From Candidatus Omnitrophota bacterium (GTDB taxonomy: Bacteria > Omnitrophota > Gorgyraeia > Tantalellales > Tantalellaceae): a DNA stretch of 56,744 bases. Positions 1 to 56,744 of this stretch are shown here, piece after piece. Positions within the stretch are counted from its first letter, which is position 1, and every line of letters starts with the position of its first letter. The stretch covers positions 1 to 56,744 of the forward strand of contig JBDRKO010000009.1 in NCBI GenBank assembly GCA_043813915.1. The letters are read 5' to 3'. The notes under the pieces are model-generated. The model made no database searches. It was not told the origin of the DNA and was given only the letters and a program-made list of their open reading frames with translations. The position numbers and the translations under genes are program-made.

Positions 1-3000
1 TATCTCGGCTGGTCCGCGCTCCAATGGTTCGTATATGTTATAAAACTCGTGTCAGGTAAGGTCTTCTGCGTTAAGTAACCGTAGCCGCTCGTTCCGTCAG
101 CATGCGTTAACGCGTCGTCACTATACGTATAGATCGTGCCTATAGCGTCACCGCCGGATGCTACTAACAGTTCTTTTGTGTTCATTCTGCCGCTTAACGT
201 GTAATAGGTATATATCGCGCTCGTATCCGTTATTCCTACAAGGTTACCCGCCGCGTCGTATTCATATGTCACGAGTAATGTCCCCGCCGCGTTGTATTCT
301 TTCACATACCTTGGCTGATTAGTCGCCGGATAATAATCGGAAAACGTCTTATAAGTGTTATCCGGACGGGTCTCTTTTATAAGCACACCGTATCCCTGAC
401 TGTTCCAATTTTCGTTGCTATATTCATAAACCGTACCATCAGCTATTGTTTTCGTATGCATCAAACCCGAAGCATAGTATGTATAGGTCTCTGAACTGAT
501 ATAATTTATCACATTTACCAGGATCCCTGAAACATCATACTCATAATCCGCTATTACATTGTCTCCCCAATTCTGTATTTCCTGCTGATCAGCGGTATCC
601 AGTGTGTATAGCGCCGTGTCATCTTCCCAGAACAACCCTCCCGCGTATCCGTTATCATAAAGAACCTGAAGCTTTTGCGTTATTGTCATAGCATTATCGG
701 CATCCTGCGTGGGATCGATCTCACCGACTATCACGGGGTTCCCCAAACCCAACAGGGTCGCGTCATAGTCAAGATCTTTTCCGACTGTCTCCATGTAATT
801 ATAGTAATGGAACTGATACAGAGTAAGACCTACATCTACTGAACCGAAATTCGTTCCGGTCCAATAATTGAGCAGCGCAGTCCTGTCCTGACTGCCTAGA
901 GTGACCAGGGTCGAGGCGTCTTCTGTTTTTACTTCTGTGACCAGTTCCGAGATAAATGTCTGCATATCCGCCGCGTTTATTCCTGGGGTATTGTATATTA
1001 TTTCTTCGGGCTCATTCATAACTTCCCACGCGAAGATGGTATCGTTCCCGGAAAACTGGTTGACAAAATCACCTAAAAGACCTATCAACATGGCCCTCTT
1101 AGCGGGATCGGTAATAAGATCCGGGTATTCCCCCACTTGCGTACTTCCTTCTACCGAAACGCCGTCAGCAATAGTAAAATCCAGGAGTACAGGTATTAGT
1201 TTGAGGCCCTTAGCCTCGGCGACGTCTATAAGCACATCCATATCCTCATACACGGAAGCCGTAAAACTTATAGGATTACCGCTTGCGTCAAAATTTATAC
1301 CGGACCTAAGATCATTGAACAGGAAAACGCGGACATAATCTCCCGATTCACCTTTTATGTTGGATACGAGATCATTGAACCCGGCCGCGGAACTGAACCC
1401 CATATGTTGTCCTGCTTCCGACCCTAGAGTCGCCACACCTATATCATAGCCATAAGTTCCCCACGGAAGATTCGTTCCTTTGATGAAATCAGAATATGAC
1501 CGTACCGTTCTAGCGGCATCAGACGCGGGATCGGGATAAGTAACAGTATATTCCAATTCCCCGCTGCTGTTGGGGACGGAACGCTGCATTTCATCTACTC
1601 TTCCGTAACCCTGGCTGTTAAAATCATTGTTCTCGTAATGGTAATATACGTTCCCTGACGCGTCGGGCGATGTCATTATCTTGCTCTCTATCAACCCGGT
1701 ATCGCCGTAATAGGTAATATTAGTAGAAGCATCGGATGAGGCTATCAAAATACCGCTTGCGTCATACTCATAGCTGGCAGTAAGAACACCCGCCGAATTG
1801 TATTCCCAAATATACCTGGGCTGATCCGCCGACCAGTAATCGGCAAAGAACTTATAGCTCCCGTCAGGGTTCGTCTGTTTGACAAAATAACCGTATTCGC
1901 CGGTCGTCCCTACATTATGCACCGCTTCATTAGAATACTCATATATGGTTCCTATCGGCCCTCCAACGGCTATAAGCAGTTCTTTTGTCCGCATTCGCCC
2001 GCTTATTGGGTAATAAACATATTTTGCGGACGTGTCCGTCTTTCCTATGAGAGTGCCTGTTGAATTAAATTCGTAGGTCACGATAAATGTACCTGCGGTG
2101 TCGTATTCTGAAATTAATTGAGGCTGCCGCGTGCCTGTATAATACGATGAAAAGGTCTTGTAGCTTCCGTCGGAGGCTGTTTCTTTTATCAAAAGACCGT
2201 ATCCTTCCGACATATAATTCTCATTCGTATATTCGTATACCGTCCCGTCGGGGAGTGTTTTTGTCTCCATAAGTCCGGAGGGATAATATGTGTATATTGT
2301 TCCGTCAAAATTCGTCTGATCCACAAGCGTCCCGGATGAATCGTACTCATAAGTAACAAGAAGGGTATCAGCGGCATCGTACTCGCTTACATATTGCGCT
2401 TGGTTCGTTGCGGGGAAATATGAAGAAAACGTCTTATATGTGGAATCCGGCCGTGTTTCTTTTGTCAGGACACCGTATCCCTGTGAATTCCAGTTCTCAT
2501 TACTGTACTCGTATATTGTTCCGTCCGGAAGGGTCTTTGTTTCCATCAGCCCGCTTAGATAGAACGTATAGATGGTGCCGTCTGCTTCCGTTTTTCCGAT
2601 AAAATTCCCCGAAGAATCGTATTCATAGATAACTACGAGATTATCCAAAGCGTCATATTCTTTCACATATCTGTATTGCCTTGTCAGCGCGTAATAATCC
2701 GTAAATGTCTTGTATGTATTGTCCGGGCGGGTCTCTTTTGTGAGAAGACCGTATCCTTCCGACAGATAATTTTCGTCCGTATATTCAAAAAGTGTTCCGT
2801 CAGGAAGGGTTTTAGAGGCCATGCGCCCGCTTATGGGATAAAAAACATATATCGTTCCGTCATTCTCTGTTTTTCCGATAAAATTCCCGGAGGCGTCATA
2901 CTCATAAGTAACTATGAAATTGTCCGAAGCGTCATATTCGCTAACGAACCTCGCTTGACGAGTCCCCGAATAATAGCTGTTGAAAGTTTTGTATGTCAGG

Positions 3001-3221
3001 TCGGGCCGTGTTTCTTTCACCAACATTCCGTATCCGTCACCTAAATAATTTTCGTCGGTATATTCGTAGACCGTGCCGTCATCCAGCGTTTTCGTATACA
3101 TGTATCCCGACCCGTAATATACATATGTCGGCTCTGAGAATGACGGCAAGGAAAACAAAGAAACCCCCAAGACCGTAATAAGCAGTAAGATCGCTGTTTT
3201 ATTTATCACTTTTGTATACAT
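1..3221 (-). CDS. Giant secreted repeat protein, 3'-truncated by the window (>1070 aa), with ~93-aa Tyr-rich YD-like repeats and an internal GH5-like catalytic domain
   Basis: Manually translated: ATG at 3221 gives MYTKVINKTAILLLITVLGVSLFSLPSFS (signal-peptide-like), then repeats of ...SGLMETKTLPDGTxYEYxxEN...GYGxLxKETRPDxTYKTF...EYDxxG... The frame is open at every segment checked, through base 1. GTNLPW, AWEVMNEPE, FHYY, PVIVGE and GGLFW motifs lie at ~600-1490. Confidence 0.85.
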   Translation of the reverse strand, partial: MYTKVINKTAILLLITVLGVSLFSLPSFSEPTYVYYGSGYMYTKTLDDGTVYEYTDENYLGDGYGMLVKETRPDLTYKTFNSYYSGTRQARFVSEYDASDNFIVTYEYDASGNFIGKTENDGTIYVFYPISGRMASKTLPDGTLFEYTDENYLSEGYGLLTKETRPDNTYKTFTDYYALTRQYRYVKEYDALDNLVVIYEYDSSGNFIGKTEADGTIYTFYLSGLMETKTLPDGTIYEYSNENWNSQGYGVLTKETRPDSTYKTFSSYFPATNQAQYVSEYDAADTLLVTYEYDSSGTLVDQTNFDGTIYTYYPSGLMETKTLPDGTVYEYTNENYMSEGYGLLIKETASDGSYKTFSSYYTGTRQPQLISEYDTAGTFIVTYEFNSTGTLIGKTDTSAKYVYYPISGRMRTKELLIAVGGPIGTIYEYSNEAVHNVGTTGEYGYFVKQTNPDGSYKFFADYWSADQPRYIWEYNSAGVLTASYEYDASGILIASSDASTNITYYGDTGLIESKIMTSPDASGNVYYHYENNDFNSQGYGRVDEMQRSVPNSSGELEYTVTYPDPASDAARTVRSYSDFIKGTNLPWGTYGYDIGVATLGSEAGQHMGFSSAAGFNDLVSNIKGESGDYVRVFLFNDLRSGINFDASGNPISFTASVYEDMDVLIDVAEAKGLKLIPVLLDFTIADGVSVEGSTQVGEYPDLITDPAKRAMLIGLLGDFVNQFSGNDTIFAWEVMNEPEEIIYNTPGINAADMQTFISELVTEVKTEDASTLVTLGSQDRTALLNYWTGTNFGSVDVGLTLYQFHYYNYMETVGKDLDYDATLLGLGNPVIVGEIDPTQDADNAMTITQKLQVLYDNGYAGGLFWEDDTALYTLDTADQQEIQNWGDNVIADYEYDVSGILVNVINYISSETYTYYASGLMHTKTIADGTVYEYSNENWNSQGYGVLIKETRPDNTYKTFSDYYPATNQPRYVKEYNAAGTLLVTYEYDAAGNLVGITDTSAIYTYYTLSGRMNTKELLVASGGDAIGTIYTYSDDALTHADGTSGYGYLTQKTLPDTSFITYTNHWSADQPR

Positions 3222-3284
3222 TTTTCTTTCCCCTATATTGGTAACCTTAAGTTATATGATAAAAAAGTTACTTGTTACAGTGTC

Positions 3285-3312
3285 ATTCTACCACATACCC
3301 TAAGTCTTTCAA
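3285..3312 (-). promoter_or_regulatory. Sigma70-like promoter for the giant protein gene
   Basis: TTGAAA-16 nt-TAGAAT with a TG extension, ~65 nt upstream of the ATG. Confidence 0.5.
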
Positions 3313-3360
3313 TATAAAATATGAAACTTTTTTAAATCTTAACTAAAACAGAGCTATTCC

Positions 3361-5745
3361 TTAAAAAACATGGATCTCACCCGTTTTATTATCCCACAAA
3401 ATAGCCCCGTTTTGGCCGGTTACATGTATATGTTGTTCGTCTTTACCCGATATGTCCGAAATATGTTCTCTCAGAGCTTCCGAGTCTTTGTTCGTGATAA
3501 TTATGTCAGTGCATCCTGTTCTTTCATAAACCTCTCTGTATAAACCGACATCGTCCACTGGTACCGTACCATGATGCGGAGCTTTAACGATATTTGACAT
3601 CAGGATCTCCCCATATTGAAGTATTTCCTCAAGGGCCGCTTTCTCGGCGTCTCCCGGTAACAAGATACTATTGCCGGCGTCAAATACGGCTTTTATGACA
3701 AGCGAAGAATCGTTCTTACTGTCATATTTTCTTTCCTTTTCGGGATTAAGAACAAGAAGGTCAAGTCCCATAAGCCCTTTTATAATATCTCCCCTACCGG
3801 CCTCTCTCACCTTGACATCTCTTTTTTTGATAGCGTTCTTAAGTTCTGGACTTGACGCGTCCTGCCCCGAGCCGTATACCACGGTCCCCACCTTAAAATT
3901 CTTAATGATCCACGGCATTCCGCCGCAATGATCCTCGTGAAAATGGGTCACGATAACGCAGTCTATACGCCGGATCCCTTTGTCTCTCAAGTAAGGGCCC
4001 ACTATGTTCTTCCCAACGTCTGTTCCGCAATCCATCAGCATTACGGACCCGTCCGGAAATTCAAAAAGAACGGCATCGGATTTTCCCGAATCAAAGAATT
4101 TCACACATGTATGGCCGGGGGGCCTTGCCGACAGTTCTTGCCAGACAAAAATATTGGCGAGACATAGTAGAAGTATGATCAGGCGCGCCCATTTCATGGC
4201 CTTTGAGCCGAAAAACAGCAATGCCCCTATCAGCATGTATATCGCCGCCATCATTACGGCGCCCGGCGCTCTCACGCCGATAAATGCCGCCGGACACCGG
4301 GATATCGCATTCATCGCCTTTATAAATGCCGAGACGAAATATTCGAGCGTACGGGAAAGGCCGGCGGCGCACGGGAATAAAAAGGTCAGAGAGCCCGAAA
4401 CTATCAGCAGGCATCCCGATATCAACATGATAAAAAGCACGGGTACGGCCAGTAGATTGGCGAAAAGCGATGAAATAGAAAGGATGCGGTTAAATGAAGC
4501 TAATATCGGCATCATTCCCAGCCATACGGCGGTTGACACGGAAAGAACTTTTATTAAATAGATCGATGCTCTCCCTTTATACAGATACTTTTTCGAATGT
4601 AAAAATTTTATGAACATTTTTTCCAACCCGGGGGCGATATATATTATCGAAAGGACCGCTGTATATGAAAGGATGAATCCTAGGTCGAACAATTGACCCG
4701 GGACAAAAAAGGTCAGGATAAAAGCCGATAAAAAAACAGAACTGATAATGTCTATTTTTCTGCCGGAGATAAGCCCTATCATCAAAAAGCCTCCCATCAT
4801 GGCGGCTCTCATGGAAGATGGCCGTCCTCCCGCGAACACCGCGAATGAGAACATCAAAAGAACGGTCAGGATACATCCCGTTCTTTTAGGAACCCCGAAC
4901 AGACGGCATAGCGCAAAAAAGACCGTCGCTATTATCCCTATATGCAGGCCGCTGACGGCGATAATATGTACCGTCCCTGTCTTCACCAGCATTTCTCTTA
5001 CACTCTCCGGAACTTCGCTTCTTATCCCCAAAAGAACGGCTTTTAATATGCCCCTCGTCAGACCGTGGACATATTTGTCCAAAAGAGCCTCCGAATGTCT
5101 TCTCACCTTATGGATCTGCCTCTTCAGCAAAAGGAATATACCCCCATATTCCCCGGTCTTACTGTATTTGTCCAATATCCTGGTAAACATTACCGAACGT
5201 ATGCCCTTATGCCTCAAATACCCTTTATGATCATATCCCGAGGGGTTTGTCTTCCCTTTGGGCAAAGAAATACGGCCAGACAGAACTATCTCATCCCCGT
5301 CGAACGGGATATACCTAGGATCCGCGGCGACTACAGATATCTTTCCGCTAGTTCTTAGTTCTTTACCGGAAAGGATCATGCGTCCCGCTTCCATCACGAA
5401 TGTAATTGCCTGTGTATAACCGATATCTTTTCTTTCCGGCTCGCCGAGAACCCTTCCTTGAACGGTGATCTCCTTAGAAATGTTTTCCGAAAAACCGGAT
5501 ATATCGCCGGGAAGCGGGGATACTGAAGAAATATATCTTGAGGCTCCAAGAATAAAGACCATAACGCATAACGCGGCGTAAAGGTATCTTCTGCCTGCGA
5601 TGATCACCTGAAAGAAAAAAAGGATAAATATGCCGACGAATATAACGGGGAGCGCGGTTCGATCTAATATATCATAGAAAAAATATCCTGAAGCGGATAT
5701 TCCGGCAAAAAAACACACCATTAAAGGTAAAAGAGGTCTTTTCAT
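3361..5745 (-). CDS. comEC: DNA uptake protein ComEC/Rec2
   Basis: Multi-TM N-terminus, competence domain GTVHIIAVSGLHIG, C-terminal metallo-beta-lactamase fold THFHEDH and KAPHHG. Confidence 0.93.
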   Translation of the reverse strand: MKRPLLPLMVCFFAGISASGYFFYDILDRTALPVIFVGIFILFFFQVIIAGRRYLYAALCVMVFILGASRYISSVSPLPGDISGFSENISKEITVQGRVLGEPERKDIGYTQAITFVMEAGRMILSGKELRTSGKISVVAADPRYIPFDGDEIVLSGRISLPKGKTNPSGYDHKGYLRHKGIRSVMFTRILDKYSKTGEYGGIFLLLKRQIHKVRRHSEALLDKYVHGLTRGILKAVLLGIRSEVPESVREMLVKTGTVHIIAVSGLHIGIIATVFFALCRLFGVPKRTGCILTVLLMFSFAVFAGGRPSSMRAAMMGGFLMIGLISGRKIDIISSVFLSAFILTFFVPGQLFDLGFILSYTAVLSIIYIAPGLEKMFIKFLHSKKYLYKGRASIYLIKVLSVSTAVWLGMMPILASFNRILSISSLFANLLAVPVLFIMLISGCLLIVSGSLTFLFPCAAGLSRTLEYFVSAFIKAMNAISRCPAAFIGVRAPGAVMMAAIYMLIGALLFFGSKAMKWARLIILLLCLANIFVWQELSARPPGHTCVKFFDSGKSDAVLFEFPDGSVMLMDCGTDVGKNIVGPYLRDKGIRRIDCVIVTHFHEDHCGGMPWIIKNFKVGTVVYGSGQDASSPELKNAIKKRDVKVREAGRGDIIKGLMGLDLLVLNPEKERKYDSKNDSSLVIKAVFDAGNSILLPGDAEKAALEEILQYGEILMSNIVKAPHHGTVPVDDVGLYREVYERTGCTDIIITNKDSEALREHISDISGKDEQHIHVTGQNGAILWDNKTGEIHVF

Positions 5746-5756
5746 TTTTATGTTCT

Positions 5757-6116
5757 TCAGAATTCGAGGTATTTGATGATATCATCCAGTTTTTTCTCCC
5801 CTATACCTTTTATCTTAAGCAGATCGTGTTCATCTAGTATCTTTCCGTTAATATCTCTGTATTTTTTTATGCGCTCCGCTAGCGCCTCTCCTATTCCGGG
5901 AATACTTTTGATCTCTTCCTGTCCTGCCGTATTGATATTTATCTTTCTCCTGCTCTCGGCCTCTTCTTTCAGTCTCAAAAGCGCCGGGATGGCGTTACCC
6001 TTGACAGTTATGATCCTTAAAGGCCTGGATTCCCGCACGTAGAGCATCCAGCCTCCCAAGACCAGGATAACGGACAGAAAGATTAAAAGCATATGTTCGT
6101 ATCTTTTTTGCTCCAC
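5757..6116 (-). CDS. comEA: ComEA-type helix-hairpin-helix DNA-binding protein
   Basis: N-terminal TM, then KININTA...IPGIGEALAERI...IKGIGEK. Start reassigned to GTG 6116 behind GGAGG. Confidence 0.88.
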   Translation of the reverse strand: MEQKRYEHMLLIFLSVILVLGGWMLYVRESRPLRIITVKGNAIPALLRLKEEAESRRKININTAGQEEIKSIPGIGEALAERIKKYRDINGKILDEHDLLKIKGIGEKKLDDIIKYLEF

Positions 6117-6138
6117 GCCTTTGCCTCCCTGCGAGATC

Positions 6139-6167
6139 ATTGTGACACATGTTTTGTTTTTTGTCAA
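6139..6167 (-). promoter_or_regulatory. Sigma70-like promoter for comEA-comEC
   Basis: TTGACA-17 nt-CACAAT just upstream of the SD. Confidence 0.5.
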
Positions 6168-6256
6168 CTTTTTGTTAACTTTTAATTAATTAAAGCGGTA
6201 AAAAAACGGCCGGAACTTTTCGCGCCTGGCCGTATGATACTAGAAACTATCTGTCT

Positions 6257-7063
6257 TTATCCTGATACGTCTGAAAACCGGTCATTTAAGACCTTGACCC
6301 GGTAAAGACCGTCATAAGTCCCCGTGATCCAGAAATGGCCGTCTTGCCATACGATGCCTGTGGTTTTTTGGGCGGGTGAGGTGAAATACCCTTTGGTCTC
6401 AAGCGTATTGATATCGGTTTTAAATACTTTTTGACTATACCAGCTGGTTATCCAAAGGAATTCTCCGTCCCAGGCAAGATGCGCCGGTTCTAAAATACCC
6501 TGCAAAGCCCTCTTCTTCACCATTTCTCCGTTAAGATCGAACTGAATAAGATGGTATTTGGTCCCTTTAGGCCCTCTGGTCCAGGTCACGACATATATGT
6601 GATCTTTTATATGAACGATCCCCGCCGGGTGCGCCGGCGCTACCGATACATTAAAATCCGTATCTATTCTGTTACCTTCTATCTTTATACGGTAAAGGCG
6701 TTTCTCATCCCAGTCCGTCAGCCACAGATCTTTCCCGTCATCGGCTATTCCTTCCGTAAAAGACCCGAACGGTTCTATTTCGGAAACTATCTTTTCTTTT
6801 TCAGGATCGACCACCCATGTTCTGAAACCACGTCCGTTACATACCAATATCTTACCGTCACGGATAAAAAGGCCTTCATGATATCCTTTCGGCAGGTCTA
6901 TCTTATTGACGGTCTCGATCCTCATCGAACCCCCTGTTTTTATGCCCAGATGATCCAATAGCCCGCCGCCTTCCGATACGGCCTGCGGAAATATCAACGA
7001 TCCTAAGATCACCATGCCCGTTAAAAAACGTTTTCCCTTGAAATAGGTCACACTATGCCTCAT
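6257..7063 (-). CDS. Exported beta-propeller protein, glutamine cyclotransferase-like
   Basis: Signal-like N-terminus, repeated EG[IL]xxDGxxLW / LAWDGEFLW / IVWQDGHFW blades. Confidence 0.6.
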   Translation of the reverse strand: MRHSVTYFKGKRFLTGMVILGSLIFPQAVSEGGGLLDHLGIKTGGSMRIETVNKIDLPKGYHEGLFIRDGKILVCNGRGFRTWVVDPEKEKIVSEIEPFGSFTEGIADDGKDLWLTDWDEKRLYRIKIEGNRIDTDFNVSVAPAHPAGIVHIKDHIYVVTWTRGPKGTKYHLIQFDLNGEMVKKRALQGILEPAHLAWDGEFLWITSWYSQKVFKTDINTLETKGYFTSPAQKTTGIVWQDGHFWITGTYDGLYRVKVLNDRFSDVSG

Positions 7064-7200
7064 GTCAATTCACCGATACTCCGGTCTAAAGACCGGGGCT
7101 TGTTCCCAATTGACCCTGCAGTGTCCCGAGCACCGCGAGGGGAGCCCCGGCTACTTCACCCGCGCTAAAGCACGGGGCTTCGCCGGAGCGAATGGGTGAA
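7064..7200 (+). repeat. Module H copy 1: double-hairpin element resembling IS200/IS605 ends
   Basis: GTCAATTCAC...CCGGTC-TAAA-GACCGG...CAATTGACCCTG...CCCGCGCTAAAGCACGGGG...GAATGGGTGAA; homologous to 23322-23433. Confidence 0.7.
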
Positions 7201-7205
7201 AGTTG

Positions 7206-9665
7206 TTATATGACTATATTGACAAGTTTGTCCGGAAGGATGACCCATTTTTTGATGTTCTCGCCGGCAAGGCGCTCTTTTATCCTGGAGTCGGAAAGCA
7301 CCATATCCTTTACGGCCTCTTTTTCCAGGCCCCTCGGCATGTTCAACGTGTTCCGCAATTTACCGTTTATCTGCACCGGCACCGTTACCGTGTCTTCCTC
7401 GAGCATGCTTTCATCGTATTCAGGCCACGCGCGGGTGAATATGCTTTCTTTGTTCCCCGCTTTTTCGTTCATCTCTTCCGCAAGATGCGGGACAAAAGGC
7501 GCCAAAAGCAGCGACATAACATCCATCACTTCCCTTAAGCATTCCTTCCCTACCTTACAGATCCCTTTTCCGTCCATCCCGGCATAGATCTGGTTGACCA
7601 GTTCCATAACGGAACTTATCACCGTATTAAAATGGAACTCTCCGTCTATATCTTCCGTTATTTTTTTTACGGTCTGATGCAGTTTCCGCATAAGAGCGTC
7701 CTTTTTATCTTTATCTTCCGGAGATCCCGGTTCGGACACGGTTATATCCAAAAGGTTCCATACCCTCTTCATGAACCTGTACGCCCCTTCCACTCCCCTG
7801 TCCGACCATTCCGCGTCTTTTTCCGGGGGCCCTATGAACAGTGTATACAGCCGGACCGTATCCGCTCCGTATTTTTTTATAAGCTCGTCCGGGCTTACGA
7901 CATTCCCTTTGGATTTCGACATCTTGGCCCCGTCCTTGACTATCATGCCCTGCGTAAAAAGCCTTTTGAACGGTTCGTCGAATTTCACATAACCCATATC
8001 GTACATTACTTTGGTTATGAAACGTGAATATAAAAGATGCAGTATGGCATGTTCGACCCCTCCTATATACTGATCGACAGGCAGCCATTTATTTACTTCT
8101 TCCTGGTCAAAAGGTCCGTCTTCTTTCTTCGGCGAGATAAATCTCAAAAAATACCAGCTGGAATCGACAAAGGTATCCATCGTGTCGATCTCTCTTTCGG
8201 CATCGATACCGCATAAGGGACATTTAACGTTCACAAAGTCCGATACGTTCTTTAGCGGAGATTCTCCTTCGGGACGGAACTCAGCTTTTTCAGGGAGCAG
8301 AACAGGAAGATCCTGCTCCGGAACCGGCACGTTCCCGCATTTTACGCATCGGATGATAGGTATAGGCGCGCCCCAATATCTCTGCCGGGATATGAGCCAA
8401 TCCCGTAGCCGGTAATGCGTTGTCCTTGCTCCGATCTTCGTTTTTTCCATATGATCGGCGATGAGGTCCATAGCTTCCAGGTTACTCCGTCCGTTAAATC
8501 CTGGTGAATTGACCAAGATACCTTCTCCCTCGTACGCCGAAGTCATCTTGCCGGTTTTCAGAAGCTCCGAAGGATCGTCTATTACCACTTCCACGGGTAA
8601 AGAATATTTTTTAGCGAACTCAAGATCCCTCTGGTCGTGCGCCGGCACGGCCATTACTGCACCTGTCCCGTACTCCATCAGCACATAATCCGCTACCCAT
8701 AGCGGTATCTTTCGTCCGTTAATACTGTTGATCACATATCTGCCGGTAAAGATACCTTTCTTCTCAGCGCCTGCCTGCACTCTCGTGATCTTAGATTCGC
8801 TCCTTACCTTGCGTATGAACTCCATTATTTCGTCTTTTCCGGGCGTTCCCGCTAAGAGCTCTTCGATCATAGGATGCTCGGCGGCCAAGACCATATAGGT
8901 ACATCCGAAAATGGTATCGACCCTTGTGGTAAAACATGTCAGTTTTTTATCGGATCCTTCTATCGGAAAATCTATATTTACCCCGAAAGAGCGGCCTATC
9001 CAATTTTGCTGCATTGTCTTCACTTTTTCGGGCCATTCATCGAGTTTGGATATATCATTGAGCAGTCTTTCGGCATATTCCGTTATGCGGAAGAACCATT
9101 GCTCCAGTTCTTTCTGATCTACTCCGCTCCCGCATCTTTCGCACCCGCCCTCAACAACCTGCTCATTCGCGAGCACGGTATTACAGGAAGGGCACCAATT
9201 AACAAAAGCTTTCTTCTTGTATGCCAGTCCTTTTTCGAACATTTTCAGGAATATCCATTGTGTCCATTTATAGTAATCCGGCAGGCATGATGTGATCTCT
9301 CTCATCCAGTCATATTCCACACCCCAGGAATTCAGCTGCTCTTTCATTTTGGATATGTTCTTAAGCGTAGATGTTCTGGGATGGATACCGTTCTTTATCG
9401 CCGCGTTCTCGGCGGGAAGCCCGAAGGCGTCCCATCCCATGGGGGATAATACTCTGAACCCTCTCATCATCTTATATCGGGCGATAACGTCGCCTATGAT
9501 ATAATTGCGCCCATGCCCTACATGCAGAGCCGCTGACGGATACGGGAACATCATCAGGCAATAATACTTGTTTTTATCGTCGGATGAATCGACATTGAAA
9601 AGACCCGCTTTTTTCCACTTTTTCTGCCATTTCTTCTCTATATCCTCGAATCTATACGGTCCCAT
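7206..9665 (-). CDS. leuS: Leucine--tRNA ligase
   Basis: MFPYPS..LHVGH (HIGH), [16 protein letters not shown]. Start taken at MGPYRF (9665). Confidence 0.97.
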
Positions 9666-9670
9666 CTTGA

Positions 9671-10531
9671 TCATCCCCGATCGCATTTGATATAACTTAG
9701 GAACTTATATATAAGTTTGGCCGCCATAAAATCCGGGGCTTTATTGTTTTCTTTGGGACACAGTTCGACAACATCGAAACCCACTACTTCTTTTCGCCTC
9801 GATACTTTTCGTAATAGGTCCATAACATCATACCACCCCAACCCACCCGGTTCCGGTGTCCCCGTAGACGGCATGATGGACGGGTCAAAGACATCTACAT
9901 CGATAGTGACATATACTTTATCCGACAATCTGTTTATTAACCGCTCTTTCCAGCTTATATCGCCGGCCGTATCCCCTGCAAAGAACATGTTCTCGGCGCG
10001 ATTCGCGCCTTTTTCTTCTACATCCATGCTCCTCACGCCCGCCTGGATAAGAGGACACAACTCCGTAATACGGGCTCCCGCGCAGGCATGGTTATAGGCG
10101 CTGCCTTTGTACGTCTTTCTGAGATCCGCGTGAGCGTCCAGCTGAAGCACACACATATCCCCGTACTTTTCCCTATGCGCTTCCACTGCCCCTATACTGA
10201 CGGAATGCTCGCCTCCGATCGTAACGGCGAATTTCCCGGCAGACAGAATATCCCTTACGGCCGCACGCACCTGTTCCGTCATCTTTTCTGGGGACCTGTC
10301 CGGCTTCAAAACGGGACAGGTATATATCCCTTTCCGGTACACCTCGGAATCTGTCTCAATATCATACAGCTCCAGCGCCTGAGAAGCCTCGAAAATAGCA
10401 AAGGGGCCCTTATCGGCCCCCTTTATCCATGTGCTGGTCCCATCATACGGAACAGACAATATAGCTATCTCCGCTCTGTCCCATCCCGTAAAAGACCCGT
10501 CTATTTCAGCAAAACGGAACTGCGCATCCAT
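9671..10531 (-). CDS. speB: Agmatinase (ureohydrolase)
   Basis: [19 protein letters not shown]...TGTPEPGG motifs. Confidence 0.92.
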
Positions 10532-10546
10532 GATCCATCCATATCT

Positions 10547-10963
10547 TTAAACGGCAGCCGCTTTTTCTCTTTCAATATATCTTACGAAATCCCTGCCCCT
10601 GTTGACAACGTGTTTATCGTATTTCTTTGATTCAAAAGCATTTACGATATATTCGGCCGCAAAATCAACATCGAAATCCTTACAGGAAAAAACGTCCACG
10701 AAACAATAGTCTTTTTCCTGAAAAGTATGTATCGATATATGGCTTTCCGCTATTATTACCGTACCCGTTATCCCTTTGTCCTCCGGGATAAGTCCGGAAT
10801 AAGGAAAAACATAGGGTTCGGTTATCCTAGTCATACCTATCTGATGAGGAAGATCCCTAAGTATACTGAAAACAAGGTTCAGGTCCCTAAGCTTTTCTTC
10901 TCTGCATTTTCTTAGATCCAGCATCAAATGTGGTCCGAAAGCTTCTTTTTTGCGTTCTATCAT
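10547..10963 (-). CDS. speD: Pyruvoyl-dependent SpeD-family decarboxylase proenzyme
   Basis: FGPHLMLD...IAESHISIHTF...DVFSC, with the E-S autocleavage motif. Confidence 0.88.
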   Translation of the reverse strand: MIERKKEAFGPHLMLDLRKCREEKLRDLNLVFSILRDLPHQIGMTRITEPYVFPYSGLIPEDKGITGTVIIAESHISIHTFQEKDYCFVDVFSCKDFDVDFAAEYIVNAFESKKYDKHVVNRGRDFVRYIEREKAAAV

Positions 10964-11035
10964 TTCCGGCCTCCATTCTGATTTTTGTTGTTAGGACAAA
11001 ACTCCGGAACCGTCCGGTTTTCTTTAAACGCTAAA

Positions 11036-11064
11036 AGTATATTTTCATTACATGCATTTGTCAA
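11036..11064 (-). promoter_or_regulatory. Near-consensus sigma70 promoter for speD-speB-leuS
   Basis: TTGACA-17 nt-TATACT. Confidence 0.75.
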
Positions 11065-11238
11065 TAAAAATATTACCCTTTTTGCAAAAAAGGCCTTTTA
11101 CCTTCATTTATACCGTCACCTACCATCTCCTTTTTTCATTCTTAAATAATGTCCGAGCTGTTAAACGTTTTATTTAAAGACAGTTAACCGCGTCAAGTTC
11201 CGGTCACGCGATACCTCGCTACATAGCCCCCTGACGGG

Positions 11239-14200
11239 TCAACAGCATGTCTTTGATATTTTTTTTCTTATATCCGTCTCTTTTTCTGCCGTCCCATGAT
11301 ATTCCTGAAGGGTCTTCGGAGGTATGCTTTTTCTTTTTTTAACCTCCTCTATTCCCTCTATGCTGGCCCGGGCCGCCGCTATAGAAGTTATATAAGGGAT
11401 CTTCCTCTGAATGGCCATCATCCTTATGTAACTGTCATCATGCTTGCTTTCTTTACCTATAGGGGTATTTATCACAAGGTGAAGCTCTTTATTTTTTAAA
11501 GCATCGGATATGTTCGGTCTTCCTTCATGCAATTTTTTTATCTCCGTATTAATTACACCGTTTTCGCTCAGATACTTACTCGTCCCTTTTGTGGAGAATA
11601 TATTGAATCCCAGGGCCGTGATCTTCCTGGCTATAGGCAGAACCAGCGCTTTGTCTTTATCCGCTACCGTAAGCAGGACATTCCCCTCCGTCGGAAGTTT
11701 TGACCCCGCGGCTTCCTGGGCTTTATAAAAAGCCCTGCCGAAAGAATCCGATACCCCCATCACTTCCCCCGTGGCTCTCATCTCGGGGCCGAGCAAAGGG
11801 TCCACTTCAGGGAACATATTGAACGGAAAGACCGCCTCTTTTACGGCGGTAAAAGTTATCCTCATTTTTTTTAGTTCCGGAAAATCGCTTATTTTTCTGC
11901 CGATCATGATCTGAGTGGCTATTCTGGCCATTTGTATCCCGGTGACCTTTGATATAATGGGGACGGTTCTTGATGCTCTGGGATTGGCCTCAAGGATATA
12001 AACAACACCGTCGCATATCGCGTATTGTATATTTATGAGACCCACGACATTGAGTTCTTTAGCTATGATCTTAGTATACTCTTCCATCTGTGCCAAATGT
12101 TCCTTTTTAATGGTCCGGGACGGAATGGAACACGCCGAATCTCCCGAATGAACTCCGGCAAGCTCTATATGTTCCATAACAGGAGCGACGAAAACATTTT
12201 CTCCGTCCGACAGAGCGTCCACCTCTGCCTCTATCGCGCTTTCAAGGAATCGGTCTATCAGCATAGGATGTTCCGGGCTGACCTTTATGGCCTCTATGGC
12301 GTATTTCTTCAAGGAATCTTCATCGTAAATGATCTCCATACCCCGTCCTCCCAGCACAAAAGAAGGCCGAACCATCAAAGGAAATCCTATTCCCCCCGCG
12401 ATCTCAAGCACCTCGCCTAGGTTCCGGGCTATTCCGCTTTCCGGCTGAGGTATCTCCAGCTCTATCATCTTTTCCCTGAAATGTTCCCGGTCTTCGGCAA
12501 AACCTATGCTCTCAGGAGACGTCCCCAATATCTTTACACCGTTCTCTTTCAGTTCCTGGGCAATATTGAGCGGGGTTTGTCCTCCGAACTGGACTATCAT
12601 TCCATCGGGTTTTTCCTTCTCGTATATCGCCAGAACATCTTCTACCGTGAGCGGCTCGAAATAAAGCTTATTGGAAGTATCATAATCGGTCGAAACGGTT
12701 TCCGGGTTGCAATTTACCATTATGGACTCATACCCCGCGTCCCGGAGCGCGAACGCGGCATGGACGCAGGTATAATCGAACTCTATACCTTGGCCTATCC
12801 TGTTCGGTCCTCCCCCGAGTATCATTATCTTTTTCTTTCCGCTGACAGGGACTTCATCCTTTATGTTCTTATACGTCGAATAATAATACGCTGCGTTGTC
12901 AACTCCGCTTACGGGAACCGCTTCATACCGGGGCATTATGCCGGCGGATATCCTTTTTTTTCTGACATCCTTTTCGCTTACACCGAATATATCCGCCAGA
13001 TATTTATCCGAAAAACCCCATTCCTTGGCCTTGGAAAGTGTTTCGGTCTTAAGCGCTTTCCACCCCGCGGCGGACATTTCTTTTTCAAGTTCTGCCAGTT
13101 CTTTCATCTCGCTGATGAACCATTTACCTATGTAGGTCAGATCATGAAGGTCCTCTACGCTGACCCCTCTCTGTAAAGCTTCGTACATAAAAAATACCCT
13201 TTTGCTTGAAGGATGTGACAGTTTCTGGCGCAATTCATCGTCCGAAAGACTTCCTATCTCACTGTCCAGCCCCAACCCGTACCGTTTGATCTCGAGAGAA
13301 CGTATGGATTTCTGGAACGCCTCTTTAAATGTTTTTGCTATGCTCATCGATTCCCCGACTGCCTTCATCTGGGTCCCGAGTATATCCTTGGCCTGCGGAA
13401 ATTTCTCGAACGCCCATCTTGCGAACTTTACCACCACATAATCTCCGCTGGGCGCGTATTTTTCAAGGGTCCCTTCTTTCCAATACGGCATTTCATCCAT
13501 GGTCATCCCTGTAGCCAGTTTTGTGGATATCAAAGCTATCGGGAACCCCGTAGCTTTGGAGGCAAGCGCGGAAGACCTGGAAGTTCTCGGGTTTATCTCT
13601 ATTACCACAAGATTGTCATTTTCGGGGTTATGCGCGAACTGGACATTGGTCCCGCCTACGACACCTATGGCCTCGACTATCCTGTAAGAAAGTTCCTGCA
13701 TCCTGTCCTGCAATTTTTTCGGCACAGTAAGCATCGGAGCGGTACAGAAACTGTCCCCGGTATGAACGCCCATAGCGTCAACATTCTCTATAAAACATAC
13801 CGTGATCTTCTGGTTCTTCTGATCCCTGACGACTTCCAGTTCCAGCTCTTCCCATCCCAGAACGGATTCTTCTACCAACACCTGATGGACAATACTGGCG
13901 GCCAAACCCCGCGTTACGATAGTCCTAAGTTCTTCGACATTATACGCAATACCGCCGCCGGTCCCTCCCATAGTGTAGGCTGGTCTGAGAACAACCGGGT
14001 ACCCGAGTCTTTCCGCTATAGCTTCCGCTTCTTCGACCGAATGACTGGGCTCTGACTCAGCCATCGGAACACCGATTTTATTCATCGTTTCCTTGAACGC
14101 TATACGATCCTCTCCTCTCTCGATGGCATCCGGCTGCACTCCGATTATTTCGACCCCGTATTTTTTCAGAACTCCCGACTTATATAGCTCTGAAGAAAGA

Positions 14201-14490
14201 TTAAGGCCCGTCTGTCCTCCAAGATTAGGCAATAGGGCATCAGGCCTTTCTTTTTCTATTATTGCCTCGAGACTTTCAGCCGTAAGCGGTTCTATATAGG
14301 TCCTATCAGCCATACCGGGATCCGTCATGATGGTCGCGGGATTGGAATTGACCAGGACTACTTCATATCCGCCTTCTTTCAAAGCTTTGCACGCCTGTGT
14401 CCCGGAATAGTCGAACTCACAGGCCTGTCCTATGATTATCGGCCCTGACCCTATGATCAGTATCTTCTTGATGTCCTTACGTCTAGGCAT
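11239..14490 (-). CDS. carB: Carbamoyl-phosphate synthase large subunit
   Basis: MPRRKDIKKILIIGSGPIIIGQACEFDYSG, duplicated ATP-grasp halves, C-terminal MGS domain. Confidence 0.98.
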   Translation of the reverse strand: MPRRKDIKKILIIGSGPIIIGQACEFDYSGTQACKALKEGGYEVVLVNSNPATIMTDPGMADRTYIEPLTAESLEAIIEKERPDALLPNLGGQTGLNLSSELYKSGVLKKYGVEIIGVQPDAIERGEDRIAFKETMNKIGVPMAESEPSHSVEEAEAIAERLGYPVVLRPAYTMGGTGGGIAYNVEELRTIVTRGLAASIVHQVLVEESVLGWEELELEVVRDQKNQKITVCFIENVDAMGVHTGDSFCTAPMLTVPKKLQDRMQELSYRIVEAIGVVGGTNVQFAHNPENDNLVVIEINPRTSRSSALASKATGFPIALISTKLATGMTMDEMPYWKEGTLEKYAPSGDYVVVKFARWAFEKFPQAKDILGTQMKAVGESMSIAKTFKEAFQKSIRSLEIKRYGLGLDSEIGSLSDDELRQKLSHPSSKRVFFMYEALQRGVSVEDLHDLTYIGKWFISEMKELAELEKEMSAAGWKALKTETLSKAKEWGFSDKYLADIFGVSEKDVRKKRISAGIMPRYEAVPVSGVDNAAYYYSTYKNIKDEVPVSGKKKIMILGGGPNRIGQGIEFDYTCVHAAFALRDAGYESIMVNCNPETVSTDYDTSNKLYFEPLTVEDVLAIYEKEKPDGMIVQFGGQTPLNIAQELKENGVKILGTSPESIGFAEDREHFREKMIELEIPQPESGIARNLGEVLEIAGGIGFPLMVRPSFVLGGRGMEIIYDEDSLKKYAIEAIKVSPEHPMLIDRFLESAIEAEVDALSDGENVFVAPVMEHIELAGVHSGDSACSIPSRTIKKEHLAQMEEYTKIIAKELNVVGLINIQYAICDGVVYILEANPRASRTVPIISKVTGIQMARIATQIMIGRKISDFPELKKMRITFTAVKEAVFPFNMFPEVDPLLGPEMRATGEVMGVSDSFGRAFYKAQEAAGSKLPTEGNVLLTVADKDKALVLPIARKITALGFNIFSTKGTSKYLSENGVINTEIKKLHEGRPNISDALKNKELHLVINTPIGKESKHDDSYIRMMAIQRKIPYITSIAAARASIEGIEEVKKRKSIPPKTLQEYHGTAEKETDIRKKISKTCC

Positions 14491-14523
14491 TACCCCTCCT
14501 TGCTCGATGCTTCCCTCTTAGAC

Positions 14524-14563
14524 AAAAAAAAAGAGCGCCCCCGCGCTCGCGCGGAACCGCTCC
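14524..14563 (-). terminator. Intrinsic terminator inside the carB leader (possible attenuator)
   Basis: GC-rich stem GAGCG...CGCTC followed by T9 on the minus strand, ~35 nt before the carB ATG. Confidence 0.7.
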
Positions 14564-14652
14564 CTGACATTTAAAATATGTTCCTTGAATTATGATGTCT
14601 ATCACTTCATTCTGATAGTTTTGCCCCTCTATTACGTCATTGTAATGAGTGC

Positions 14653-14681
14653 ATTTTACAGGATTTATGCTTTTCTTTCAA
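14653..14681 (-). promoter_or_regulatory. Sigma70-like promoter for carB
   Basis: TTGAAA-17 nt-TAAAAT. Confidence 0.6.
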
Positions 14682-14810
14682 GAAGATACTACCCTTTTAA
14701 AAATAGCGCATGGTTACGCGCGATAAGAGCCATTCTCGCCGCGCGGTTGAGCTATACGATTTATGGAGTCAGAGGCGCCGAGAAATGTGTTATGTGTGAT
14801 GGGTGATGGG

Positions 14811-15024
14811 AGAACCAACTTTCGCATACCCAGGATATGGGGACATCCTCCGAACCCCCGTGTTTTGTTTTGCGGATGCAAAACAACGGGGGAAGGGAAG
14901 TGTCCCGTTTACGAGGGAAGCAGTCTAAAAGTCGAAGGTGGAAGTTCTGGGGACACTCTTCCCGTGGGAGTATAAACCCTGGTCGAAGAATGTCCCCAGA
15001 ATATATTTTTATTTCTGTTCACGC
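14811..15024 (+). repeat. Module B, full copy (two GGGACA...TGTCCC hairpins)
   Basis: Near-identical inverted copy at 52041-52255. Confidence 0.9.
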
Positions 15025-15078
15025 TATACTCTATACGCTATACGATATGCAAATTAACACCATGCTCTATGCTGAATT

Positions 15079-16794
15079 TTATTTTTTCTTCGCTTTGATC
15101 TCTCCGACTATATACTCAAGAAATTCATCCCTGGCAACAAGCACGGATTCTTTCGCCGCGCGATCCTTGATCTCTATTTTACCCTGATCCATACTTTTCT
15201 TGCCTATTATGATCTGAAAAGGAAAACCGATAAGATCGGCGTCCTTGAACTTGATCCCGGCGGACCTTTCCCTGTCATCTATTATTACGTCTATTCCCGC
15301 TCTCTGCATTTCTTCATAAACACGTTCGGCTTCGCTATTAAGCTCTTCATTTTCTTTTTTGAGCGGGATCACTACGGCCTCACACGGGCTTATCGACAAA
15401 GGCCATATGATCCCGTCCTTGTCATAGCTCGATTCTATAAGTGACGCCAATATTCTGTTAACCCCGATCCCGTAACAACCCATCACGGCAAAGCGTTCCT
15501 TCCCCTCTTTATCCAGGAATTTTGCCTGCAGCGGTTCCGAATATTTTGTTCCGAGCTTGAATGTATGCCCGATCTCTATTGCCTGTTCTATAGCGACCGT
15601 CTTCCCGCATTTAGGACAAGGGTCGCTTTCCGTTATACCCCTGGCGTCTATCCACCCGTCGACATCAAAATCCCTTCCCGGGCAGACATTGATCAGGTGT
15701 TTATCTTTCTTGTTCGCTCCCGTTACGGCGTTCCGGAGGGCAAACAGGCCGTTATCCGCGAATTTCTTTATCCCAAGACCGACCGGGCCCGAGAACCCTG
15801 CCGGAGCGCCCGTGAAGTTCTCTATCGTTCTTTCATCCGCCAGTTCAAGGGTTTTGCATCCGATATGTTTTTTTATTTTGGTCTCATTGGCTTCATGATC
15901 TCCCCTCACAAGAACAGCCATGGGTTCTTGATCGGAAAGGTATATCAATGTCTTGATAATGCCCGAGCCCTCCGTCTTGAGAAATCCGCTTACATCCTTA
16001 ACGCTGCTTATCCCGGGCGTATCCACTTCCTTCATTTCGGGATATTTATTCTCATCAGCACTGTTTTCCTTCAGCGCTTTCACCTCGGCGACTTCGGTGC
16101 TTGCGGCATACCCGCACGAACCGCATACCGCTATCCTATCCTCTCCTATCTCGGCGGGGATCATGAATTCGTGGGACACACTGCCGCCCATAAGCCCGGG
16201 ATCCGCTTCAACCGGAATAAAAGGCAGTCCGCATCTCTCGAAAATACGGCAATACGCGTCATACATGGCCTTGTAGCTTTTCTCCATAGAACCCGCGTCC
16301 TCGTCAAAACTATAGGCATCCTTCATTATGAATTCACAGCTGCGTACCGTCCCGAACCTGGGCCGCACTTCATCCCTGAATTTGGTCTGTATCTGGTATA
16401 GCGTGATAGGAAGGTCCTTATACGAACGTATTTCGCCTGAAACCAGGCTTGTTATTATCTCTTCATGTGTCGGCCCCAAAGCCACTTCCTTTCCGTGCCG
16501 ATCGGTATACTTGATCATCACTTCACCCATATCATCATACCTTCCCGTACGCTTCCACAGCTCGACAGGCTGAAGCGCGGGCATCAGGAGCTCTATGGCT
16601 CCCGCTTTGCCCATTTCCTCGCGTATGATATTCTCCGTTTTGCGCAGCGCTCTGTACCCCATAGGCAGATATGTATACGCTCCCGCGGAAAGCCTGCGTA
16701 TAAGACCCGCCCTCATCATAAGCCTATGGCTTACGGCTTCCGCTTCCTGCGGATCCTCTTTTAAAGTAGGTATGAATGATCTTGACCACCTCAT
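15079..16794 (-). CDS. proS: Proline--tRNA ligase
   Basis: MRWSRSFIPTLKE, LGPTHEE, FRDEVRPRFG, editing insertion, MGCYGIG. Confidence 0.97.
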   Translation of the reverse strand: MRWSRSFIPTLKEDPQEAEAVSHRLMMRAGLIRRLSAGAYTYLPMGYRALRKTENIIREEMGKAGAIELLMPALQPVELWKRTGRYDDMGEVMIKYTDRHGKEVALGPTHEEIITSLVSGEIRSYKDLPITLYQIQTKFRDEVRPRFGTVRSCEFIMKDAYSFDEDAGSMEKSYKAMYDAYCRIFERCGLPFIPVEADPGLMGGSVSHEFMIPAEIGEDRIAVCGSCGYAASTEVAEVKALKENSADENKYPEMKEVDTPGISSVKDVSGFLKTEGSGIIKTLIYLSDQEPMAVLVRGDHEANETKIKKHIGCKTLELADERTIENFTGAPAGFSGPVGLGIKKFADNGLFALRNAVTGANKKDKHLINVCPGRDFDVDGWIDARGITESDPCPKCGKTVAIEQAIEIGHTFKLGTKYSEPLQAKFLDKEGKERFAVMGCYGIGVNRILASLIESSYDKDGIIWPLSISPCEAVVIPLKKENEELNSEAERVYEEMQRAGIDVIIDDRERSAGIKFKDADLIGFPFQIIIGKKSMDQGKIEIKDRAAKESVLVARDEFLEYIVGEIKAKKK

Positions 16795-16800
16795 ATTATC

Positions 16801-16866
16801 TCCTTAATTTTCATGGAATGAAAATTAACCTTGAAGATGCGACGAACAGGAGCATCTGAAAGGTCT
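16801..16866 (+). repeat. Module C, single diverged unit
   Basis: TCCTTAATTTTCATGGAATGAAAATTAACC...AGATGC...GCATCTGAAAGGTC; homologous to the 58-bp array at 39431. Confidence 0.85.
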
Positions 16867-16912
16867 TCTTCATATCATTTTTCTTATTCACTTTTCGTGA
16901 AACGAAAATTAA

Positions 16913-16949
16913 CCCCCCGCGCTTAGATTTCGAAGAAATCTGCGGGGGG
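16913..16949 (+). repeat. Module D hairpin, copy 1
   Basis: CCCCGC.CTTAGATTTCGAAGAAATCTGCGGGG; second copy at 31983-32016. Confidence 0.75.
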
Positions 16950-16959
16950 CGCCTCTCTC

Positions 16960-17165
16960 CTCAGTCCGCTTTAGCGGACTGCATGCCACAATCTTCCGAG
17001 CTCTTCCCCGCCTTCACCCGTAGATTCAGAGTTACGTAAATAACTTTGTCACCCGAAGGGGCGGGTGTTCACGGCGAGTTCCACAGTCCGAAGGACGAGG
17101 ACTGTCTGAGTCCGGAACACTTGCCCCTTCGGGTGACAGTTTAATAGATTACAAGACACTATGAC
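16960..17165 (+). repeat. Module A copy 1 (~205 bp structured repeat)
   Basis: CTCAGTCCGCTTTAGCGGACTG...GTCACCCGAAGGGGC...GCCCCTTCGGGTGAC...ACAAGACACTATGAC; five co-oriented copies in the window. Confidence 0.95.
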
Positions 17166-17183
17166 TTCTGTTTTCTCTTATCC

Positions 17184-18275
17184 CTATGCTCTATGCTCTG
17201 ATCCCCATTCACTCTCTATTATTCTCACCAACTCTTCTATAGCATGTGACGCATCAACCGTCTTTACTATCTTTCCGTCTTTAAATATAGCACCTTTATC
17301 CTTGCCGAAAGCGATACCTATATCGGCGACTTTAGCTTCTCCGGGACCGTTGACCTCGCAGCCCATTAACGCGATAAGGATCGGTTTATTACGAGTTCGG
17401 GGTTCATAGTTCGTAGTTCGTAGTTTTTCCTTGAACTCCGTTACTATAGAGACGAGATCCACCTGGCATCTGCCGCAGGTAGGGCACGCTATTATCTCCG
17501 GACCGAATTTACGCGATCCGCAAGCGCTTAATATATTTTTAGCCGCATCTATCTCTTTTGAAGGATCCCCCGTCAAGGAGACCCTGATCGTATCCCCTAT
17601 ACCGTCAAGCAAGAGAGCGCCTATTCCGATGCTCGACTTTACTATTCCTTCTTCCGGGAGCCCTGCCGCCGTTACTCCTACATGAAAAGGATGATCGCAT
17701 CTGGCAGCCATTAACCTATACGCGTCCCTGGTAAGGGCTACCCCGGATGATTTAATAGATATCACCAGGTTCTCGAACTTTTTTTTCTTAAAATATTCCA
17801 GATATCTATCGACGGAATCTACCATTACTTCGGCGGATCTTCCTGAAGAGGAATACATCTCGGTTAAAGATCCCGAATTTACCCCTATCCTGATCGGTAT
17901 CCCCTTGTCACTGGCCGAACCTATCACCGCGTCGATATCTTTTTCCTTTTTGATATTTCCCGGATTGATGCGTATTTTGTCCGCGCCGCTAGCGATAGCC
18001 GCTATAGCAAGCGTATGATCAAAATGTATATCCGCGACAAGCGGTATGTTTATGTTTTTCTTGATATCCGCTATCGCCGCGGCGTCTCTATGGTCTTTAA
18101 CGGCCACGCGGATAATTTCGCACCCTCTCTCTTTCAAAAGTGCGATCTGTTTGACCGTGCTCTCAATATCGGCTGTAGCGGTTTTGGCCATAGATTGTAT
18201 AGCAACAGGATACCCGGATCCTATCTTCACCGCGCCTATACTAACTGTCCTGGTTTTTCTGCGTACTATATCCAT
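17184..18275 (-). CDS. ispG: (E)-4-hydroxy-3-methylbut-2-enyl-diphosphate synthase
   Basis: IQSM, PLVADIHF, RINPGNI, IRIGVNSGSL, GDTIRVSLT, CPTCGR, MGCEVNGPGE. Confidence 0.97.
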   Translation of the reverse strand: MDIVRRKTRTVSIGAVKIGSGYPVAIQSMAKTATADIESTVKQIALLKERGCEIIRVAVKDHRDAAAIADIKKNINIPLVADIHFDHTLAIAAIASGADKIRINPGNIKKEKDIDAVIGSASDKGIPIRIGVNSGSLTEMYSSSGRSAEVMVDSVDRYLEYFKKKKFENLVISIKSSGVALTRDAYRLMAARCDHPFHVGVTAAGLPEEGIVKSSIGIGALLLDGIGDTIRVSLTGDPSKEIDAAKNILSACGSRKFGPEIIACPTCGRCQVDLVSIVTEFKEKLRTTNYEPRTRNKPILIALMGCEVNGPGEAKVADIGIAFGKDKGAIFKDGKIVKTVDASHAIEELVRIIESEWGSEHRA

Positions 18276-18289
18276 AGTGTTTGTTGGGG

Positions 18290-18528
18290 TTATCTACCCT
18301 GGTTAACGCTGCCAGGTAAATGATCTGGTTTTATGCTAACCTGGCAGCTTCTAACCAGGTTAGCATTTTTACTTTTATTTCTCCCATTACACATCACACA
18401 TAACACATTACACGGCGCTTCGTCCCTCGTCCTTCGTCTTTCTTCCTTCGCCCTTCGTTCATATTTGACTCTCGTACACTCTGACACTTTGACACTTTTT
18501 CTCGCTTCTGACTTCTACTCTCTACCTT
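18290..18528. repeat. Intergenic mosaic: CTAACCTGG/CCAGGTTAG hairpin pair plus heptamer tracts (CACATAA, CGTCCTT, CTGACTT types)
   Basis: Two related inverted units at 18294-18363, then CCCATTACACATCACACATAACAC...GGCGC, also seen at ~14775-14810 (inverted), ~37960 and ~39895. Confidence 0.65.
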
Positions 18529-19635
18529 CTACTTCCCCGCCTCTTCCACCTTCACTTCGCTGTTAGCTCTGTCTCCAAGCGGTGTAAATTTCACTATATC
18601 ATTCCAACTTACCATGACCGCAAAGGTTATAAGAGCGAAAACCGCTATCTGAGTTATCCATTCCTGGACTTTAACGCTCAAAGGACGGCCTTTTATTTTC
18701 TCCATAACGAGGAATATAATATGCCCTCCGTCCAGGACCGGAAAAGGTAAAAGATTGAATATGGCCAGCGCCATACTGACATGCGCCGTTATCAGAAGAA
18801 GCGGTATAATACCTAACTCGGCGGCCTGACCCATAAGATGGGCTATACCTATAGGGCCCGATACAGAGGTCTTCATGGGCATCCCGCCGGTTATAAGCAT
18901 CCATATACCCTTATATGTCATTCCGCTAAGCACCAAAAGTCTTTTTCCGCCGTGATACATAGCCTGAACGGGATTGTAAGAAACCGATATGATCTTATTC
19001 TTCGGAGCTATTCCTACCATGGGCCTGGATATTTTTTGCCCGAATATGTTGGTGATAGTAGATATATTCGGAGTTACTTTGATAGAAAGAACACGCGCTC
19101 CTCTCTCTATCTCGATGTCCAGTTTCTCCCCCGGCAAAGATCTCTTCTTTATCGCTTCGACGATATCATCCCAATATTCGGTCCCGGATCCGCTTATAGA
19201 AAGTATTTTGTCCCCGACCTTTATCCCGGAGGCTTCTCCCGGGTAGCCCTTAAGGACTTCGCCCACTTCATTGGAAAGAGTCGGTATCCCGGCCATAAAG
19301 ACCACGCTGAAAAGGATGAACGCGAAAACATAATTTGTCAGCGCTCCCGAAGCCATCACCCAGAAACGTTTACCGACCGGTTTGGATGCCAACTCATCTG
19401 TCCCGCCGGAGGCTTCCGAAGGGTCTTCTCCCGCCATTCTCAAATATCCTCCGAACGGAAGCATGGATATCCTGTAATCGGTCCCGCCGATCTCCTTGCC
19501 GCAAAGTCTTTTCCCGAAGCCTAAAGAGAACGCTTCAACTTTGACCCCCGCTCTTTTTGCGGCGACAAGATGCCCTGCCTCATGTATGAGTATCAGAACA
19601 CTGAAAACAAAAATAACTATAATAGCTGTTAACAA
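18529..19635 (-). CDS. rseP: RIP metalloprotease RseP
   Basis: HEAGH, FSLGFG, PDZ domain, NLLPFPVLDGGH. TTG start at 19635 behind GGAGG. Confidence 0.95.
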   Translation of the reverse strand: MLTAIIVIFVFSVLILIHEAGHLVAAKRAGVKVEAFSLGFGKRLCGKEIGGTDYRISMLPFGGYLRMAGEDPSEASGGTDELASKPVGKRFWVMASGALTNYVFAFILFSVVFMAGIPTLSNEVGEVLKGYPGEASGIKVGDKILSISGSGTEYWDDIVEAIKKRSLPGEKLDIEIERGARVLSIKVTPNISTITNIFGQKISRPMVGIAPKNKIISVSYNPVQAMYHGGKRLLVLSGMTYKGIWMLITGGMPMKTSVSGPIGIAHLMGQAAELGIIPLLLITAHVSMALAIFNLLPFPVLDGGHIIFLVMEKIKGRPLSVKVQEWITQIAVFALITFAVMVSWNDIVKFTPLGDRANSEVKVEEAGK

Positions 19636-20771
19636 GATCTCAACACCTCCTCTTGCGCCCATCTTTCCGCCTTGATAATATCATCAAGCGATGGATCTTC
19701 TACTTTTTTATGACATTCCAGGACCGTATCTACGAGTTCCGTTATCCTGGTAAATATAATTTCCCCGTCAAGGAACATACCTACCGCTTTTTCATTAGCC
19801 GCGTTCAGCACGGCCGGGAATGTCCCTCCTTTTTCCAAAGCCCCGCGTGCCATATCGATCGAGGGAAATCTTTCTCTGTCGGGTTCGCAAAAAGAAAGGT
19901 TCTTTATCGCTGAAAAATCCACCCTTGGCAGATCATTCTGGATAATATCCGGATAGGAAAGCGCTTTTAATATGGGGAACCGCATATCCGGGCAGAACAT
20001 GGAGGCGGTTATAGTACCGTCGTTAAATTCCAGCATAGCATGTATTATCGCTTCGGGATGTATTACGACCTGTATCTTGCCGGGGTCAACATCGAACAGC
20101 CACCTGGCCTCTATAAGCTCTAGACCCTTGTTCATAAGAGTTGCCGAATCTACCGTTATCTTTCTCCCCATATCCCATTTAGGATGCGCCAGCACGTCTT
20201 TCACGGACAAACCGTCAAATTCCCGTTTTTCTCTTTTCCACAGTGACCCGCCGCTTCCGGTTATATACAATCTCTCTATATCCTTAGAGGTCCTGCCCGT
20301 CAAACACTGCATAATTGCGCTATGCTCGCTGTCTACGGGAAGGATCAGAGAACGGTGGTCGGCGGCCAGCTTCATGATCATCTCACCGGCCGATACTATA
20401 GGTTCTTTGCTGGCCAGAGCGATCTCTTTGCCGGCTCTTATTGCCGCGACCAGCGGTTCTAAGGCCGCTGTCCCCGATATGGCCAGAAAGACCGTATCGT
20501 TCTCTCTGCTCGAGGCTATTTGGCAGATCCCGGGGGTGCCGGAAAGCACCTTCGTTCCCGCGGGAACTTTCCCCTTAAGTTCTTTATACAGCGTATCGTT
20601 GCCTACGGCAATAACGTCCGGGGAGAATTCTTCCGCTTGACGCGCCAGATCTCCCACGTTATCGTTAGCTGTTATGGCCGTTATACGGAACTTTTCGGGA
20701 TTTCTCCTGACCACGTCCAATACGTTCTGACCTACCGAGCCTGTTGAACCAAGAAGCGCTATATTTTTCAT
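19629..20771 (-). CDS. dxr: 1-deoxy-D-xylulose-5-phosphate reductoisomerase
   Basis: LGSTGSVG, LPVDSEHSAI, HPKWDMGRKITVDSATLMNKGLE. Confidence 0.97.
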   Translation of the reverse strand: MKNIALLGSTGSVGQNVLDVVRRNPEKFRITAITANDNVGDLARQAEEFSPDVIAVGNDTLYKELKGKVPAGTKVLSGTPGICQIASSRENDTVFLAISGTAALEPLVAAIRAGKEIALASKEPIVSAGEMIMKLAADHRSLILPVDSEHSAIMQCLTGRTSKDIERLYITGSGGSLWKREKREFDGLSVKDVLAHPKWDMGRKITVDSATLMNKGLELIEARWLFDVDPGKIQVVIHPEAIIHAMLEFNDGTITASMFCPDMRFPILKALSYPDIIQNDLPRVDFSAIKNLSFCEPDRERFPSIDMARGALEKGGTFPAVLNAANEKAVGMFLDGEIIFTRITELVDTVLECHKKVEDPSLDDIIKAERWAQEEVLRSC

Positions 20772-20796
20772 ATTTTTCGTGTACCGTGCCCCTATT

Positions 20797-20842
20797 CCGT
20801 GTCTCGTGTCTCGTGTCTCGTGTCCCGCGTCCCGAATCCCGT
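20797..20842 (+). repeat. Heptamer tract (CTCGTGT)n
   Basis: CGTGTCTCGTGTCTCGTGTCTCGTGTCCCGCGTCCCG between cdsA and dxr. Confidence 0.75.
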
Positions 20843-20846
20843 GCTC

Positions 20847-21659
20847 TTAAAATGTTTTAACATAGAAATAAAAGACCGGAGCGGTAAACAAAAGACTGTC
20901 TATCAGGTCCAGAACGCCGCCTATACCGGCAAGGTAAGCTCCGGAATCCTTCACCTTGCAGTCCCGCTTGATCAGGCTTTCCGCCAGATCTCCCACTTGC
21001 CCCAATGTTGACATTATCAATCCTATCATCAAAAGATGCATTGTTGAGAACTCTGTAAGCATTTTCCCGGCGAACAATGCCACAAAAAGACTGACCACTA
21101 TACCGCCCAAAGTCCCCTCTTTGGTCTTTTTTGGGCTTATCCGGGGCAAAAGTTCCGTCCTACCGAACAGGCTTCCGACAACATATGCTCCCATATCCGT
21201 GCTTTTTGTCACGATAATAAGGAACGCTACTAGGTTAGCGCCGTTCTCAAGAGCTCTCAGTTTTACAAAGAACGAAAAGAACCAGGCAATATAGAAAAGC
21301 GAAAATAAAGTTAGGGCCATGCTGACAAGATGATCCCCGGCGTTATCCTTCCTGGTGAACTGCAATGTGAACGCGAGAAGGCTTGCTACTACTATAAGTA
21401 TAGGTTCGAGATTTTTGAGTTCGGGAAACATACCTCCCATGAATATAACTATAGGGATGAGAGCTCCTACTACCGTACCGAAATATTTATATACGAAAAT
21501 ACCCCTGTTCTCGACAAGTTTAAAGAACTCGAATTGCCCGATCGCCACAAAAAGAGCGATGACCAGACAGAACATCCATCGCGGGAAGATATAAACTATC
21601 ACCCATACCGAAAAAAGCAGTACTATGCTTACCAAGGCCCTTTTTATGAATTTATTCAC
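20847..21659 (-). CDS. cdsA: Phosphatidate cytidylyltransferase
   Basis: Multi-TM, ISPKKTKEG, GDLAESLIKRDCKVKDSG...GGVLDLIDS. GTG start overlaps the uppS end. Confidence 0.95.
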   Translation of the reverse strand: MNKFIKRALVSIVLLFSVWVIVYIFPRWMFCLVIALFVAIGQFEFFKLVENRGIFVYKYFGTVVGALIPIVIFMGGMFPELKNLEPILIVVASLLAFTLQFTRKDNAGDHLVSMALTLFSLFYIAWFFSFFVKLRALENGANLVAFLIIVTKSTDMGAYVVGSLFGRTELLPRISPKKTKEGTLGGIVVSLFVALFAGKMLTEFSTMHLLMIGLIMSTLGQVGDLAESLIKRDCKVKDSGAYLAGIGGVLDLIDSLLFTAPVFYFYVKTF

Positions 21660-22347
21660 CGAATCTCCTGTTACGGCCGCGGTATTGCGCCACGGCTTCT
21701 TCCAGTTCCTTTTTCCCGAAATCCGGCCACAACGTATCAGTAACATACAATTCCGAATAAGCGGCCTGCCACAACAAAAAATTGCTTAACCGCATTTCCC
21801 CGCTTGTACGTATGATGAGATCCGGATCCGGGATATCCGCGGTATATAGGAACTTATTGAAAAAGATCTCGTCCAGACCGGATATATCGAACGCCTTTTC
21901 TTTGTTCAATGAACATATATGCTTAACAGCGTCTATTATTTCCTGTCTTCCGCCGTAATTTACCGCCAAGTTCAGCCTTATACCGGTATTATTCTCGGAC
22001 GCTTTTGTTATTTTATCTATCTCCGAAAGCAGACCCTCGGGCAAACCGTCACGCCTGCCGATGACCTTGAACACTATATTATCCGAAACAATACGCGTAC
22101 TGTTCTTTTTTAATGACTTTTCAAAAAGATCCATCAGCGCATCGACCTCGGAGGCCGGTCTTTTCCAGTTTTCGGATGAGAACGTATACAGGGTAAGGAC
22201 TTCTACTCCCAGATCAGCGGCGTCTTTTATTATTTTTGCGGCTGTCTCAGACCCTCTGCGATGTCCCTCTATCCTGGGGAGCCTTTTCTTCTTGGCCCAC
22301 CTGCCGTTCCCGTCCATTATGATCGCTATGTGCCGCGGAGTTATCAT
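21652..22347 (-). CDS. uppS: Isoprenyl transferase (undecaprenyl diphosphate synthase)
   Basis: HIAIIMDGNGRWA, FSSENWKRP, IRTSGEMRLSNFLLWQ. Confidence 0.97.
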   Translation of the reverse strand: MITPRHIAIIMDGNGRWAKKKRLPRIEGHRRGSETAAKIIKDAADLGVEVLTLYTFSSENWKRPASEVDALMDLFEKSLKKNSTRIVSDNIVFKVIGRRDGLPEGLLSEIDKITKASENNTGIRLNLAVNYGGRQEIIDAVKHICSLNKEKAFDISGLDEIFFNKFLYTADIPDPDLIIRTSGEMRLSNFLLWQAAYSELYVTDTLWPDFGKKELEEAVAQYRGRNRRFGE

Positions 22348-22362
22348 ACCTTTCGCCCTTAT

Positions 22363-22406
22363 AAACAGAAAGTAGAGAGTCTGTATCTGCTCTCTACTTT
22401 CTGTTT
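22363..22406. terminator. Perfect 17-bp inverted repeat, probable terminator
   Basis: AAACAGAAAGTAGAGAG-10 nt-CTCTCTACTTTCTGTTT downstream of the OmpA/MotB gene. Confidence 0.65.
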
Positions 22407-22437
22407 AAATGCCTTTATTCCTTTGTTCTCTGAGATG

Positions 22438-23115
22438 TTATTTAATATTATCCGCTTCTCCCTCTTCTTCGGAAAGCCCTTCCCTTTTTTCCTGGAACTC
22501 CGGCAGAATGACTATTTCCACACGCCTATTCTTTGCTCGGCCCTCTTCCGTTCCGTTCGTCTCTCTCGGTCGGTGTTCTCCGTACCCGGTAGCTGACAGT
22601 TTCTCAGGAAGGACACCTCTCTCTACCAGAGCATGCAGGACATTGGTCGCTCTAGCCGTAGAAAGTTCCCAATTTGTTTTCCAGCTCGAATGCGTTATCG
22701 GGACATTATCGGTATGCCCGCTCACTCCTACGTCCTTATCAGATACCTTTTTCTTTATTATCTGCGCCACTTTGGTTAGCACTCCATCCGCGTCCTCCTT
22801 GACCTCTGCCTTTCCCGAATCGAACAGGACGTTGTCTGAAAGAACTATCACCAGCCCGCGCTCATCCATTTCCAGAGATATGCTTTCATCGTCTATCTCC
22901 GTCTTGAGCTTTTTCTCGAGCATTTCCTTTGTTTCCTCGAATTTTTTACGCTCAAGTTCCTGCTGTTTTTTAAGTTCGGAGATCTCCGCGCTAAGTTCCT
23001 CTATCTTCTTTTTGCTGCGCGGACTCTGTTTATAGAAATTCACCGCGCACCCGGTAACCATAAAACTTAGAACTACGATCATAACGAACATCATAGAATA
23101 AAACCTATTCCGCAT
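22438..23115 (-). CDS. OmpA/MotB-family peptidoglycan-binding lipoprotein
   Basis: Lipobox-like VTGC, coiled coil, LFDSGKA, GHTDNVPI, NWELSTARA, NRRVEIVI. Start at MRNRF behind GGAGG. Confidence 0.85.
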   Translation of the reverse strand: MRNRFYSMMFVMIVVLSFMVTGCAVNFYKQSPRSKKKIEELSAEISELKKQQELERKKFEETKEMLEKKLKTEIDDESISLEMDERGLVIVLSDNVLFDSGKAEVKEDADGVLTKVAQIIKKKVSDKDVGVSGHTDNVPITHSSWKTNWELSTARATNVLHALVERGVLPEKLSATGYGEHRPRETNGTEEGRAKNRRVEIVILPEFQEKREGLSEEEGEADNIK

Positions 23116-23297
23116 GACGCCCTCCTTTAATGAGCACATAACTTATACGCTGTGTCCGCCGTAGCCTAGGCAAAGACGAAACCGTTAGGAAGTATAAGTT
23201 ATAAGTGCGAATCAAACCCGCCGTAGCCAGATAATATCCAAATAGTTCGGCGAAGGCCGGGTTATAAGACTTCGTCCTTTATTTATGTATGAATCTC

Positions 23298-23326
23298 ACT
23301 ATAACACCAACTTAATATCAAGTCAA
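23298..23326 (-). promoter_or_regulatory. Sigma70-like promoter whose -35 box overlaps the end of module H
   Basis: TTGACT-17 nt-TATAGT. Confidence 0.6.
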
Positions 23327-23433
23327 TTCACATATACCCCGGCCTGAAGGCCGGGGTTTGTCTACAATTGATCCTGAGCCCCGCCTTTTTTCCCGCGCTG
23401 AAGCAAGGGGCCCAGGCGGGGTGAATGGGTCAA
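23322..23433 (+). repeat. Module H copy 2
   Basis: GTCAATTCAC...CCCCGGCCTGAAGGCCGGGG...CAATTGATCCTGAGCCCCG...CCCGCGCTGAAGCAAGGGG...GAATGGGTCAA. Confidence 0.7.
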
Positions 23434-23454
23434 GAAACGCTCCGAAAGAGCGTA

Positions 23455-25213
<1,759 letters not shown>

Positions 25214-25226
25214 GGTCCTTCACCTG

Positions 25227-26474
25227 TCATGGGGTCATGGTAAATATTTTCTTGGCTATATCGGGATACTTCGCTATGAACAATAGCTCGTCCTTGACCA
25301 AGGGCTTCTGAGTATGCACATTGGCATATCTTACCAATTCCAATATCTTGGTGGCCTCTTTGTCATCCTTGAACTTTACCTCAAGCTTACTGTATACGTT
25401 ACGGAACCCTTTTATCCCGCTGTACTCGCCCGCGGTGATATTTCTTCCGGTCTCTATGATCTCGGGTTCCCCTCTGCCCAGTTCCTCATAATCGTATAAT
25501 TCATAATTCCGTCTGTCCTTTAACGCCCCGTCCGCGTGTATCCCGGACTCATGAGCGAAAGCGTTATCTCCCACGCCTACCTGGTTGATCGGGATAGGCA
25601 CCCCAAAGGCGTATGAAGCGTATTTAGCTAAACGCCAGGCCATTTTAAGGTTTATCTTCGGGTCAAGCTTGTATTTTTTATTGCCGGCGAATCCGCTGGA
25701 ATATTTGAGCGCTAAGATACAGCTCACAAGATCCGCGTTACCAGCGCGTTCTCCCATACCGTTTATCGTAGTGTTTATATAGGCGTCCACACCGCTGTCT
25801 ATGGCCGCTTTTGCTCCGGCAACACTGACAGCTACCACCATACCCAGGTCATTATGGCAATGCAGTTCTATGGGTACCTTTACTTTCTCGGCCAATTCGG
25901 CGACGCGGTCGTATATAGTGAACGGATCGTCGTATCCAAGAGTATCGCAATACCTTATCCTTTCGGCCCCGGCGGCCTTTGCCGCTTGAGCGAACTCTAC
26001 CAGATACCCGATATCTGTCCTCGACGCGTCTTCCGCGTTCACCCCGATAGCTTTTATCCCGCATTTTTTAGCCAATTTTACCGCGCTCACGGCTGAATTT
26101 AGAACATCTGCACGAGACATTTTGCCCGAGAATTTATTCTGTATCATCTGGTCGGAAGTGGAGATCGACAGATTTAGATACTTCACCGATGTATTGTCGG
26201 TAGCTTTTTTAACATCCGCTTCTATAGCCCTTATCCACCCTGAAAGACGCATAGGATATATCTCTTTGCGGTCCGCAAGCTCCAAATTGGCGTTTATATA
26301 GTTCAATTCGTGCGATGTGAACGGAAAGCCGAATTCCGACTGAAAAACTCCCATTTTGTTAAGATATATATTCACGATGGTCTTTTGCAGTTTAGCCAGA
26401 CCCAGTCTTGAGGTCTGAACACCGTCACGGTTAGTAACGTCTATTATCCTTATAACATTTTTCTTTTTTTCCAT
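25227..26474 (-). CDS. DRE-TIM metallolyase, homocitrate synthase/Re-citrate synthase-like
   Basis: DVTNRDGVQ, HCHNDLGM, GMGERAGNA, AHESGIHADG; no LeuA regulatory domain. Confidence 0.85.
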   Translation of the reverse strand: MEKKKNVIRIIDVTNRDGVQTSRLGLAKLQKTIVNIYLNKMGVFQSEFGFPFTSHELNYINANLELADRKEIYPMRLSGWIRAIEADVKKATDNTSVKYLNLSISTSDQMIQNKFSGKMSRADVLNSAVSAVKLAKKCGIKAIGVNAEDASRTDIGYLVEFAQAAKAAGAERIRYCDTLGYDDPFTIYDRVAELAEKVKVPIELHCHNDLGMVVAVSVAGAKAAIDSGVDAYINTTINGMGERAGNADLVSCILALKYSSGFAGNKKYKLDPKINLKMAWRLAKYASYAFGVPIPINQVGVGDNAFAHESGIHADGALKDRRNYELYDYEELGRGEPEIIETGRNITAGEYSGIKGFRNVYSKLEVKFKDDKEATKILELVRYANVHTQKPLVKDELLFIAKYPDIAKKIFTMTP

Positions 26475-26514
26475 GATATTCCCCGTTTGTATTGAAGCTC
26501 GCAAAGCGCGCGGG

Positions 26515-28110
26515 CTATATGGTCACTCGGACCTGTTTAACATCAAGTATATCTTTTTCTTTTTTCAGTTTTTTTATGACTTCTTCCGGGATACGGCTAT
26601 CCGCGTTGAGAAGGCTTATGGCCTTACCTGTCTTTTTATCCCTCCCGAAACTCATCTCGGCAATGTTTATCCCGTGTTTCCCCAGCTGTGTCCCGAGTTT
26701 CCCCACAACACCGGGAACATCGTTATTGGAGACCACAAGCATATATCCGTCGGGTATAGCCTCTACATAGAACTTGTCCATCTTCACTATACGCGGTTCT
26801 TTATTGGCAAAGAGCGTCCCCATGATGAAATGTTTTTTCTTGCCGGTATCGAATTCAACGCTTATGAGATTCGCGAAATCCGTTATATCAGATGTCTTTT
26901 TTTCGGTTATTTTTATGCCTCTTTCCTTGGCGACAAGCAGCGCGTTAACGTAGTTGACCTCTTCTTCCAATATGGGGTTGAATATCCCCTTTATCAGCGC
27001 GCGTGTCACAACCGCCGTATCCAGTGCCGCTATTTCACCTATATATTTCACGGTTATTCCCCTGATAGGCTCATCGATAAGCTGCGTCTGTATGGACCCC
27101 AGCCTTTCCGCCAGATTCACATAAGGCCTTATGTGCTCAAGAGCTTCCTCGCCCATCGACGGAATGTTAGCGGCATTACGAAAACCTTTTCCCAAAAGCG
27201 CGTCCGATACGGCTTTCGCCATATCGATAGCCACGTTCACCTGGGCTTCGTTCGTAGAAGCCCCGAGATGCGGAGTCGTTATGACCTTCTCCATACCCGC
27301 TACGGGACTATCTATCGGAGGTTTGGCCTTGGTCTCAAATACATCCAAAGCCGCCCCGGCGACCTTACCCGAATTAATACCTTTGGCCAATGCCTTCTCA
27401 TCTATTATCCCGCCTCTTGCGGCATTTATGATCCTCACTCCTTTTTTCATCTTATTGAACGCTTTTTCGTCCAAAAGATGCGTCGTCTCTTTGGTCAGCG
27501 GCGTGTGTATGGTAATGAAATCTGAATTCCTCAATAAAGTGTCCATGTCTACCGGTTCGACGCTCAGAGTTTTTGCTTTGTCTTCCGAAAGGAAAGGATC
27601 GAACGCCATTATTTTCATTCCGAAACTGGAAGCCCTTTTAGCGAATTCCGTCCCGATACGCCCCATTCCTATAACACCCAGAGTTTTACCGTAGAGTTCG
27701 ACTCCCATGAACTTTTTTCTGTCCCATTTTCCGGATTTTACCGATTGATCCGCCTGCGGTATGTTCCTGGACAAAGACAGCATAAGGCTGAACGCGTGTT
27801 CCGCGGTAGAAATAGTGTTGCCGCCGGGCGCGTTCATGACCACTATACCTTTCTTGGACGCCGCCGCGACATCCACATTATCAAGCCCCACTCCCGCTCT
27901 CCCTATTACCTTGAGCTTATCCGAAGCTTCTATTATTCTTTTGGTAACGGTGGTGCCGCTCCTTATCACTATGGCGTCGTATCCCTTTATTTTCTTGACC
28001 AATTCACTCTCGGATAGTTTAAATACTTCATCGACCTTGATTTTGTTGTCTTTGAATATCTGTACGCCCTCCTGCGACAACGGATCACTGATAAGAACTT
28101 TTATAGTCAT
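26515..28110 (-). CDS. serA: D-3-phosphoglycerate dehydrogenase
   Basis: GRAGVGLDNVD, GMGRIG, TPHLGAST, ASB and ACT domains. Confidence 0.96.
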   Translation of the reverse strand: MTIKVLISDPLSQEGVQIFKDNKIKVDEVFKLSESELVKKIKGYDAIVIRSGTTVTKRIIEASDKLKVIGRAGVGLDNVDVAAASKKGIVVMNAPGGNTISTAEHAFSLMLSLSRNIPQADQSVKSGKWDRKKFMGVELYGKTLGVIGMGRIGTEFAKRASSFGMKIMAFDPFLSEDKAKTLSVEPVDMDTLLRNSDFITIHTPLTKETTHLLDEKAFNKMKKGVRIINAARGGIIDEKALAKGINSGKVAGAALDVFETKAKPPIDSPVAGMEKVITTPHLGASTNEAQVNVAIDMAKAVSDALLGKGFRNAANIPSMGEEALEHIRPYVNLAERLGSIQTQLIDEPIRGITVKYIGEIAALDTAVVTRALIKGIFNPILEEEVNYVNALLVAKERGIKITEKKTSDITDFANLISVEFDTGKKKHFIMGTLFANKEPRIVKMDKFYVEAIPDGYMLVVSNNDVPGVVGKLGTQLGKHGINIAEMSFGRDKKTGKAISLLNADSRIPEEVIKKLKKEKDILDVKQVRVTI

Positions 28111-28134
28111 ACTTCTCCCTTTGATCTTGAATGA

Positions 28135-29265
28135 TCATTTAAGCAGAGACTGCGCTTCAGCCGCCCCTTTTCCCATTTTTATATCATACCCCAACTGACT
28201 AAGAACGATCTCGACGGCGGATATGGCCGTTATAACGTCATATCCGTCCATATACCCAAGATGCGCTACACGGAAGATCTTGCCTTTAAGATGCCCCTGA
28301 CCGCCGGCTATGGTTATTCCTTGTTCATCCCTCATTTTTTTCACAAGCGCGCTGCCGTCGATACCCTCAGGGACCTTAACCGCGGTCACGGCGTTCGAAG
28401 GTCTTTCCGAGAAAGGTTCAAGCCCCATAGCTTTCACCGCTTTGCGTGTTACATCGGCAAGTTTCGCGTGACGCGCCAGCACGTTTTCCAATCCTTCTTC
28501 GAGTATCATATCAAGAACGGTATCCAGGCCCATTATCAGCGACACCGCGGGCGTCCACGGAGTATCGTCTTTGAGGTTCGATTTTTTCGCCGCTTTAAGG
28601 CTAAAATAAAATTTCGGAAGACCGGACTTTTCCGATAATTTGTCGGCCTTAGCGCTTACACTCAGAAAACTCAATCCGGGAGGCAGCATGAACCCCTTCT
28701 GGGAACCTGAAACCACTACATCCACTCCCCAATCGTCAGGCCGGAATTCATCCGCCAACAGACCGCTTATGGCGTCTACTACCAGGATCGCGTCGGTCTT
28801 TGAAACGACCTGCCCTATTTTCTTTATATCGTTGTTTATTCCCGTAGATGTCTCGCATAGTGTGGCGTAAACAGCCTTAACATCAGGGTTCTCCTTCAGG
28901 AGCTTTTCTATGTTCGCCGGGTCCGCCGGGGTTCCCCAAACTACGCTATACTCTACTACATTAACCCCGTAGGCTGCGCATATTTCCCCGAAACGCTCTC
29001 CGAACTTTCCGCCGTTGACCACAAGTACTTTGTCCCCCTTAGAAAGAAAGTTCACAACAGAGGCTTCCATAGCCCCGGTCCCGCTCGAAGCGAATATAAG
29101 CACAGGGTTCTTTGTGCACAGGACCTCCTTTAATTTTACGTTCACATCCTTCAGCACTTTTTGGAACTGCGGGGTTCTGTGATGTATCATCGTGTCCGCC
29201 ATCCTCAACAGGACCTTCTCCGGTACGGGTGTCGGGCCCGGAGCCATTAATCTGTATTTTCTCAT
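28135..29265 (-). CDS. Class V PLP aminotransferase (alanine-glyoxylate/serine-pyruvate type; may act as SerC next to serA)
   Basis: PGPTPVP, SSGTGAMEA, ETSTG, VDAIS, SQKG (PLP lysine). Confidence 0.88.
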   Translation of the reverse strand: MRKYRLMAPGPTPVPEKVLLRMADTMIHHRTPQFQKVLKDVNVKLKEVLCTKNPVLIFASSGTGAMEASVVNFLSKGDKVLVVNGGKFGERFGEICAAYGVNVVEYSVVWGTPADPANIEKLLKENPDVKAVYATLCETSTGINNDIKKIGQVVSKTDAILVVDAISGLLADEFRPDDWGVDVVVSGSQKGFMLPPGLSFLSVSAKADKLSEKSGLPKFYFSLKAAKKSNLKDDTPWTPAVSLIMGLDTVLDMILEEGLENVLARHAKLADVTRKAVKAMGLEPFSERPSNAVTAVKVPEGIDGSALVKKMRDEQGITIAGGQGHLKGKIFRVAHLGYMDGYDVITAISAVEIVLSQLGYDIKMGKGAAEAQSLLK

Positions 29266-29309
29266 GTTTTTTCCTTTCGCTTTCTCTTTACTCGATCTGC
29301 TCCATATGC

Positions 29310-29897
29310 TCATTTTTTTATCGAATTCACCACATGGTCAACAAGCCCGTATTCTTTAGCTTCTTCCGCGCTCATAAAATAGTCCCTGTCGGTATCGGCC
29401 TGTACCTTCTCTTTGGTCTGTCCCGTGTGTTTGACTAGAATATTCTCAAGCTGTTCCTTCATTCTCAATATCTCTTTGGCCTGAATGTGTATATCCGAAG
29501 CCGCTCCCTGCGTCCCTCCCCACGGCTGGTGCACCATTATTCTGGAATACGGCAGGGCATATCTTTTCCCTTTTGTCCCCGCGGAAAGAAGCACAGCACC
29601 CATGCTGGATGCCTGACCCATACAATATGTGGTCACATCCGGCTTAACGAATTGCATGGTATCGTATATGGACAATCCGCTCGTAACGCTGCCTCCGGGA
29701 GTATTGATGTATATGCTGATATCCTTTTCGGGATCTTCCATCTGCAGATATAAAAGCTCCGCGACGACAATATTCGCTACGTTATCGTCTATGGGAGAAC
29801 CTATAAAAATGACCCTGTCCTTCAAAAGCCGGGAATATATGTCGTATGCCCGTTCAAGTCTTCCTTCCTTTTCTATGACCATCGGTATTATGCTCAT
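29310..29897 (-). CDS. clpP: ATP-dependent Clp protease proteolytic subunit
   Basis: [30 protein letters not shown]. Confidence 0.97.
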
Positions 29898-29946
29898 TTA
29901 CGCCCCCTTTTTCCATACTAAAACATTTTTATATAACGATACCGGT

Positions 29947-31218
29947 CTATTTTTCCTGCACAATAGCTTCCTCCGCCAGGAATTCCAGTGTTTTTTCCTC
30001 TTTCAGCTGTTCCCTGAGCCCTCCGATAAGATCGTGCTCCTCGTAATATTTTTTAGTTTCTTCAAATCCCTGATTGTAGGAATCCGCCAGCCGCTTTATC
30101 CATTCGTCTATCTCTTTACCCTCCACATCTATCTTTTCCTGTTTAGCTATCTCATCCAGAATAAAGTAGACCCGCACCTTATCCTCGGCCTCCTTGCGCA
30201 ATTTGCCGGCGAATTCATCTTTATGAAGATCTACGTCTTTTTTGACCATCCCCTTACGGAGCAACTCATGCTCCGCTTTTTCCATGAATACCTTAAATTG
30301 GCGCTCCACCATGGTTTTCGGCAGATCGAACTTGTGTTTTGAAATAAGCTGTTCGATTATCTGGTTTTTGACCTTTATTCTTTCGTTCGCTTCTTTCTTT
30401 GCCATTAGCTGAGCGGCTATCTCTTCTTTCACGCTTTTAATATCTTCTTTTCCGAGTTTTTTGGCGAACTTCTCATCCAGTTCCGGAACTTTCCTTTCTT
30501 TTACCTCTTTAAGCTTTATGCTGAATACCGCTTTTTTCCCGGCATACTTCTTATCGGGATAGTTCTCCGGAAGCTCTGCCTCTATCTCCTTTTCAGCTGG
30601 CGGGTTGAGACCGCAAAGACTCTCTCCCATCCCAAGCATAGAAGCTTCTTTATCGGCTTCTATCCACATATTTTCTCTCTTTTTGGCTATCACCTTACCA
30701 TCCATCAACGTTTCAACATCACAGATACCGAAATCGCCTTTTTTGACCGGTCTTTCAACTGTAGTAAATTCCGCGTGTATCCCGGCTATATGCTCAAGGG
30801 CCTCTTTTGTTTCTTTATCGGAAACCTTGACTTTTTCTCTCTCGGCCTTAAGACCCTTATATTTCCGCAGATTTACTTCAGGATATGTGTCCACTTTAGC
30901 CGTGAAGACCATATCTCCGTGCGGATCTATTTCTATAGGCGAGATCTCGGGATAGCTCAGAGGATCCAGCGCATTATCCTCCAAGGCTTTCTGATATGCC
31001 TCCGGAACAAGCCGCTGTTTCACTTCTTCCATCACGTCTCCGGCGTATTTTTTTTCGATAAGATCGATAGGGGCCTTACCTTCCCTGAACCCGGGTATTT
31101 TAGCCGTTTTTCTTACGTTTTCCAAATGCTTTTTAAAAGCGTCTTCCACGTTCTTTTTGGGTAGACTGACATCGATCTGTACGGCCGTACCGTCTAATCT
31201 CTTGATCTTGCTTTTCAT
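29947..31218 (-). CDS. tig: Trigger factor
   Basis: IPGFREGKAP ribosome-binding motif, FKBP domain, tig-clpP synteny. Confidence 0.93.
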   Translation of the reverse strand: MKSKIKRLDGTAVQIDVSLPKKNVEDAFKKHLENVRKTAKIPGFREGKAPIDLIEKKYAGDVMEEVKQRLVPEAYQKALEDNALDPLSYPEISPIEIDPHGDMVFTAKVDTYPEVNLRKYKGLKAEREKVKVSDKETKEALEHIAGIHAEFTTVERPVKKGDFGICDVETLMDGKVIAKKRENMWIEADKEASMLGMGESLCGLNPPAEKEIEAELPENYPDKKYAGKKAVFSIKLKEVKERKVPELDEKFAKKLGKEDIKSVKEEIAAQLMAKKEANERIKVKNQIIEQLISKHKFDLPKTMVERQFKVFMEKAEHELLRKGMVKKDVDLHKDEFAGKLRKEAEDKVRVYFILDEIAKQEKIDVEGKEIDEWIKRLADSYNQGFEETKKYYEEHDLIGGLREQLKEEKTLEFLAEEAIVQEK

Positions 31219-31327
31219 CAAATACCGCAACCTTTCTTTATGTTAGACCGGGGCCTTGCTCTCCCGGTCAACCATGGCCCTGATAGGCTCTACGCCTGAT
31301 ACAGCTCGCCACAGATACGTTATTATT

Positions 31328-31876
31328 CTAGAAATTGGGTTCTATTACGCCGTAATTACCGTCACTTTTTTTATACAGGACATTCGCTTTGCCCGTGTCG
31401 GAATTTTTGAACATGATAAACTGTTTATCCGTAAGATCTATCTCCAACTGCGCCTCGTAAGGAAGCATGGGTTTTTCCGCGAAAAGGTTGGTCTTGATTA
31501 TTATGCCCGGAGATGCTTTTTCCTCAATATCTTCCCTCTTGTTGAAGAAGTATACGGGGGTCATTACCCTGCTAAGCACGGCTTTCCGTCTTCTTGAATG
31601 TACTCTGCCTCTAAGCTTGCGGAGTTGTTTTTTAATACTCTCTGCGGCATTGTCAATAGACGCGTACATATCGGTCGAGCTTTCTTTGGCTACGACCCTG
31701 TTCCTTTTCAGATGCAGTACGATCTCGGCTATTTTCCTTGTCTTTTCTTCTCCTAGAATAACCTCGCATCTGAATATTCGCGCGTAAAGACGTTCTAACT
31801 TCTCCATTTTTTTGTTCATATAAGCTTTCAAAGCCCCGTCAATATCCAGATTCCTGCCCGTTATCGTTATTTGCAT
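31328..31876 (-). CDS. hpf: Ribosome hibernation promoting factor (long HPF)
   Basis: MQITITGRN, DMYASID, C-terminal KPM...NVLYKKSDGNYGVIEP. Confidence 0.93.
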   Translation of the reverse strand: MQITITGRNLDIDGALKAYMNKKMEKLERLYARIFRCEVILGEEKTRKIAEIVLHLKRNRVVAKESSTDMYASIDNAAESIKKQLRKLRGRVHSRRRKAVLSRVMTPVYFFNKREDIEEKASPGIIIKTNLFAEKPMLPYEAQLEIDLTDKQFIMFKNSDTGKANVLYKKSDGNYGVIEPNF

Positions 31877-31945
31877 GCCTGTTCCTTTCCTGTTTAAGTT
31901 ACCGTATGCCCAACCCTCCGAAAAATACCGAAATAGAAGTATATC

Positions 31946-31974
31946 AATATACCATTATGCCCGGGCTTTTTCAA
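31946..31974 (-). promoter_or_regulatory. Sigma70-like promoter for hpf-tig-clpP
   Basis: TTGAAA-17 nt-TATATT with a TG extension. Confidence 0.55.
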
Positions 31975-31982
31975 CTCTTTTG

Positions 31983-32016
31983 CCCCGTGTTTAGATTTCG
32001 AAGAGATCTGCGGGGG
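31983..32016 (+). repeat. Module D hairpin, copy 2
   Basis: CCCCGTGTTTAGATTTCGAAGAGATCTGCGGGGG. Confidence 0.7.
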
Positions 32017-32050
32017 ACCTAGAGACCGAATTCGTGACTCGTGACCCGTG

Positions 32051-32101
32051 ATTCCAAAACATCACATTGTAGGGGCACGGCATGCCGTGCCCCTACGTCT
32101 A
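32051..32101. repeat. Module E: GTAG-type REP palindrome with ATTCCAAAACATCACATT leader
   Basis: GTAGGGGCACGGCATGCCGTGCCCCTAC (32069-32096); other copies at 35494, 46211, 46257 and 49882. Confidence 0.9.
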
Positions 32102-32309
32102 TCTATTTTCGGGCGGTTCACGAACCGCAACCGTCAAAACGGGGACGTTTTGCCCACCTCGGACATTACGTCACTTCGGCCGGGAGGCCTCAGCACTTCC
32201 TCGGACATTACGTCCTCGGTGCCTCGGCGCCTCGCTTGGCTCGGATTCGCTCTGGATAAATTCGACCAGACAACTTGCGTTCACTTCGTTCCGCAAGTTG
32301 TGGTCTCAT

Positions 32310-33032
32310 TTACATAGAAAACCTCTCCCCCAGATATATCTCTCTTGCTTTAGGATCGTTTATAAGAGTTTCTTTCCCTCCGGAGATCAGGACCTGCCCT
32401 TCGAACATGATATAGGCCCTATCCGTTATAGTAAGCGTCTCTCTTACGTTATGGTCCGTCAGCAGTATACCTAAACCGAGTTCTTTGAGCTCCCGTATCA
32501 CTTCTTGGCAATCGTATACGGCTATAGGATCTATCCCGCTGAACGGTTCGTCCAGAAGTATGAACATCGGGTTTGTTACCAATGTCCTGGTTATCTCCAG
32601 CCTTCGTCTTTCTCCTCCGGATAGAGTATACGCTTTATTCTTTCTTAAATGTGATATCTTCAGCTGGTTAAGGAGATTATCAAGCTGCCGGTCCCTTTCC
32701 TTTCTCGGGAACCCAAGAGTTTCCATTATCGCCATGATGTTTTCCTCAACGGTAAGTTCCCGGAATATTGACGGTTCTTGGGAAAGATATCCTATCCCCG
32801 CACGGGCCCTTTGATGGATCGGAAGGGTCGTGATGTCCTTTTTATCGAAAATAACATGTCCGGAATCCGGCCGTATGATACCCGTAACCATGTAGAACGT
32901 GGTGGTCTTTCCGGCACCGTTGGGTCCAAGAAGCCCGACAACTTCCCCTCTCCTGACGTTGATGCTGACCCCTTTGACCACATCCCTTCCTCCGTATCTT
33001 TTAACAAGGTCCCGAGTCTCAAGTAAATGCAT
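32310..33032 (-). CDS. lptB: LPS export ABC transporter ATP-binding protein
   Basis: GLLGPNGAGKTT, LSGGERRRLEI, LLDEPFSGIDP, LTDHNVRETL, YLGERF. Confidence 0.97.
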   Translation of the reverse strand: MHLLETRDLVKRYGGRDVVKGVSINVRRGEVVGLLGPNGAGKTTTFYMVTGIIRPDSGHVIFDKKDITTLPIHQRARAGIGYLSQEPSIFRELTVEENIMAIMETLGFPRKERDRQLDNLLNQLKISHLRKNKAYTLSGGERRRLEITRTLVTNPMFILLDEPFSGIDPIAVYDCQEVIRELKELGLGILLTDHNVRETLTITDRAYIMFEGQVLISGGKETLINDPKAREIYLGERFSM

Positions 33033-33065
33033 CTCAGCTCTTCTCCTTTTTGTCTCAAAGCGGAA

Positions 33066-33935
33066 TTATGACCCTTTAGAATTTTCCAGTTGTTCTATTT
33101 CCTGAGGATCTATTATGATCCTGGGACGGCCCAAAAGTTTGGCGCTTTTTGTGCTCTCCGTATATATGGCTGTATCGCTTATGGTGTAACTTAGCCCTTT
33201 CTTTGTCTTCACATTACCCTCGGCGATAACCCTTTTGAACTTTTCCGTTTCCGGGTCGAATTCAACGGTAAGAGTATCCGAAAAAAGTTTTCCGTCCTTA
33301 TCTTCTACTTTAACATTGTTCTTGAACACGGCGACATGCCCGTTATAATCTATTTCCAGCGGACCGTCACAAGTGACCTTTGTATCCGGCTTCATCCTAA
33401 CGATCACATCTTTTTCCAGAACGGCATACATTCTGTCAGAGTTCGCCATCCCGCCCTTTCCCAAGGCGATAAGTCCGTCACGGCTTATATGAACCGCTGC
33501 ATCAGTAGATATCTCTTTTGTGTTCTGCGACCACTTAGCCTTTTCTGTGGTGAGAGTGAGACCGTCATCCGAATCCACTTTGACGTTCCCCATCAGTTCT
33601 ACTTCACCCCTTTCTCTGTTGAATATGCCCTTATCAGAGGTTAATATGACCACGGTACTGTCCCCATAGGCTACAGCTCCGAGATCGTTGAGATGTATGT
33701 CATCCCCGACTATTTCAGCGGATTTACCTTCTAAATGCCATTGTCTGGCGCCTTTCGGACTGCGCCCGTCGATAGAAAAAGTAAGCACCCGCTGTTCCAG
33801 ATCAGAAGACTCGTCCGTCTTTTCGGGAACACCTGCTCCCGGCGTCATTCCTTCTTTCTCTTTCACAACACTCCGTATGAACATGATCACAAGTACGAAC
33901 AGAAGCACACATATTACCGAGATCTTTTTCCACAT
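33066..33935 (-). CDS. LptC/LptA-like double beta-jellyroll protein
   Basis: N-terminal TM, two OstA-like segments (ELMGNVKV; AEGNVK...LLGRPRI), directly upstream of lptB. Confidence 0.75.
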   Translation of the reverse strand: MWKKISVICVLLFVLVIMFIRSVVKEKEGMTPGAGVPEKTDESSDLEQRVLTFSIDGRSPKGARQWHLEGKSAEIVGDDIHLNDLGAVAYGDSTVVILTSDKGIFNRERGEVELMGNVKVDSDDGLTLTTEKAKWSQNTKEISTDAAVHISRDGLIALGKGGMANSDRMYAVLEKDVIVRMKPDTKVTCDGPLEIDYNGHVAVFKNNVKVEDKDGKLFSDTLTVEFDPETEKFKRVIAEGNVKTKKGLSYTISDTAIYTESTKSAKLLGRPRIIIDPQEIEQLENSKGS

Positions 33936-33939
33936 ATTT

Positions 33940-34845
33940 TTATTCCCCGACGCTTTGCGGACAGGTCTTCCACCGGCGATGCATCCAGACCCACTGATCC
34001 GGGTATTTTTTTACATATTTTTCAAGTATTGCCGTCCATTCCTGGGTGTATCGTTCTATATCGCTATTTTTATCATCTCTCGGCACTAAAGATATGGCCT
34101 TTTCTATGATGAGTTTGTACGTATCGTCCTTTTTCCTCAACATGAACGCCGGGACAAGGTTCGCCCCCGTGACCATACCTATTTTGACGGGCGCTACCGG
34201 TGTACTGGCAGGTTTACCGAAAAAATCCACAAATATGCTCTCTACGCTGTCGACATCCTGATCCGCCAATATCCCGAGCATTCCGCCGCTTTTAAGTATC
34301 CTAAGAAGTTTCTTTGGTGACTCGTCGCGGTATACCACTTTGGCTCCGAATCTTTTTCTTAAACGGTTTATCAGTTTGTCGTATTTAGGGAAATATATCC
34401 GTTTAGCTATGATCGCTCCGGTATATCCGTGAGAATACAGATACGCCGATAAAAGCTCCCAGTTCCCGAAATGCGAGGCGAGCAGTATTACTCCCTTGCC
34501 TTCACTTATCGCTCTGTCAAGATTATCAATGCCCTCTATCTCCGTTACCAGCCGCCCGATATCCTCTTTGCTGTAAGACAGGAACTTTATCCAATCCGCG
34601 CCGTTCTTGGCGACATTTCTGAAAACATCTTCCGCTATTCTGAGGCATTCTTTGTCATCGCACCCGAACCCATCTTTCAGATTTGAGACCGCTATCTCCC
34701 GATGCTTTTTCAGCAGTTTAAAAGCGCCCCTTCCGAGATGATCGGACAAAAAGACGCTTATCCTTCTGGGAATGAACCCTATTATACAGAACAATATCTT
34801 CGCGGCATAATACAGATAATATCGTCTTGTTCTTATTTTAGCCAT
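33940..34845 (-). CDS. Lipid A late acyltransferase (LpxL/HtrB family)
   Basis: HFGNWEL, GILADQD, DQWVWMHRRWK. Start at MAKIRT; the ORF-track extension lies in repeat DNA. Confidence 0.9.
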   Translation of the reverse strand: MAKIRTRRYYLYYAAKILFCIIGFIPRRISVFLSDHLGRGAFKLLKKHREIAVSNLKDGFGCDDKECLRIAEDVFRNVAKNGADWIKFLSYSKEDIGRLVTEIEGIDNLDRAISEGKGVILLASHFGNWELLSAYLYSHGYTGAIIAKRIYFPKYDKLINRLRKRFGAKVVYRDESPKKLLRILKSGGMLGILADQDVDSVESIFVDFFGKPASTPVAPVKIGMVTGANLVPAFMLRKKDDTYKLIIEKAISLVPRDDKNSDIERYTQEWTAILEKYVKKYPDQWVWMHRRWKTCPQSVGE

Positions 34846-34852
34846 GATTTTA

Positions 34853-35033
34853 TCGTATAGCGTATATTGTATAGCGTATAGCGTTTCTAAGAGCACAGCG
34901 CATAGAGCATAGCTTTGAACAGTAACTTCTTCAAAGTAACCAGTTGCCTGTTACCTGTAACCAGTAACTTGCGTTTTCTGGTAACTGGTAACCGGTTTCC
35001 GGTAACTTTACTCAATGGACCTTTAAACTTTTT
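34853..35033 (+). repeat. Heptamer tract G ((G/C)ATAG(C/A)G) plus module F copy 1
   Basis: TATAGCG/CATAGAG repeats, then AAAGTAACCAGTTGCCTGTTACCTGTAACCAG...CTGGTAACTGGTAACCGGTTTCCGGTAACTTT (imperfect inverted repeat). Confidence 0.9.
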
Positions 35034-35067
35034 TAACCGTTCTCACTTAATACTTACCACTTAATAC

Positions 35068-35457
35068 TTATTTACTGTATTCCGCCTCGACCGTAGTGGT
35101 AATACCGCCTCGCGTATTGAACATGCCCGTGATCTTCATTCGCTTCGGCCGGCAGCTTTTGGTCAGGTCATCAAGCATGCGGTTGACGGCATGCTCGTGG
35201 AATATGCCTATATCTCTGTAAGCTACTATGTATTCTTTGAATGATTTCAGTTCCAGACACCATTTATCCGGGGCATAGGCTATCTCAATCTCGGCAAAAT
35301 CAGGTAGTCCCGTTTTAGGACATATACAAGTGAATTCCGAGGTATCTATCCTGACAATATAATCTTTGCCCGTATATTCATTTTCCCATACCTCTATCTT
35401 GGGAAGTTTTATCTTTTTTATATCCTTTTGCAATCCATCATATCCGCTTTTTGTCAT
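35068..35457 (-). CDS. queF: NADPH-dependent preQ0 reductase (type I)
   Basis: EFTCICPKTGLPDFA, ELKSFKEY, FHEH, RGGI. Confidence 0.95.
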   Translation of the reverse strand: MTKSGYDGLQKDIKKIKLPKIEVWENEYTGKDYIVRIDTSEFTCICPKTGLPDFAEIEIAYAPDKWCLELKSFKEYIVAYRDIGIFHEHAVNRMLDDLTKSCRPKRMKITGMFNTRGGITTTVEAEYSK

Positions 35458-35493
35458 ATTCGCTCTCCGTGTATGGTAATTCTCGACCCGCAT

Positions 35494-35561
35494 GGGCACG
35501 GCATGCCGTGCCCCTACGTCTAGTTATCCACAATTGTAGCTGGGGTTTAAACCCCAGCTAC
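35494..35561. repeat. Module E REP plus a second GTAG palindrome
   Basis: GGGCACGGCATGCCGTGCCCCTAC and GTAGCTGGGGTTTAAACCCCAGCTAC. Confidence 0.85.
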
Positions 35562-35575
35562 CTCTGTCTTCTCTA

Positions 35576-35782
35576 CTCAGTCCGCTTTAGCGGACTGCAT
35601 GCCACAATCTTCCGAGCTCGTCCACGCCTTCTCCCCGTAGATGCAGAGTTACGTAAATAACTTTGTCACCCGAAGGGGCGGGTGTTCACGGCGAGTTCCG
35701 CAGTCCGAAGGACGAGGACTGTCTGAGTCCGGAACACTTGCCACTTCGGGTGATAGTTCAATAGATCACAAGACACCCTGAC
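35576..35782 (+). repeat. Module A copy 2
   Basis: Colinear with copy 1; short inner arm. Confidence 0.95.
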
Positions 35783-35807
35783 CCCTGTTTCCTGACTTCT
35801 CGCTCCT

Positions 35808-36494
35808 TCACCTAATCCCCAACTGTTTATGCATCTGCCCTATGATACCTATGTTCTTGCCTGTTCTCTTTTTAAGATACGCTTTAAAATACAAGAGCAT
35901 TTCCTCGTCCGCTTCGGCGACGGATCCCTCTATCGGCGTAACGGGCTGCAGAACTATTGTCCCGGGCGCGTTATATTCCAATATGTCCCCCATTTTTTTA
36001 ATGTCATCCATCGTAGTGGTTTCCGAGATGACCGCTTTCATCACCAGTTCTTTACCCGAAGCTATCTTGATGAAGCGCTTGTGTTTTTCCCAGAATTCAT
36101 CCTTATTCTTCCCCGATGATGGAAGTTTAAGGTCCATAGCCACTACATCTATCAGCTCTCTTATTTTCCGAAGATCATCGGGAAGGGTCCCGTTAGTCTC
36201 GAGATACACCCTGCTGCGCCTGTGCTTCCTGAACATGGTCAGAAACTCCGCCAAAAAATCCGCGTAGATAAGAGGTTCTCCGCCCGTCAGGGTAAGCTCA
36301 TTATAATCTTCATCAAAATCCAATATTTTGTTCAACAAAGCTTCCTTGGTGAAAGTCTTATAGCTTGTAATATCGGTATCACAGTAAGCGCAATCAAGAT
36401 TGCAGCCGTAAAACCTGACGAAAAGCTGACGGCTTCCCGTAAAAGGCCCTTCTCCTTGATAAGACAAAAATATTTCCGATATCTTCGCTTCCAT
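35808..36494 (-). CDS. queE: 7-carboxy-7-deazaguanine synthase (radical SAM)
   Basis: ISEIFLSYQGEG, FVRFYGCNLDCAYCD, TGGEP, LETNGT, QMHK. Confidence 0.93.
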   Translation of the reverse strand: MEAKISEIFLSYQGEGPFTGSRQLFVRFYGCNLDCAYCDTDITSYKTFTKEALLNKILDFDEDYNELTLTGGEPLIYADFLAEFLTMFRKHRRSRVYLETNGTLPDDLRKIRELIDVVAMDLKLPSSGKNKDEFWEKHKRFIKIASGKELVMKAVISETTTMDDIKKMGDILEYNAPGTIVLQPVTPIEGSVAEADEEMLLYFKAYLKKRTGKNIGIIGQMHKQLGIR

Positions 36495-36507
36495 AATAGA
36501 GTTCATC

Positions 36508-36706
36508 TCGCATAGCGCATAGAGCACAGTGTTGAACAGTAACTTCTTTAAAGTAACCAGTTGCCTGTTACCTGTAACCAGTGACTTGCGTTTTCTGGTA
36601 ACTGGTAACTGGTTTCCGGCAACTTTACTCAACGAACCTTTAAACTTTTAATCGCATAGCGCATGGCGCATAGCAGTTTTAAAAGTTAAAAAGTTCATAT
36701 AATTCG
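36508..36706 (+). repeat. Tract G, module F copy 2, then the G/TTAAAAAG/CATATAATTCG block also found at the IS110 junction
   Basis: F at 36532-36650; 36651-36706 matches 56522-56592. Confidence 0.88.
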
Positions 36707-36728
36707 TGAGTCGTAATTCGCACCGCTC

Positions 36729-36783
36729 TTGAACCGGGTTAAGCCTATGAGGACGTAGTCCGAATAGTGACAACCCGGTTCAC
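36729..36783 (+). repeat. Long hairpin with tandem GA and GTA triloop
   Basis: TGAACCGGGTT-AAGC-CTAT-GA-GGAC-GTA-GTCC-GA-ATAG-TGAC-AACCCGGTTCA. Confidence 0.65.
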
Positions 36784-36955
36784 TCTCTACCCTCTCTCCT
36801 CTCGCTTCTATCTTCCCTGTACCCTGAACCCTGTACCCCGTTGTTCCTTCGTTCCACGTCCCACGTCCTTCTTCCATCGTCTCTCTGTCCTCTGACTTCT
36901 GTCTTCTCTTATACCTATGCTCTGTGCGCTGTGCTCTATGCCATTATCACCGCAC

Positions 36956-37630
36956 TTACAACTTAATACTTAACACTTGCTCTTTGATCCCTGCTTTCTC
37001 GAACGCGTTCATCCTGAAAAGACATGATTCGCATTTACCGCAGGGCGCCGCTCCGTCACGATAGCAGGACCATGTATGCTCGAACGGAACACCAAGCTTC
37101 GACCCTATCCTTACTATCTCTTCTTTTCTTTTATCGATTATGGGGGTCACTATCTTTATCCCCTTTCCGAGAATACCTTCCCTTGTTCCCTTATCTATGG
37201 CTCCCTGTAATGCCTTAAAGAACACATCTCTGCAATCCGGATAATTCGAAAAATCCATCTGATGAGCTCCGATAAAAACAGCCTCGGCCCCTGTTGCCTC
37301 CGCAAAAGATACTCCGAAACTCAGGAATATCATATTCCTGGCCGGAACATATGTATTCGGTATATCGTCTTGACCGCCCGAAGAAGCATCCGGAACGGAT
37401 ACGGCGCTGTCCAGAAGCGAACTTCCTTTCCACGGCATGGTTATATTCGATATCTCATACGGCACACCGGCGGTCTCGGCTAGTTTTTTCGCGTATCCTA
37501 TTTCGGTCTTTGCTTTCTGCCCATAATCGAAAATAAGAGCCCGGCACATATATTCTTTTTTCGCGAGATATAATGTTACCGCTGAATCCATACCTCCGGA
37601 TAAAAGCACTATAGCGTTTTTCATGTTCAT
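36956..37630 (-). CDS. queC: 7-cyano-7-deazaguanine synthase
   Basis: LLSGGMDS, TYVPARN, YPDCR, TWSCY...CGKCESC. Confidence 0.96.
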   Translation of the reverse strand: MNMKNAIVLLSGGMDSAVTLYLAKKEYMCRALIFDYGQKAKTEIGYAKKLAETAGVPYEISNITMPWKGSSLLDSAVSVPDASSGGQDDIPNTYVPARNMIFLSFGVSFAEATGAEAVFIGAHQMDFSNYPDCRDVFFKALQGAIDKGTREGILGKGIKIVTPIIDKRKEEIVRIGSKLGVPFEHTWSCYRDGAAPCGKCESCLFRMNAFEKAGIKEQVLSIKL

Positions 37631-37692
37631 AGAGTTTGTGCTCGCATAGAGCATAGCAGTTAAGTCGTATATCGTATAGCGAATGTCGTATA

Positions 37693-37774
37693 GCGTGATC
37701 AAAAATAAAAATATATTCTGGGGACATTTTGAGGGGCAGGTTTACACTTCCCCGGGAAAAGTGTCCACAGAACT
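37693..37774 (-). repeat. Module B half copy
   Basis: GCGTGATCAAAAATAAAAATATATTCTGGGGACAT...GTGTCCACAGAACT. Confidence 0.88.
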
Positions 37775-37826
37775 AATGCATTAAACAGCCTAAACAGACC
37801 ATTGGCCATCGTCTATTGTCCTTTAT

Positions 37827-37941
37827 AAGAGTCATAGAGTCATCTTTCGCTACGCTCACTAGAGTCAGCATTATTTACACATCAGTCTAACCTGACTCTT
37901 TGACCCTAGCGAACAACGTGAGCGATGACTCTTTGACTCTT
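37827..37941. repeat. Module K: ~115-bp element with AGAGTCA-type terminal inverted repeats
   Basis: AAGAGTCATAGAGTCATC...GATGACTCTTTGACTCTT, with an inner AGAGTCAG/CTGACTCT pair. Confidence 0.7.
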
Positions 37942-38059
37942 TTTCTAGCATCTAGCTTCTCCCATCGCACATAACACTTAACACGGCGCCTCTCTCTTCT
38001 ATCTCCCCGGGGCCACCTTTAAACACAAAAATGCGCTGAGGACGAAATGTCCGAAGTGC

Positions 38060-38082
38060 GTCGAAACCTCCGTGTTTCGACG
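38060..38082. repeat. Module I palindrome
   Basis: GTCGAAACCTCCGTGTTTCGAC; inverted copy at 39924-39945. Confidence 0.75.
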
Positions 38083-38199
38083 GTAGAAATAGCTAAATTC
38101 GCGAACGGTACAAAATATACTCGTCCCACATCCCACGTCTCACGTCCTTCGTCCCTCTCTCTTCTCGCATCTCGCTTCTAGCCTCTAGCTTCTTCCCTC

Positions 38200-38423
38200 C
38201 TCAGTCCGCTTTAGCGGACTGCATGCCACAATCTTCCGAGCTCTTCCCCGCCATCCCCCATAGATTCAGCGTTACTTTGTCACCCGAAGGGGCGGGTGTT
38301 CACGGCGAGTTCCGCACAACCGCCTCTTTGCTTCGCAAAGCGAAGCAGCGGGGGGAGGACTGTCTGAGTCCGGAACACTTGCCCCTTCGGGTGATAGTTC
38401 AATAGGTCACAAGACGCTATGAC
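38200..38423 (+). repeat. Module A copy 3 (long inner arm, AGTTA hairpin deleted)
   Basis: Inner arm is CAACCGCCTCTTTGCTTCGCAAAGCGAAGCAGCGGGGG. Confidence 0.95.
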
Positions 38424-38463
38424 CTCTGTCTTCTCTTGTGCCCTATGCCCTTATTATTCTTCT

Positions 38464-38826
38464 CTATAAACTGTACGTAGCTGAAGCTTTTTCCGTTTCC
38501 CATACCGTCACATATCTTACTTCCGCTCCGGAACAGGCGGATCGTAAACGTCCATGTATATATTTTGCTATATTCTCCGAAGTGGGGTTCAGTTCCTTGA
38601 ACGGTTCAAGAACGTTAAGGTGTTTATGATCGAGCTCTGAAAGTATACCCGAAAGTATCCCTTTAAGGTCCTTGAAGTCCATCACCATGCCCGTTCGGTC
38701 AAGCTCTTCCGATGATACCGCGGCTTCAACTTCCCAATTGTGCCCGTGCAGCTCTTCGCATTTCCCCTTATATCCTCTGAGATTATGGGCGCTGCTGAAA
38801 TGTTCTCTTATTTTTATCGTATACAT
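38464..38826 (-). CDS. queD: 6-carboxytetrahydropterin synthase
   Basis: FSSAHNL..YKGKCEELHGHNW, LDHKHLN, NPTSENIA, VWET. Confidence 0.96.
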   Translation of the reverse strand: MYTIKIREHFSSAHNLRGYKGKCEELHGHNWEVEAAVSSEELDRTGMVMDFKDLKGILSGILSELDHKHLNVLEPFKELNPTSENIAKYIHGRLRSACSGAEVRYVTVWETEKASATYSL

Positions 38827-38875
38827 ATTTATCGTTTTGACCGTATCGCGCTTTTCAGATTGTTTCTTTATAGAT

Positions 38876-39415
38876 CTATTCGAAATACCGCTTCGTAACC
38901 CCGTTCCATAAACCCTGCGCTTTAATAATGAAATCGCATACTTCCCTCACCGCTCCGCGCCCTCCGCTCTTTTTTGTCATGTAATGAGCATACGTTTTCA
39001 CCTCATCCATGGCATTAGGAACGGTCACCGCCAGACCGACGCGTTTAAGAACGGGTATATCTATAACGTCATCTCCCATAAAACAGATCTCATCGCTTTT
39101 CAGCTTGAACTTATTCATTATTTTCGTCAGCGCATGTATCTTATAATGAAAGTTCTCATAGACCTTGTCTATTCTTAGTTCTTTGGCCCTCTTCCTGACC
39201 GTTCGGGAGGCTTTGGCGGTAAGAATAATACATTTCAGCCCGGCTCTTTTTGCCAACATTATCCCCAGTCCGTCATTTACATCAAAATTCTTTATCTCGT
39301 CTCCATAAGTTCCGTAAATGATCCTTCCGTCGGTGAGAATACCGTCAACGTCCATAACAAGAGCCTTTATCTTCTTCGCTCTTTCAATGACATCTTTGGG
39401 ATAACTTGTTTCCAT
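38876..39415 (-). CDS. kdsC: Kdo 8-phosphate phosphatase (HAD)
   Basis: MDVDGILTDG, DGLGI, MGDDVID, GGRGAVRE. Confidence 0.93.
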   Translation of the reverse strand: METSYPKDVIERAKKIKALVMDVDGILTDGRIIYGTYGDEIKNFDVNDGLGIMLAKRAGLKCIILTAKASRTVRKRAKELRIDKVYENFHYKIHALTKIMNKFKLKSDEICFMGDDVIDIPVLKRVGLAVTVPNAMDEVKTYAHYMTKKSGGRGAVREVCDFIIKAQGLWNGVTKRYFE

Positions 39416-39430
39416 ATATCAGCTCCTTAA

Positions 39431-39662
39431 TTTTCATGGAATGAAAATTAACCCTGAAGACGCAACGAATAGGCGCGTCTGAAGGGTCTTTTCGTGGAAT
39501 GAAAATTAACCCTGAAGACGCAACGAATAGGCGCGTCTGAAGGGTCTTTTCGTGAAATGAAAATTAACCCTGAAGACGCAACGAATAGGCGCGTCTGAAG
39601 GGTCTTTTCGTGAAACGAAAATTAACCCTGAAGGCGCAACGAATAGGCGCGTCTGAAGGGTC
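39431..39662 (+). repeat. Module C tandem array, 4 x 58 bp
   Basis: Units start at 39431, 39489, 39547 and 39605; near-identical; no spacers. Confidence 0.95.
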
Positions 39663-39665
39663 TTT

Positions 39666-39875
39666 TCGTATATCGTATAGAGTATAGCGCTTCTAATAGC
39701 ACAGCGCATAGAGCACAGCATTGAACAGTACTTCTTTAAAGTAACCAGTTGCCTGTTACCTGTAACCAGCGACTTGCGTTTTCTGGTAACTGGTGACCGG
39801 TTTCTGGTAACTTTCATATTCAGACGACCGCAAGGGCTTATACCCCCGCGGGAAGAGTGTCCTCAGAACTTCCAC
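39666..39875 (+). repeat. Tract G, module F copy 3, and a module B fragment
   Basis: F at 39721-39815; AGGGCTTATACCCCCGCGGGAAGAGTGTCCTCAGAACTTCCAC at ~39833-39875. Confidence 0.85.
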
Positions 39876-40000
39876 ATTCGTCTTCCTTCCCTTCACACCT
39901 CACACATAACACTGATCTCGTCGGTCGAAACACGGAGGTTTCGACACACCTCGAACATTACGTTCTCGGCGCCTCTGTCTTCTGACTTCTGTCTTCTCTC

Positions 40001-40206
40001 CTCAGTCCGCTTTAGCGGACTGCATGCCACAATCTTCCGAGCTCTTCCCCGCCTTCACCCGTAGGTGCAGAGTTACGTAAATAACTTTGTCACCCGAAGA
40101 GGCGGGTGTTCACGGCGAGTTCCGCAGTCCGAAGGACGAGGACTGTCTGAGTCCGGAACACTTGCCGCTTCGGGTGACAGTTCAATAGATTACAAGACAC
40201 TATGAC
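40001..40206 (+). repeat. Module A copy 4
   Basis: Colinear with copy 1; flanked on both sides by CTGTCTT/CTGACTT heptamers. Confidence 0.95.
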
Positions 40207-40236
40207 TTCTGCCTTCTGACCTCTGTCTTCTGTCTC

Positions 40237-41196
40237 TCAGACCAACCCTGCTTTAAGAATATCCTGCACATCAAGCACCCCTACGGGCCTGCCTTCGTCG
40301 TCCACTACCGGGATCTCATCAATATGCCTGGTCGATAATACCTTGAAGGCTTCGGCCGCAAGCCTCTCCCCTTTTATAGTAACAGGTGACTTTGTCATAA
40401 CATCCCCTACTTTGCGATGCAGAAGGTCTTTACCCTCCTCAAAGTGACGCCTTAGGTCCCCGTCCGTAAAAATACCTACGAGTTTGCCGTCAGCCCCTAT
40501 AACACTTGCCGATCCCGTACGCAGCCGCGTGATCTCCAGCAGAACATCTTTGACCGATGTTTCCTGATCTACTATGGCCGTCCCTGCTTTGGGGCGCATT
40601 ATATCCTCCACCCTCAGCAATAATCTTTTACCGAGAGACCCTCCGGGATGATATAAAGCAAAATCTTTTGGTTTTATGTTCTTTCTTTCCAAGAGACAAA
40701 CGGCAATAGCGTCCCCGATGGCAAGCATTGCCGTGGTAGATGTCGTCGGCGCGAGCCCCATCGGACAGGCTTCTTTTTCGACGGAACTGTCTATAGAAAA
40801 ATCGCTGTTAACGGCCAGGGTCGATTTGAGATTACCTGTGACCGATATAAGTTTTGCCCCGATCTTCTTTATGATCGGGAGAAGCCGTATCACCTCTTCC
40901 GTCTCTCCGCTGTTAGAGAACGCTATTATGATGTCCTCATTGGTCACTCTGCCGAGATCTCCATGAAGAGCTTCGGCGGGATGCAGATACAAGGACGGGG
41001 TCCCCGTTGACGACATGGTTGCGGAAACTTTCTGGGCGATAAACCCGGGTTTTCCCATCCCGGTCACGATAACCCTTCCTTTGTTCTCCGCCAAAGCTTC
41101 TATTATCAGAACGAACTTGTCGTCTATTCTGCCTACAAGCTCGGCTATAGCCTTACTTTCATTCTCCAGAACTTTTTTAGCTAAGGATATGCTCAT
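40237..41196 (-). CDS. kdsD: Arabinose 5-phosphate isomerase (SIS plus CBS)
   Basis: GMGKPGFIA, HPAEALHGDLG, SNSGET, EACPMGLAPTTS, HPGGSLG. Confidence 0.95.
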   Translation of the reverse strand: MSISLAKKVLENESKAIAELVGRIDDKFVLIIEALAENKGRVIVTGMGKPGFIAQKVSATMSSTGTPSLYLHPAEALHGDLGRVTNEDIIIAFSNSGETEEVIRLLPIIKKIGAKLISVTGNLKSTLAVNSDFSIDSSVEKEACPMGLAPTTSTTAMLAIGDAIAVCLLERKNIKPKDFALYHPGGSLGKRLLLRVEDIMRPKAGTAIVDQETSVKDVLLEITRLRTGSASVIGADGKLVGIFTDGDLRRHFEEGKDLLHRKVGDVMTKSPVTIKGERLAAEAFKVLSTRHIDEIPVVDDEGRPVGVLDVQDILKAGLV

Positions 41197-42026
41197 GACA
41201 GTTTTACCGCCTTTTCTATGGATACCATTTCCTCGAGATACCGTTCCAGATCGTCAAGTTTCAGCATATTGGGCCCGTCACTCATGGCTTTTGACGGTGT
41301 TTTATGGACTTCGACGAATAACGCGTCACAACCCACGGCGACGGCGGCCCTTGAAAGAGGCCGAACATATTCAGCCTCGCCGCCGCTTGCGGAACCTTGA
41401 CCCCCGGGCATCTGTACGGAATGGGTCGCGTCATACACTACGGGGCATCCGGTATCTTTCATTATGGGTATCGCCCTAAAATCGTTGATCAGCATATTGT
41501 ATCCGAAAGTCGTGCCGCGTTCCGTTAAAATGATGTTCCTGTTCCCGCTTTGTTCTATTTTTCTCACCACATTGGACATTTCCTTAGGAGACATGAACTG
41601 TCCTTTTTTCACATTGACCGCTTTCCCGGTTTTGGCCGCTTTCACCAGAAGATCGGTCTGTCTGCATAAAAATGCCGGTATTTGAAGCGCGTCCAGTACT
41701 TCCGCCGCGATATCCACTTCCTCCACACTATGCACATCGCTGAGAACGGGAATACCTAACTTCTCCTTAACGGAAGCGAGCATCTTAAGCCCCTTCTCTA
41801 TCCCGGGACCGCGGAAAGAACCGAGGGAGCTTCTATTGGCTTTATCGTAACTGGCTTTGAAAATAAAGGGTACACCCGCTTTGCCGGCTATTTCCTTTAT
41901 CCTTAAGGCGTGTTCCATCAGGCTTTCCTCGGACTCTATAACACATGGGCCAGCTATGAGAACAAGGGGATTATCCCCTCCTATGGTCACATTGCCGACT
42001 TTCACTTCTCTGCTCTTTTTTTTCAT
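41193..42026 (-). CDS. kdsA: Kdo 8-phosphate synthase
   Basis: IAGPCVIES, KASYDKANRSS, QIPAFLCRQTD, DATHSVQ. Confidence 0.97.
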   Translation of the reverse strand: MKKKSREVKVGNVTIGGDNPLVLIAGPCVIESEESLMEHALRIKEIAGKAGVPFIFKASYDKANRSSLGSFRGPGIEKGLKMLASVKEKLGIPVLSDVHSVEEVDIAAEVLDALQIPAFLCRQTDLLVKAAKTGKAVNVKKGQFMSPKEMSNVVRKIEQSGNRNIILTERGTTFGYNMLINDFRAIPIMKDTGCPVVYDATHSVQMPGGQGSASGGEAEYVRPLSRAAVAVGCDALFVEVHKTPSKAMSDGPNMLKLDDLERYLEEMVSIEKAVKLS

Positions 42027-42796
42027 TTTCCCTCTTCCGCTTCGGCGGTCTTTTTCATTATCATTCTAACCTTTTCCAGATCTTTCTCAGTATCCACTCC
42101 GAAAGTGTCGTATCGCGTTTCCACGGTCTTGATCTTGTACCCGTGCTCCAGTACCCTCAATTGTTCCAGCTTCTCATCCTCTTCAAGTGTTGATTTAGGC
42201 AGATTCGAGAACGTCATAAGAAAATCCTTGGTATACGCGTATATACCTATATGTTTGAAATATCTGCCGGATATTTCCTCTTCGCTGCCGGGCCCGTAAC
42301 CGGAGCCCCTGACATAAGGTATAGGACTTCGTGAAAAATATAATGCGAAACCTTTCCTGTCCACTACCACTTTCACTACATTGGGATCTTCTATCTCCTC
42401 TTTTGTCCGCGCCCGCTTGATGAGGGTGGCCATTTTTATATCCGGCTCACATTCAAACGCCCTGACCAATTCATCCAGCATCATAGGCTGGATCAGCGGC
42501 TCATCCGCCTGCACGTTTATCAGGATATCGGCATTAATAGCGGACGCCGCCTCGGCAAGTCTATCGGTCCCCGAGATATGTTCGGCCGAGGTCATAACGG
42601 CTTTTGCGCCGAACGATTCGACCGCTTTCATGACTTTTTCCTTATCAACAGCCACAATAACGTCATCCACGCGATGAGAAAGTTTTGCTCTCTCCCAGAC
42701 GTGCTGCAGCATGGGTTTTCCGTTTATATCAAGCAGGACTTTCCCTTTAAGTCTGGTGGAATGCCATCTTGCCGGGATTATCGCGACAACCTTCAT
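42023..42796 (-). CDS. kdsB: CMP-Kdo synthetase
   Basis: IIPARWHSTRL, SGTDR, NVQADEP, LYFSR, HIGIYAY, EKLEQLR. Confidence 0.96.
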   Translation of the reverse strand: MKVVAIIPARWHSTRLKGKVLLDINGKPMLQHVWERAKLSHRVDDVIVAVDKEKVMKAVESFGAKAVMTSAEHISGTDRLAEAASAINADILINVQADEPLIQPMMLDELVRAFECEPDIKMATLIKRARTKEEIEDPNVVKVVVDRKGFALYFSRSPIPYVRGSGYGPGSEEEISGRYFKHIGIYAYTKDFLMTFSNLPKSTLEEDEKLEQLRVLEHGYKIKTVETRYDTFGVDTEKDLEKVRMIMKKTAEAEEGK

Positions 42797-43800
42797 GCTC
42801 CGCCCTTTCCGGCCTCTTTTTTCAGTCTATCCAAAAGTTCTCCGGGTTCGACCACAGCCACTCCGACCTTGCCCACGACTATACCCGCGGCACAGTTCGA
42901 GATATGCGCCGAAAGCATGGGAGAAGCGCCGCTTGCCGCGCATAACGAGTATACCGCCACTACTGTATCTCCCGCTCCCGAGACATCGAACACCTCTTGA
43001 GCAAGCGTGGGTATCTTCTTGGGCTTTTTCCCTTTCTCGAAGACCATCATCCCGTTCTCCCCCAGCGTAATAAGTATCACGCTGGCCTTTAATTTATTCA
43101 GCAGTTTATTTCCCGCCTTAAGAAGCGCCTCGTTACTGTCTATGGGAAAACCCGCGGCTTTCGCGGCTTCATGATGATTCGGCGTAATTACAGTAACGCC
43201 TTTGTAGTACGAAAAATGGTTCTCCTTAGGATCAACGGCTATCATCTTTTTATGTTTTTTCGCTTCACGTACGGCCGTTTTTAAAAGAGCGGGTGTTATA
43301 AGGCCTTTTCCATAATCTTCTATTATGATCCCGTCGGCGTTTTTTATGTTCGCTTCCAAATAATCCTGTATTTTTCGCAGATACTTATTGGATATCTGCT
43401 CTATATTCTCACGATCTATCCGGACAACTTGCTGGTGATGGGCAATAACGCGCGTCTTAAGAATGGTGGGCCTGTTATGATCGGAAAATATCCCTTCCGT
43501 CGATATTCCCTGCTTGTCTAACTTATCCTTAAGTATTTCAGCCTTTTCATCTTCCCCCACTATGCCTACAAGAAAGGCTTTCCCGCCGAGTTTAGCTATA
43601 TTGCTCGCCACGTTACAGGCCCCACCCGGCATAAACCCTTCATCCTTTACCCATACTACAGGAACGGGGGCTTCCGGAGATATGCGGGAAACCTCTCCCC
43701 ATATGAACTGATCAAGAAGAAGGTCCCCTATAACGATTATTTTCTTCTTGCTGAATCTGTTAACGACATTCGCTAAAGTCGAATACTTATATTGTTTCAC
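42793..43800 (-). CDS. rfaE1: D-glycero-beta-D-manno-heptose 7-phosphate kinase
   Basis: RISPEAPVPVV, DYGKG, TPNHHE, DVSGAGDTV. Confidence 0.93.
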   Translation of the reverse strand: MKQYKYSTLANVVNRFSKKKIIVIGDLLLDQFIWGEVSRISPEAPVPVVWVKDEGFMPGGACNVASNIAKLGGKAFLVGIVGEDEKAEILKDKLDKQGISTEGIFSDHNRPTILKTRVIAHHQQVVRIDRENIEQISNKYLRKIQDYLEANIKNADGIIIEDYGKGLITPALLKTAVREAKKHKKMIAVDPKENHFSYYKGVTVITPNHHEAAKAAGFPIDSNEALLKAGNKLLNKLKASVILITLGENGMMVFEKGKKPKKIPTLAQEVFDVSGAGDTVVAVYSLCAASGASPMLSAHISNCAAGIVVGKVGVAVVEPGELLDRLKKEAGKGGA

Positions 43801-43818
43801 CTGATGCCTCCGTTAGCA

Positions 43819-44151
43819 TCAACCCAAAAGAGGGTCGATCTTTGATATGATCCTGTGTTTGGGAACAGCCCCGGTAACTTTATCCACTATCTCTCCGTTG
43901 TTGAATATGATGAACGTGGGTATGTTCATTATCCCGTACGCGGTAGCCGTATCCGGCGCTTCTTCGACATTGACCTTACATACCTTGAGCTTCCCTTCAT
44001 ACTCCGCGGCTATCTCTCCGATAATAGGAGCGATCATTTTGCAGGGACCGCACCATTCGGCCCAAAAATCGACCAATACCGGCGACGGTGCTCCCAACAC
44101 TTCTTCCTTAAAATTATTATCATTAACCGTTATCTCAAGCGCTCTAGACAT
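43819..44151 (-). CDS. trxA: Thioredoxin
   Basis: VDFWAEWCGPCKMIAP. Confidence 0.96.
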   Translation of the reverse strand: MSRALEITVNDNNFKEEVLGAPSPVLVDFWAEWCGPCKMIAPIIGEIAAEYEGKLKVCKVNVEEAPDTATAYGIMNIPTFIIFNNGEIVDKVTGAVPKHRIISKIDPLLG

Positions 44152-44201
44152 GATAGGCTCCTTGTTTAGTGACAGATATTATAAGAGTAATACAGGAGTG
44201 T

Positions 44202-44230
44202 ATTATATTATTTTCATATCCAACTGGCAA
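44202..44230 (-). promoter_or_regulatory. Sigma70-like promoter upstream of trxA
   Basis: TTGCCA-17 nt-TATAAT. Confidence 0.65.
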
Positions 44231-44269
44231 GCATCATTGTTCTAAAGGCATTTATTAGGAGATAAAAAA

Positions 44270-45310
44270 CTAAGCATTACCTAGTATGCGGCGGGCTTCT
44301 TTAATAACATCTTGCGGGGTAATAGCTTTAAGACATTCGAACGCTTTTGCGCAATTGTGAGCCATACAAACATCACATTGCGGGGGTTTATGCAAAATAC
44401 CGTCCTTATCGCCTATTGGTCCCCATCTTTTTGGAGAAAGTCCGGGATCATTGCGCCCGAAGATCGAGATGACCGGTGTCCCGACCGCTACCGCGATATG
44501 GACCGGCCCCGAATCGTTAGAGACGAATAGCCGGCATCTTGATAACATTTCGACAAGCTCTCCGAGGAGAAGCACTCCCGTCAGATCGGTGATCCGGTTC
44601 TTCATCCTGGACGCGATCTGTGAACTGTATTCGGAAGTCTCATCCGATCCCACCAGAATAATATCATATCCGTAAAGGTCCCCGAGGGCATCCGCGGTTT
44701 CCGCGAATCTTTCAGGGGCCCATCTTTTCGACGCGCAGCTGGCCCCGGCATGAAAAGCTATTTTTTCTTTTCCCAGACCGGAACTTTTTTCCACGGAATC
44801 TACCAGCTTTCTCTCTTCCTCTGACGTAAATATGTACGGTTTGGGATCATACCCGGAAACATCGAATCCCGCGGCTATGAGCATATCCCGGTTATATTCC
44901 GTTTCGTGACGTTCCCCTTTTTGTTTTTCATGTGGTATCCGCTTTGTAAGAAGGGATCCCATATTTTTATCATACCCTATCCTGACGGGGATACCCGCCA
45001 GGAACATGATCATATGCGCCCTGTTAGTAGGATGCAATGCGATAGCCGTATCGAAACGTTCCCTCCTTATCCGCCAAGCGAATTTGACGGTCTCAATAAA
45101 ACTTTTATGCGATCCGTATTTATCGTATACGATAACCTTGTCCAGATCAGGATTATTCTTTACTATATCCTTATTCTCGGGACGCACCATAAAAACTATA
45201 TACGCTTCGGGGAAACGTTTCCGCATGAAACGTATTACAGGAGTGGACAATATCACGTCCCCCATCCTGTCCGTCCGTGTTATAAGTATGCGTTTAGGTA
45301 TATTCTTCAT
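44270..45310 (-). CDS. GT9 heptosyltransferase (WaaF-like)
   Basis: RMGDVILSTP, SKRW, SNDSGPVHIA, IFG. Confidence 0.9.
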   Translation of the reverse strand: MKNIPKRILITRTDRMGDVILSTPVIRFMRKRFPEAYIVFMVRPENKDIVKNNPDLDKVIVYDKYGSHKSFIETVKFAWRIRRERFDTAIALHPTNRAHMIMFLAGIPVRIGYDKNMGSLLTKRIPHEKQKGERHETEYNRDMLIAAGFDVSGYDPKPYIFTSEEERKLVDSVEKSSGLGKEKIAFHAGASCASKRWAPERFAETADALGDLYGYDIILVGSDETSEYSSQIASRMKNRITDLTGVLLLGELVEMLSRCRLFVSNDSGPVHIAVAVGTPVISIFGRNDPGLSPKRWGPIGDKDGILHKPPQCDVCMAHNCAKAFECLKAITPQDVIKEARRILGNA

Positions 45311-45316
45311 GGTTTA

Positions 45317-45695
45317 GTATAGCGTTTCTAATAGCATAGCGCATGGAGCATAGAGTTTGTGGAGTTTGTTGGGTTGTATTGACTGAACCTCTATTTGTAA
45401 CCCGACTGTAGTAACCAGTTGCCTGTTACCCGTAACCAGTGATTTGCTTTTTCTGGTAACTGGTCCCCACTTTACTCAACGAATCGCATAGCGCTTGCCT
45501 GCCGGCAGGCAAGCATAGAGCATGGCGCATGGCTTTATATTCGTATATCGTATAGAGTATAGCGAATGTCGTATAGCGTGAACAGAAATAAAAATATATT
45601 CTGGGGACATCTTGAGGGGCAGGTTTACACTCCTCCGAGAAAGGTGTCCACAGAACTTCTGACTTCTCGCTTCTCTCATCCCTATGCTCTATGCC
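45317..45695. repeat. Intergenic mosaic: tract G, partial F (45411-45483), GCTTGCCTGCCGGCAGGCAAGC palindrome, half B (45576-45659), inverted tract G
   Basis: Direct matches to the other module copies. Confidence 0.88.
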
Positions 45696-45698
45696 ATT

Positions 45699-46205
45699 TT
45701 AACCATTCATTCTCTTATATACCTCTTCATATACATTATAATCGTACTCGGAGAAACATACGAACACTATCTCGTCAAAATTATCTTTATTCTTAAGGCC
45801 CTCGCTTATGGCTATTTCTGCCGCCTCTTTTACCGGGTATCCGTACATGCCTGTACTTATGGCCGGAAAAGCTATTGTCGCCGCGCCGCTTTCTTCGGCT
45901 AAACGTAAACTATTCCTATAACAGTTCCGGAGCGCCTCGGCCTCCCCGCGCCTTCCGCCATGCCATACTGGACCGGGAGTATGTATGATCTTTCGTGCTT
46001 TAAGAGAGCCCGCTCCCGTGATCATGGCTTCTCCTGTAGGACACCCGCCTATCTTTCTGCATTCCTCCATAACGGAAACTCCGGCAGCCCTATGTATCGC
46101 ACCGTCAACTCCTCCGCCCCCGGCCAGACGCGTATTCGCCGCGTTGACTACAACATCAACATTTTCCTGCGTAATATCCCCGAGTTTTATAATTATCTTT
46201 CCCAT
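45699..46205 (-). CDS. Macro-domain O-acetyl-ADP-ribose deacetylase (YmdB-like)
   Basis: GDIT, VNAAN, GGGGVDGAIHRAAG, IHTPGP, FPAISTGMYGYP. Confidence 0.93.
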   Translation of the reverse strand: MGKIIIKLGDITQENVDVVVNAANTRLAGGGGVDGAIHRAAGVSVMEECRKIGGCPTGEAMITGAGSLKARKIIHTPGPVWHGGRRGEAEALRNCYRNSLRLAEESGAATIAFPAISTGMYGYPVKEAAEIAISEGLKNKDNFDEIVFVCFSEYDYNVYEEVYKRMNG

Positions 46206-46210
46206 AAGCA

Positions 46211-46280
46211 GGGGCACGGCATGCCGTGCCCGATATTCCAAAACATCACATTTCATGGGCACGGCATGCCGTGCCCCTAC
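46211..46280. repeat. Module E REP doublet
   Basis: Two GGGCACGGCATGCCGTGCCC palindromes separated by the ATTCCAAAACATCACATT linker. Confidence 0.88.
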
Positions 46281-47254
46281 CCCACCAGATCCTCCACCGC
46301 CGCTAAGACCTCTTCTAACCCTATTTCAGAGATGCAGCCTTCATCCGGACCGCGGGAACATAGAGCTTTTGAACAAGGCCGGCAATCGGCGGGTGAAGTG
46401 AGCACACGGCTTTTCTCGGCCAAAGGACCGTATTTCTTTTCGTCCGACGGCCCGAAAATGGCTATGGTCTTGGCGTTCACCGCGCTTGCTATGTGGAGAG
46501 GGGCGCTGTCATTAGTAATTATCATTTCGCCGCGTTTTATGAGTTCGGCAAGGGCGCCAAGCGATGTTTTTCCGCACATATTGACAGCTTTATTCTTCAT
46601 GTGCGCGATAAGCGCACCTACCGTCTGTCTGTCGTCTTCGCTGCCTATGATAAATACCGCGCGTCCCAGTTTTTCTATTATGATGTCCGATAACGCCGCG
46701 AACTTTTTCGCGTCCCATCTTTTTAAATGGCTTTTAGCTCCCGGTGAGATCACTATTATTTTCTTACCCTCCGGGCCTATAGCATTGTCTATGTAAGCTT
46801 TATCCTCATCTCTTATCGGCATAAAGAACCCGGGTTTATCGGAGCGATCAAGACCCAAAAACGATAATTTGTCCAGATGTTCGTTCTTTTTATGACCACA
46901 TGCCCGTCGGATAAAGCGGGGTCCTGAACGGTTCTTCGCTCCCGAGAACATCGGAATAAGCGAATTTTTCATATCTACGACCAGATCATACCTTTCTTTC
47001 CGGAACTTGATAAGATCGTTCATCCTGGCTTTGAAACTTTTGCCCGAGCTATGCAGTATTACTTTTCCTACGGATGGATGCCGCCTAAAAAGCTCCAGTC
47101 CCGGTTTTCCCGTGACAACATCGATACGCACTCCCGGAAAGGACCTGCATAGTTCCGTAAGAACGGGTGTTGTAAGTATTATGTCACCCAGATTGTTCAA
47201 AGTTATGAACAATATTTTTTGGACCGCGCGCCGCCGTGTGTTCATAAATTTCAA
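46277..47254 (-). CDS. GT9 glycosyltransferase (start may be a few codons downstream)
   Basis: NLGDIILTTP, LKRW, TNDSAPLHIA, IFGP. Confidence 0.9.
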   Translation of the reverse strand: MKFMNTRRRAVQKILFITLNNLGDIILTTPVLTELCRSFPGVRIDVVTGKPGLELFRRHPSVGKVILHSSGKSFKARMNDLIKFRKERYDLVVDMKNSLIPMFSGAKNRSGPRFIRRACGHKKNEHLDKLSFLGLDRSDKPGFFMPIRDEDKAYIDNAIGPEGKKIIVISPGAKSHLKRWDAKKFAALSDIIIEKLGRAVFIIGSEDDRQTVGALIAHMKNKAVNMCGKTSLGALAELIKRGEMIITNDSAPLHIASAVNAKTIAIFGPSDEKKYGPLAEKSRVLTSPADCRPCSKALCSRGPDEGCISEIGLEEVLAAVEDLVG

Positions 47255-48276
47255 CCCAAAGCCTTTACGGCTATTTCAAACACTTCATCCACACTTATAA
47301 CATCCATGCATTTTTTGTTCAAAAGACAATCCTCGGCATAACACGGGAGGCCGCAATCTATTCTACCTTCGGACGATATAACAATATGCTCCCCTTCCCC
47401 TATTTGCCCGGTAATACGGGGCGATGTGGGGCCGAAAAGCCCTATTGTTCTGCCCCCAGCGGCCGCGGCCAGATGAAGCGGCCCGGAATCGGAACTGATG
47501 ACTAGACCGCTTTTTTTGAAGACCGCCGCCAGTTCTCCCAGCTTAGTATCACCCGCCAAACTGAAACACCTCCGGTCGTTAACTTTTTCCGTTATATACC
47601 GCGCCAGTTCTTTGTCTCCCTCTGCCCCTGTTATGACGACCTTGATAGCGGCATTATGAGCAAGGAGACGCGCGATAAGCTCCGCGAAACTGTCTCTATC
47701 CCACCTTTTCTGGGGCCAATTTCCCGCGGGATGCACAGCGATAAACTTACAAGCGCCGCCGAGCCTGTTTCTCAGTACGTCTTCGGCTTTCTTCATATCT
47801 TTTTCAGAGACCGAATATCTGTATTTTTTATCTGAAATTTTTCCGCTTTTAGCTCCGGTCAAAAGCAAAAGAGTATCTGCTCTATGCATAGGCACATTCG
47901 GGATCTTTATCTCGGATGTAATAGCCGATCTTTTTCCCGAAAAGCCTATCCGTTCGGGGATCCCGGCGGCACAGGCCATCATCGTTTTGCTCTTTGACGG
48001 TTTAAGAAGATAACACACGTCATATTTTTTCTTTCTTGTTTTCAGGATAAAAACTATTTTTTCAAAAAAAGATAAGATCCCTCTTCTATCCGAAAGTAAT
48101 ACAATGTCATCAACATCGGGTGAACCGTGAAGCAGTTCAGCGTATCTGGGGACTACCGCGCAGGTTATCCTGGCGCTTTTATGCTCTTTCTTTAAAGCTC
48201 TCAACAAAGGAAAAGAGAAGAGTATATCCCCCAGCCAGTTGAGTTCGAATATGAGTATGTTTTTGGGATTATTCAT
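47251..48276 (-). CDS. GT9 heptosyltransferase (WaaF-like)
   Basis: NWLGDILFSFP, QKRW, SSDSGPLHLA, LFGPT. Start at MNNPKN. Confidence 0.9.
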   Translation of the reverse strand: MNNPKNILIFELNWLGDILFSFPLLRALKKEHKSARITCAVVPRYAELLHGSPDVDDIVLLSDRRGILSFFEKIVFILKTRKKKYDVCYLLKPSKSKTMMACAAGIPERIGFSGKRSAITSEIKIPNVPMHRADTLLLLTGAKSGKISDKKYRYSVSEKDMKKAEDVLRNRLGGACKFIAVHPAGNWPQKRWDRDSFAELIARLLAHNAAIKVVITGAEGDKELARYITEKVNDRRCFSLAGDTKLGELAAVFKKSGLVISSDSGPLHLAAAAGGRTIGLFGPTSPRITGQIGEGEHIVISSEGRIDCGLPCYAEDCLLNKKCMDVISVDEVFEIAVKALG

Positions 48277-48376
48277 AATGATTTGTGAACAGTGTTCTGC
48301 TCCGCCCTTAAACAACAGGGCTCGCTGGTAGGGCTTCGCAGGAACAAGCATAGAGCACAGCGTTTTATTCGTATAT

Positions 48377-48466
48377 CGTGATCAGAAATAAAAATATATT
48401 CTGGGGACATTCTTCGACCAGGGTTTATACTCCCACGGGAAGAGTGTCCTCAGAACTTTCGCCTTC
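48377..48466 (-). repeat. Module B half copy overlapping the 3' end of the GT4 gene
   Basis: Near-identical to the reverse complement of 14932-15023. Confidence 0.9.
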
Positions 48467-49561
48467 TACCACTTCTCTGTACACTTTAATAGTCTTGTCT
48501 ACACTCTTGTCAAGAGAAAATCCGGCTATGGCCTTTTCTCTCGCCTTTCGTCCCATACTCTCCCTCATCCCCGGGTCTTCTATGAACCTCATTATCCCGG
48601 AAGCCAGCCGAACGGCGTCTACGGGAGGGACCAGAAAACCGTCTTTGCCGTCGATAATGAGTTCCGAAAGTCCGGGAACATCACTGGCTATACAGGCTTT
48701 TCCGCCGGCCATAGCTTCCATCAGGGACAGGCCGAGTCCTTCCGATATCGAAGGCAGACAGAATATGTCCATTAAAGACAGATACCCGGTCAAGGTCAAT
48801 TCTCCGACGCCCATTATCACTTTACCGGAAAGTCCGCTTTCCGAGATCTGCCGCCGGAGCGTCTTCTCTTCTTTTCCTTCCCCGACCAAGAGAAGACAGC
48901 TTTGCGGATATTTTTCTATAACGCGCGCGAACGCGTCTATTAGATACTTGTATCCTTTTACGGAAGAAAGTCTTCCGACGGAACCTATTATGACCGCGTT
49001 CTCATCTATTCCCATCTTCCTCATAAAATCGAGGTCCTTATCGTTTCTCCGGGACAGATATTTTTCGACTTCTATGCCGTTATATATCATTTCCACACGG
49101 CTTTCTTCTATACCGAAATCGTCCATAAGGTGTTCTTTCACACCGTTGCTTATCGCTATTATTTTAGCTCCCCAGCAAGGGAATAAACGTCTGAAAACCT
49201 TTTTATACCGGAAAAAACCGTGACAGGTCGACACGAAAGGTGTTTTTGTAAGCCATGACGCGGCGCAGGCTATGATCTGAGCGACCCTAGTCTGAGCATG
49301 GACAAGCTGAAAACCGTTCTTTTTTATTTCCCGGATAAGAACGGGTATGGCCAAAGCCGCTTTCGGACCGAATTCCGATTTGGTCCTTATATCTATTTTT
49401 ATATGACGGATGCCGTTTGCAGCCAGGTCTTTTTCCATCTGACCGCCGGATGAGGCTACGCTGACATCTACACCTTTTCTTTTTAAATATCCGGCAAGAT
49501 TCACCGTATAGACCGCTACTCCGCCGATATCCAAATGTGTGGTCAATAAGAGTATTTTCAT
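48425..49561 (-). CDS. GT4 glycosyltransferase
   Basis: VGRLSSVKG, EGLGLSLMEAMA. Confidence 0.92.
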   Translation of the reverse strand: MKILLLTTHLDIGGVAVYTVNLAGYLKRKGVDVSVASSGGQMEKDLAANGIRHIKIDIRTKSEFGPKAALAIPVLIREIKKNGFQLVHAQTRVAQIIACAASWLTKTPFVSTCHGFFRYKKVFRRLFPCWGAKIIAISNGVKEHLMDDFGIEESRVEMIYNGIEVEKYLSRRNDKDLDFMRKMGIDENAVIIGSVGRLSSVKGYKYLIDAFARVIEKYPQSCLLLVGEGKEEKTLRRQISESGLSGKVIMGVGELTLTGYLSLMDIFCLPSISEGLGLSLMEAMAGGKACIASDVPGLSELIIDGKDGFLVPPVDAVRLASGIMRFIEDPGMRESMGRKAREKAIAGFSLDKSVDKTIKVYREVVEGESSEDTLPVGV

Positions 49562-49635
49562 AATGATCCGTGAACGGTTTAAAGAAGTCAGACGCCAGAT
49601 ATTAGTGAGAGCTCCTCTGTCCTCTGTCTTCCCTA

Positions 49636-49848
49636 CTCAGCCCGCTTTAGCGGACTGCGTGCCACAATCTTCCGAGCTCTTCCCCGCCATCCCCCGTAGA
49701 TGCAGAGTTACGTAAATAATTTTGTTACCCGAAGGGGCGGGTGTTCACGGCGAGTTCCGCACAACCGCCTCTTTGCTTCGCAAAGCGAAGCAGCGGGGGG
49801 AGGACTGTCTGAGTCCGGAACACTTGCCACTTCGGGTGACAGTTTAAT
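49636..49848 (+). repeat. Module A copy 5 (long inner arm, 3' end truncated)
   Basis: Colinear with copy 3; followed directly by module E (49860-49910). Confidence 0.93.
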
Positions 49849-49907
49849 ATATCACACGTATTCCAAAACGTCACATTGCATGGGCACGGCATGCCGTGCC
49901 CCTACGT

Positions 49908-52028
49908 CTATTCTCCAGGTTCTCCTGCATCTCCCCCGGCCCCTATTCCCATAACTTCCATTAACGCATCAAAGACCTCTTTGGGTTTTACGGACTGCAT
50001 GCATCTTTTCTTGTTCGCGCATACCGACTTGTAACACGGTGAACATTTTAGTTTCTTTCTTATTATCCTATGTTTCCCGCATGGCCCCAGATGTCTAGCG
50101 GGGTCAGTAGGCCCGAAGATGGCCACGAACGGTGTCCCTACACTTGACGCTATGTGCATAGGCGCGCTGTCGCCGGTTAAAAGCGCGTCACATTTCTTTA
50201 TCAAACCTATGAGCTCGGAAATACCCGTCGTTCCTACGGCATTTATGGGTTTTGCTTTTGTTCTTTTCAGGAACTCTTCAGCGCATGTTTTATCCTCCGC
50301 CGTACCGAGAACAACTGTCCGTATCCCGTGCTTCTCGGCTAACAGGTCCGCCAGTTCGGCGGCATAAGATATATCCCAATTCTTAGTTTCCCATTTTCTC
50401 GAGGCCGAAAGGCTTAATGCTACGAGCTTATGGTCTTTTTTGAACCAGTTCCTTTCCAGCATTTCTTGCGCCCACGGTTCACCTCTTCCCGACCATAATT
50501 CGAGACGGTTATCCACCTTGGTTATACCTAAAAGACCGAGCACACATGCTTGATGTTCCACCGGACCCATCGCCGCGCGTGGCAGGCTTATTTTGCGGTT
50601 AAGAAGAAAACTTAATTTACCGTTGTCATACCCATACCGTTCGGTCACCCTGCTCAGAAAAGCCAGTAGATGGCTTTTTCTGTTGTTCTGCAGGTCGATC
50701 GAGATATCAAAATCCTCGGACCTTAATCTGTTGGTAAGTTCCAGAAAACCTCTTCCTTTATCCCTGCCGTTAAGATCGCACGTTATGACCTCGTCTATGT
50801 AAGGACATTTGTCCAGGATCTCCCTGAATTTCACATTCACAAGGACTTTTATCTGGGAAGACGGGAACCTTTCCCTCACGGCTCTCAGTGACGGTACGCT
50901 GAGTATTACGTCCCCGAGCGAACTTATCTTAATGATGAGTATCTTTTTCATATTAAGGACTTCCGAGTAAACTTCCAGCGTCCTACCCATGGTAGACCCG
51001 AGAGAATAATGTTCCTCAACGTATTTCCTCGCGGCCAGAGCTACCCTCTCACACATCTCGGGGTTTTCCATGAACCTGATGATCTTTTCGGCCATATCGG
51101 ACGGATTCATGGGTTCACAAAAAAGACCTGTCTCGGTGTCCTTTATGTTCTCTACCACTCCTCCTATTCTCGTGGCCACGACCGGAACGCCTCTGGCCTG
51201 CGCTTCTATTATGGATCTCCCGAAGGCTTCCTGTTCCCTGTTAGCGGATACCAGGACATTCATTTCTTTGAGTATATCCGGTACTTTTTTGTCGCTCCCC
51301 ACGAACCTGATGAACTTATTCAGCATCAACCGCCGTATGGTGAACTCTATCTTGCTTATATATTCCTCTTTGGCCGACTCTTTATCCCCCATAAGGATCA
51401 CACTTATGTTCTGTTTCTTTCTGCAGACATAAGAAGCGGCTTTCAGGAAATCCAGATGCCCTTTAAGCGGGGTGAACCTGCATATCATGCCTATAGTGAA
51501 CGGTTTTCTTTCGCGCTCGGACGGCGGGATAAAAGAGAACTTCTGAAGATCTACCCCGCGGGGTATTATCCTCATCTTTTGCATGGGTATCCCGAAAATG
51601 TCTTTCATGTATCTTGCCATTGTTTCATTGGCTACTATCACTATCTTGCCCCACCCTATTACGCGGCTTATAAGATGTTTTTTGTATTGCCCGTGCGCCG
51701 TAGTGATAAAGACACGTTTGGTGGATCTCGCCGCGAAATACCCGGAAAGCGCGGGTATCCTGCTCCTCGCGTGCACGATATTGATGTTCTCTTTTTTTAT
51801 TATTTCTTTCAGATTGAAATAGCAGAATATCATCACGAAGGGGTTTTTCCTGCCTATAGGCAGTTTATAATGTCTGGCCCCGATAGCGGCAAGGTTCTGC
51901 TCCAACGCTCCGCCGGAGGAGACAACAACAGCTTTGTGGCCGTTAAGTGTCAGATGCCGGGCAACTTCTACAGTGCCTCTTTCTACACCGCCGACGTTCA
52001 ATTTGGGTATCAATTGTAATATATTCAT
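49908..52028 (-). CDS. GT4-GT9 fusion glycosyltransferase
   Basis: N-terminal half GGVERGT...EAFGRSIIEAQA; C-terminal half SSLGDVILS...GDSAPMHIA...IFGPT. Start at MNILQ. Confidence 0.9.
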   Translation of the reverse strand: MNILQLIPKLNVGGVERGTVEVARHLTLNGHKAVVVSSGGALEQNLAAIGARHYKLPIGRKNPFVMIFCYFNLKEIIKKENINIVHARSRIPALSGYFAARSTKRVFITTAHGQYKKHLISRVIGWGKIVIVANETMARYMKDIFGIPMQKMRIIPRGVDLQKFSFIPPSERERKPFTIGMICRFTPLKGHLDFLKAASYVCRKKQNISVILMGDKESAKEEYISKIEFTIRRLMLNKFIRFVGSDKKVPDILKEMNVLVSANREQEAFGRSIIEAQARGVPVVATRIGGVVENIKDTETGLFCEPMNPSDMAEKIIRFMENPEMCERVALAARKYVEEHYSLGSTMGRTLEVYSEVLNMKKILIIKISSLGDVILSVPSLRAVRERFPSSQIKVLVNVKFREILDKCPYIDEVITCDLNGRDKGRGFLELTNRLRSEDFDISIDLQNNRKSHLLAFLSRVTERYGYDNGKLSFLLNRKISLPRAAMGPVEHQACVLGLLGITKVDNRLELWSGRGEPWAQEMLERNWFKKDHKLVALSLSASRKWETKNWDISYAAELADLLAEKHGIRTVVLGTAEDKTCAEEFLKRTKAKPINAVGTTGISELIGLIKKCDALLTGDSAPMHIASSVGTPFVAIFGPTDPARHLGPCGKHRIIRKKLKCSPCYKSVCANKKRCMQSVKPKEVFDALMEVMGIGAGGDAGEPGE

Positions 52029-52040
52029 GGTTTTAGCATA

Positions 52041-52255
52041 GCGTGAACAGAAATAAAAATATATTCTGGGGACATTCTTCGTCCAGGGCTTATTCTCCCA
52101 CGGGAAGAGTGTCCTCAGAACTTCCACCCTCAACTTTTAGACTGCTTCCCTCGCAAACGGGACACTTCCCTCCCCCCGTTGTTTTGCATTCGCAAAACAA
52201 AACACGGGGGTTTGGGAGGATGTCCCCATATCCTAGGCATGCGAACGTTGGTTCT
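52041..52255 (-). repeat. Module B full copy (inverted relative to 14811-15024)
   Basis: End-to-end alignable reverse complement. Confidence 0.9.
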
Positions 52256-52279
52256 TCCTATTACCCATGCCTTCACTAC

Positions 52280-54190
52280 TCAGAACAACTTATACATCTT
52301 ATCCCGCATCAGCTTATTATCATCGGGAACGACCGGTTCGCTCTTATCATCTAGCGCGCTCGTGATCTTATCGGACATATCTTTTCCGGGAACCGCTATC
52401 TTTATATACCCTTTAACCTGAAGTCCTTGAACGAACTTTTCATACTTAGTGATCTTCCCGGTTCTCTTATCCGGCATAAATATCAAGACTTTTTTACCTG
52501 AAGATACCGCTTCCGAGACCATCGATATGCTTTCCCCCGACACTATAACAACATCACTTTCCGAAAGCACGTTCCTGACGGTATCGGGGTTTTCGTCGCT
52601 CGTGCCTACAACAAATCGTCTGCATCTTTTACTGTCTGACATTATATCCCTGAGAATACGCTCTGTCGAGGGGGAGGTCCTTCTAGAAGTGGTAACGCTG
52701 AAATATCCGTCTTTTTTCCCGCAGACTTTCGTTATTACGTCAGCTACGGAACGCGTGAGCGAGTCACTGAAAGTAAAATGTTTGTTCTCTCCGCCGAATA
52801 AAAGTCCGACACATGCTTTTGCGTCACTCTCCACTTTACTAGACGATCGCTCTATCAAATTCGGGGCCAATTCGGTTATGACAATATTGTCCCTTCTTGC
52901 GCTCTTGATATCGTGACGGAGAACGATAATAAGATCGAATGCTCTTCTATTGAGAAATCCCGGATCCATCACGGTCAGGTTGCGCGCGTAATTCTCTATT
53001 TTCAACGCCTTATTAACGCCGGCGAGGGCCGATCCCGAACTTACTATAACATCCGCGTATCTCGCGGCAAGGTCACGGAAACAATCCTTTTCCAGTGCGC
53101 GGGACAGGCATAATAGCCGGCCCTGGGAATTACCGTTTATAAAAGGCGTTGCCAGAAAAAATAATATGCGAGATAATTTGCTCTTATACTTAACGTCCGC
53201 TATCTCCACTTCCAGATCTTTATCTTTGTAGCCTTCGTCCCTTCTGTAATTCTTTATCTGCTCAACCGCCGCAAGCGATTGATTTAAATGCCCCTTCTTT
53301 CCGTCATTGAGAACAAGTATTTTCTTTAAGGGCGTAGCTTTCCATCTTTTATGCATCCACAGCCATTGCCCGGGGTCTTCCCTTATATGCTTCTCCAGCA
53401 ACCTGTTATATTCTTCCATATAGGGGACGATGTCCTCATCTTTTTTTATTATCATCGGCGGTTCCACCACTACTTCATGATACGGCCCTTTACGGCGGTG
53501 TGTAAAAGCCGGAACTATTATTGACCCGCATTTTTGAGCGAATTTATACGGTCCCATAGCGGATGAAGCGGGCCGGCCGAAAAGATCTATCAGCCTGCCG
53601 TTCGCTCCGGCATTTTGATCCGCGAGTATCCCCAACCCTTTTCCGCTTTTGAGGACATTGAAGATGGACCTGATATCCGCGCCTTTTCTAATAACAATAT
53701 TTCCCTGCTTTTCCCTTAAAGCGTTAAAAAGCTCATTCAGCCTTTTCATTTTCTGATCCCTGGCAAGAATATGCAAAGGATACCCTTTTTTTACACTGGC
53801 GATAATGCTCAATTCCCAGTTCCCGAAATGCCCGGATAAAAGTATCATGCCGCCCGGATTACCCGAAACTTTTTTAAGATTGTCAAGATTAGACACCTTT
53901 ACGTATTTATCGATGTATTTATCGTCCACCTTGGTAAAAGACACGATCTCCATAAAGACCTGCGTCATGTTCATGTAGGCGTTTTTCACGATACGCTTTA
54001 TTTGTTTGGGTGTTTTTTCACGGCAAAAAGCCGCTTTGATATTAGCATATGTGACATGCTTACGCCTGCCGCTTAAAAGGCATGCCAAAGACCCAAACCG
54101 TCTGCCCAGCCATAGGTTGAACCCTATCGGCATTACATGAAATACCGCGTTAAGCCCGCGCACCAGGACTGATGCTATTAAGTCCAGCAT
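52280..54190 (-). CDS. Fusion of an LpxL-type acyltransferase and an ELM1-like (putative glycosyltransferase) domain
   Basis: HFGNWEL...QWLWMHKRWK, then LNDGKKGHLNQS, TTSRRT, VSGESISMVSEAVSSGK. Confidence 0.82.
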   Translation of the reverse strand: MLDLIASVLVRGLNAVFHVMPIGFNLWLGRRFGSLACLLSGRRKHVTYANIKAAFCREKTPKQIKRIVKNAYMNMTQVFMEIVSFTKVDDKYIDKYVKVSNLDNLKKVSGNPGGMILLSGHFGNWELSIIASVKKGYPLHILARDQKMKRLNELFNALREKQGNIVIRKGADIRSIFNVLKSGKGLGILADQNAGANGRLIDLFGRPASSAMGPYKFAQKCGSIIVPAFTHRRKGPYHEVVVEPPMIIKKDEDIVPYMEEYNRLLEKHIREDPGQWLWMHKRWKATPLKKILVLNDGKKGHLNQSLAAVEQIKNYRRDEGYKDKDLEVEIADVKYKSKLSRILFFLATPFINGNSQGRLLCLSRALEKDCFRDLAARYADVIVSSGSALAGVNKALKIENYARNLTVMDPGFLNRRAFDLIIVLRHDIKSARRDNIVITELAPNLIERSSSKVESDAKACVGLLFGGENKHFTFSDSLTRSVADVITKVCGKKDGYFSVTTSRRTSPSTERILRDIMSDSKRCRRFVVGTSDENPDTVRNVLSESDVVIVSGESISMVSEAVSSGKKVLIFMPDKRTGKITKYEKFVQGLQVKGYIKIAVPGKDMSDKITSALDDKSEPVVPDDNKLMRDKMYKLF

Positions 54191-55217
54191 TGAGCTTTTC
54201 CCTTCCTTCTGTTACGTCAATATTTATATCCACTATAAAAAGTTTGTCCTCTATACCTGATATATCCAGTCCCTTTATTTTTACGTAATCCTTAGCGGTA
54301 GTTATGATCTTTTCTACACCGGCTTCGCGGCACCTTCTGAGTATACGGTCTATATCCTTCTGCCTATACGCATAGTGGTCCGAAAAATCAAAACGAAGTG
54401 CGATCTTGGCGCCTTTCCGGCTGATCATAAGATTGAAATAGTCGGGGTCGGCGAGGCCGCTTACAGCGCATATTTTTGACAGCGAAAGGCTTTTCGGGGA
54501 ATATATGGCGCCCGTAACATCCTTGACATGGATTATATTGTGCCTGGTGATAATAACAGGCACTCCGGGAGCCAGAGCTTTGATCTTTTTTATTAAGATC
54601 TCTTTAGCGTATTCGTCTGTTTTGTCCGTTTTTGTCAGGACTATCATATCGGCCCTTTTGAGCGCGGACCTAGGTTCCCTAAGCACGCCTCTGGGGAAAA
54701 GAGCAAAGTTCCCGAAAGGAGAGGCCGCGTCCAGAAGAAGGATGTTCATATCCCTCTTTATACGCCGGTGCTGAAAACCGTCGTCCAGTATAATGATATC
54801 GTTACCGTTACGTACGGCGGACTGGGCCGCGCGGACCCTGTCCTGCCCGGAAAATACGGGGACACCTTCTAGTTCGTCCCTTAGCATACGGTCCTCATCC
54901 CTGCCGTACCCCCGCGCAAGAATAGCCGGCTTTGCGCCGCGGGAGATAAAATGGTCCGCTAACAATATTACAAAAGGGGTTTTCCCCGTACCGCCGAGCG
55001 TTATATTGCCGACGCTTATTACCGGCACACCGGCTGAATATTCTTCCCTTAAGCCTCTCCGATATGCCTGGTCCACTAAAGCCACGCAAATGGCATAGAC
55101 CCACGAGATCACGCGCAGAGCGCCTTTCAAGATAAACGGAATAACGCCTTGGCGCTTATCTTTCATCACGGACAGGAGATACATCTTTAAACTATCCATA
55201 TTATCACTCGGCTCCAT
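54150..55217 (-). CDS. lpxK: Tetraacyldisaccharide 4'-kinase (start may be 55199)
   Basis: ISVGNITLGGTGKTP, RGYG, LDDGFQH, P.G.LRE, DHY, TTAKD. Confidence 0.96.
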   Translation of the reverse strand: MEPSDNMDSLKMYLLSVMKDKRQGVIPFILKGALRVISWVYAICVALVDQAYRRGLREEYSAGVPVISVGNITLGGTGKTPFVILLADHFISRGAKPAILARGYGRDEDRMLRDELEGVPVFSGQDRVRAAQSAVRNGNDIIILDDGFQHRRIKRDMNILLLDAASPFGNFALFPRGVLREPRSALKRADMIVLTKTDKTDEYAKEILIKKIKALAPGVPVIITRHNIIHVKDVTGAIYSPKSLSLSKICAVSGLADPDYFNLMISRKGAKIALRFDFSDHYAYRQKDIDRILRRCREAGVEKIITTAKDYVKIKGLDISGIEDKLFIVDINIDVTEGREKLNAGLNSISPGARA

Positions 55218-55244
55218 TCATTAGAGATATTCCGGGTCGAGAAC

Positions 55245-56513
55245 TCATAAATACCCGGTTACGAGGTCCATCGTCCTTTCGGCCGCGCCCTGGTTATCCA
55301 AAACAGCCTCCCTGGCATTTTCGGACATATCTTTTCTTTTATCTTCGTTGTTCAAAAGATCATTAACCGCATTTTCAAGTTCTTTCGCGTTTCTGACCCT
55401 GACAGCCGCTCCCTTTTCCAGAAAGATACGGCTCACTTCTTTAAAATTATACATATGGGGCCCGAAAATTATCGCTTTACCCCATACCGCCGGTTCTATG
55501 GGGTTCTGGCCGCCACGTTTCGCTATACTTCCTCCCACAAAAATTATGTCGCCTAGGGCATACAGGTCCTTTAAGTGACCGATCGTATCCACTATAAGCA
55601 CATCACACCCGGGCCCGGCCGTTTCCCCTCTATTGAGTATATCCGAAAGATACCTGTATGTGAGACCTTGTTCCCGTATATACCCGGACACTTTCTTTTT
55701 TCTTCCGATATGCCTTGGGGCCAATATAAGTTTTACGTTCTCCTTCTTTTTTTTCAATTTCGCGTATATACCCAGAACTATCTTCTCTTCCGGATGATGT
55801 GTGCTCCCGGCTATTACAACAGTGTCCCCTTTATCAATGAACACCCGGTCTCTGGAAATGGATAGGCTCCCTATGCCCTGGACCTTCTCTTCGAATTTCA
55901 TGTTCCCTGACACAAAAACATTCTGACGAAGAGCCCCAAGCATTCCGATCCTTGAAGCATCCGACGGCGTCTGCATAGAAAAGCGGTCCACCTTTGACAA
56001 TATCCTCTTCACGATAGGTCCTATCATACGGTAATTTCTGAACGAAGCGTCAGATAGCCTTCCGTTAACCATGACCACCGGGATCTTACGCGCGCTTAGC
56101 TCTTCCAGCATATTCGGCCAGAGCTCGGTCTCCACCATTATATATAACCTAGGGTTTATGAACCGAACGACCTTTCTCACCACGAAACTGATATCCATGG
56201 GATAATAGAACACCATATCCGCCGAGTCCGCTCCCGTACCTCGGACTATACTGTTTCCCGTGGGCGTTGTGGTAGAGATCACGATGGGAATGTCCCTGCG
56301 GATGTTCTTTATACGCCTTGCCAGTTTGACGGCGACAATAGCCTCTCCGACGCTGACAGCGTGTATCCAAACCGGCCTTTCGGACGTCTCCGTCCGTTTG
56401 GGCAGAAAGCCCATCTTCTGGAAAAATCCCCTGTGCCATTTTCCTTTTAAAAGGAGATACGGCACATAAGCCAGACTAAAAATAATAAAAAAAATGTCGT
56501 ATAATAGTTTCAT
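55245..56513 (-). CDS. waaA: Kdo transferase
   Basis: WIHAVSVGE, ETELWPN, AGSTH, LAPRH, GGQNPIEPA. Confidence 0.96.
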   Translation of the reverse strand: MKLLYDIFFIIFSLAYVPYLLLKGKWHRGFFQKMGFLPKRTETSERPVWIHAVSVGEAIVAVKLARRIKNIRRDIPIVISTTTPTGNSIVRGTGADSADMVFYYPMDISFVVRKVVRFINPRLYIMVETELWPNMLEELSARKIPVVMVNGRLSDASFRNYRMIGPIVKRILSKVDRFSMQTPSDASRIGMLGALRQNVFVSGNMKFEEKVQGIGSLSISRDRVFIDKGDTVVIAGSTHHPEEKIVLGIYAKLKKKKENVKLILAPRHIGRKKKVSGYIREQGLTYRYLSDILNRGETAGPGCDVLIVDTIGHLKDLYALGDIIFVGGSIAKRGGQNPIEPAVWGKAIIFGPHMYNFKEVSRIFLEKGAAVRVRNAKELENAVNDLLNNEDKRKDMSENAREAVLDNQGAAERTMDLVTGYL

Positions 56514-56592
56514 GATTGCCTATCGCATAGCGCATGGCATAGCAGTTTAAAAAGTTAAAAGGTTTTAAAAGTTAAAAAGTCCATATAATTCG

Positions 56593-56744
56593 CCGTGAAC
56601 CGAAAGAGATGATATGTTAAAGTGTCAGGTTTTCCAGTAAGGTATACTTCCTTTGTTGGAAGCATACCAAAACAAGGAGGAAAACATGACCATATCTACT
56701 CTACAATTGAACAAAGTCGATACCTCTGTTGGTATCGATGTTGA
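56593..56744 (+). mobile_element. Probable left end of an IS110-family element with the transposase N-terminus (CDS from 56686, truncated)
   Basis: AAGGAGG SD, then ATG 56686 MTISTLQLNKVDTSVGIDV(D/E); GID matches the first DEDD motif. A hairpin GGTATACTTCC/GGAAGCATACC precedes the SD. This is the only plausible + strand gene start, and only 19 full codons are visible. Confidence 0.6.

Follow-up and report, generated by a model that had tools for sequence, protein, structure and literature searches.

A probable layered accumulation of small repeat families in the housekeeping operon junctions of an Omnitrophota bacterium

Described repeat systems close to the locus

BOX elements of Streptococcus pneumoniae are modular intergenic repeats whose sub-units vary in number and order, fold, and are transcribed with their neighbours, and the genome of Microcystis aeruginosa is rich in MITEs. 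Tandem 7-nt units make up the STRR repeats of cyanobacteria, which are comparable intergenic repeats, and in BIMEs the REPs stand in mosaics with other motifs, built of few REP classes plus linkers. The stretch of DNA considered here (the window, 56,744 nt) comes from a small groundwater bacterium of the phylum Omnitrophota, whose 1.595-Mb genome (G000) is about 86% coding; our literature search turned up no publication about repeats of this phylum. The window shares with BOX elements and MITEs its modular, folded, intergenic repeats, but differs by far more families per megabase and by elements that lie inside the core operons of a streamlined genome, and we saw no terminal inverted repeats accompanied by target duplications. 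As in BIMEs, one of its parts, module E, is found in mosaics with other motifs, although dozens of unrelated families take part here.

The GTAG-tagged REP superfamily, treated together with REP/BIME elements and RAYT (Di Nocera et al. 2013, PMC3733652), offers a close likeness, since module E is likewise a GTAG-tagged palindrome; it is of high copy number, sits mostly just downstream of genes and between co-oriented ORFs, and RAYT-like genes are present in the genome, one of them flanked by its own palindrome family. It departs from this model in that E flanks none of the three RAYT-like genes of the genome and carries its tag on both sides. In Coxiella burnetii, the IVS with S23p holds a four-helix-bundle gene inside a long hairpin, its arms contain GACAGAT heptamer repeats in variable number within a 28-bp terminal stem, and it is excised by RNase III, as described by Warrier et al. 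(2016, PMC4990558). Four-helix-bundle genes in hairpins with tandem-heptamer arms are found here too, but the cassettes lie between protein genes of operons and not in rRNA, most window copies are gene-less arms or single tracts, and a search for RNase III found none in G000 and succeeded in only 5 of 41 genomes from the class.

Heptamer direct repeats of the word TAACTGA are described from Beggiatoaceae, Cyanobacteria and Bacteroidetes in MacGregor (2015, PMC4679880), where Microcystis heptamers are also mentioned. These share with our tracts the tandem 7-nt units in two to six or more copies, the almost exclusively intergenic position, the orientation with the downstream gene and the often operon-internal place near start codons; one word dominates the genome presented there, against at least 57 canonical words here, and our tracts are interleaved with many structured modules. 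Neither "23S" nor "four helix" occurs in that paper, which hence draws no link to an IVS-type gene. Finally, Neisseria NIME, dRS3 and NTS repeats are treated together with the Ssn GIY-YIG single-strand nucleases (Chenal et al. 2025, PMC11893778), and CGTC-tagged REPs are covered in PMC3733652. Our genome likewise encodes small single-domain GIY-YIG proteins, from three genes (81-85 aa cores), and contains hairpin families of the CGTCATTGCGAG...GCAATC type (F71, F53, F15), yet hairpins of this CGTC type do not rank among the window's main modules, although relatives have them in orthologous junctions, and GGGGACA modules stand beside a GIY-YIG gene at one locus of G000.

Mosaic junctions of the window and of its relatives

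The window carries only minus-strand genes, and all are housekeeping genes (carB, proS, ispG, rseP, dxr, lptB/C, lpxL, queF/E/C/D, kdsC/D/A/B, hldE, trx and heptosyltransferases). A sequence-only reading had described about 15 of their gaps as mosaics of the same reused parts, the other junctions being mostly short or overlapping, and same-genome BLAST with family labelling reproduces this picture: from position 14491 on, 14 of 37 junctions carry at least two module labels, 22 have at most one label and are no longer than 100 nt or overlap, and the last is a 118-nt spacer with zero labels. Each of the segments that make up the long spacers recurs at 5 to more than 45 other places of the genome, whereas the coding DNA of the window has no such copies. 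Genome-wide, 5.8% of the sequence has at least three other copies, and 76 repeat seeds give 2089 hits that mask 77.6 kb, roughly one third of the intergenic DNA; 70 kb of this lies outside ORFs, in a non-ORF total of 221 kb that rests on crude ORF calls. At least two families meet in 255 of 1259 junctions. In line with the earlier view that no module encodes a credible protein, the 12 spacer ORFs tested and one 154-aa ORF between genes had no Pfam match at E <= 0.01, and no Rfam family matched at E <= 1. Complementarity of spacer ends is not general (3 of 309 reach score 14, equal to controls).

The module orders proposed beforehand were recovered at 16.8, 34.9, 35.5, 36.5, 37.7, 39.4, 45.3 and 49.6 kb. 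By BLAST depth and labels, the carB-proS junction (14767..15073) holds a CACATAA-type tract, then H, then B with a CGTATAG tract, with B and H oriented opposite to their other window copies. The C-D-A string at 16.8 kb comprises module C (16793..16915, minus strand), whose 58-nt unit of two hairpins directly abuts the proS ribosome-binding site and start codon and is accompanied by an incomplete second unit, then module D (16914..16950, a C-run/G-run hairpin with about 7 copies by BLAST depth, another of them at 31980-32016) and the first copy of A (16951..17176, about 225 nt). The ispG-rseP junction (18292..18500) carries hairpin J (F30), CACATAA and CGTCCTT tracts and an 8-nt-periodic GACACT tract, the dxr-cdsA junction (20786..20846) a solo, strictly period-7 tract of CGTGTCT units, and the hpf-lptB junction (31980..32309) D, a CGTGACT tract, E (core 32073-32092), I and F36. 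At 34.9 kb (lpxL-queF, 34849..35032) CGTATAG and GCATAG tracts precede F (34935-35010), and E-A at 35.5 kb places the E core 35494-35513 before the second copy of A (35567..35793), embedded in CTGTCTT/CTGACTT tracts. The queE-queC junction (36507..36955; F-G-tracts-G' at 36.5 kb) comprises a GCATAG tract, F (36552-36625), a further GCATAG tract, a unique hairpin (about 36731-36780), pyrimidine-rich 7-nt tracts (36790-36915) and a complementary CTATGC tract (36916-36945); since alignments of queE in relatives begin at residue 43-48, the ORF called from 36632 runs into repeats.

The queC-queD junction (37643..38463; tract-B-K-tract-I-L-tract-A at 37.7 kb) has GCATAG and CGTATAG tracts, B (37703-37775), K, a CACATAA tract, a reversed I (38033-38082), L, CGTCCCA/CTCGCTT tracts and the third A (38191-38434), which shares with the fifth (49627-49856) a long apical hairpin variant. 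The kdsC-kdsD junction (39416..40236; C(x4)-tracts-F-B-tract-I-tract-A-tract at 39.4 kb) has four C units (39416-39662), tracts, F (39740-39813), a partial B (39833-39870), a CACATAA tract, a CTGTCTT tract, the fourth A (39992-40217) and a further tract. Nesting of modules, also noticed beforehand, is evident here at 39.92 kb, where hairpin I (39924-39975) lies inside the CACATAA-type tract, and in the waaF-macro junction (45311..45698; F-tract-B-G' at 45.3 kb), where an 18-nt palindrome (45494-45511) splits the GCATAG tract that follows another GCATAG tract and a truncated F (45410-45464), ahead of a CGTATAG tract, B (45583-45657), a CTGACTT tract and a CTATGC tract. Further E cores lie at 46212-46231 and 46257-46276, a short junction (48348..48469) combines a GCATAG/CGTATAT tract with B, A-E at 49.6 kb (49627..49911) ends with the E core 49882-49901, and B (52049-52122) precedes H (52134-52262) at 52038..52266. 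It is worth noting that a 142-nt structured module (F07+F12, oriented 37:2 and 30:2), outside the range of that reading, occupies 7064..7205 on the minus strand and ends at the start codon of the gene 6257-7063, with a second copy at 23321-23435.

Gene order of the 14-gene operon from lptC to macro is conserved in four relatives (G001, G002, G003 and G011), and its orthologous junctions span 5 to 821 nt overall: queC-queD measures 761 nt in G000 against 90, 131, 115 and 5, kdsC-kdsD 821 nt against 15, 122, 61 and 29, and kdsA-kdsB -4 against 194 in G002. Since gene order is kept while the junctions differ in length and content, the filling is dynamic; the relatives' junctions carry other heptamer words and a variant GTAG hairpin. 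An empty/filled pair at single-base resolution between strains was not seen.

Repeat families and associated genes

Strict period-7 tracts number 182 in the genome and use 57 canonical words, among them GCATAGA, CGTATAG, CTGTCTT/CTGACTT, CGTCCTT, CACATAA, CACGAGT and GTAACCA, while any other period from 4 to 12 gives at most 29 and a shuffled genome gives 0; intergenic DNA has a base identity of 0.312 at lag 7, the baseline being about 0.26, a signal absent from coding DNA. The tracts occur singly or paired with their own complement to form hairpins, as in module F, whose arms are GTAACCA-type heptamers and their complement, the same words that form the arms of a four-helix-bundle cassette at C45:2733-3116. 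Six matches to PF05635 (four-helix bundle, "23S rRNA intervening-sequence protein") are wedged between operon genes of G000, and heptamer words bracket the gene in all six, with a tract on every visible flank, the complementary tract opposite, and four different words in use. One such cassette occurs in near-identical copies behind different upstream genes (C58 and C45). The family is present in 31 of 41 relatives' genomes, and among 29 of their loci, 3 of which were left out for short flanks, upstream-versus-downstream complementarity beats all 50 shuffles in 21 of 26, against 1 of 26 for the direct-orientation control. For the most abundant window tracts (GCATAGA, CGTATAG, CTGTCTT and CACATAA), no cognate gene was found in the 95%-complete assembly.

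Module E is a palindrome of 20 bp tagged by unpaired GTAG/CTAC; of its 60 cores in the genome, 47 are exact, 42 have GTAG 5' of them and 44 have CTAC 3' of them. The RAYT-like genes are three Y1 genes elsewhere in the genome, which match best the NCBIfam model of the REP-associated tyrosine transposase, with E-values of 1e-15 to 1e-19 yet short of its curated cut-off; palindrome family F06 flanks one of them on both sides.

The longer modules are characterised by stems that covary round constant loops. Module A comprises a terminal hairpin, a linker, a long covarying stem round a conserved internal loop (CTCAGACAGTCCTC ... TGCGGAACTCGC, gene-sense strand) that three genera share, and an apical hairpin that is exchangeable; in 26 copies from 5 genomes its 23-bp stem is Watson-Crick in 507 of 598 cells, with at least two pair types at 15 of 23 pairs. 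As the other cells on the gene-sense strand are 54 A.C against 9 G.T, the strand antisense to genes appears favoured for folding. Covariation is also found in module C, F36 and F06, and a C-run/G-run hairpin type recurs in differing frames, at the apex of A and inside a GATTGC...GCAATGAC frame. Module H is a GGGGACA...TGTCCC frame with an inner hairpin, and one copy lies directly upstream of a small GIY-YIG gene at C55:13184-13438; the GGGGACA frame of B/H adjoins a GIY-YIG gene in 2 of 25 homologues (24 in relatives plus the G000 locus). Between G000 and G001, modules are far better conserved than neighbouring coding DNA, six G001 copies of I showing 92-96% identity against about 71% for coding DNA.

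Many families are strand-oriented genome-wide relative to genes (F04 0:45, F07 37:2, F12 30:2, F18 74:10, F17 15:1), module C being 0:45 against its seed strand, and B, H, I and E are found in both orientations. Of 15 chains of C, 80% come within 25 nt of the start codon downstream of them, and the upstream stop lies within 25 nt for 44-52% of E, F18, F14 and F47 copies (52% of 44 for E).

Origin and significance of the mosaics

How these mosaics arose may be weighed against several readings. That short-read metagenome assembly joined repeats of different loci or organisms into false mosaics seems to us very improbable. The genome is indeed a 65-contig MAG with many repeat matches at contig ends, the internal order of each mosaic rests on that assembly alone, and Logan contigs from four other runs all break within repeats, none of them bridging a mosaic; yet the boundaries from unique gene to first module are reproduced with zero or one differing letter in runs of three different studies (33000-34945 and 35724-36562 in X1, 49208-49671 in X2, 40153-41082 in X3), four other assemblies of related genera show the same kinds of filling, the modules are mostly shorter than a read pair, and changes between copies preserve pairing, which misassembly would not yield. 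The presence of mosaics in operon junctions is confirmed. A single dedicated and undescribed system, in which one recombinase or integrase family places folded cassettes at landing pads, as in an integron without genes, would account for tracts embedding modules on both sides, for the hairpin type shared by A and the GATTGC frame, and for adjacency that is non-random (381 adjacent pair types, where 1000 shuffles of the labels give 546 +/- 10). The preferred neighbours proposed beforehand do stand in this test, though part of the signal comes from composite repeats split during labelling (F07+F12, F17+F27, F21+F43). We nevertheless consider such a system unlikely: the hallmark ends differ (GTAG/CTAC, heptamer arms, GGGGACA frames) and match different known kinds of repeat, each of three candidate enzyme families goes with repeats of its own, TnpB was not found in the genome, and its three tyrosine recombinases and single IS110 gene adjoin no recurring kit module, except for one E hairpin 280 nt from the IS110. 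The claim of one new system is only partly supported, and a single kit is not supported: the parts belong to several unrelated kinds described before, namely GTAG REPs, tandem 7-nt repeats whose hairpin arms are of the IVS type, and structured modules resembling MITEs. Of the enzymes supposed to act in trans, candidates exist elsewhere in the genome, some flanked by matching repeats, and none was found for A, B, I, H or C in the 95%-complete assembly; for landing pads, modules embedded in tracts of variable unit number are circumstantial evidence, and no target-site duplication was seen at modules.

A more serious possibility, to which we nonetheless give clearly less credit than to a pile-up of repeats, is that selection keeps cis-acting RNA or ssDNA structures as punctuation of the operons, the mosaic being a functional grammar and not debris, whereby modules in polycistronic mRNA would set processing sites, 3'-end stability or translation initiation, the last assigned to module C at the ribosome-binding site, or would block antisense transcription; a mobile origin is compatible with it. 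The extreme orientations, the places near start and stop codons, the covarying stems with constant loops, the internal loop of A and the conservation above adjacent coding DNA all speak for it. Against it, relatives run the same operon with near-empty junctions, which makes the structures dispensable at any single site; B, H, I and E occur both ways round, Rfam has no match, the mismatches of A favour folding of the antisense strand, and RNase III, commonly invoked for long stems, was not found.

We regard it as probable that the junction mosaics are a layered pile-up of several independent small non-coding repeat families, exceptional in number and variety in this lineage, with at least three layers: 7-nt tracts and hairpin pairs, GTAG-tagged REP hairpins, and longer oriented modules with covarying stems. 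Because the same words form inverted arms round PF05635 genes elsewhere, the window tracts may be read as gene-less arms or remnants of IVS-type four-helix-bundle cassettes, their unit number presumably drifting via slippage; between the end of I and the start of A, CTGTCTT units number zero to three depending on the copy. The E hairpins would be of the REP/RAYT kind, and A, B, I, H, C and the 142-nt element, strand-oriented, covarying and with exchangeable inner hairpins, could be non-autonomous elements or co-opted RNA/ssDNA structures. Fresh copies would insert in or beside existing repeats, as these would be the only harmless sites in so densely coding a genome, and therefore a few junctions would grow by accretion and most would stay short. 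We infer that the four-helix-bundle and RAYT-like proteins may act on the repeats in trans and that tracts may be preferred landing sites, and any role of the elements once transcribed is likewise putative. Strand orientation, positional preference and module conservation fit selection for function just as well as they fit mobility. The locus would then represent an unusually rich accumulation of selfish or regulatory repeats that belong to several known kinds, and not one new machine.

Repeat mosaics between core genes

The window is one contig (C9, 56.7 kb) of a 1.595-Mb genome in 65 contigs, 94.9% complete, and all of its credible genes lie on the minus strand and are housekeeping genes: carB, proS, ispG, rseP, dxr, cdsA, uppS, purA, serA, clpP, tig, hpf, lptB, lptC, lpxL, queF, queE, queC, queD, kdsC, kdsD, kdsA, kdsB, hldE, trx, several heptosyl- or glycosyltransferases, lpxK, and waaA. 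The gaps between them had been described, in a reading of the sequence alone, as mosaics of the same parts (modules named by letters, such as A, B, and C) in different orders. Comparing the window by BLAST with the genome it belongs to bears this out, since segments of the long spacers each recur from 5 to more than 45 times and coding DNA does not, and the module strings of the sequence-only reading were recovered with independently made family labels. From 14491 on, 14 of the 37 junctions hold at least two different module labels, and most of the others are short, as had been stated: 22 are at most 100 nt long or overlapping, with fewer than two labels, and the remaining spacer, of 118 nt, has no repeats. 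Both cases of nesting named in that reading are visible, and its view that the modules encode no credible protein agrees with the 12 spacer ORFs (60–116 aa), none of which matches Pfam at E ≤ 0.01. Rfam covariance models gave no match at E ≤ 1 on either strand of the whole window, and ARAGORN found no tRNA or tmRNA in it. Two ORFs of the minus strand are worth recording: one of more than 1073 aa at 3–3221, running off the window and containing 276-nt tandem repeats (families D2/D3), and one of 154 aa at 24749–25213, between purA and a homocitrate/isopropylmalate-synthase-like gene, without NCBIfam or Pfam match. As to the assembly, unique parts of the stretch were matched with zero or one differing letter in the listed pieces of four DNA runs from four studies; the Logan contigs of these runs break inside repeats, and their apparent joints are jumps between repeat copies, so that the inner order of the mosaics is the order in the assembly. 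No RNA run was listed as containing the stretch.

The same organization extends over the genome, 5.8% of which has three or more other copies by self-BLAST. Greedy seeding and masking, with HSPs above 400 nt left out, gave 76 seeds (their families are numbered F02, F04 and so on, and are distinct from module F) with 2089 hits and 77.6 kb masked; with crude gene calls (greedy ORFs of at least 80 aa, those more than 40% repeat being dropped), 70 kb of the masked DNA falls outside ORFs, where non-ORF DNA totals 221 kb. After overlap resolution, which cut the hits from 2089 to 1545, at least two families occur in 255 of 1259 junctions and at least four in 126, and 289 of the 431 spacers of 150 nt or more contain at least one. 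Their order is far from random, with 381 types of neighbour pair against 546 ± 10 in 1000 label shuffles and an adjacency sum of squares of 4552 against 1910 ± 69. Part of the claim that modules keep preferred neighbours is trivial, for in each of the strongest pairs (F07+F12, F17+F27, F21+F43, F03+F29) the seed procedure split what is one longer element; the part that stands is seen beyond these pairs, in F02 with F08 (18 observed, 3.4 expected) and F10 with F18 (10 observed, 2.5 expected), and the variety of neighbours is still large despite such preferences.

Between co-oriented genes many families are strongly polar: 0:45 for F04 (module C), 37:2 for F07, 30:2 for F12, 74:10 for F18, 5:33 for F10, and 15:1 for F17 (module A). 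Module B stands at 11:28, and palindromic families cannot be assigned an orientation. In 80% of 15 chains, module C is at most 25 nt away from the start codon of the gene downstream, and 44–50% of the tracts that are purine-rich on the sense strand (F18, F14, F47) are at most 25 nt away from the stop codon upstream. A stem formed by the two ends of a spacer, looping the mosaic out, was rejected as a general rule: among 309 co-oriented spacers of at least 160 nt, 3 had such a stem at local score 14, the same rate as in the controls (direct orientation, 2 of 309; ends of other spacers, 16 of 1535).

The orthologous operon of relatives shows how changeable these junctions are. The order lptC-lpxL-queF-queE-queC-queD-kdsC-kdsD-kdsA-kdsB-hldE-trx-waaF is kept in three relatives (G001, G002, G003) and, as far as its contig reaches (trx), in a fourth (G011); G001 and G002 belong to the same genus as the source genome, and their genes are about 71% identical to its genes at the nucleotide level. 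The macro gene, next after waaF in the window, was matched in G003 alone among the relatives. Junctions were measured as gaps between tblastn alignments, and in some genes the alignment begins as many as 48 residues in. On this measure the queC–queD junction is 761 nt here and 90, 131, 115, and 5 nt in the relatives, the kdsC–kdsD junction 821 nt against 15, 122, 61, and 29 nt, and the queF–queE junction 308 nt against 2, 175, 114, and −10 nt; the kdsA–kdsB junction is −4 nt here and 194 nt in G002. Contents vary as well as lengths: the junctions of relatives contain other heptamer words, a variant of the GTAG palindrome, hairpins of the CGTCATTGCGAG type, and hairpins whose arms are heptamers. 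At E ≤ 1e-4, modules of the 821-nt junction were found in 8 of the 40 relatives, and module I is 92–96% identical in six copies of G001.

Heptamer tracts and four-helix-bundle genes

Intergenic DNA of this genome is marked by a period of seven, base identity reaching 0.312, 0.297, and 0.282 at lags 7, 14, and 21 over a baseline of about 0.26, and coding DNA has period 3 alone. There are 182 strict period-7 tracts, 27 of them mostly in ORFs, built from 57 canonical words; each of the other periods from 4 to 12 has at most 29 tracts, and the shuffled genome has none. The tracts are tandem, intergenic, and strand-polar (e.g., AATCACG 7:0, AAGGACG 5:0), like the heptamer repeats of the TAACTGA/STRR kind.

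The heptamer arms are tied to genes of four-helix-bundle proteins (PF05635, the "23S rRNA intervening-sequence" or IVS family). Six PF05635 matches were found in the genome, all on contigs other than the window's, and the two proteins scanned are TIGR02436 four-helix-bundle proteins. At all six genes the visible flanks are heptamer tracts, and at genes where both can be seen, the tracts on the two sides are complements of each other. The words vary from cassette to cassette (CGTGACT, TAGTTCG, CCAGTAA/GTTTCCA, GAAGGAC) and are those of the window's tracts and of module F, which consists of two such arms 9 nt apart. Near-identical copies of the GAAGGAC cassette stand behind different upstream genes; a contig of 4483 nt (C45) has near-identical four-helix-bundle genes running off both of its ends, and another (C58) starts in one. 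The cassette is therefore present at three or more junctions in a sugar-nucleotide locus, where it interrupts the assembly. The association extends to relatives: PF05635 occurs in 31 of 41 genomes (40 relatives and the source genome) against 1 of 14 control genomes, and when one best locus per genome was taken (n = 29, of which 3 with too short flanks were excluded), the upstream flank resembled the reverse-complemented downstream flank more than in all 50 shuffles at 21 of 26 loci, against 1 of 26 in direct orientation. Our literature search, supplements left out, found no paper tying heptamer repeats to four-helix-bundle genes outside rRNA. The idea that the arms are better conserved than their surroundings was rejected, as identity is 86–87% throughout the region containing the cassette that G002 shares, with no excess in the arms.

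Within the window, paired complementary arms are seen in module F and as GCATAG...CTATGC at 36.5 and 45.3 kb, and many tracts are single and unpaired. No four-helix-bundle gene lies inside the tract elements of the window, whose spacer ORFs lack Pfam matches; compared with an IVS-type cassette, these copies thus have the complementary tandem-heptamer arms but are gene-less. To our knowledge, no enzyme other than RNase III is known to act on the stems of IVS elements. Its domains (PF14622, PF00636) were not found in the source genome and the best E value was 4.7 when RNase III proteins of three relatives were searched against it by tblastn, both of which speak against processing by RNase III here. 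Across the class, PF14622 was detected in only 5 of 41 genomes, several of the genomes being 96–100% complete, and the lineage appears to lack the enzyme, which cuts comparable stems of the Coxiella IVS according to the relevant part of PMC4990558.

Palindromes, structured modules, and candidate enzymes

Module E has 60 cores in the genome with at most two mismatches (47 exact), with GTAG directly 5′ in 42, CTAC directly 3′ in 44, and both in 30. The flanks beyond the tags are unrelated and often consist of two different heptamer tracts, and of the 44 copies flanked by co-oriented genes, 52% have the upstream stop codon at most 25 nt away. In its short high-copy palindrome, its tag, and its location mainly downstream of genes, module E fits the GTAG-tagged REP superfamily described by Di Nocera et al. 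(PMC3733652). The three Y1 genes of the genome (PF01797) have REP_Tyr_transpos as best NCBIfam match, at 57–71 bits, below the 80-bit cut-off. None of these three RAYT-like genes is flanked by E; the one at C38:7558–8235 has palindrome family F06 on both sides, in three copies, and a second has a different CTAC-tailed hairpin behind it. A variant GTAG hairpin with another centre occupies orthologous junctions of G002. The window also holds, at 35538–35561, a GTAG...CTAC hairpin (GCTGGGG..CCCCAGC stem) that is single-copy in this genome and matched by several G001 sites at 96–100%, which suggests that sister genomes expanded different REP families.

Module A, with five copies in the window, is of another nature. 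Of 54 nhmmer hits, 26 copies from G001, G002, G003, G011, and the source genome were aligned after removal of duplicates on the opposite strand and of hits that spanned less than 88 of the 111 positions of the model. The outer stem of 23 bp is Watson-Crick in 507 of 598 cells, with at least two pair types at 15 of the 23 pairs; the internal loop is nearly invariant, and the apical hairpin exists in three or more interchangeable forms; a C-run/G-run hairpin type found in this apex also occurs inside a GATTGC...GCAATGAC frame elsewhere. Covariation was also seen in module C (8 of 19 pairs), F36 (10 of 20), and F06 (6 of 19). Scored on fixed pairs, which was done for module A only, the non-Watson-Crick cells of the gene-sense strand comprise 54 A.C and 9 G.T, and the strand antisense to the operons would fold better, although A is oriented 15:1 with genes; because 24 of the 54 A.C cells come from two columns common to the copies of the source genome, we keep this as a lead only. 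For other modules the folding strand was dropped, RNAalifold having chosen different pairs on each strand so that wobble counts are not comparable. One A site accepts insertion of an I-type module in the source genome and G001 alike, and zero to three CTGTCTT units, depending on the copy, separate the end of I from the start of A. The flanks of at least 12 oriented A copies have variable-length tracts instead of a target duplication, so that the terminal inverted repeat and target-site duplication of a classical MITE do not describe this module.

Enzymes acting in trans had been suggested to drive the accretion of such modules. Candidates are the four-helix-bundle genes, flanked by heptamer arms, and one RAYT-like gene, flanked by F06. 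The genome has three tyrosine recombinases, none beside a recurring module array, and the modules have no ORFs, which sets the mosaics apart from an integron cassette array. IS110 elements that insert into REPs are known, and the sole IS110-family transposase gene (C16:116–1501) recalls this arrangement: it lies where a contig starts, and an E hairpin follows about 280 nt further downstream. TnpB was not found in the genome. Three small single-domain GIY-YIG genes were found: one has module H directly upstream, another lies between direct F20 repeats beside a tRNA-like sequence, and the third (C12:89500–90760, locus L105) lies between two similar tRNA-like sequences and might represent an insertion of the intron or homing type, within a tRNA gene or next to one. 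Homologues were found in 38 of 41 genomes, and GIY-YIG was rejected as a partner of modules B and H, given that GGGGACA occurs within 260–300 nt of 2 of 25 homologue loci, the source locus included; TCCYGAG lies within 260 nt of 11 of the 25, a weak enrichment over a background of 0.18 per 520 nt. At four loci of relatives (L167, L169, L177, L179), a ATTCCGCG..CGGAAT-type hairpin followed by GATCCYGAGC, resembling the core of the Neisseria NTS, stands directly upstream of small GIY-YIG genes. The Ssn nucleases with CGTCATTCCCGCG...GCGGGAATC hairpins are described by Chenal et al. (PMC11893778); similar hairpins exist in the source genome and relatives but are not the main window modules. An Ssn/SRM system would have a single-domain GIY-YIG gene of about 94 aa flanked by its hairpin repeat; here one gene stands beside H and one between direct F20 repeats.

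A probable layering of repeats in essential operons

The mosaics of repeats are real and striking in scale. They had been put forward as a candidate undescribed system; we do not see a single new system in them, and best read the mosaics as an accumulation of several known repeat kinds in multiple layers. GTAG-tagged REPs, heptamer tracts bearing arms of the IVS type, and structured modules that are MITE-like or co-opted would gather where a compact genome leaves its few permissive sites. It is tempting to go further, to a proposal that we ourselves consider rather unlikely: heptamer arrays would be recognition sites of pentameric four-helix-bundle IVS proteins, and arm-flanked cassettes a distinct mobile or self-maintaining class. 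Its gene-less derivatives (F-type hairpins, single tracts) would vastly outnumber the gene-bearing copies, much as REPINs outnumber RAYTs; the arrays would serve as docking ground for other hairpin elements, with REPs and modules A, B, and I nesting inside them, and might also punctuate polycistronic transcripts in a lineage mostly devoid of RNase III. If this were true, core operons would carry a self-organizing, multi-family "intergenic ecosystem."

REPs, heptamer tandem repeats, and IVS elements have been known for decades, and their spread and function are mostly unexplained; a search for literature on repeats or MITEs in Omnitrophota returned unrelated papers only. Here many repeat kinds share the same junctions of essential operons in a 1.6-Mb genome, and the corresponding junctions of relatives are empty or differently filled. 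This makes the genome a compact natural experiment on how such elements invade, whether they target each other, and whether they are tolerated or used. Finally, the arms around the PF05635 genes add weight to a connection, open to testing, between two long-standing puzzles: the heptamer repeats of bacteria and the four-helix-bundle "23S-IVS" proteins, which have no assigned function.

Follow-up and report, generated by a model that had tools for sequence, protein, structure and literature searches.

What is the repeated element that lies between genes of an Omnitrophota genome, and is it a mobile hairpin or a functional RNA? The stretch of DNA analysed here, referred to as the window, comprises 56,744 nt of Candidatus Omnitrophota bacterium (GCA_043813915.1, contig JBDRKO010000009.1, positions 1-56,744, forward strand; host genome 1.6 Mb, 94.9% complete). 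The repeat, Module A, is an intergenic composite in which a 5' hairpin module is followed by a linker and a rod of 90-117 nt. We conclude that Module A represents five true copies of a small hairpin-forming repeat, which is probably mobile, and that its 3' half, as judged from sequence and predicted fold, belongs to a family of rod-shaped hairpin elements that is widespread but uncatalogued.

Five copies of a composite repeat

The five co-oriented structured elements described in the first-pass annotation were confirmed. All lie on the + strand and each contains the exact 18-mer GAGGACTGTCTGAGTCCG (at 17097, 35714, 38355, 40138 and 49800), for which 100 shuffles of the window gave an expectation of 0. 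They are not a family of five, however, as the covariance model R1 detects 20 copies genome-wide, and the uniform length of about 205 bp did not hold either: the copies measure about 215 nt with a short arm or 231-232 nt with a long arm. The string ACGGCGAGTTCC, which had been called invariant, is indeed exact in 5/5 copies, at the same sites as GAGGACTGTCTGAGTCCG, but its CGG belongs to the stem, where it pairs with CCG and an A is bulged. A sixth match to it, at 7634 on the - strand with one mismatch, is at chance level.

Copy 1 (16952..17165, short arm) lies between proS and the gcpE stop codon (17184, - strand). Its 5' hairpin, CAGTCCGC-TTTA-GCGGACTG, occupies 16962..16981 and is followed by the conserved CATGCCACAATCTTCCGAGCTC. 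The rod (17048..17137; 62.4 bits) is built from the P1 arms at 17048-17070 and 17115-17137, extended by CGG/CCG, which enclose the 5' strand of the core, GCGAGTTCC (17074-17082), the short P3 arm (17083-17096) and the 3' strand of the core, GAGGACTGTCTGAG (17097-17110). Copy 2 (35568..35782, short arm; rod 35665-35754, 64.7 bits) occupies the queF/queE spacer and copy 3 (38192..38423, long arm; rod 38279-38395, P3 region 38314-38354, 40.8 bits) the queC/queD spacer. Copy 4 (39993..40206, short arm; rod 40089-40178, 64.7 bits) is found downstream of a SIS/CBS-domain gene with its stop at 40237, and copy 5 (49628..49858, long arm; rod 49724-49840, 40.8 bits) between two glycosyltransferase genes. 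All coordinates are on the + strand.

The details proposed earlier for these parts were largely borne out. The 5' hairpin was found in all five copies, with a single mismatch in copy 5, where it reads CAGCCCGC and the 3' tail is divergent. The small AGTTA/TAACT hairpin is, by alignment, absent from copy 3 alone. The 23-bp stem is present, with two G.T pairs on the + strand, and the swap of arms is real, GTCC-GAA-GGAC being found in copies 1, 2 and 4 and the long arm in copies 3 and 5. The 5' module is retained in diverged copies of Module A; analogous modules in genome G029 consist of a hairpin and, behind it, a UUCCG-containing box, and a similar unit of hairpin plus linker occurs in G003. 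A sigma-54-like -24/-12 match can be seen by eye on the - strand of the 5' module; one diverged copy does not conserve it, and no claim is made from it.

Fold of the rod and its conserved loop

At the base of the rod is P1, a long stem on top of which the two strands form an asymmetric internal loop, 5'-GAGU / CUGUYUGA-3'. Above this loop stands P2, a helix of 3 bp, topped by P3, the variable distal hairpin that the first description called a "swappable arm". The family is marked by a P1 of free sequence, a loop GAGU(U) / CUGUYUGA closed by a fixed G-C/C-G step, P2 and the variable P3; judged from relatives, the conserved core reads GCGAGUU ... (A)CUGUYUGAGC. By eye, tandem G.A pairs can be drawn in the loop (GA on each strand beside the G-C/C-G step), but the bulge would then measure 4-5 nt; a kink-turn, for example, has a 3-nt bulge beside tandem sheared G.A pairs. 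The rod of copy 1 folds at -61.7 kcal/mol on the + strand versus -56.4 on the - strand, and that of copy 3 at -76.7 versus -65.1 (z on the + strand of -8.0 and -8.6, respectively).

The fold is also supported by covariation. Stems of different rods have unrelated sequences, yet they are complementary. In 154 distinct instances, P1 on the motif strand contains 3729 Watson-Crick and 296 G.U pairs versus 31 A.C mismatches, and the motif strand is the more stable strand in 121 of the 154. In 114 distinct aligned rows, 96.0% of the paired cells are filled by pairs versus 82.6% after shuffling, the covariation score is 0.266 versus 0.071 (matched by none of 500 shuffles) and double changes occur at all four P3 pairs. 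P2 covaries in diverged relatives, where C-G is replaced by G-C or U-A. The rod fold is real and under selection, with covarying stems and a fixed internal loop; the + strand is the strand that is kept foldable, and in the distal arm the helix varies freely.

Two adjacent loop positions vary between C and U only (59 C : 54 U and 102 U : 11 C). This is a classic sign of RNA pairing with G and speaks against the idea that the element acts as single-stranded or cruciform DNA, either as a replication hairpin or as the site of a DNA-binding protein, with an orientation that follows the fork. DNA hairpins do tolerate G.T pairs, and in the three family genomes analysed the motif lies on the C-rich (lagging) strand for 18/20, 16/20 and 21/21 copies, so that the hairpin on the lagging-strand template is the weaker one, with A.C mismatches. 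The 49 copies of G078, however, show by eye no replichore-like strand pattern along a 2.9-Mb scaffold, and where head-to-head pairs lie between convergent genes, their orientation matches the genes and not a single direction of replication. We therefore regard action at the DNA level as improbable.

A conserved loop of about 20 nt between helices free in sequence and length, present in many copies and with no gene association, might also suggest a new self-cleaving ribozyme or a ligand-binding aptamer on a dispersed repeat, comparable to hammerhead or twister, with the loop as the active site. Sense copies are rare inside the operons of compact genomes, as expected if folding cuts the mRNA. 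No ribozyme or riboswitch of Rfam 15 was matched at E up to 10, though, and the loop can equally be read as a protein-binding site, and we regard a ribozyme or aptamer as very improbable. The window gave no match to Rfam 15 at gathering thresholds, in line with the earlier failure to assign a known family. At E up to 10 the rods of copies 1 and 3 gave noise alone (Deinococcus Y RNA, 13.6 bits versus a gathering score of 80; DUF1874 RNA, 21.4 versus 42), and 20 loci from other phyla returned tRNAs and one noise match, none of them at the motif. A bacterial Y RNA was rejected, as Ro/TROVE (PF05731) has no match in the window genome and the Y RNA model scores as given above. An intrinsic terminator was also rejected: P1 is followed by no T-run, and copies 1 and 3 showed neither a U-tract nor, on either strand, a terminator-like site.

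Distribution, probable mobility and orientation

An exact-pattern scan of the rod core returned at least 124 loci, and the record titles of the matched genomes carry the labels of nine phyla. Among the 80 matches listed, the titles name Actinomycetota, Bacillota, Bdellovibrionota, Planctomycetota, Omnitrophota, Latescibacteria, Dormiibacterota, Eisenbacteria and one 'Proteobacteria'. The core thus holds in a wider alignment, where its loss had been named as a refutation. A covariance-model search of other genomes, which had been suggested, found R1 matches in 24/54 family genomes (1-21 copies each) and in five others (49, 33, 7, 5 and 3 copies), so that copies per genome range from 1 to 49. 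The rod core is not lineage-specific; the composite repeat as a whole is. Viral contigs held no exact-pattern locus, phage records had no match to the core, and the sole match in plasmids was a 28-nt chance match within an Agrobacterium hydrolase gene, in 19 records. In the literature, core strings occurred only in unrelated papers, mostly as primers, with supplement lists of unnamed candidate RNAs left aside, and no description of the rod motif was found by keyword.

From Actinomycetota- to Omnitrophota-labelled bacteria, about 20 nt of loop thus stay constant letter for letter within freely changing stems, in no catalogued family. This points to a conserved partner, either a protein or the chemistry of the RNA itself. 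Functional RNAs and ribozymes more typically show such identity of a loop across nine labelled phyla than the known selfish repeats do. This identity favours a cellular functional RNA module, for example a structure that stops, processes or marks wrong-side transcripts at gene 3' ends and so insulates genes from antisense or convergent read-through, or an RNA that titrates a conserved protein. The patchy occurrence within the family, together with copy numbers of 1-21, argues against such a module, as does the state of the sister species, G001, whose syntenic sites are empty. There, the proS-gcpE spacer measures about 37 bp versus 390 bp in the window genome and the queF-queE spacer about 0 versus 308 bp, and the syntenic contig has no R1 match.

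Further signs point to mobility. Six copies in the window genome are 92-100% identical to copy 1, two copies carry other repeats inserted inside them and a third has a REP hairpin in place of the 5' hairpin. The genes beside the copies are unrelated housekeeping genes. A classical MITE, dependent on a DDE transposase, would have conserved terminal inverted repeats and a target-site duplication; the P1 arms differ among copies and covary rather than stay conserved. No target-site duplication or exact junction can be defined against the diverged empty sites of G001, and contigs of four DNA runs, fragmentary unitigs broken at repeats, gave no clean empty-site joint. The first-pass annotation had preferred a functional motif over a simple REP. 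It was right in that this is not a RAYT-type REP, but the genomic behaviour is REP/MITE-like, because the element is multi-copy, intergenic, located behind stop codons, absent from sister syntenic sites and nested with other repeats.

The window genome does encode three RAYT-like Y1 transposase genes (C38, C49 and C6) and is full of palindromic repeats, and Module A has a hairpin near either end. Mobilisation as a RAYT-driven REP/REPIN was nevertheless rejected, since C38 and C49 are flanked by other hairpin families instead of the rod motif and C6 by unique sequence. Y1_Tnp occurs in 48/54 family genomes, with or without the motif; none was detected in G029, which is 76% complete and has 21 copies, or in G065, with 5 copies, and it is absent from G078 (49 copies) and G080 (33 copies). 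An IS200/IS605-type derivative with hairpins at its ends was discarded as well, and so was an orphan guide-RNA scaffold of TnpB: the TnpB zinc-ribbon (PF07282) has no match in the window genome, and a Pfam scan of 64 neighbouring ORFs revealed no transposase. By eye, the base of P1 bears neither of the described tags, GTAG and CGTC (PMC3733652). This group of explanations is already largely refuted and hardly credible. A retron, group II intron or other retroelement RNA was excluded because reverse transcriptase (PF00078) has no match in the window genome.

Copies are antisense to all flanking genes in 18/20 cases in the window genome, 13/20 in G001 and 16/21 in G029, with median gaps between stem base and stop codon of 66, 31 and 16 nt. 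In the window genome, the motif strand has a negative GC skew at 18/20 copies, and the orientation bias is inseparable from the replication strand. In a cross-phylum set of 82 instances, mostly from Coriobacteriia, 48 have a convergent gene on their 3' side and 29 a co-directional one, while in 5 no gene was called there. Between co-directional genes, 21 copies are antisense versus 15 sense, and these sense copies argue against the functional RNA module. Such a module draws support from its position, as an incoming antisense polymerase would transcribe the motif strand just before entering the gene, and from recurrent head-to-head (-,+) pairs with their 3' ends outward: five in G078, two in G001 and one, at locus L123, between convergent ffh and ykuD. 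In addition, a tRNA gene adjoins the motif at 3/20 loci, and at two of them the 3' ends of both face each other. The missing terminator-like sites of copies 1 and 3 weigh against it, as does the promoter scan, which found no promoter common to copies and no site inside copies 1 and 3. Overall, a cellular functional RNA seems rather unlikely to us.

We return to a selfish element as the most likely reading, for which we see about an even chance: Module A would be non-autonomous and copied via a single-stranded + strand intermediate, its loop being read by a protein acting in trans. A dedicated mobility mechanism may serve Module A; the intermediate would somewhat more likely be RNA than ssDNA, and the protein for which the invariant loop would be the handle would be encoded outside the element. 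Insertions would settle in short spacers right behind the stop codons of a small, tightly packed genome, and copies would survive almost only antisense to mRNA. Such survival suggests that the sense RNA, when correctly folded, may harm the transcript through processing, termination or strong binding. Several observations count against the selfish-element reading. Besides the loop shared among the labelled phyla, the lack of a definable target-site duplication or junction and, in the window genome, an orientation bias inseparable from the replication strand, no transposase, reverse transcriptase or other enzyme could be tied to the rod, the orientation bias in the cross-phylum set is weak, and in two Adlercreutzia genomes the copies downstream of recG differ, by eye, by compensatory changes, which could reflect selection at individual loci. 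It is also tempting to speculate that a mobile hairpin carries an undescribed class of widespread RNA, either catalytic or a processing signal, with the GAGU / CUGUYUGA loop as its active centre; a self-cleaving ribozyme or a universal RNase/protein handle would be examples. We consider this quite unlikely; if true, loop activity would explain the near-absence of sense copies in compact-genome operons.

Comparison with known repeats and RNAs

Small palindromic repeats are usually regarded as lineage-specific junk or RAYT cargo. Compact genomes, where the placement behind stop codons is strongly antisense, make it possible to test directly how such repeats and transcription affect each other, and the culturable Adlercreutzia isolates, with dozens of copies, provide a cheap experimental handle. 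Like the rod, TwoAYGGAY RNA (RF01731) is a multi-copy hairpin motif; it has no assigned role and has been judged not cis-regulatory (PMC2864571). In contrast to it, the rod has no AYGGAY loop motif, and the Rfam scan at E up to 10 listed RF01731 for neither copy 1 nor copy 3. Hammerhead, twister and twister-sister ribozymes share with the rod a compact conserved core in free helices, many copies, no fixed neighbour and a cross-phylum spread, but the rod does not match their covariance models and catalysis is hypothetical here.

The structured, MITE-like repeats of the ERIC/IRU, Correia/NEMIS, RUP and bcr1 types are also imperfect palindromes (100-200 nt) that lie in intergenic DNA which is transcribed. 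Their copy number varies and their insertions are polymorphic between relatives; each type is known from one genus or family and has conserved arms. In the rod, by contrast, the arms change freely and the loop alone is fixed, and Module A showed no terminal inverted repeat accompanied by a target duplication. REPs are generally lineage-specific, whereas the rod core is common to the labelled phyla. Like REP, BIME and REPIN elements of Escherichia coli and Pseudomonas, Module A is short, multi-copy, extragenic, hairpin-forming and non-autonomous, and it likewise lies at gene 3' ends and between operon genes and forms mosaics with other repeats (PMC3116915, PMC3337134). Unlike in REPs and REPINs, Module A has no RAYT association, and conservation falls on the internal loop atop the rod instead of on the stem or on a tag at the 5' end.

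Anatomy and surroundings of the window copies

Module A is a composite repeat of ~215-232 nt, in which a 5' hairpin module is joined by a linker to a rod made of a long stem (P1), an asymmetric internal loop (the core), a 3-bp P2 and a variable distal hairpin (P3). The five copies lie where the first-pass annotation had placed them: the 18-mer GAGGACTGTCTGAGTCCG has five exact matches in the window, all on the + strand, where none is expected, and exact matches of ACGGCGAGTTCC occur at five sites coinciding with these. An alignment including the flanks, combined with a coordinate script, bore out the 5' hairpin, and alignment and coordinates also agreed with the rest of the anatomy as it had been described, namely a small hairpin that is optional (missing in copy 3 only), a 23-bp stem with two G.T pairs and two alternative distal arms among the five copies. 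Since all long ORFs of the window are on the - strand and the GC skew is negative throughout, the copies are intergenic and antisense to every adjoining gene. Their neighbours are proS/gcpE, queF/queE, queC/queD, a SIS-CBS gene and two glycosyltransferase genes. The rod folds with -61.7 kcal/mol on the + strand and -56.4 on the - strand in copy 1, and with -76.7 and -65.1 kcal/mol, respectively, in copy 3; in both copies the folding energies are far lower than those of shuffled sequences.

Read on the - strand, the 5' module (16982-17003 and equivalent sites) gives TGGCATGCAGTCCGC, which by eye only has GG and GC at the spacing of a sigma-54 -24/-12 promoter; the GC is gone in one diverged copy. 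The gene strand carries, between copy 1 and proS (16908-16950, -), a G+C-rich hairpin with a T-rich run behind it. By eye it looks terminator-like, yet it was missing from a simple terminator scan, and Rfam gave only a noise match at this site (ClpQY promoter, E 0.68). The intergenic spacers are filled with short tandem arrays of period 7 (e.g., CTTCTGT, CGTCCCA, CTATGCT) that directly flank Module A copies, for instance at 17184-17199, 38122-38199, 39974-39997, 40206-40235 and 49613-49628, and occur in many other spacers. Between 16800 and 50000, 39 tandem-repeat rows were recorded, mostly of period 7. A 58-nt unit is repeated 4.1 times with 97% identity at 39431-39669, overlapping a 103-aa ORF without Pfam match, and a similar unit lies at ~16830-16900 on the - strand, immediately upstream of the proS start. 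A further repeat module around the hairpin TCGAAACACGGAGGTTTCGA adjoins copies 3 and 4 (38061-38080, -; 39925-39944, +), and a similar one is inserted within a Module A copy elsewhere in the genome (G000:C3:18300-18572).

Distribution in the genome, its family and other phyla

In the window's own genome, BLAST recovered about ten full-length copies and fragments. The covariance model proposed in the first-pass annotation was built for the core from 34 sequences (R1) and detected 20 copies in this 1.6-Mb genome; it found the motif in 24 of the 54 genomes of the family, with 1-21 copies apiece. In an alignment of 17 copies, the diverged ones keep GCGAGTTCC and GAGGACTGTCTGAG unaltered while their long stem is altered by paired substitutions, and other repeats are inserted within two copies. 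The 5' module, made up of a hairpin and a UUCCG-containing box behind it, is still joined to the rod in diverged copies and has a counterpart in another genus of the family (genome G029); in one further copy of the 17, distinct from the two with insertions, a REP-type hairpin takes the place of the 5' hairpin. In another genome (G003), a comparable hairpin-plus-linker unit lies upstream of the rods. One locus of G003 (L029, 1085-1605) holds three tandem motif units that lie behind a convergent gene, GroEL-like by eye at its C-terminus, and ahead of this gene's bidirectional-looking terminator; one of the three units differs in having GCGCAGUU and a U/A-rich P2.

Over the Module A region, the window is syntenic with the sister species (G001), whose spacers are short: ~37 bp compared with 390 bp in the window between proS and gcpE, ~0 compared with 308 bp between queF and queE, and ~13 compared with 324 bp between queE and queC. 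The queF-queE-queC-queD genes are near-contiguous in the sister species (G001:C43, loci L218 and L219), whereas at 35068-38826 of the window spacers filled with repeats (308, 324 and 762 bp) lie between them. R1 had no match on the syntenic contig. Together with the short spacers, this indicates that the window copies are gains (or losses in the sister species) within a gene group that forms a tight operon in the relative.

The identical core is found inside stems of unrelated sequence in relatives from the window's family, and a scan with one genome per species located the exact core pattern at at least 124 loci. Among the 80 rows listed, the titles name Coriobacteriia and other Actinomycetota, Lachnospiraceae, Bdellovibrionota, Planctomycetota and Omnitrophota, as well as Latescibacteria, Dormiibacterota, Eisenbacteria and one 'Proteobacteria' bin. 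Thus, the rod core is not lineage-specific. In five genomes reached via exact-pattern loci, R1 detected 49 (G078), 33 (G080), 7, 5 and 3 copies; the two largest counts belong to Adlercreutzia caecimuris and A. equolifaciens, respectively, both of which can be cultured. The exact core pattern was absent from 2.9 million viral contigs, the phage collection gave no match to the motif, and the plasmid collection gave chance matches only.

Pairing, strand and orientation

P1 was tallied over 154 distinct instances, many of them from related Adlercreutzia genomes and hence not independent of one another. It comprises 3729 Watson-Crick and 296 G.U pairs, with 31 A.C mismatches and 125 other single mismatches. 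The motif strand (the strand with the core as read on window +) is more stable than the reverse strand in 121 instances and less stable in 33. When 114 distinct rows were aligned to the model, a fit that biases them toward the modelled structure, 96.0% of cells pair compared with 82.6% after shuffling, and the covariation score was 0.266, a value that none of 500 shuffles attained, compared with 0.071. In the same rows, each of the four P3 pairs varies at both of its positions, and the first closing pair is GC in 95, AU in 7, GU in 5, CG in 2 and other in 5. In weak-scoring relatives, P2 covaries from C-G to G-C or U-A, and a continuous helix can take the place of the small inner loop RCAG/CGA.

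The fixed core consists of GCGAGUU on one strand and (A)CUGUYUGAGC on the other; to draw the loop like a kink-turn would require an over-long bulge. Two core pyrimidine positions vary between C and U only (C 59 to U 54; C 11 to U 102), a pattern that would be expected of positions partnering G in RNA. This and the one-strand asymmetry point to selection on a single-stranded form, most likely RNA; a hairpin signal acting at the DNA level appears improbable. A loop that is invariant from phylum to phylum points to a conserved partner, and that the core is a new ribozyme or aptamer seems very improbable.

Of the 20 copies in the own genome, 18 run antisense to every flanking gene, one lies between mixed-direction genes and one is sense; the sister species has 13 antisense, one mixed and six sense among 20, and G029 has 16 antisense, five mixed or unflanked and no sense copies among 21. 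In these three genomes transcription and replication are inseparable as causes because gene direction and GC skew coincide. The bias is weaker in the cross-phylum set, where the gene on the 3' side of the motif is convergent in 48 of 82 cases, co-directional in 29 and not called in five. Head-to-head copy pairs with their 3' ends outward were seen repeatedly, and one of them, between convergent genes (locus L123), argues for a tie to transcription units and not to one replication direction. Sense copies may be lost from operons through harm that the folded RNA does to the transcript. From the 3' base of the stem to the stop codon of the adjacent gene, the median distance is 66 nt (own genome), 31 nt (sister species) or 16 nt (G029), and in some cases the two overlap. 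That Module A is a genuine cellular RNA module guarding gene 3' ends is unlikely. Module A is probably a non-autonomous mobile repeat, as suggested by copies that are gained or lost, near-identical and in part nested, together with a patchy distribution and the lack of a gene association.

Comparison with known elements

A RAYT/REPIN origin was rejected. The own genome has three RAYT-like genes, and where their flanks are repeated the repeats are other hairpins. Y1 transposases are present in 48 of the 54 family genomes irrespective of the motif, and they are absent in the two Adlercreutzia genomes carrying 49 and 33 copies. One RAYT-like gene (G000:C38:6959-8315, L173) has hairpins ATCCATCCGGGATAA...TTATCCCGGATGGAT on both sides that are found again on >15 contigs, an arrangement that resembles a classical REP-RAYT system distinct from Module A. 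Reverse transcriptase, Ro protein and TnpB zinc ribbon were not found in the own genome (94.9% complete). Among 64 neighbouring ORFs in other phyla scanned against Pfam, no transposase was detected, and those matched were for the most part common housekeeping genes (ffh, ftsY, thrS, priA, uvrC, dnaE, nrdD, metH, recG, cmk, glyA and others). tRNA genes lie ~40-300 nt from the motif in three of 20 Rfam-scanned loci (L048, L071 and L075).

No family of Rfam 15 matches Module A, in line with the first-pass annotation, which could not assign it to a known family. A literature search with core strings and keywords returned no description of the motif. Module A is regarded as a new and unusually widespread form of structured intergenic repeat, and there is a chance that it represents a new functional RNA class.
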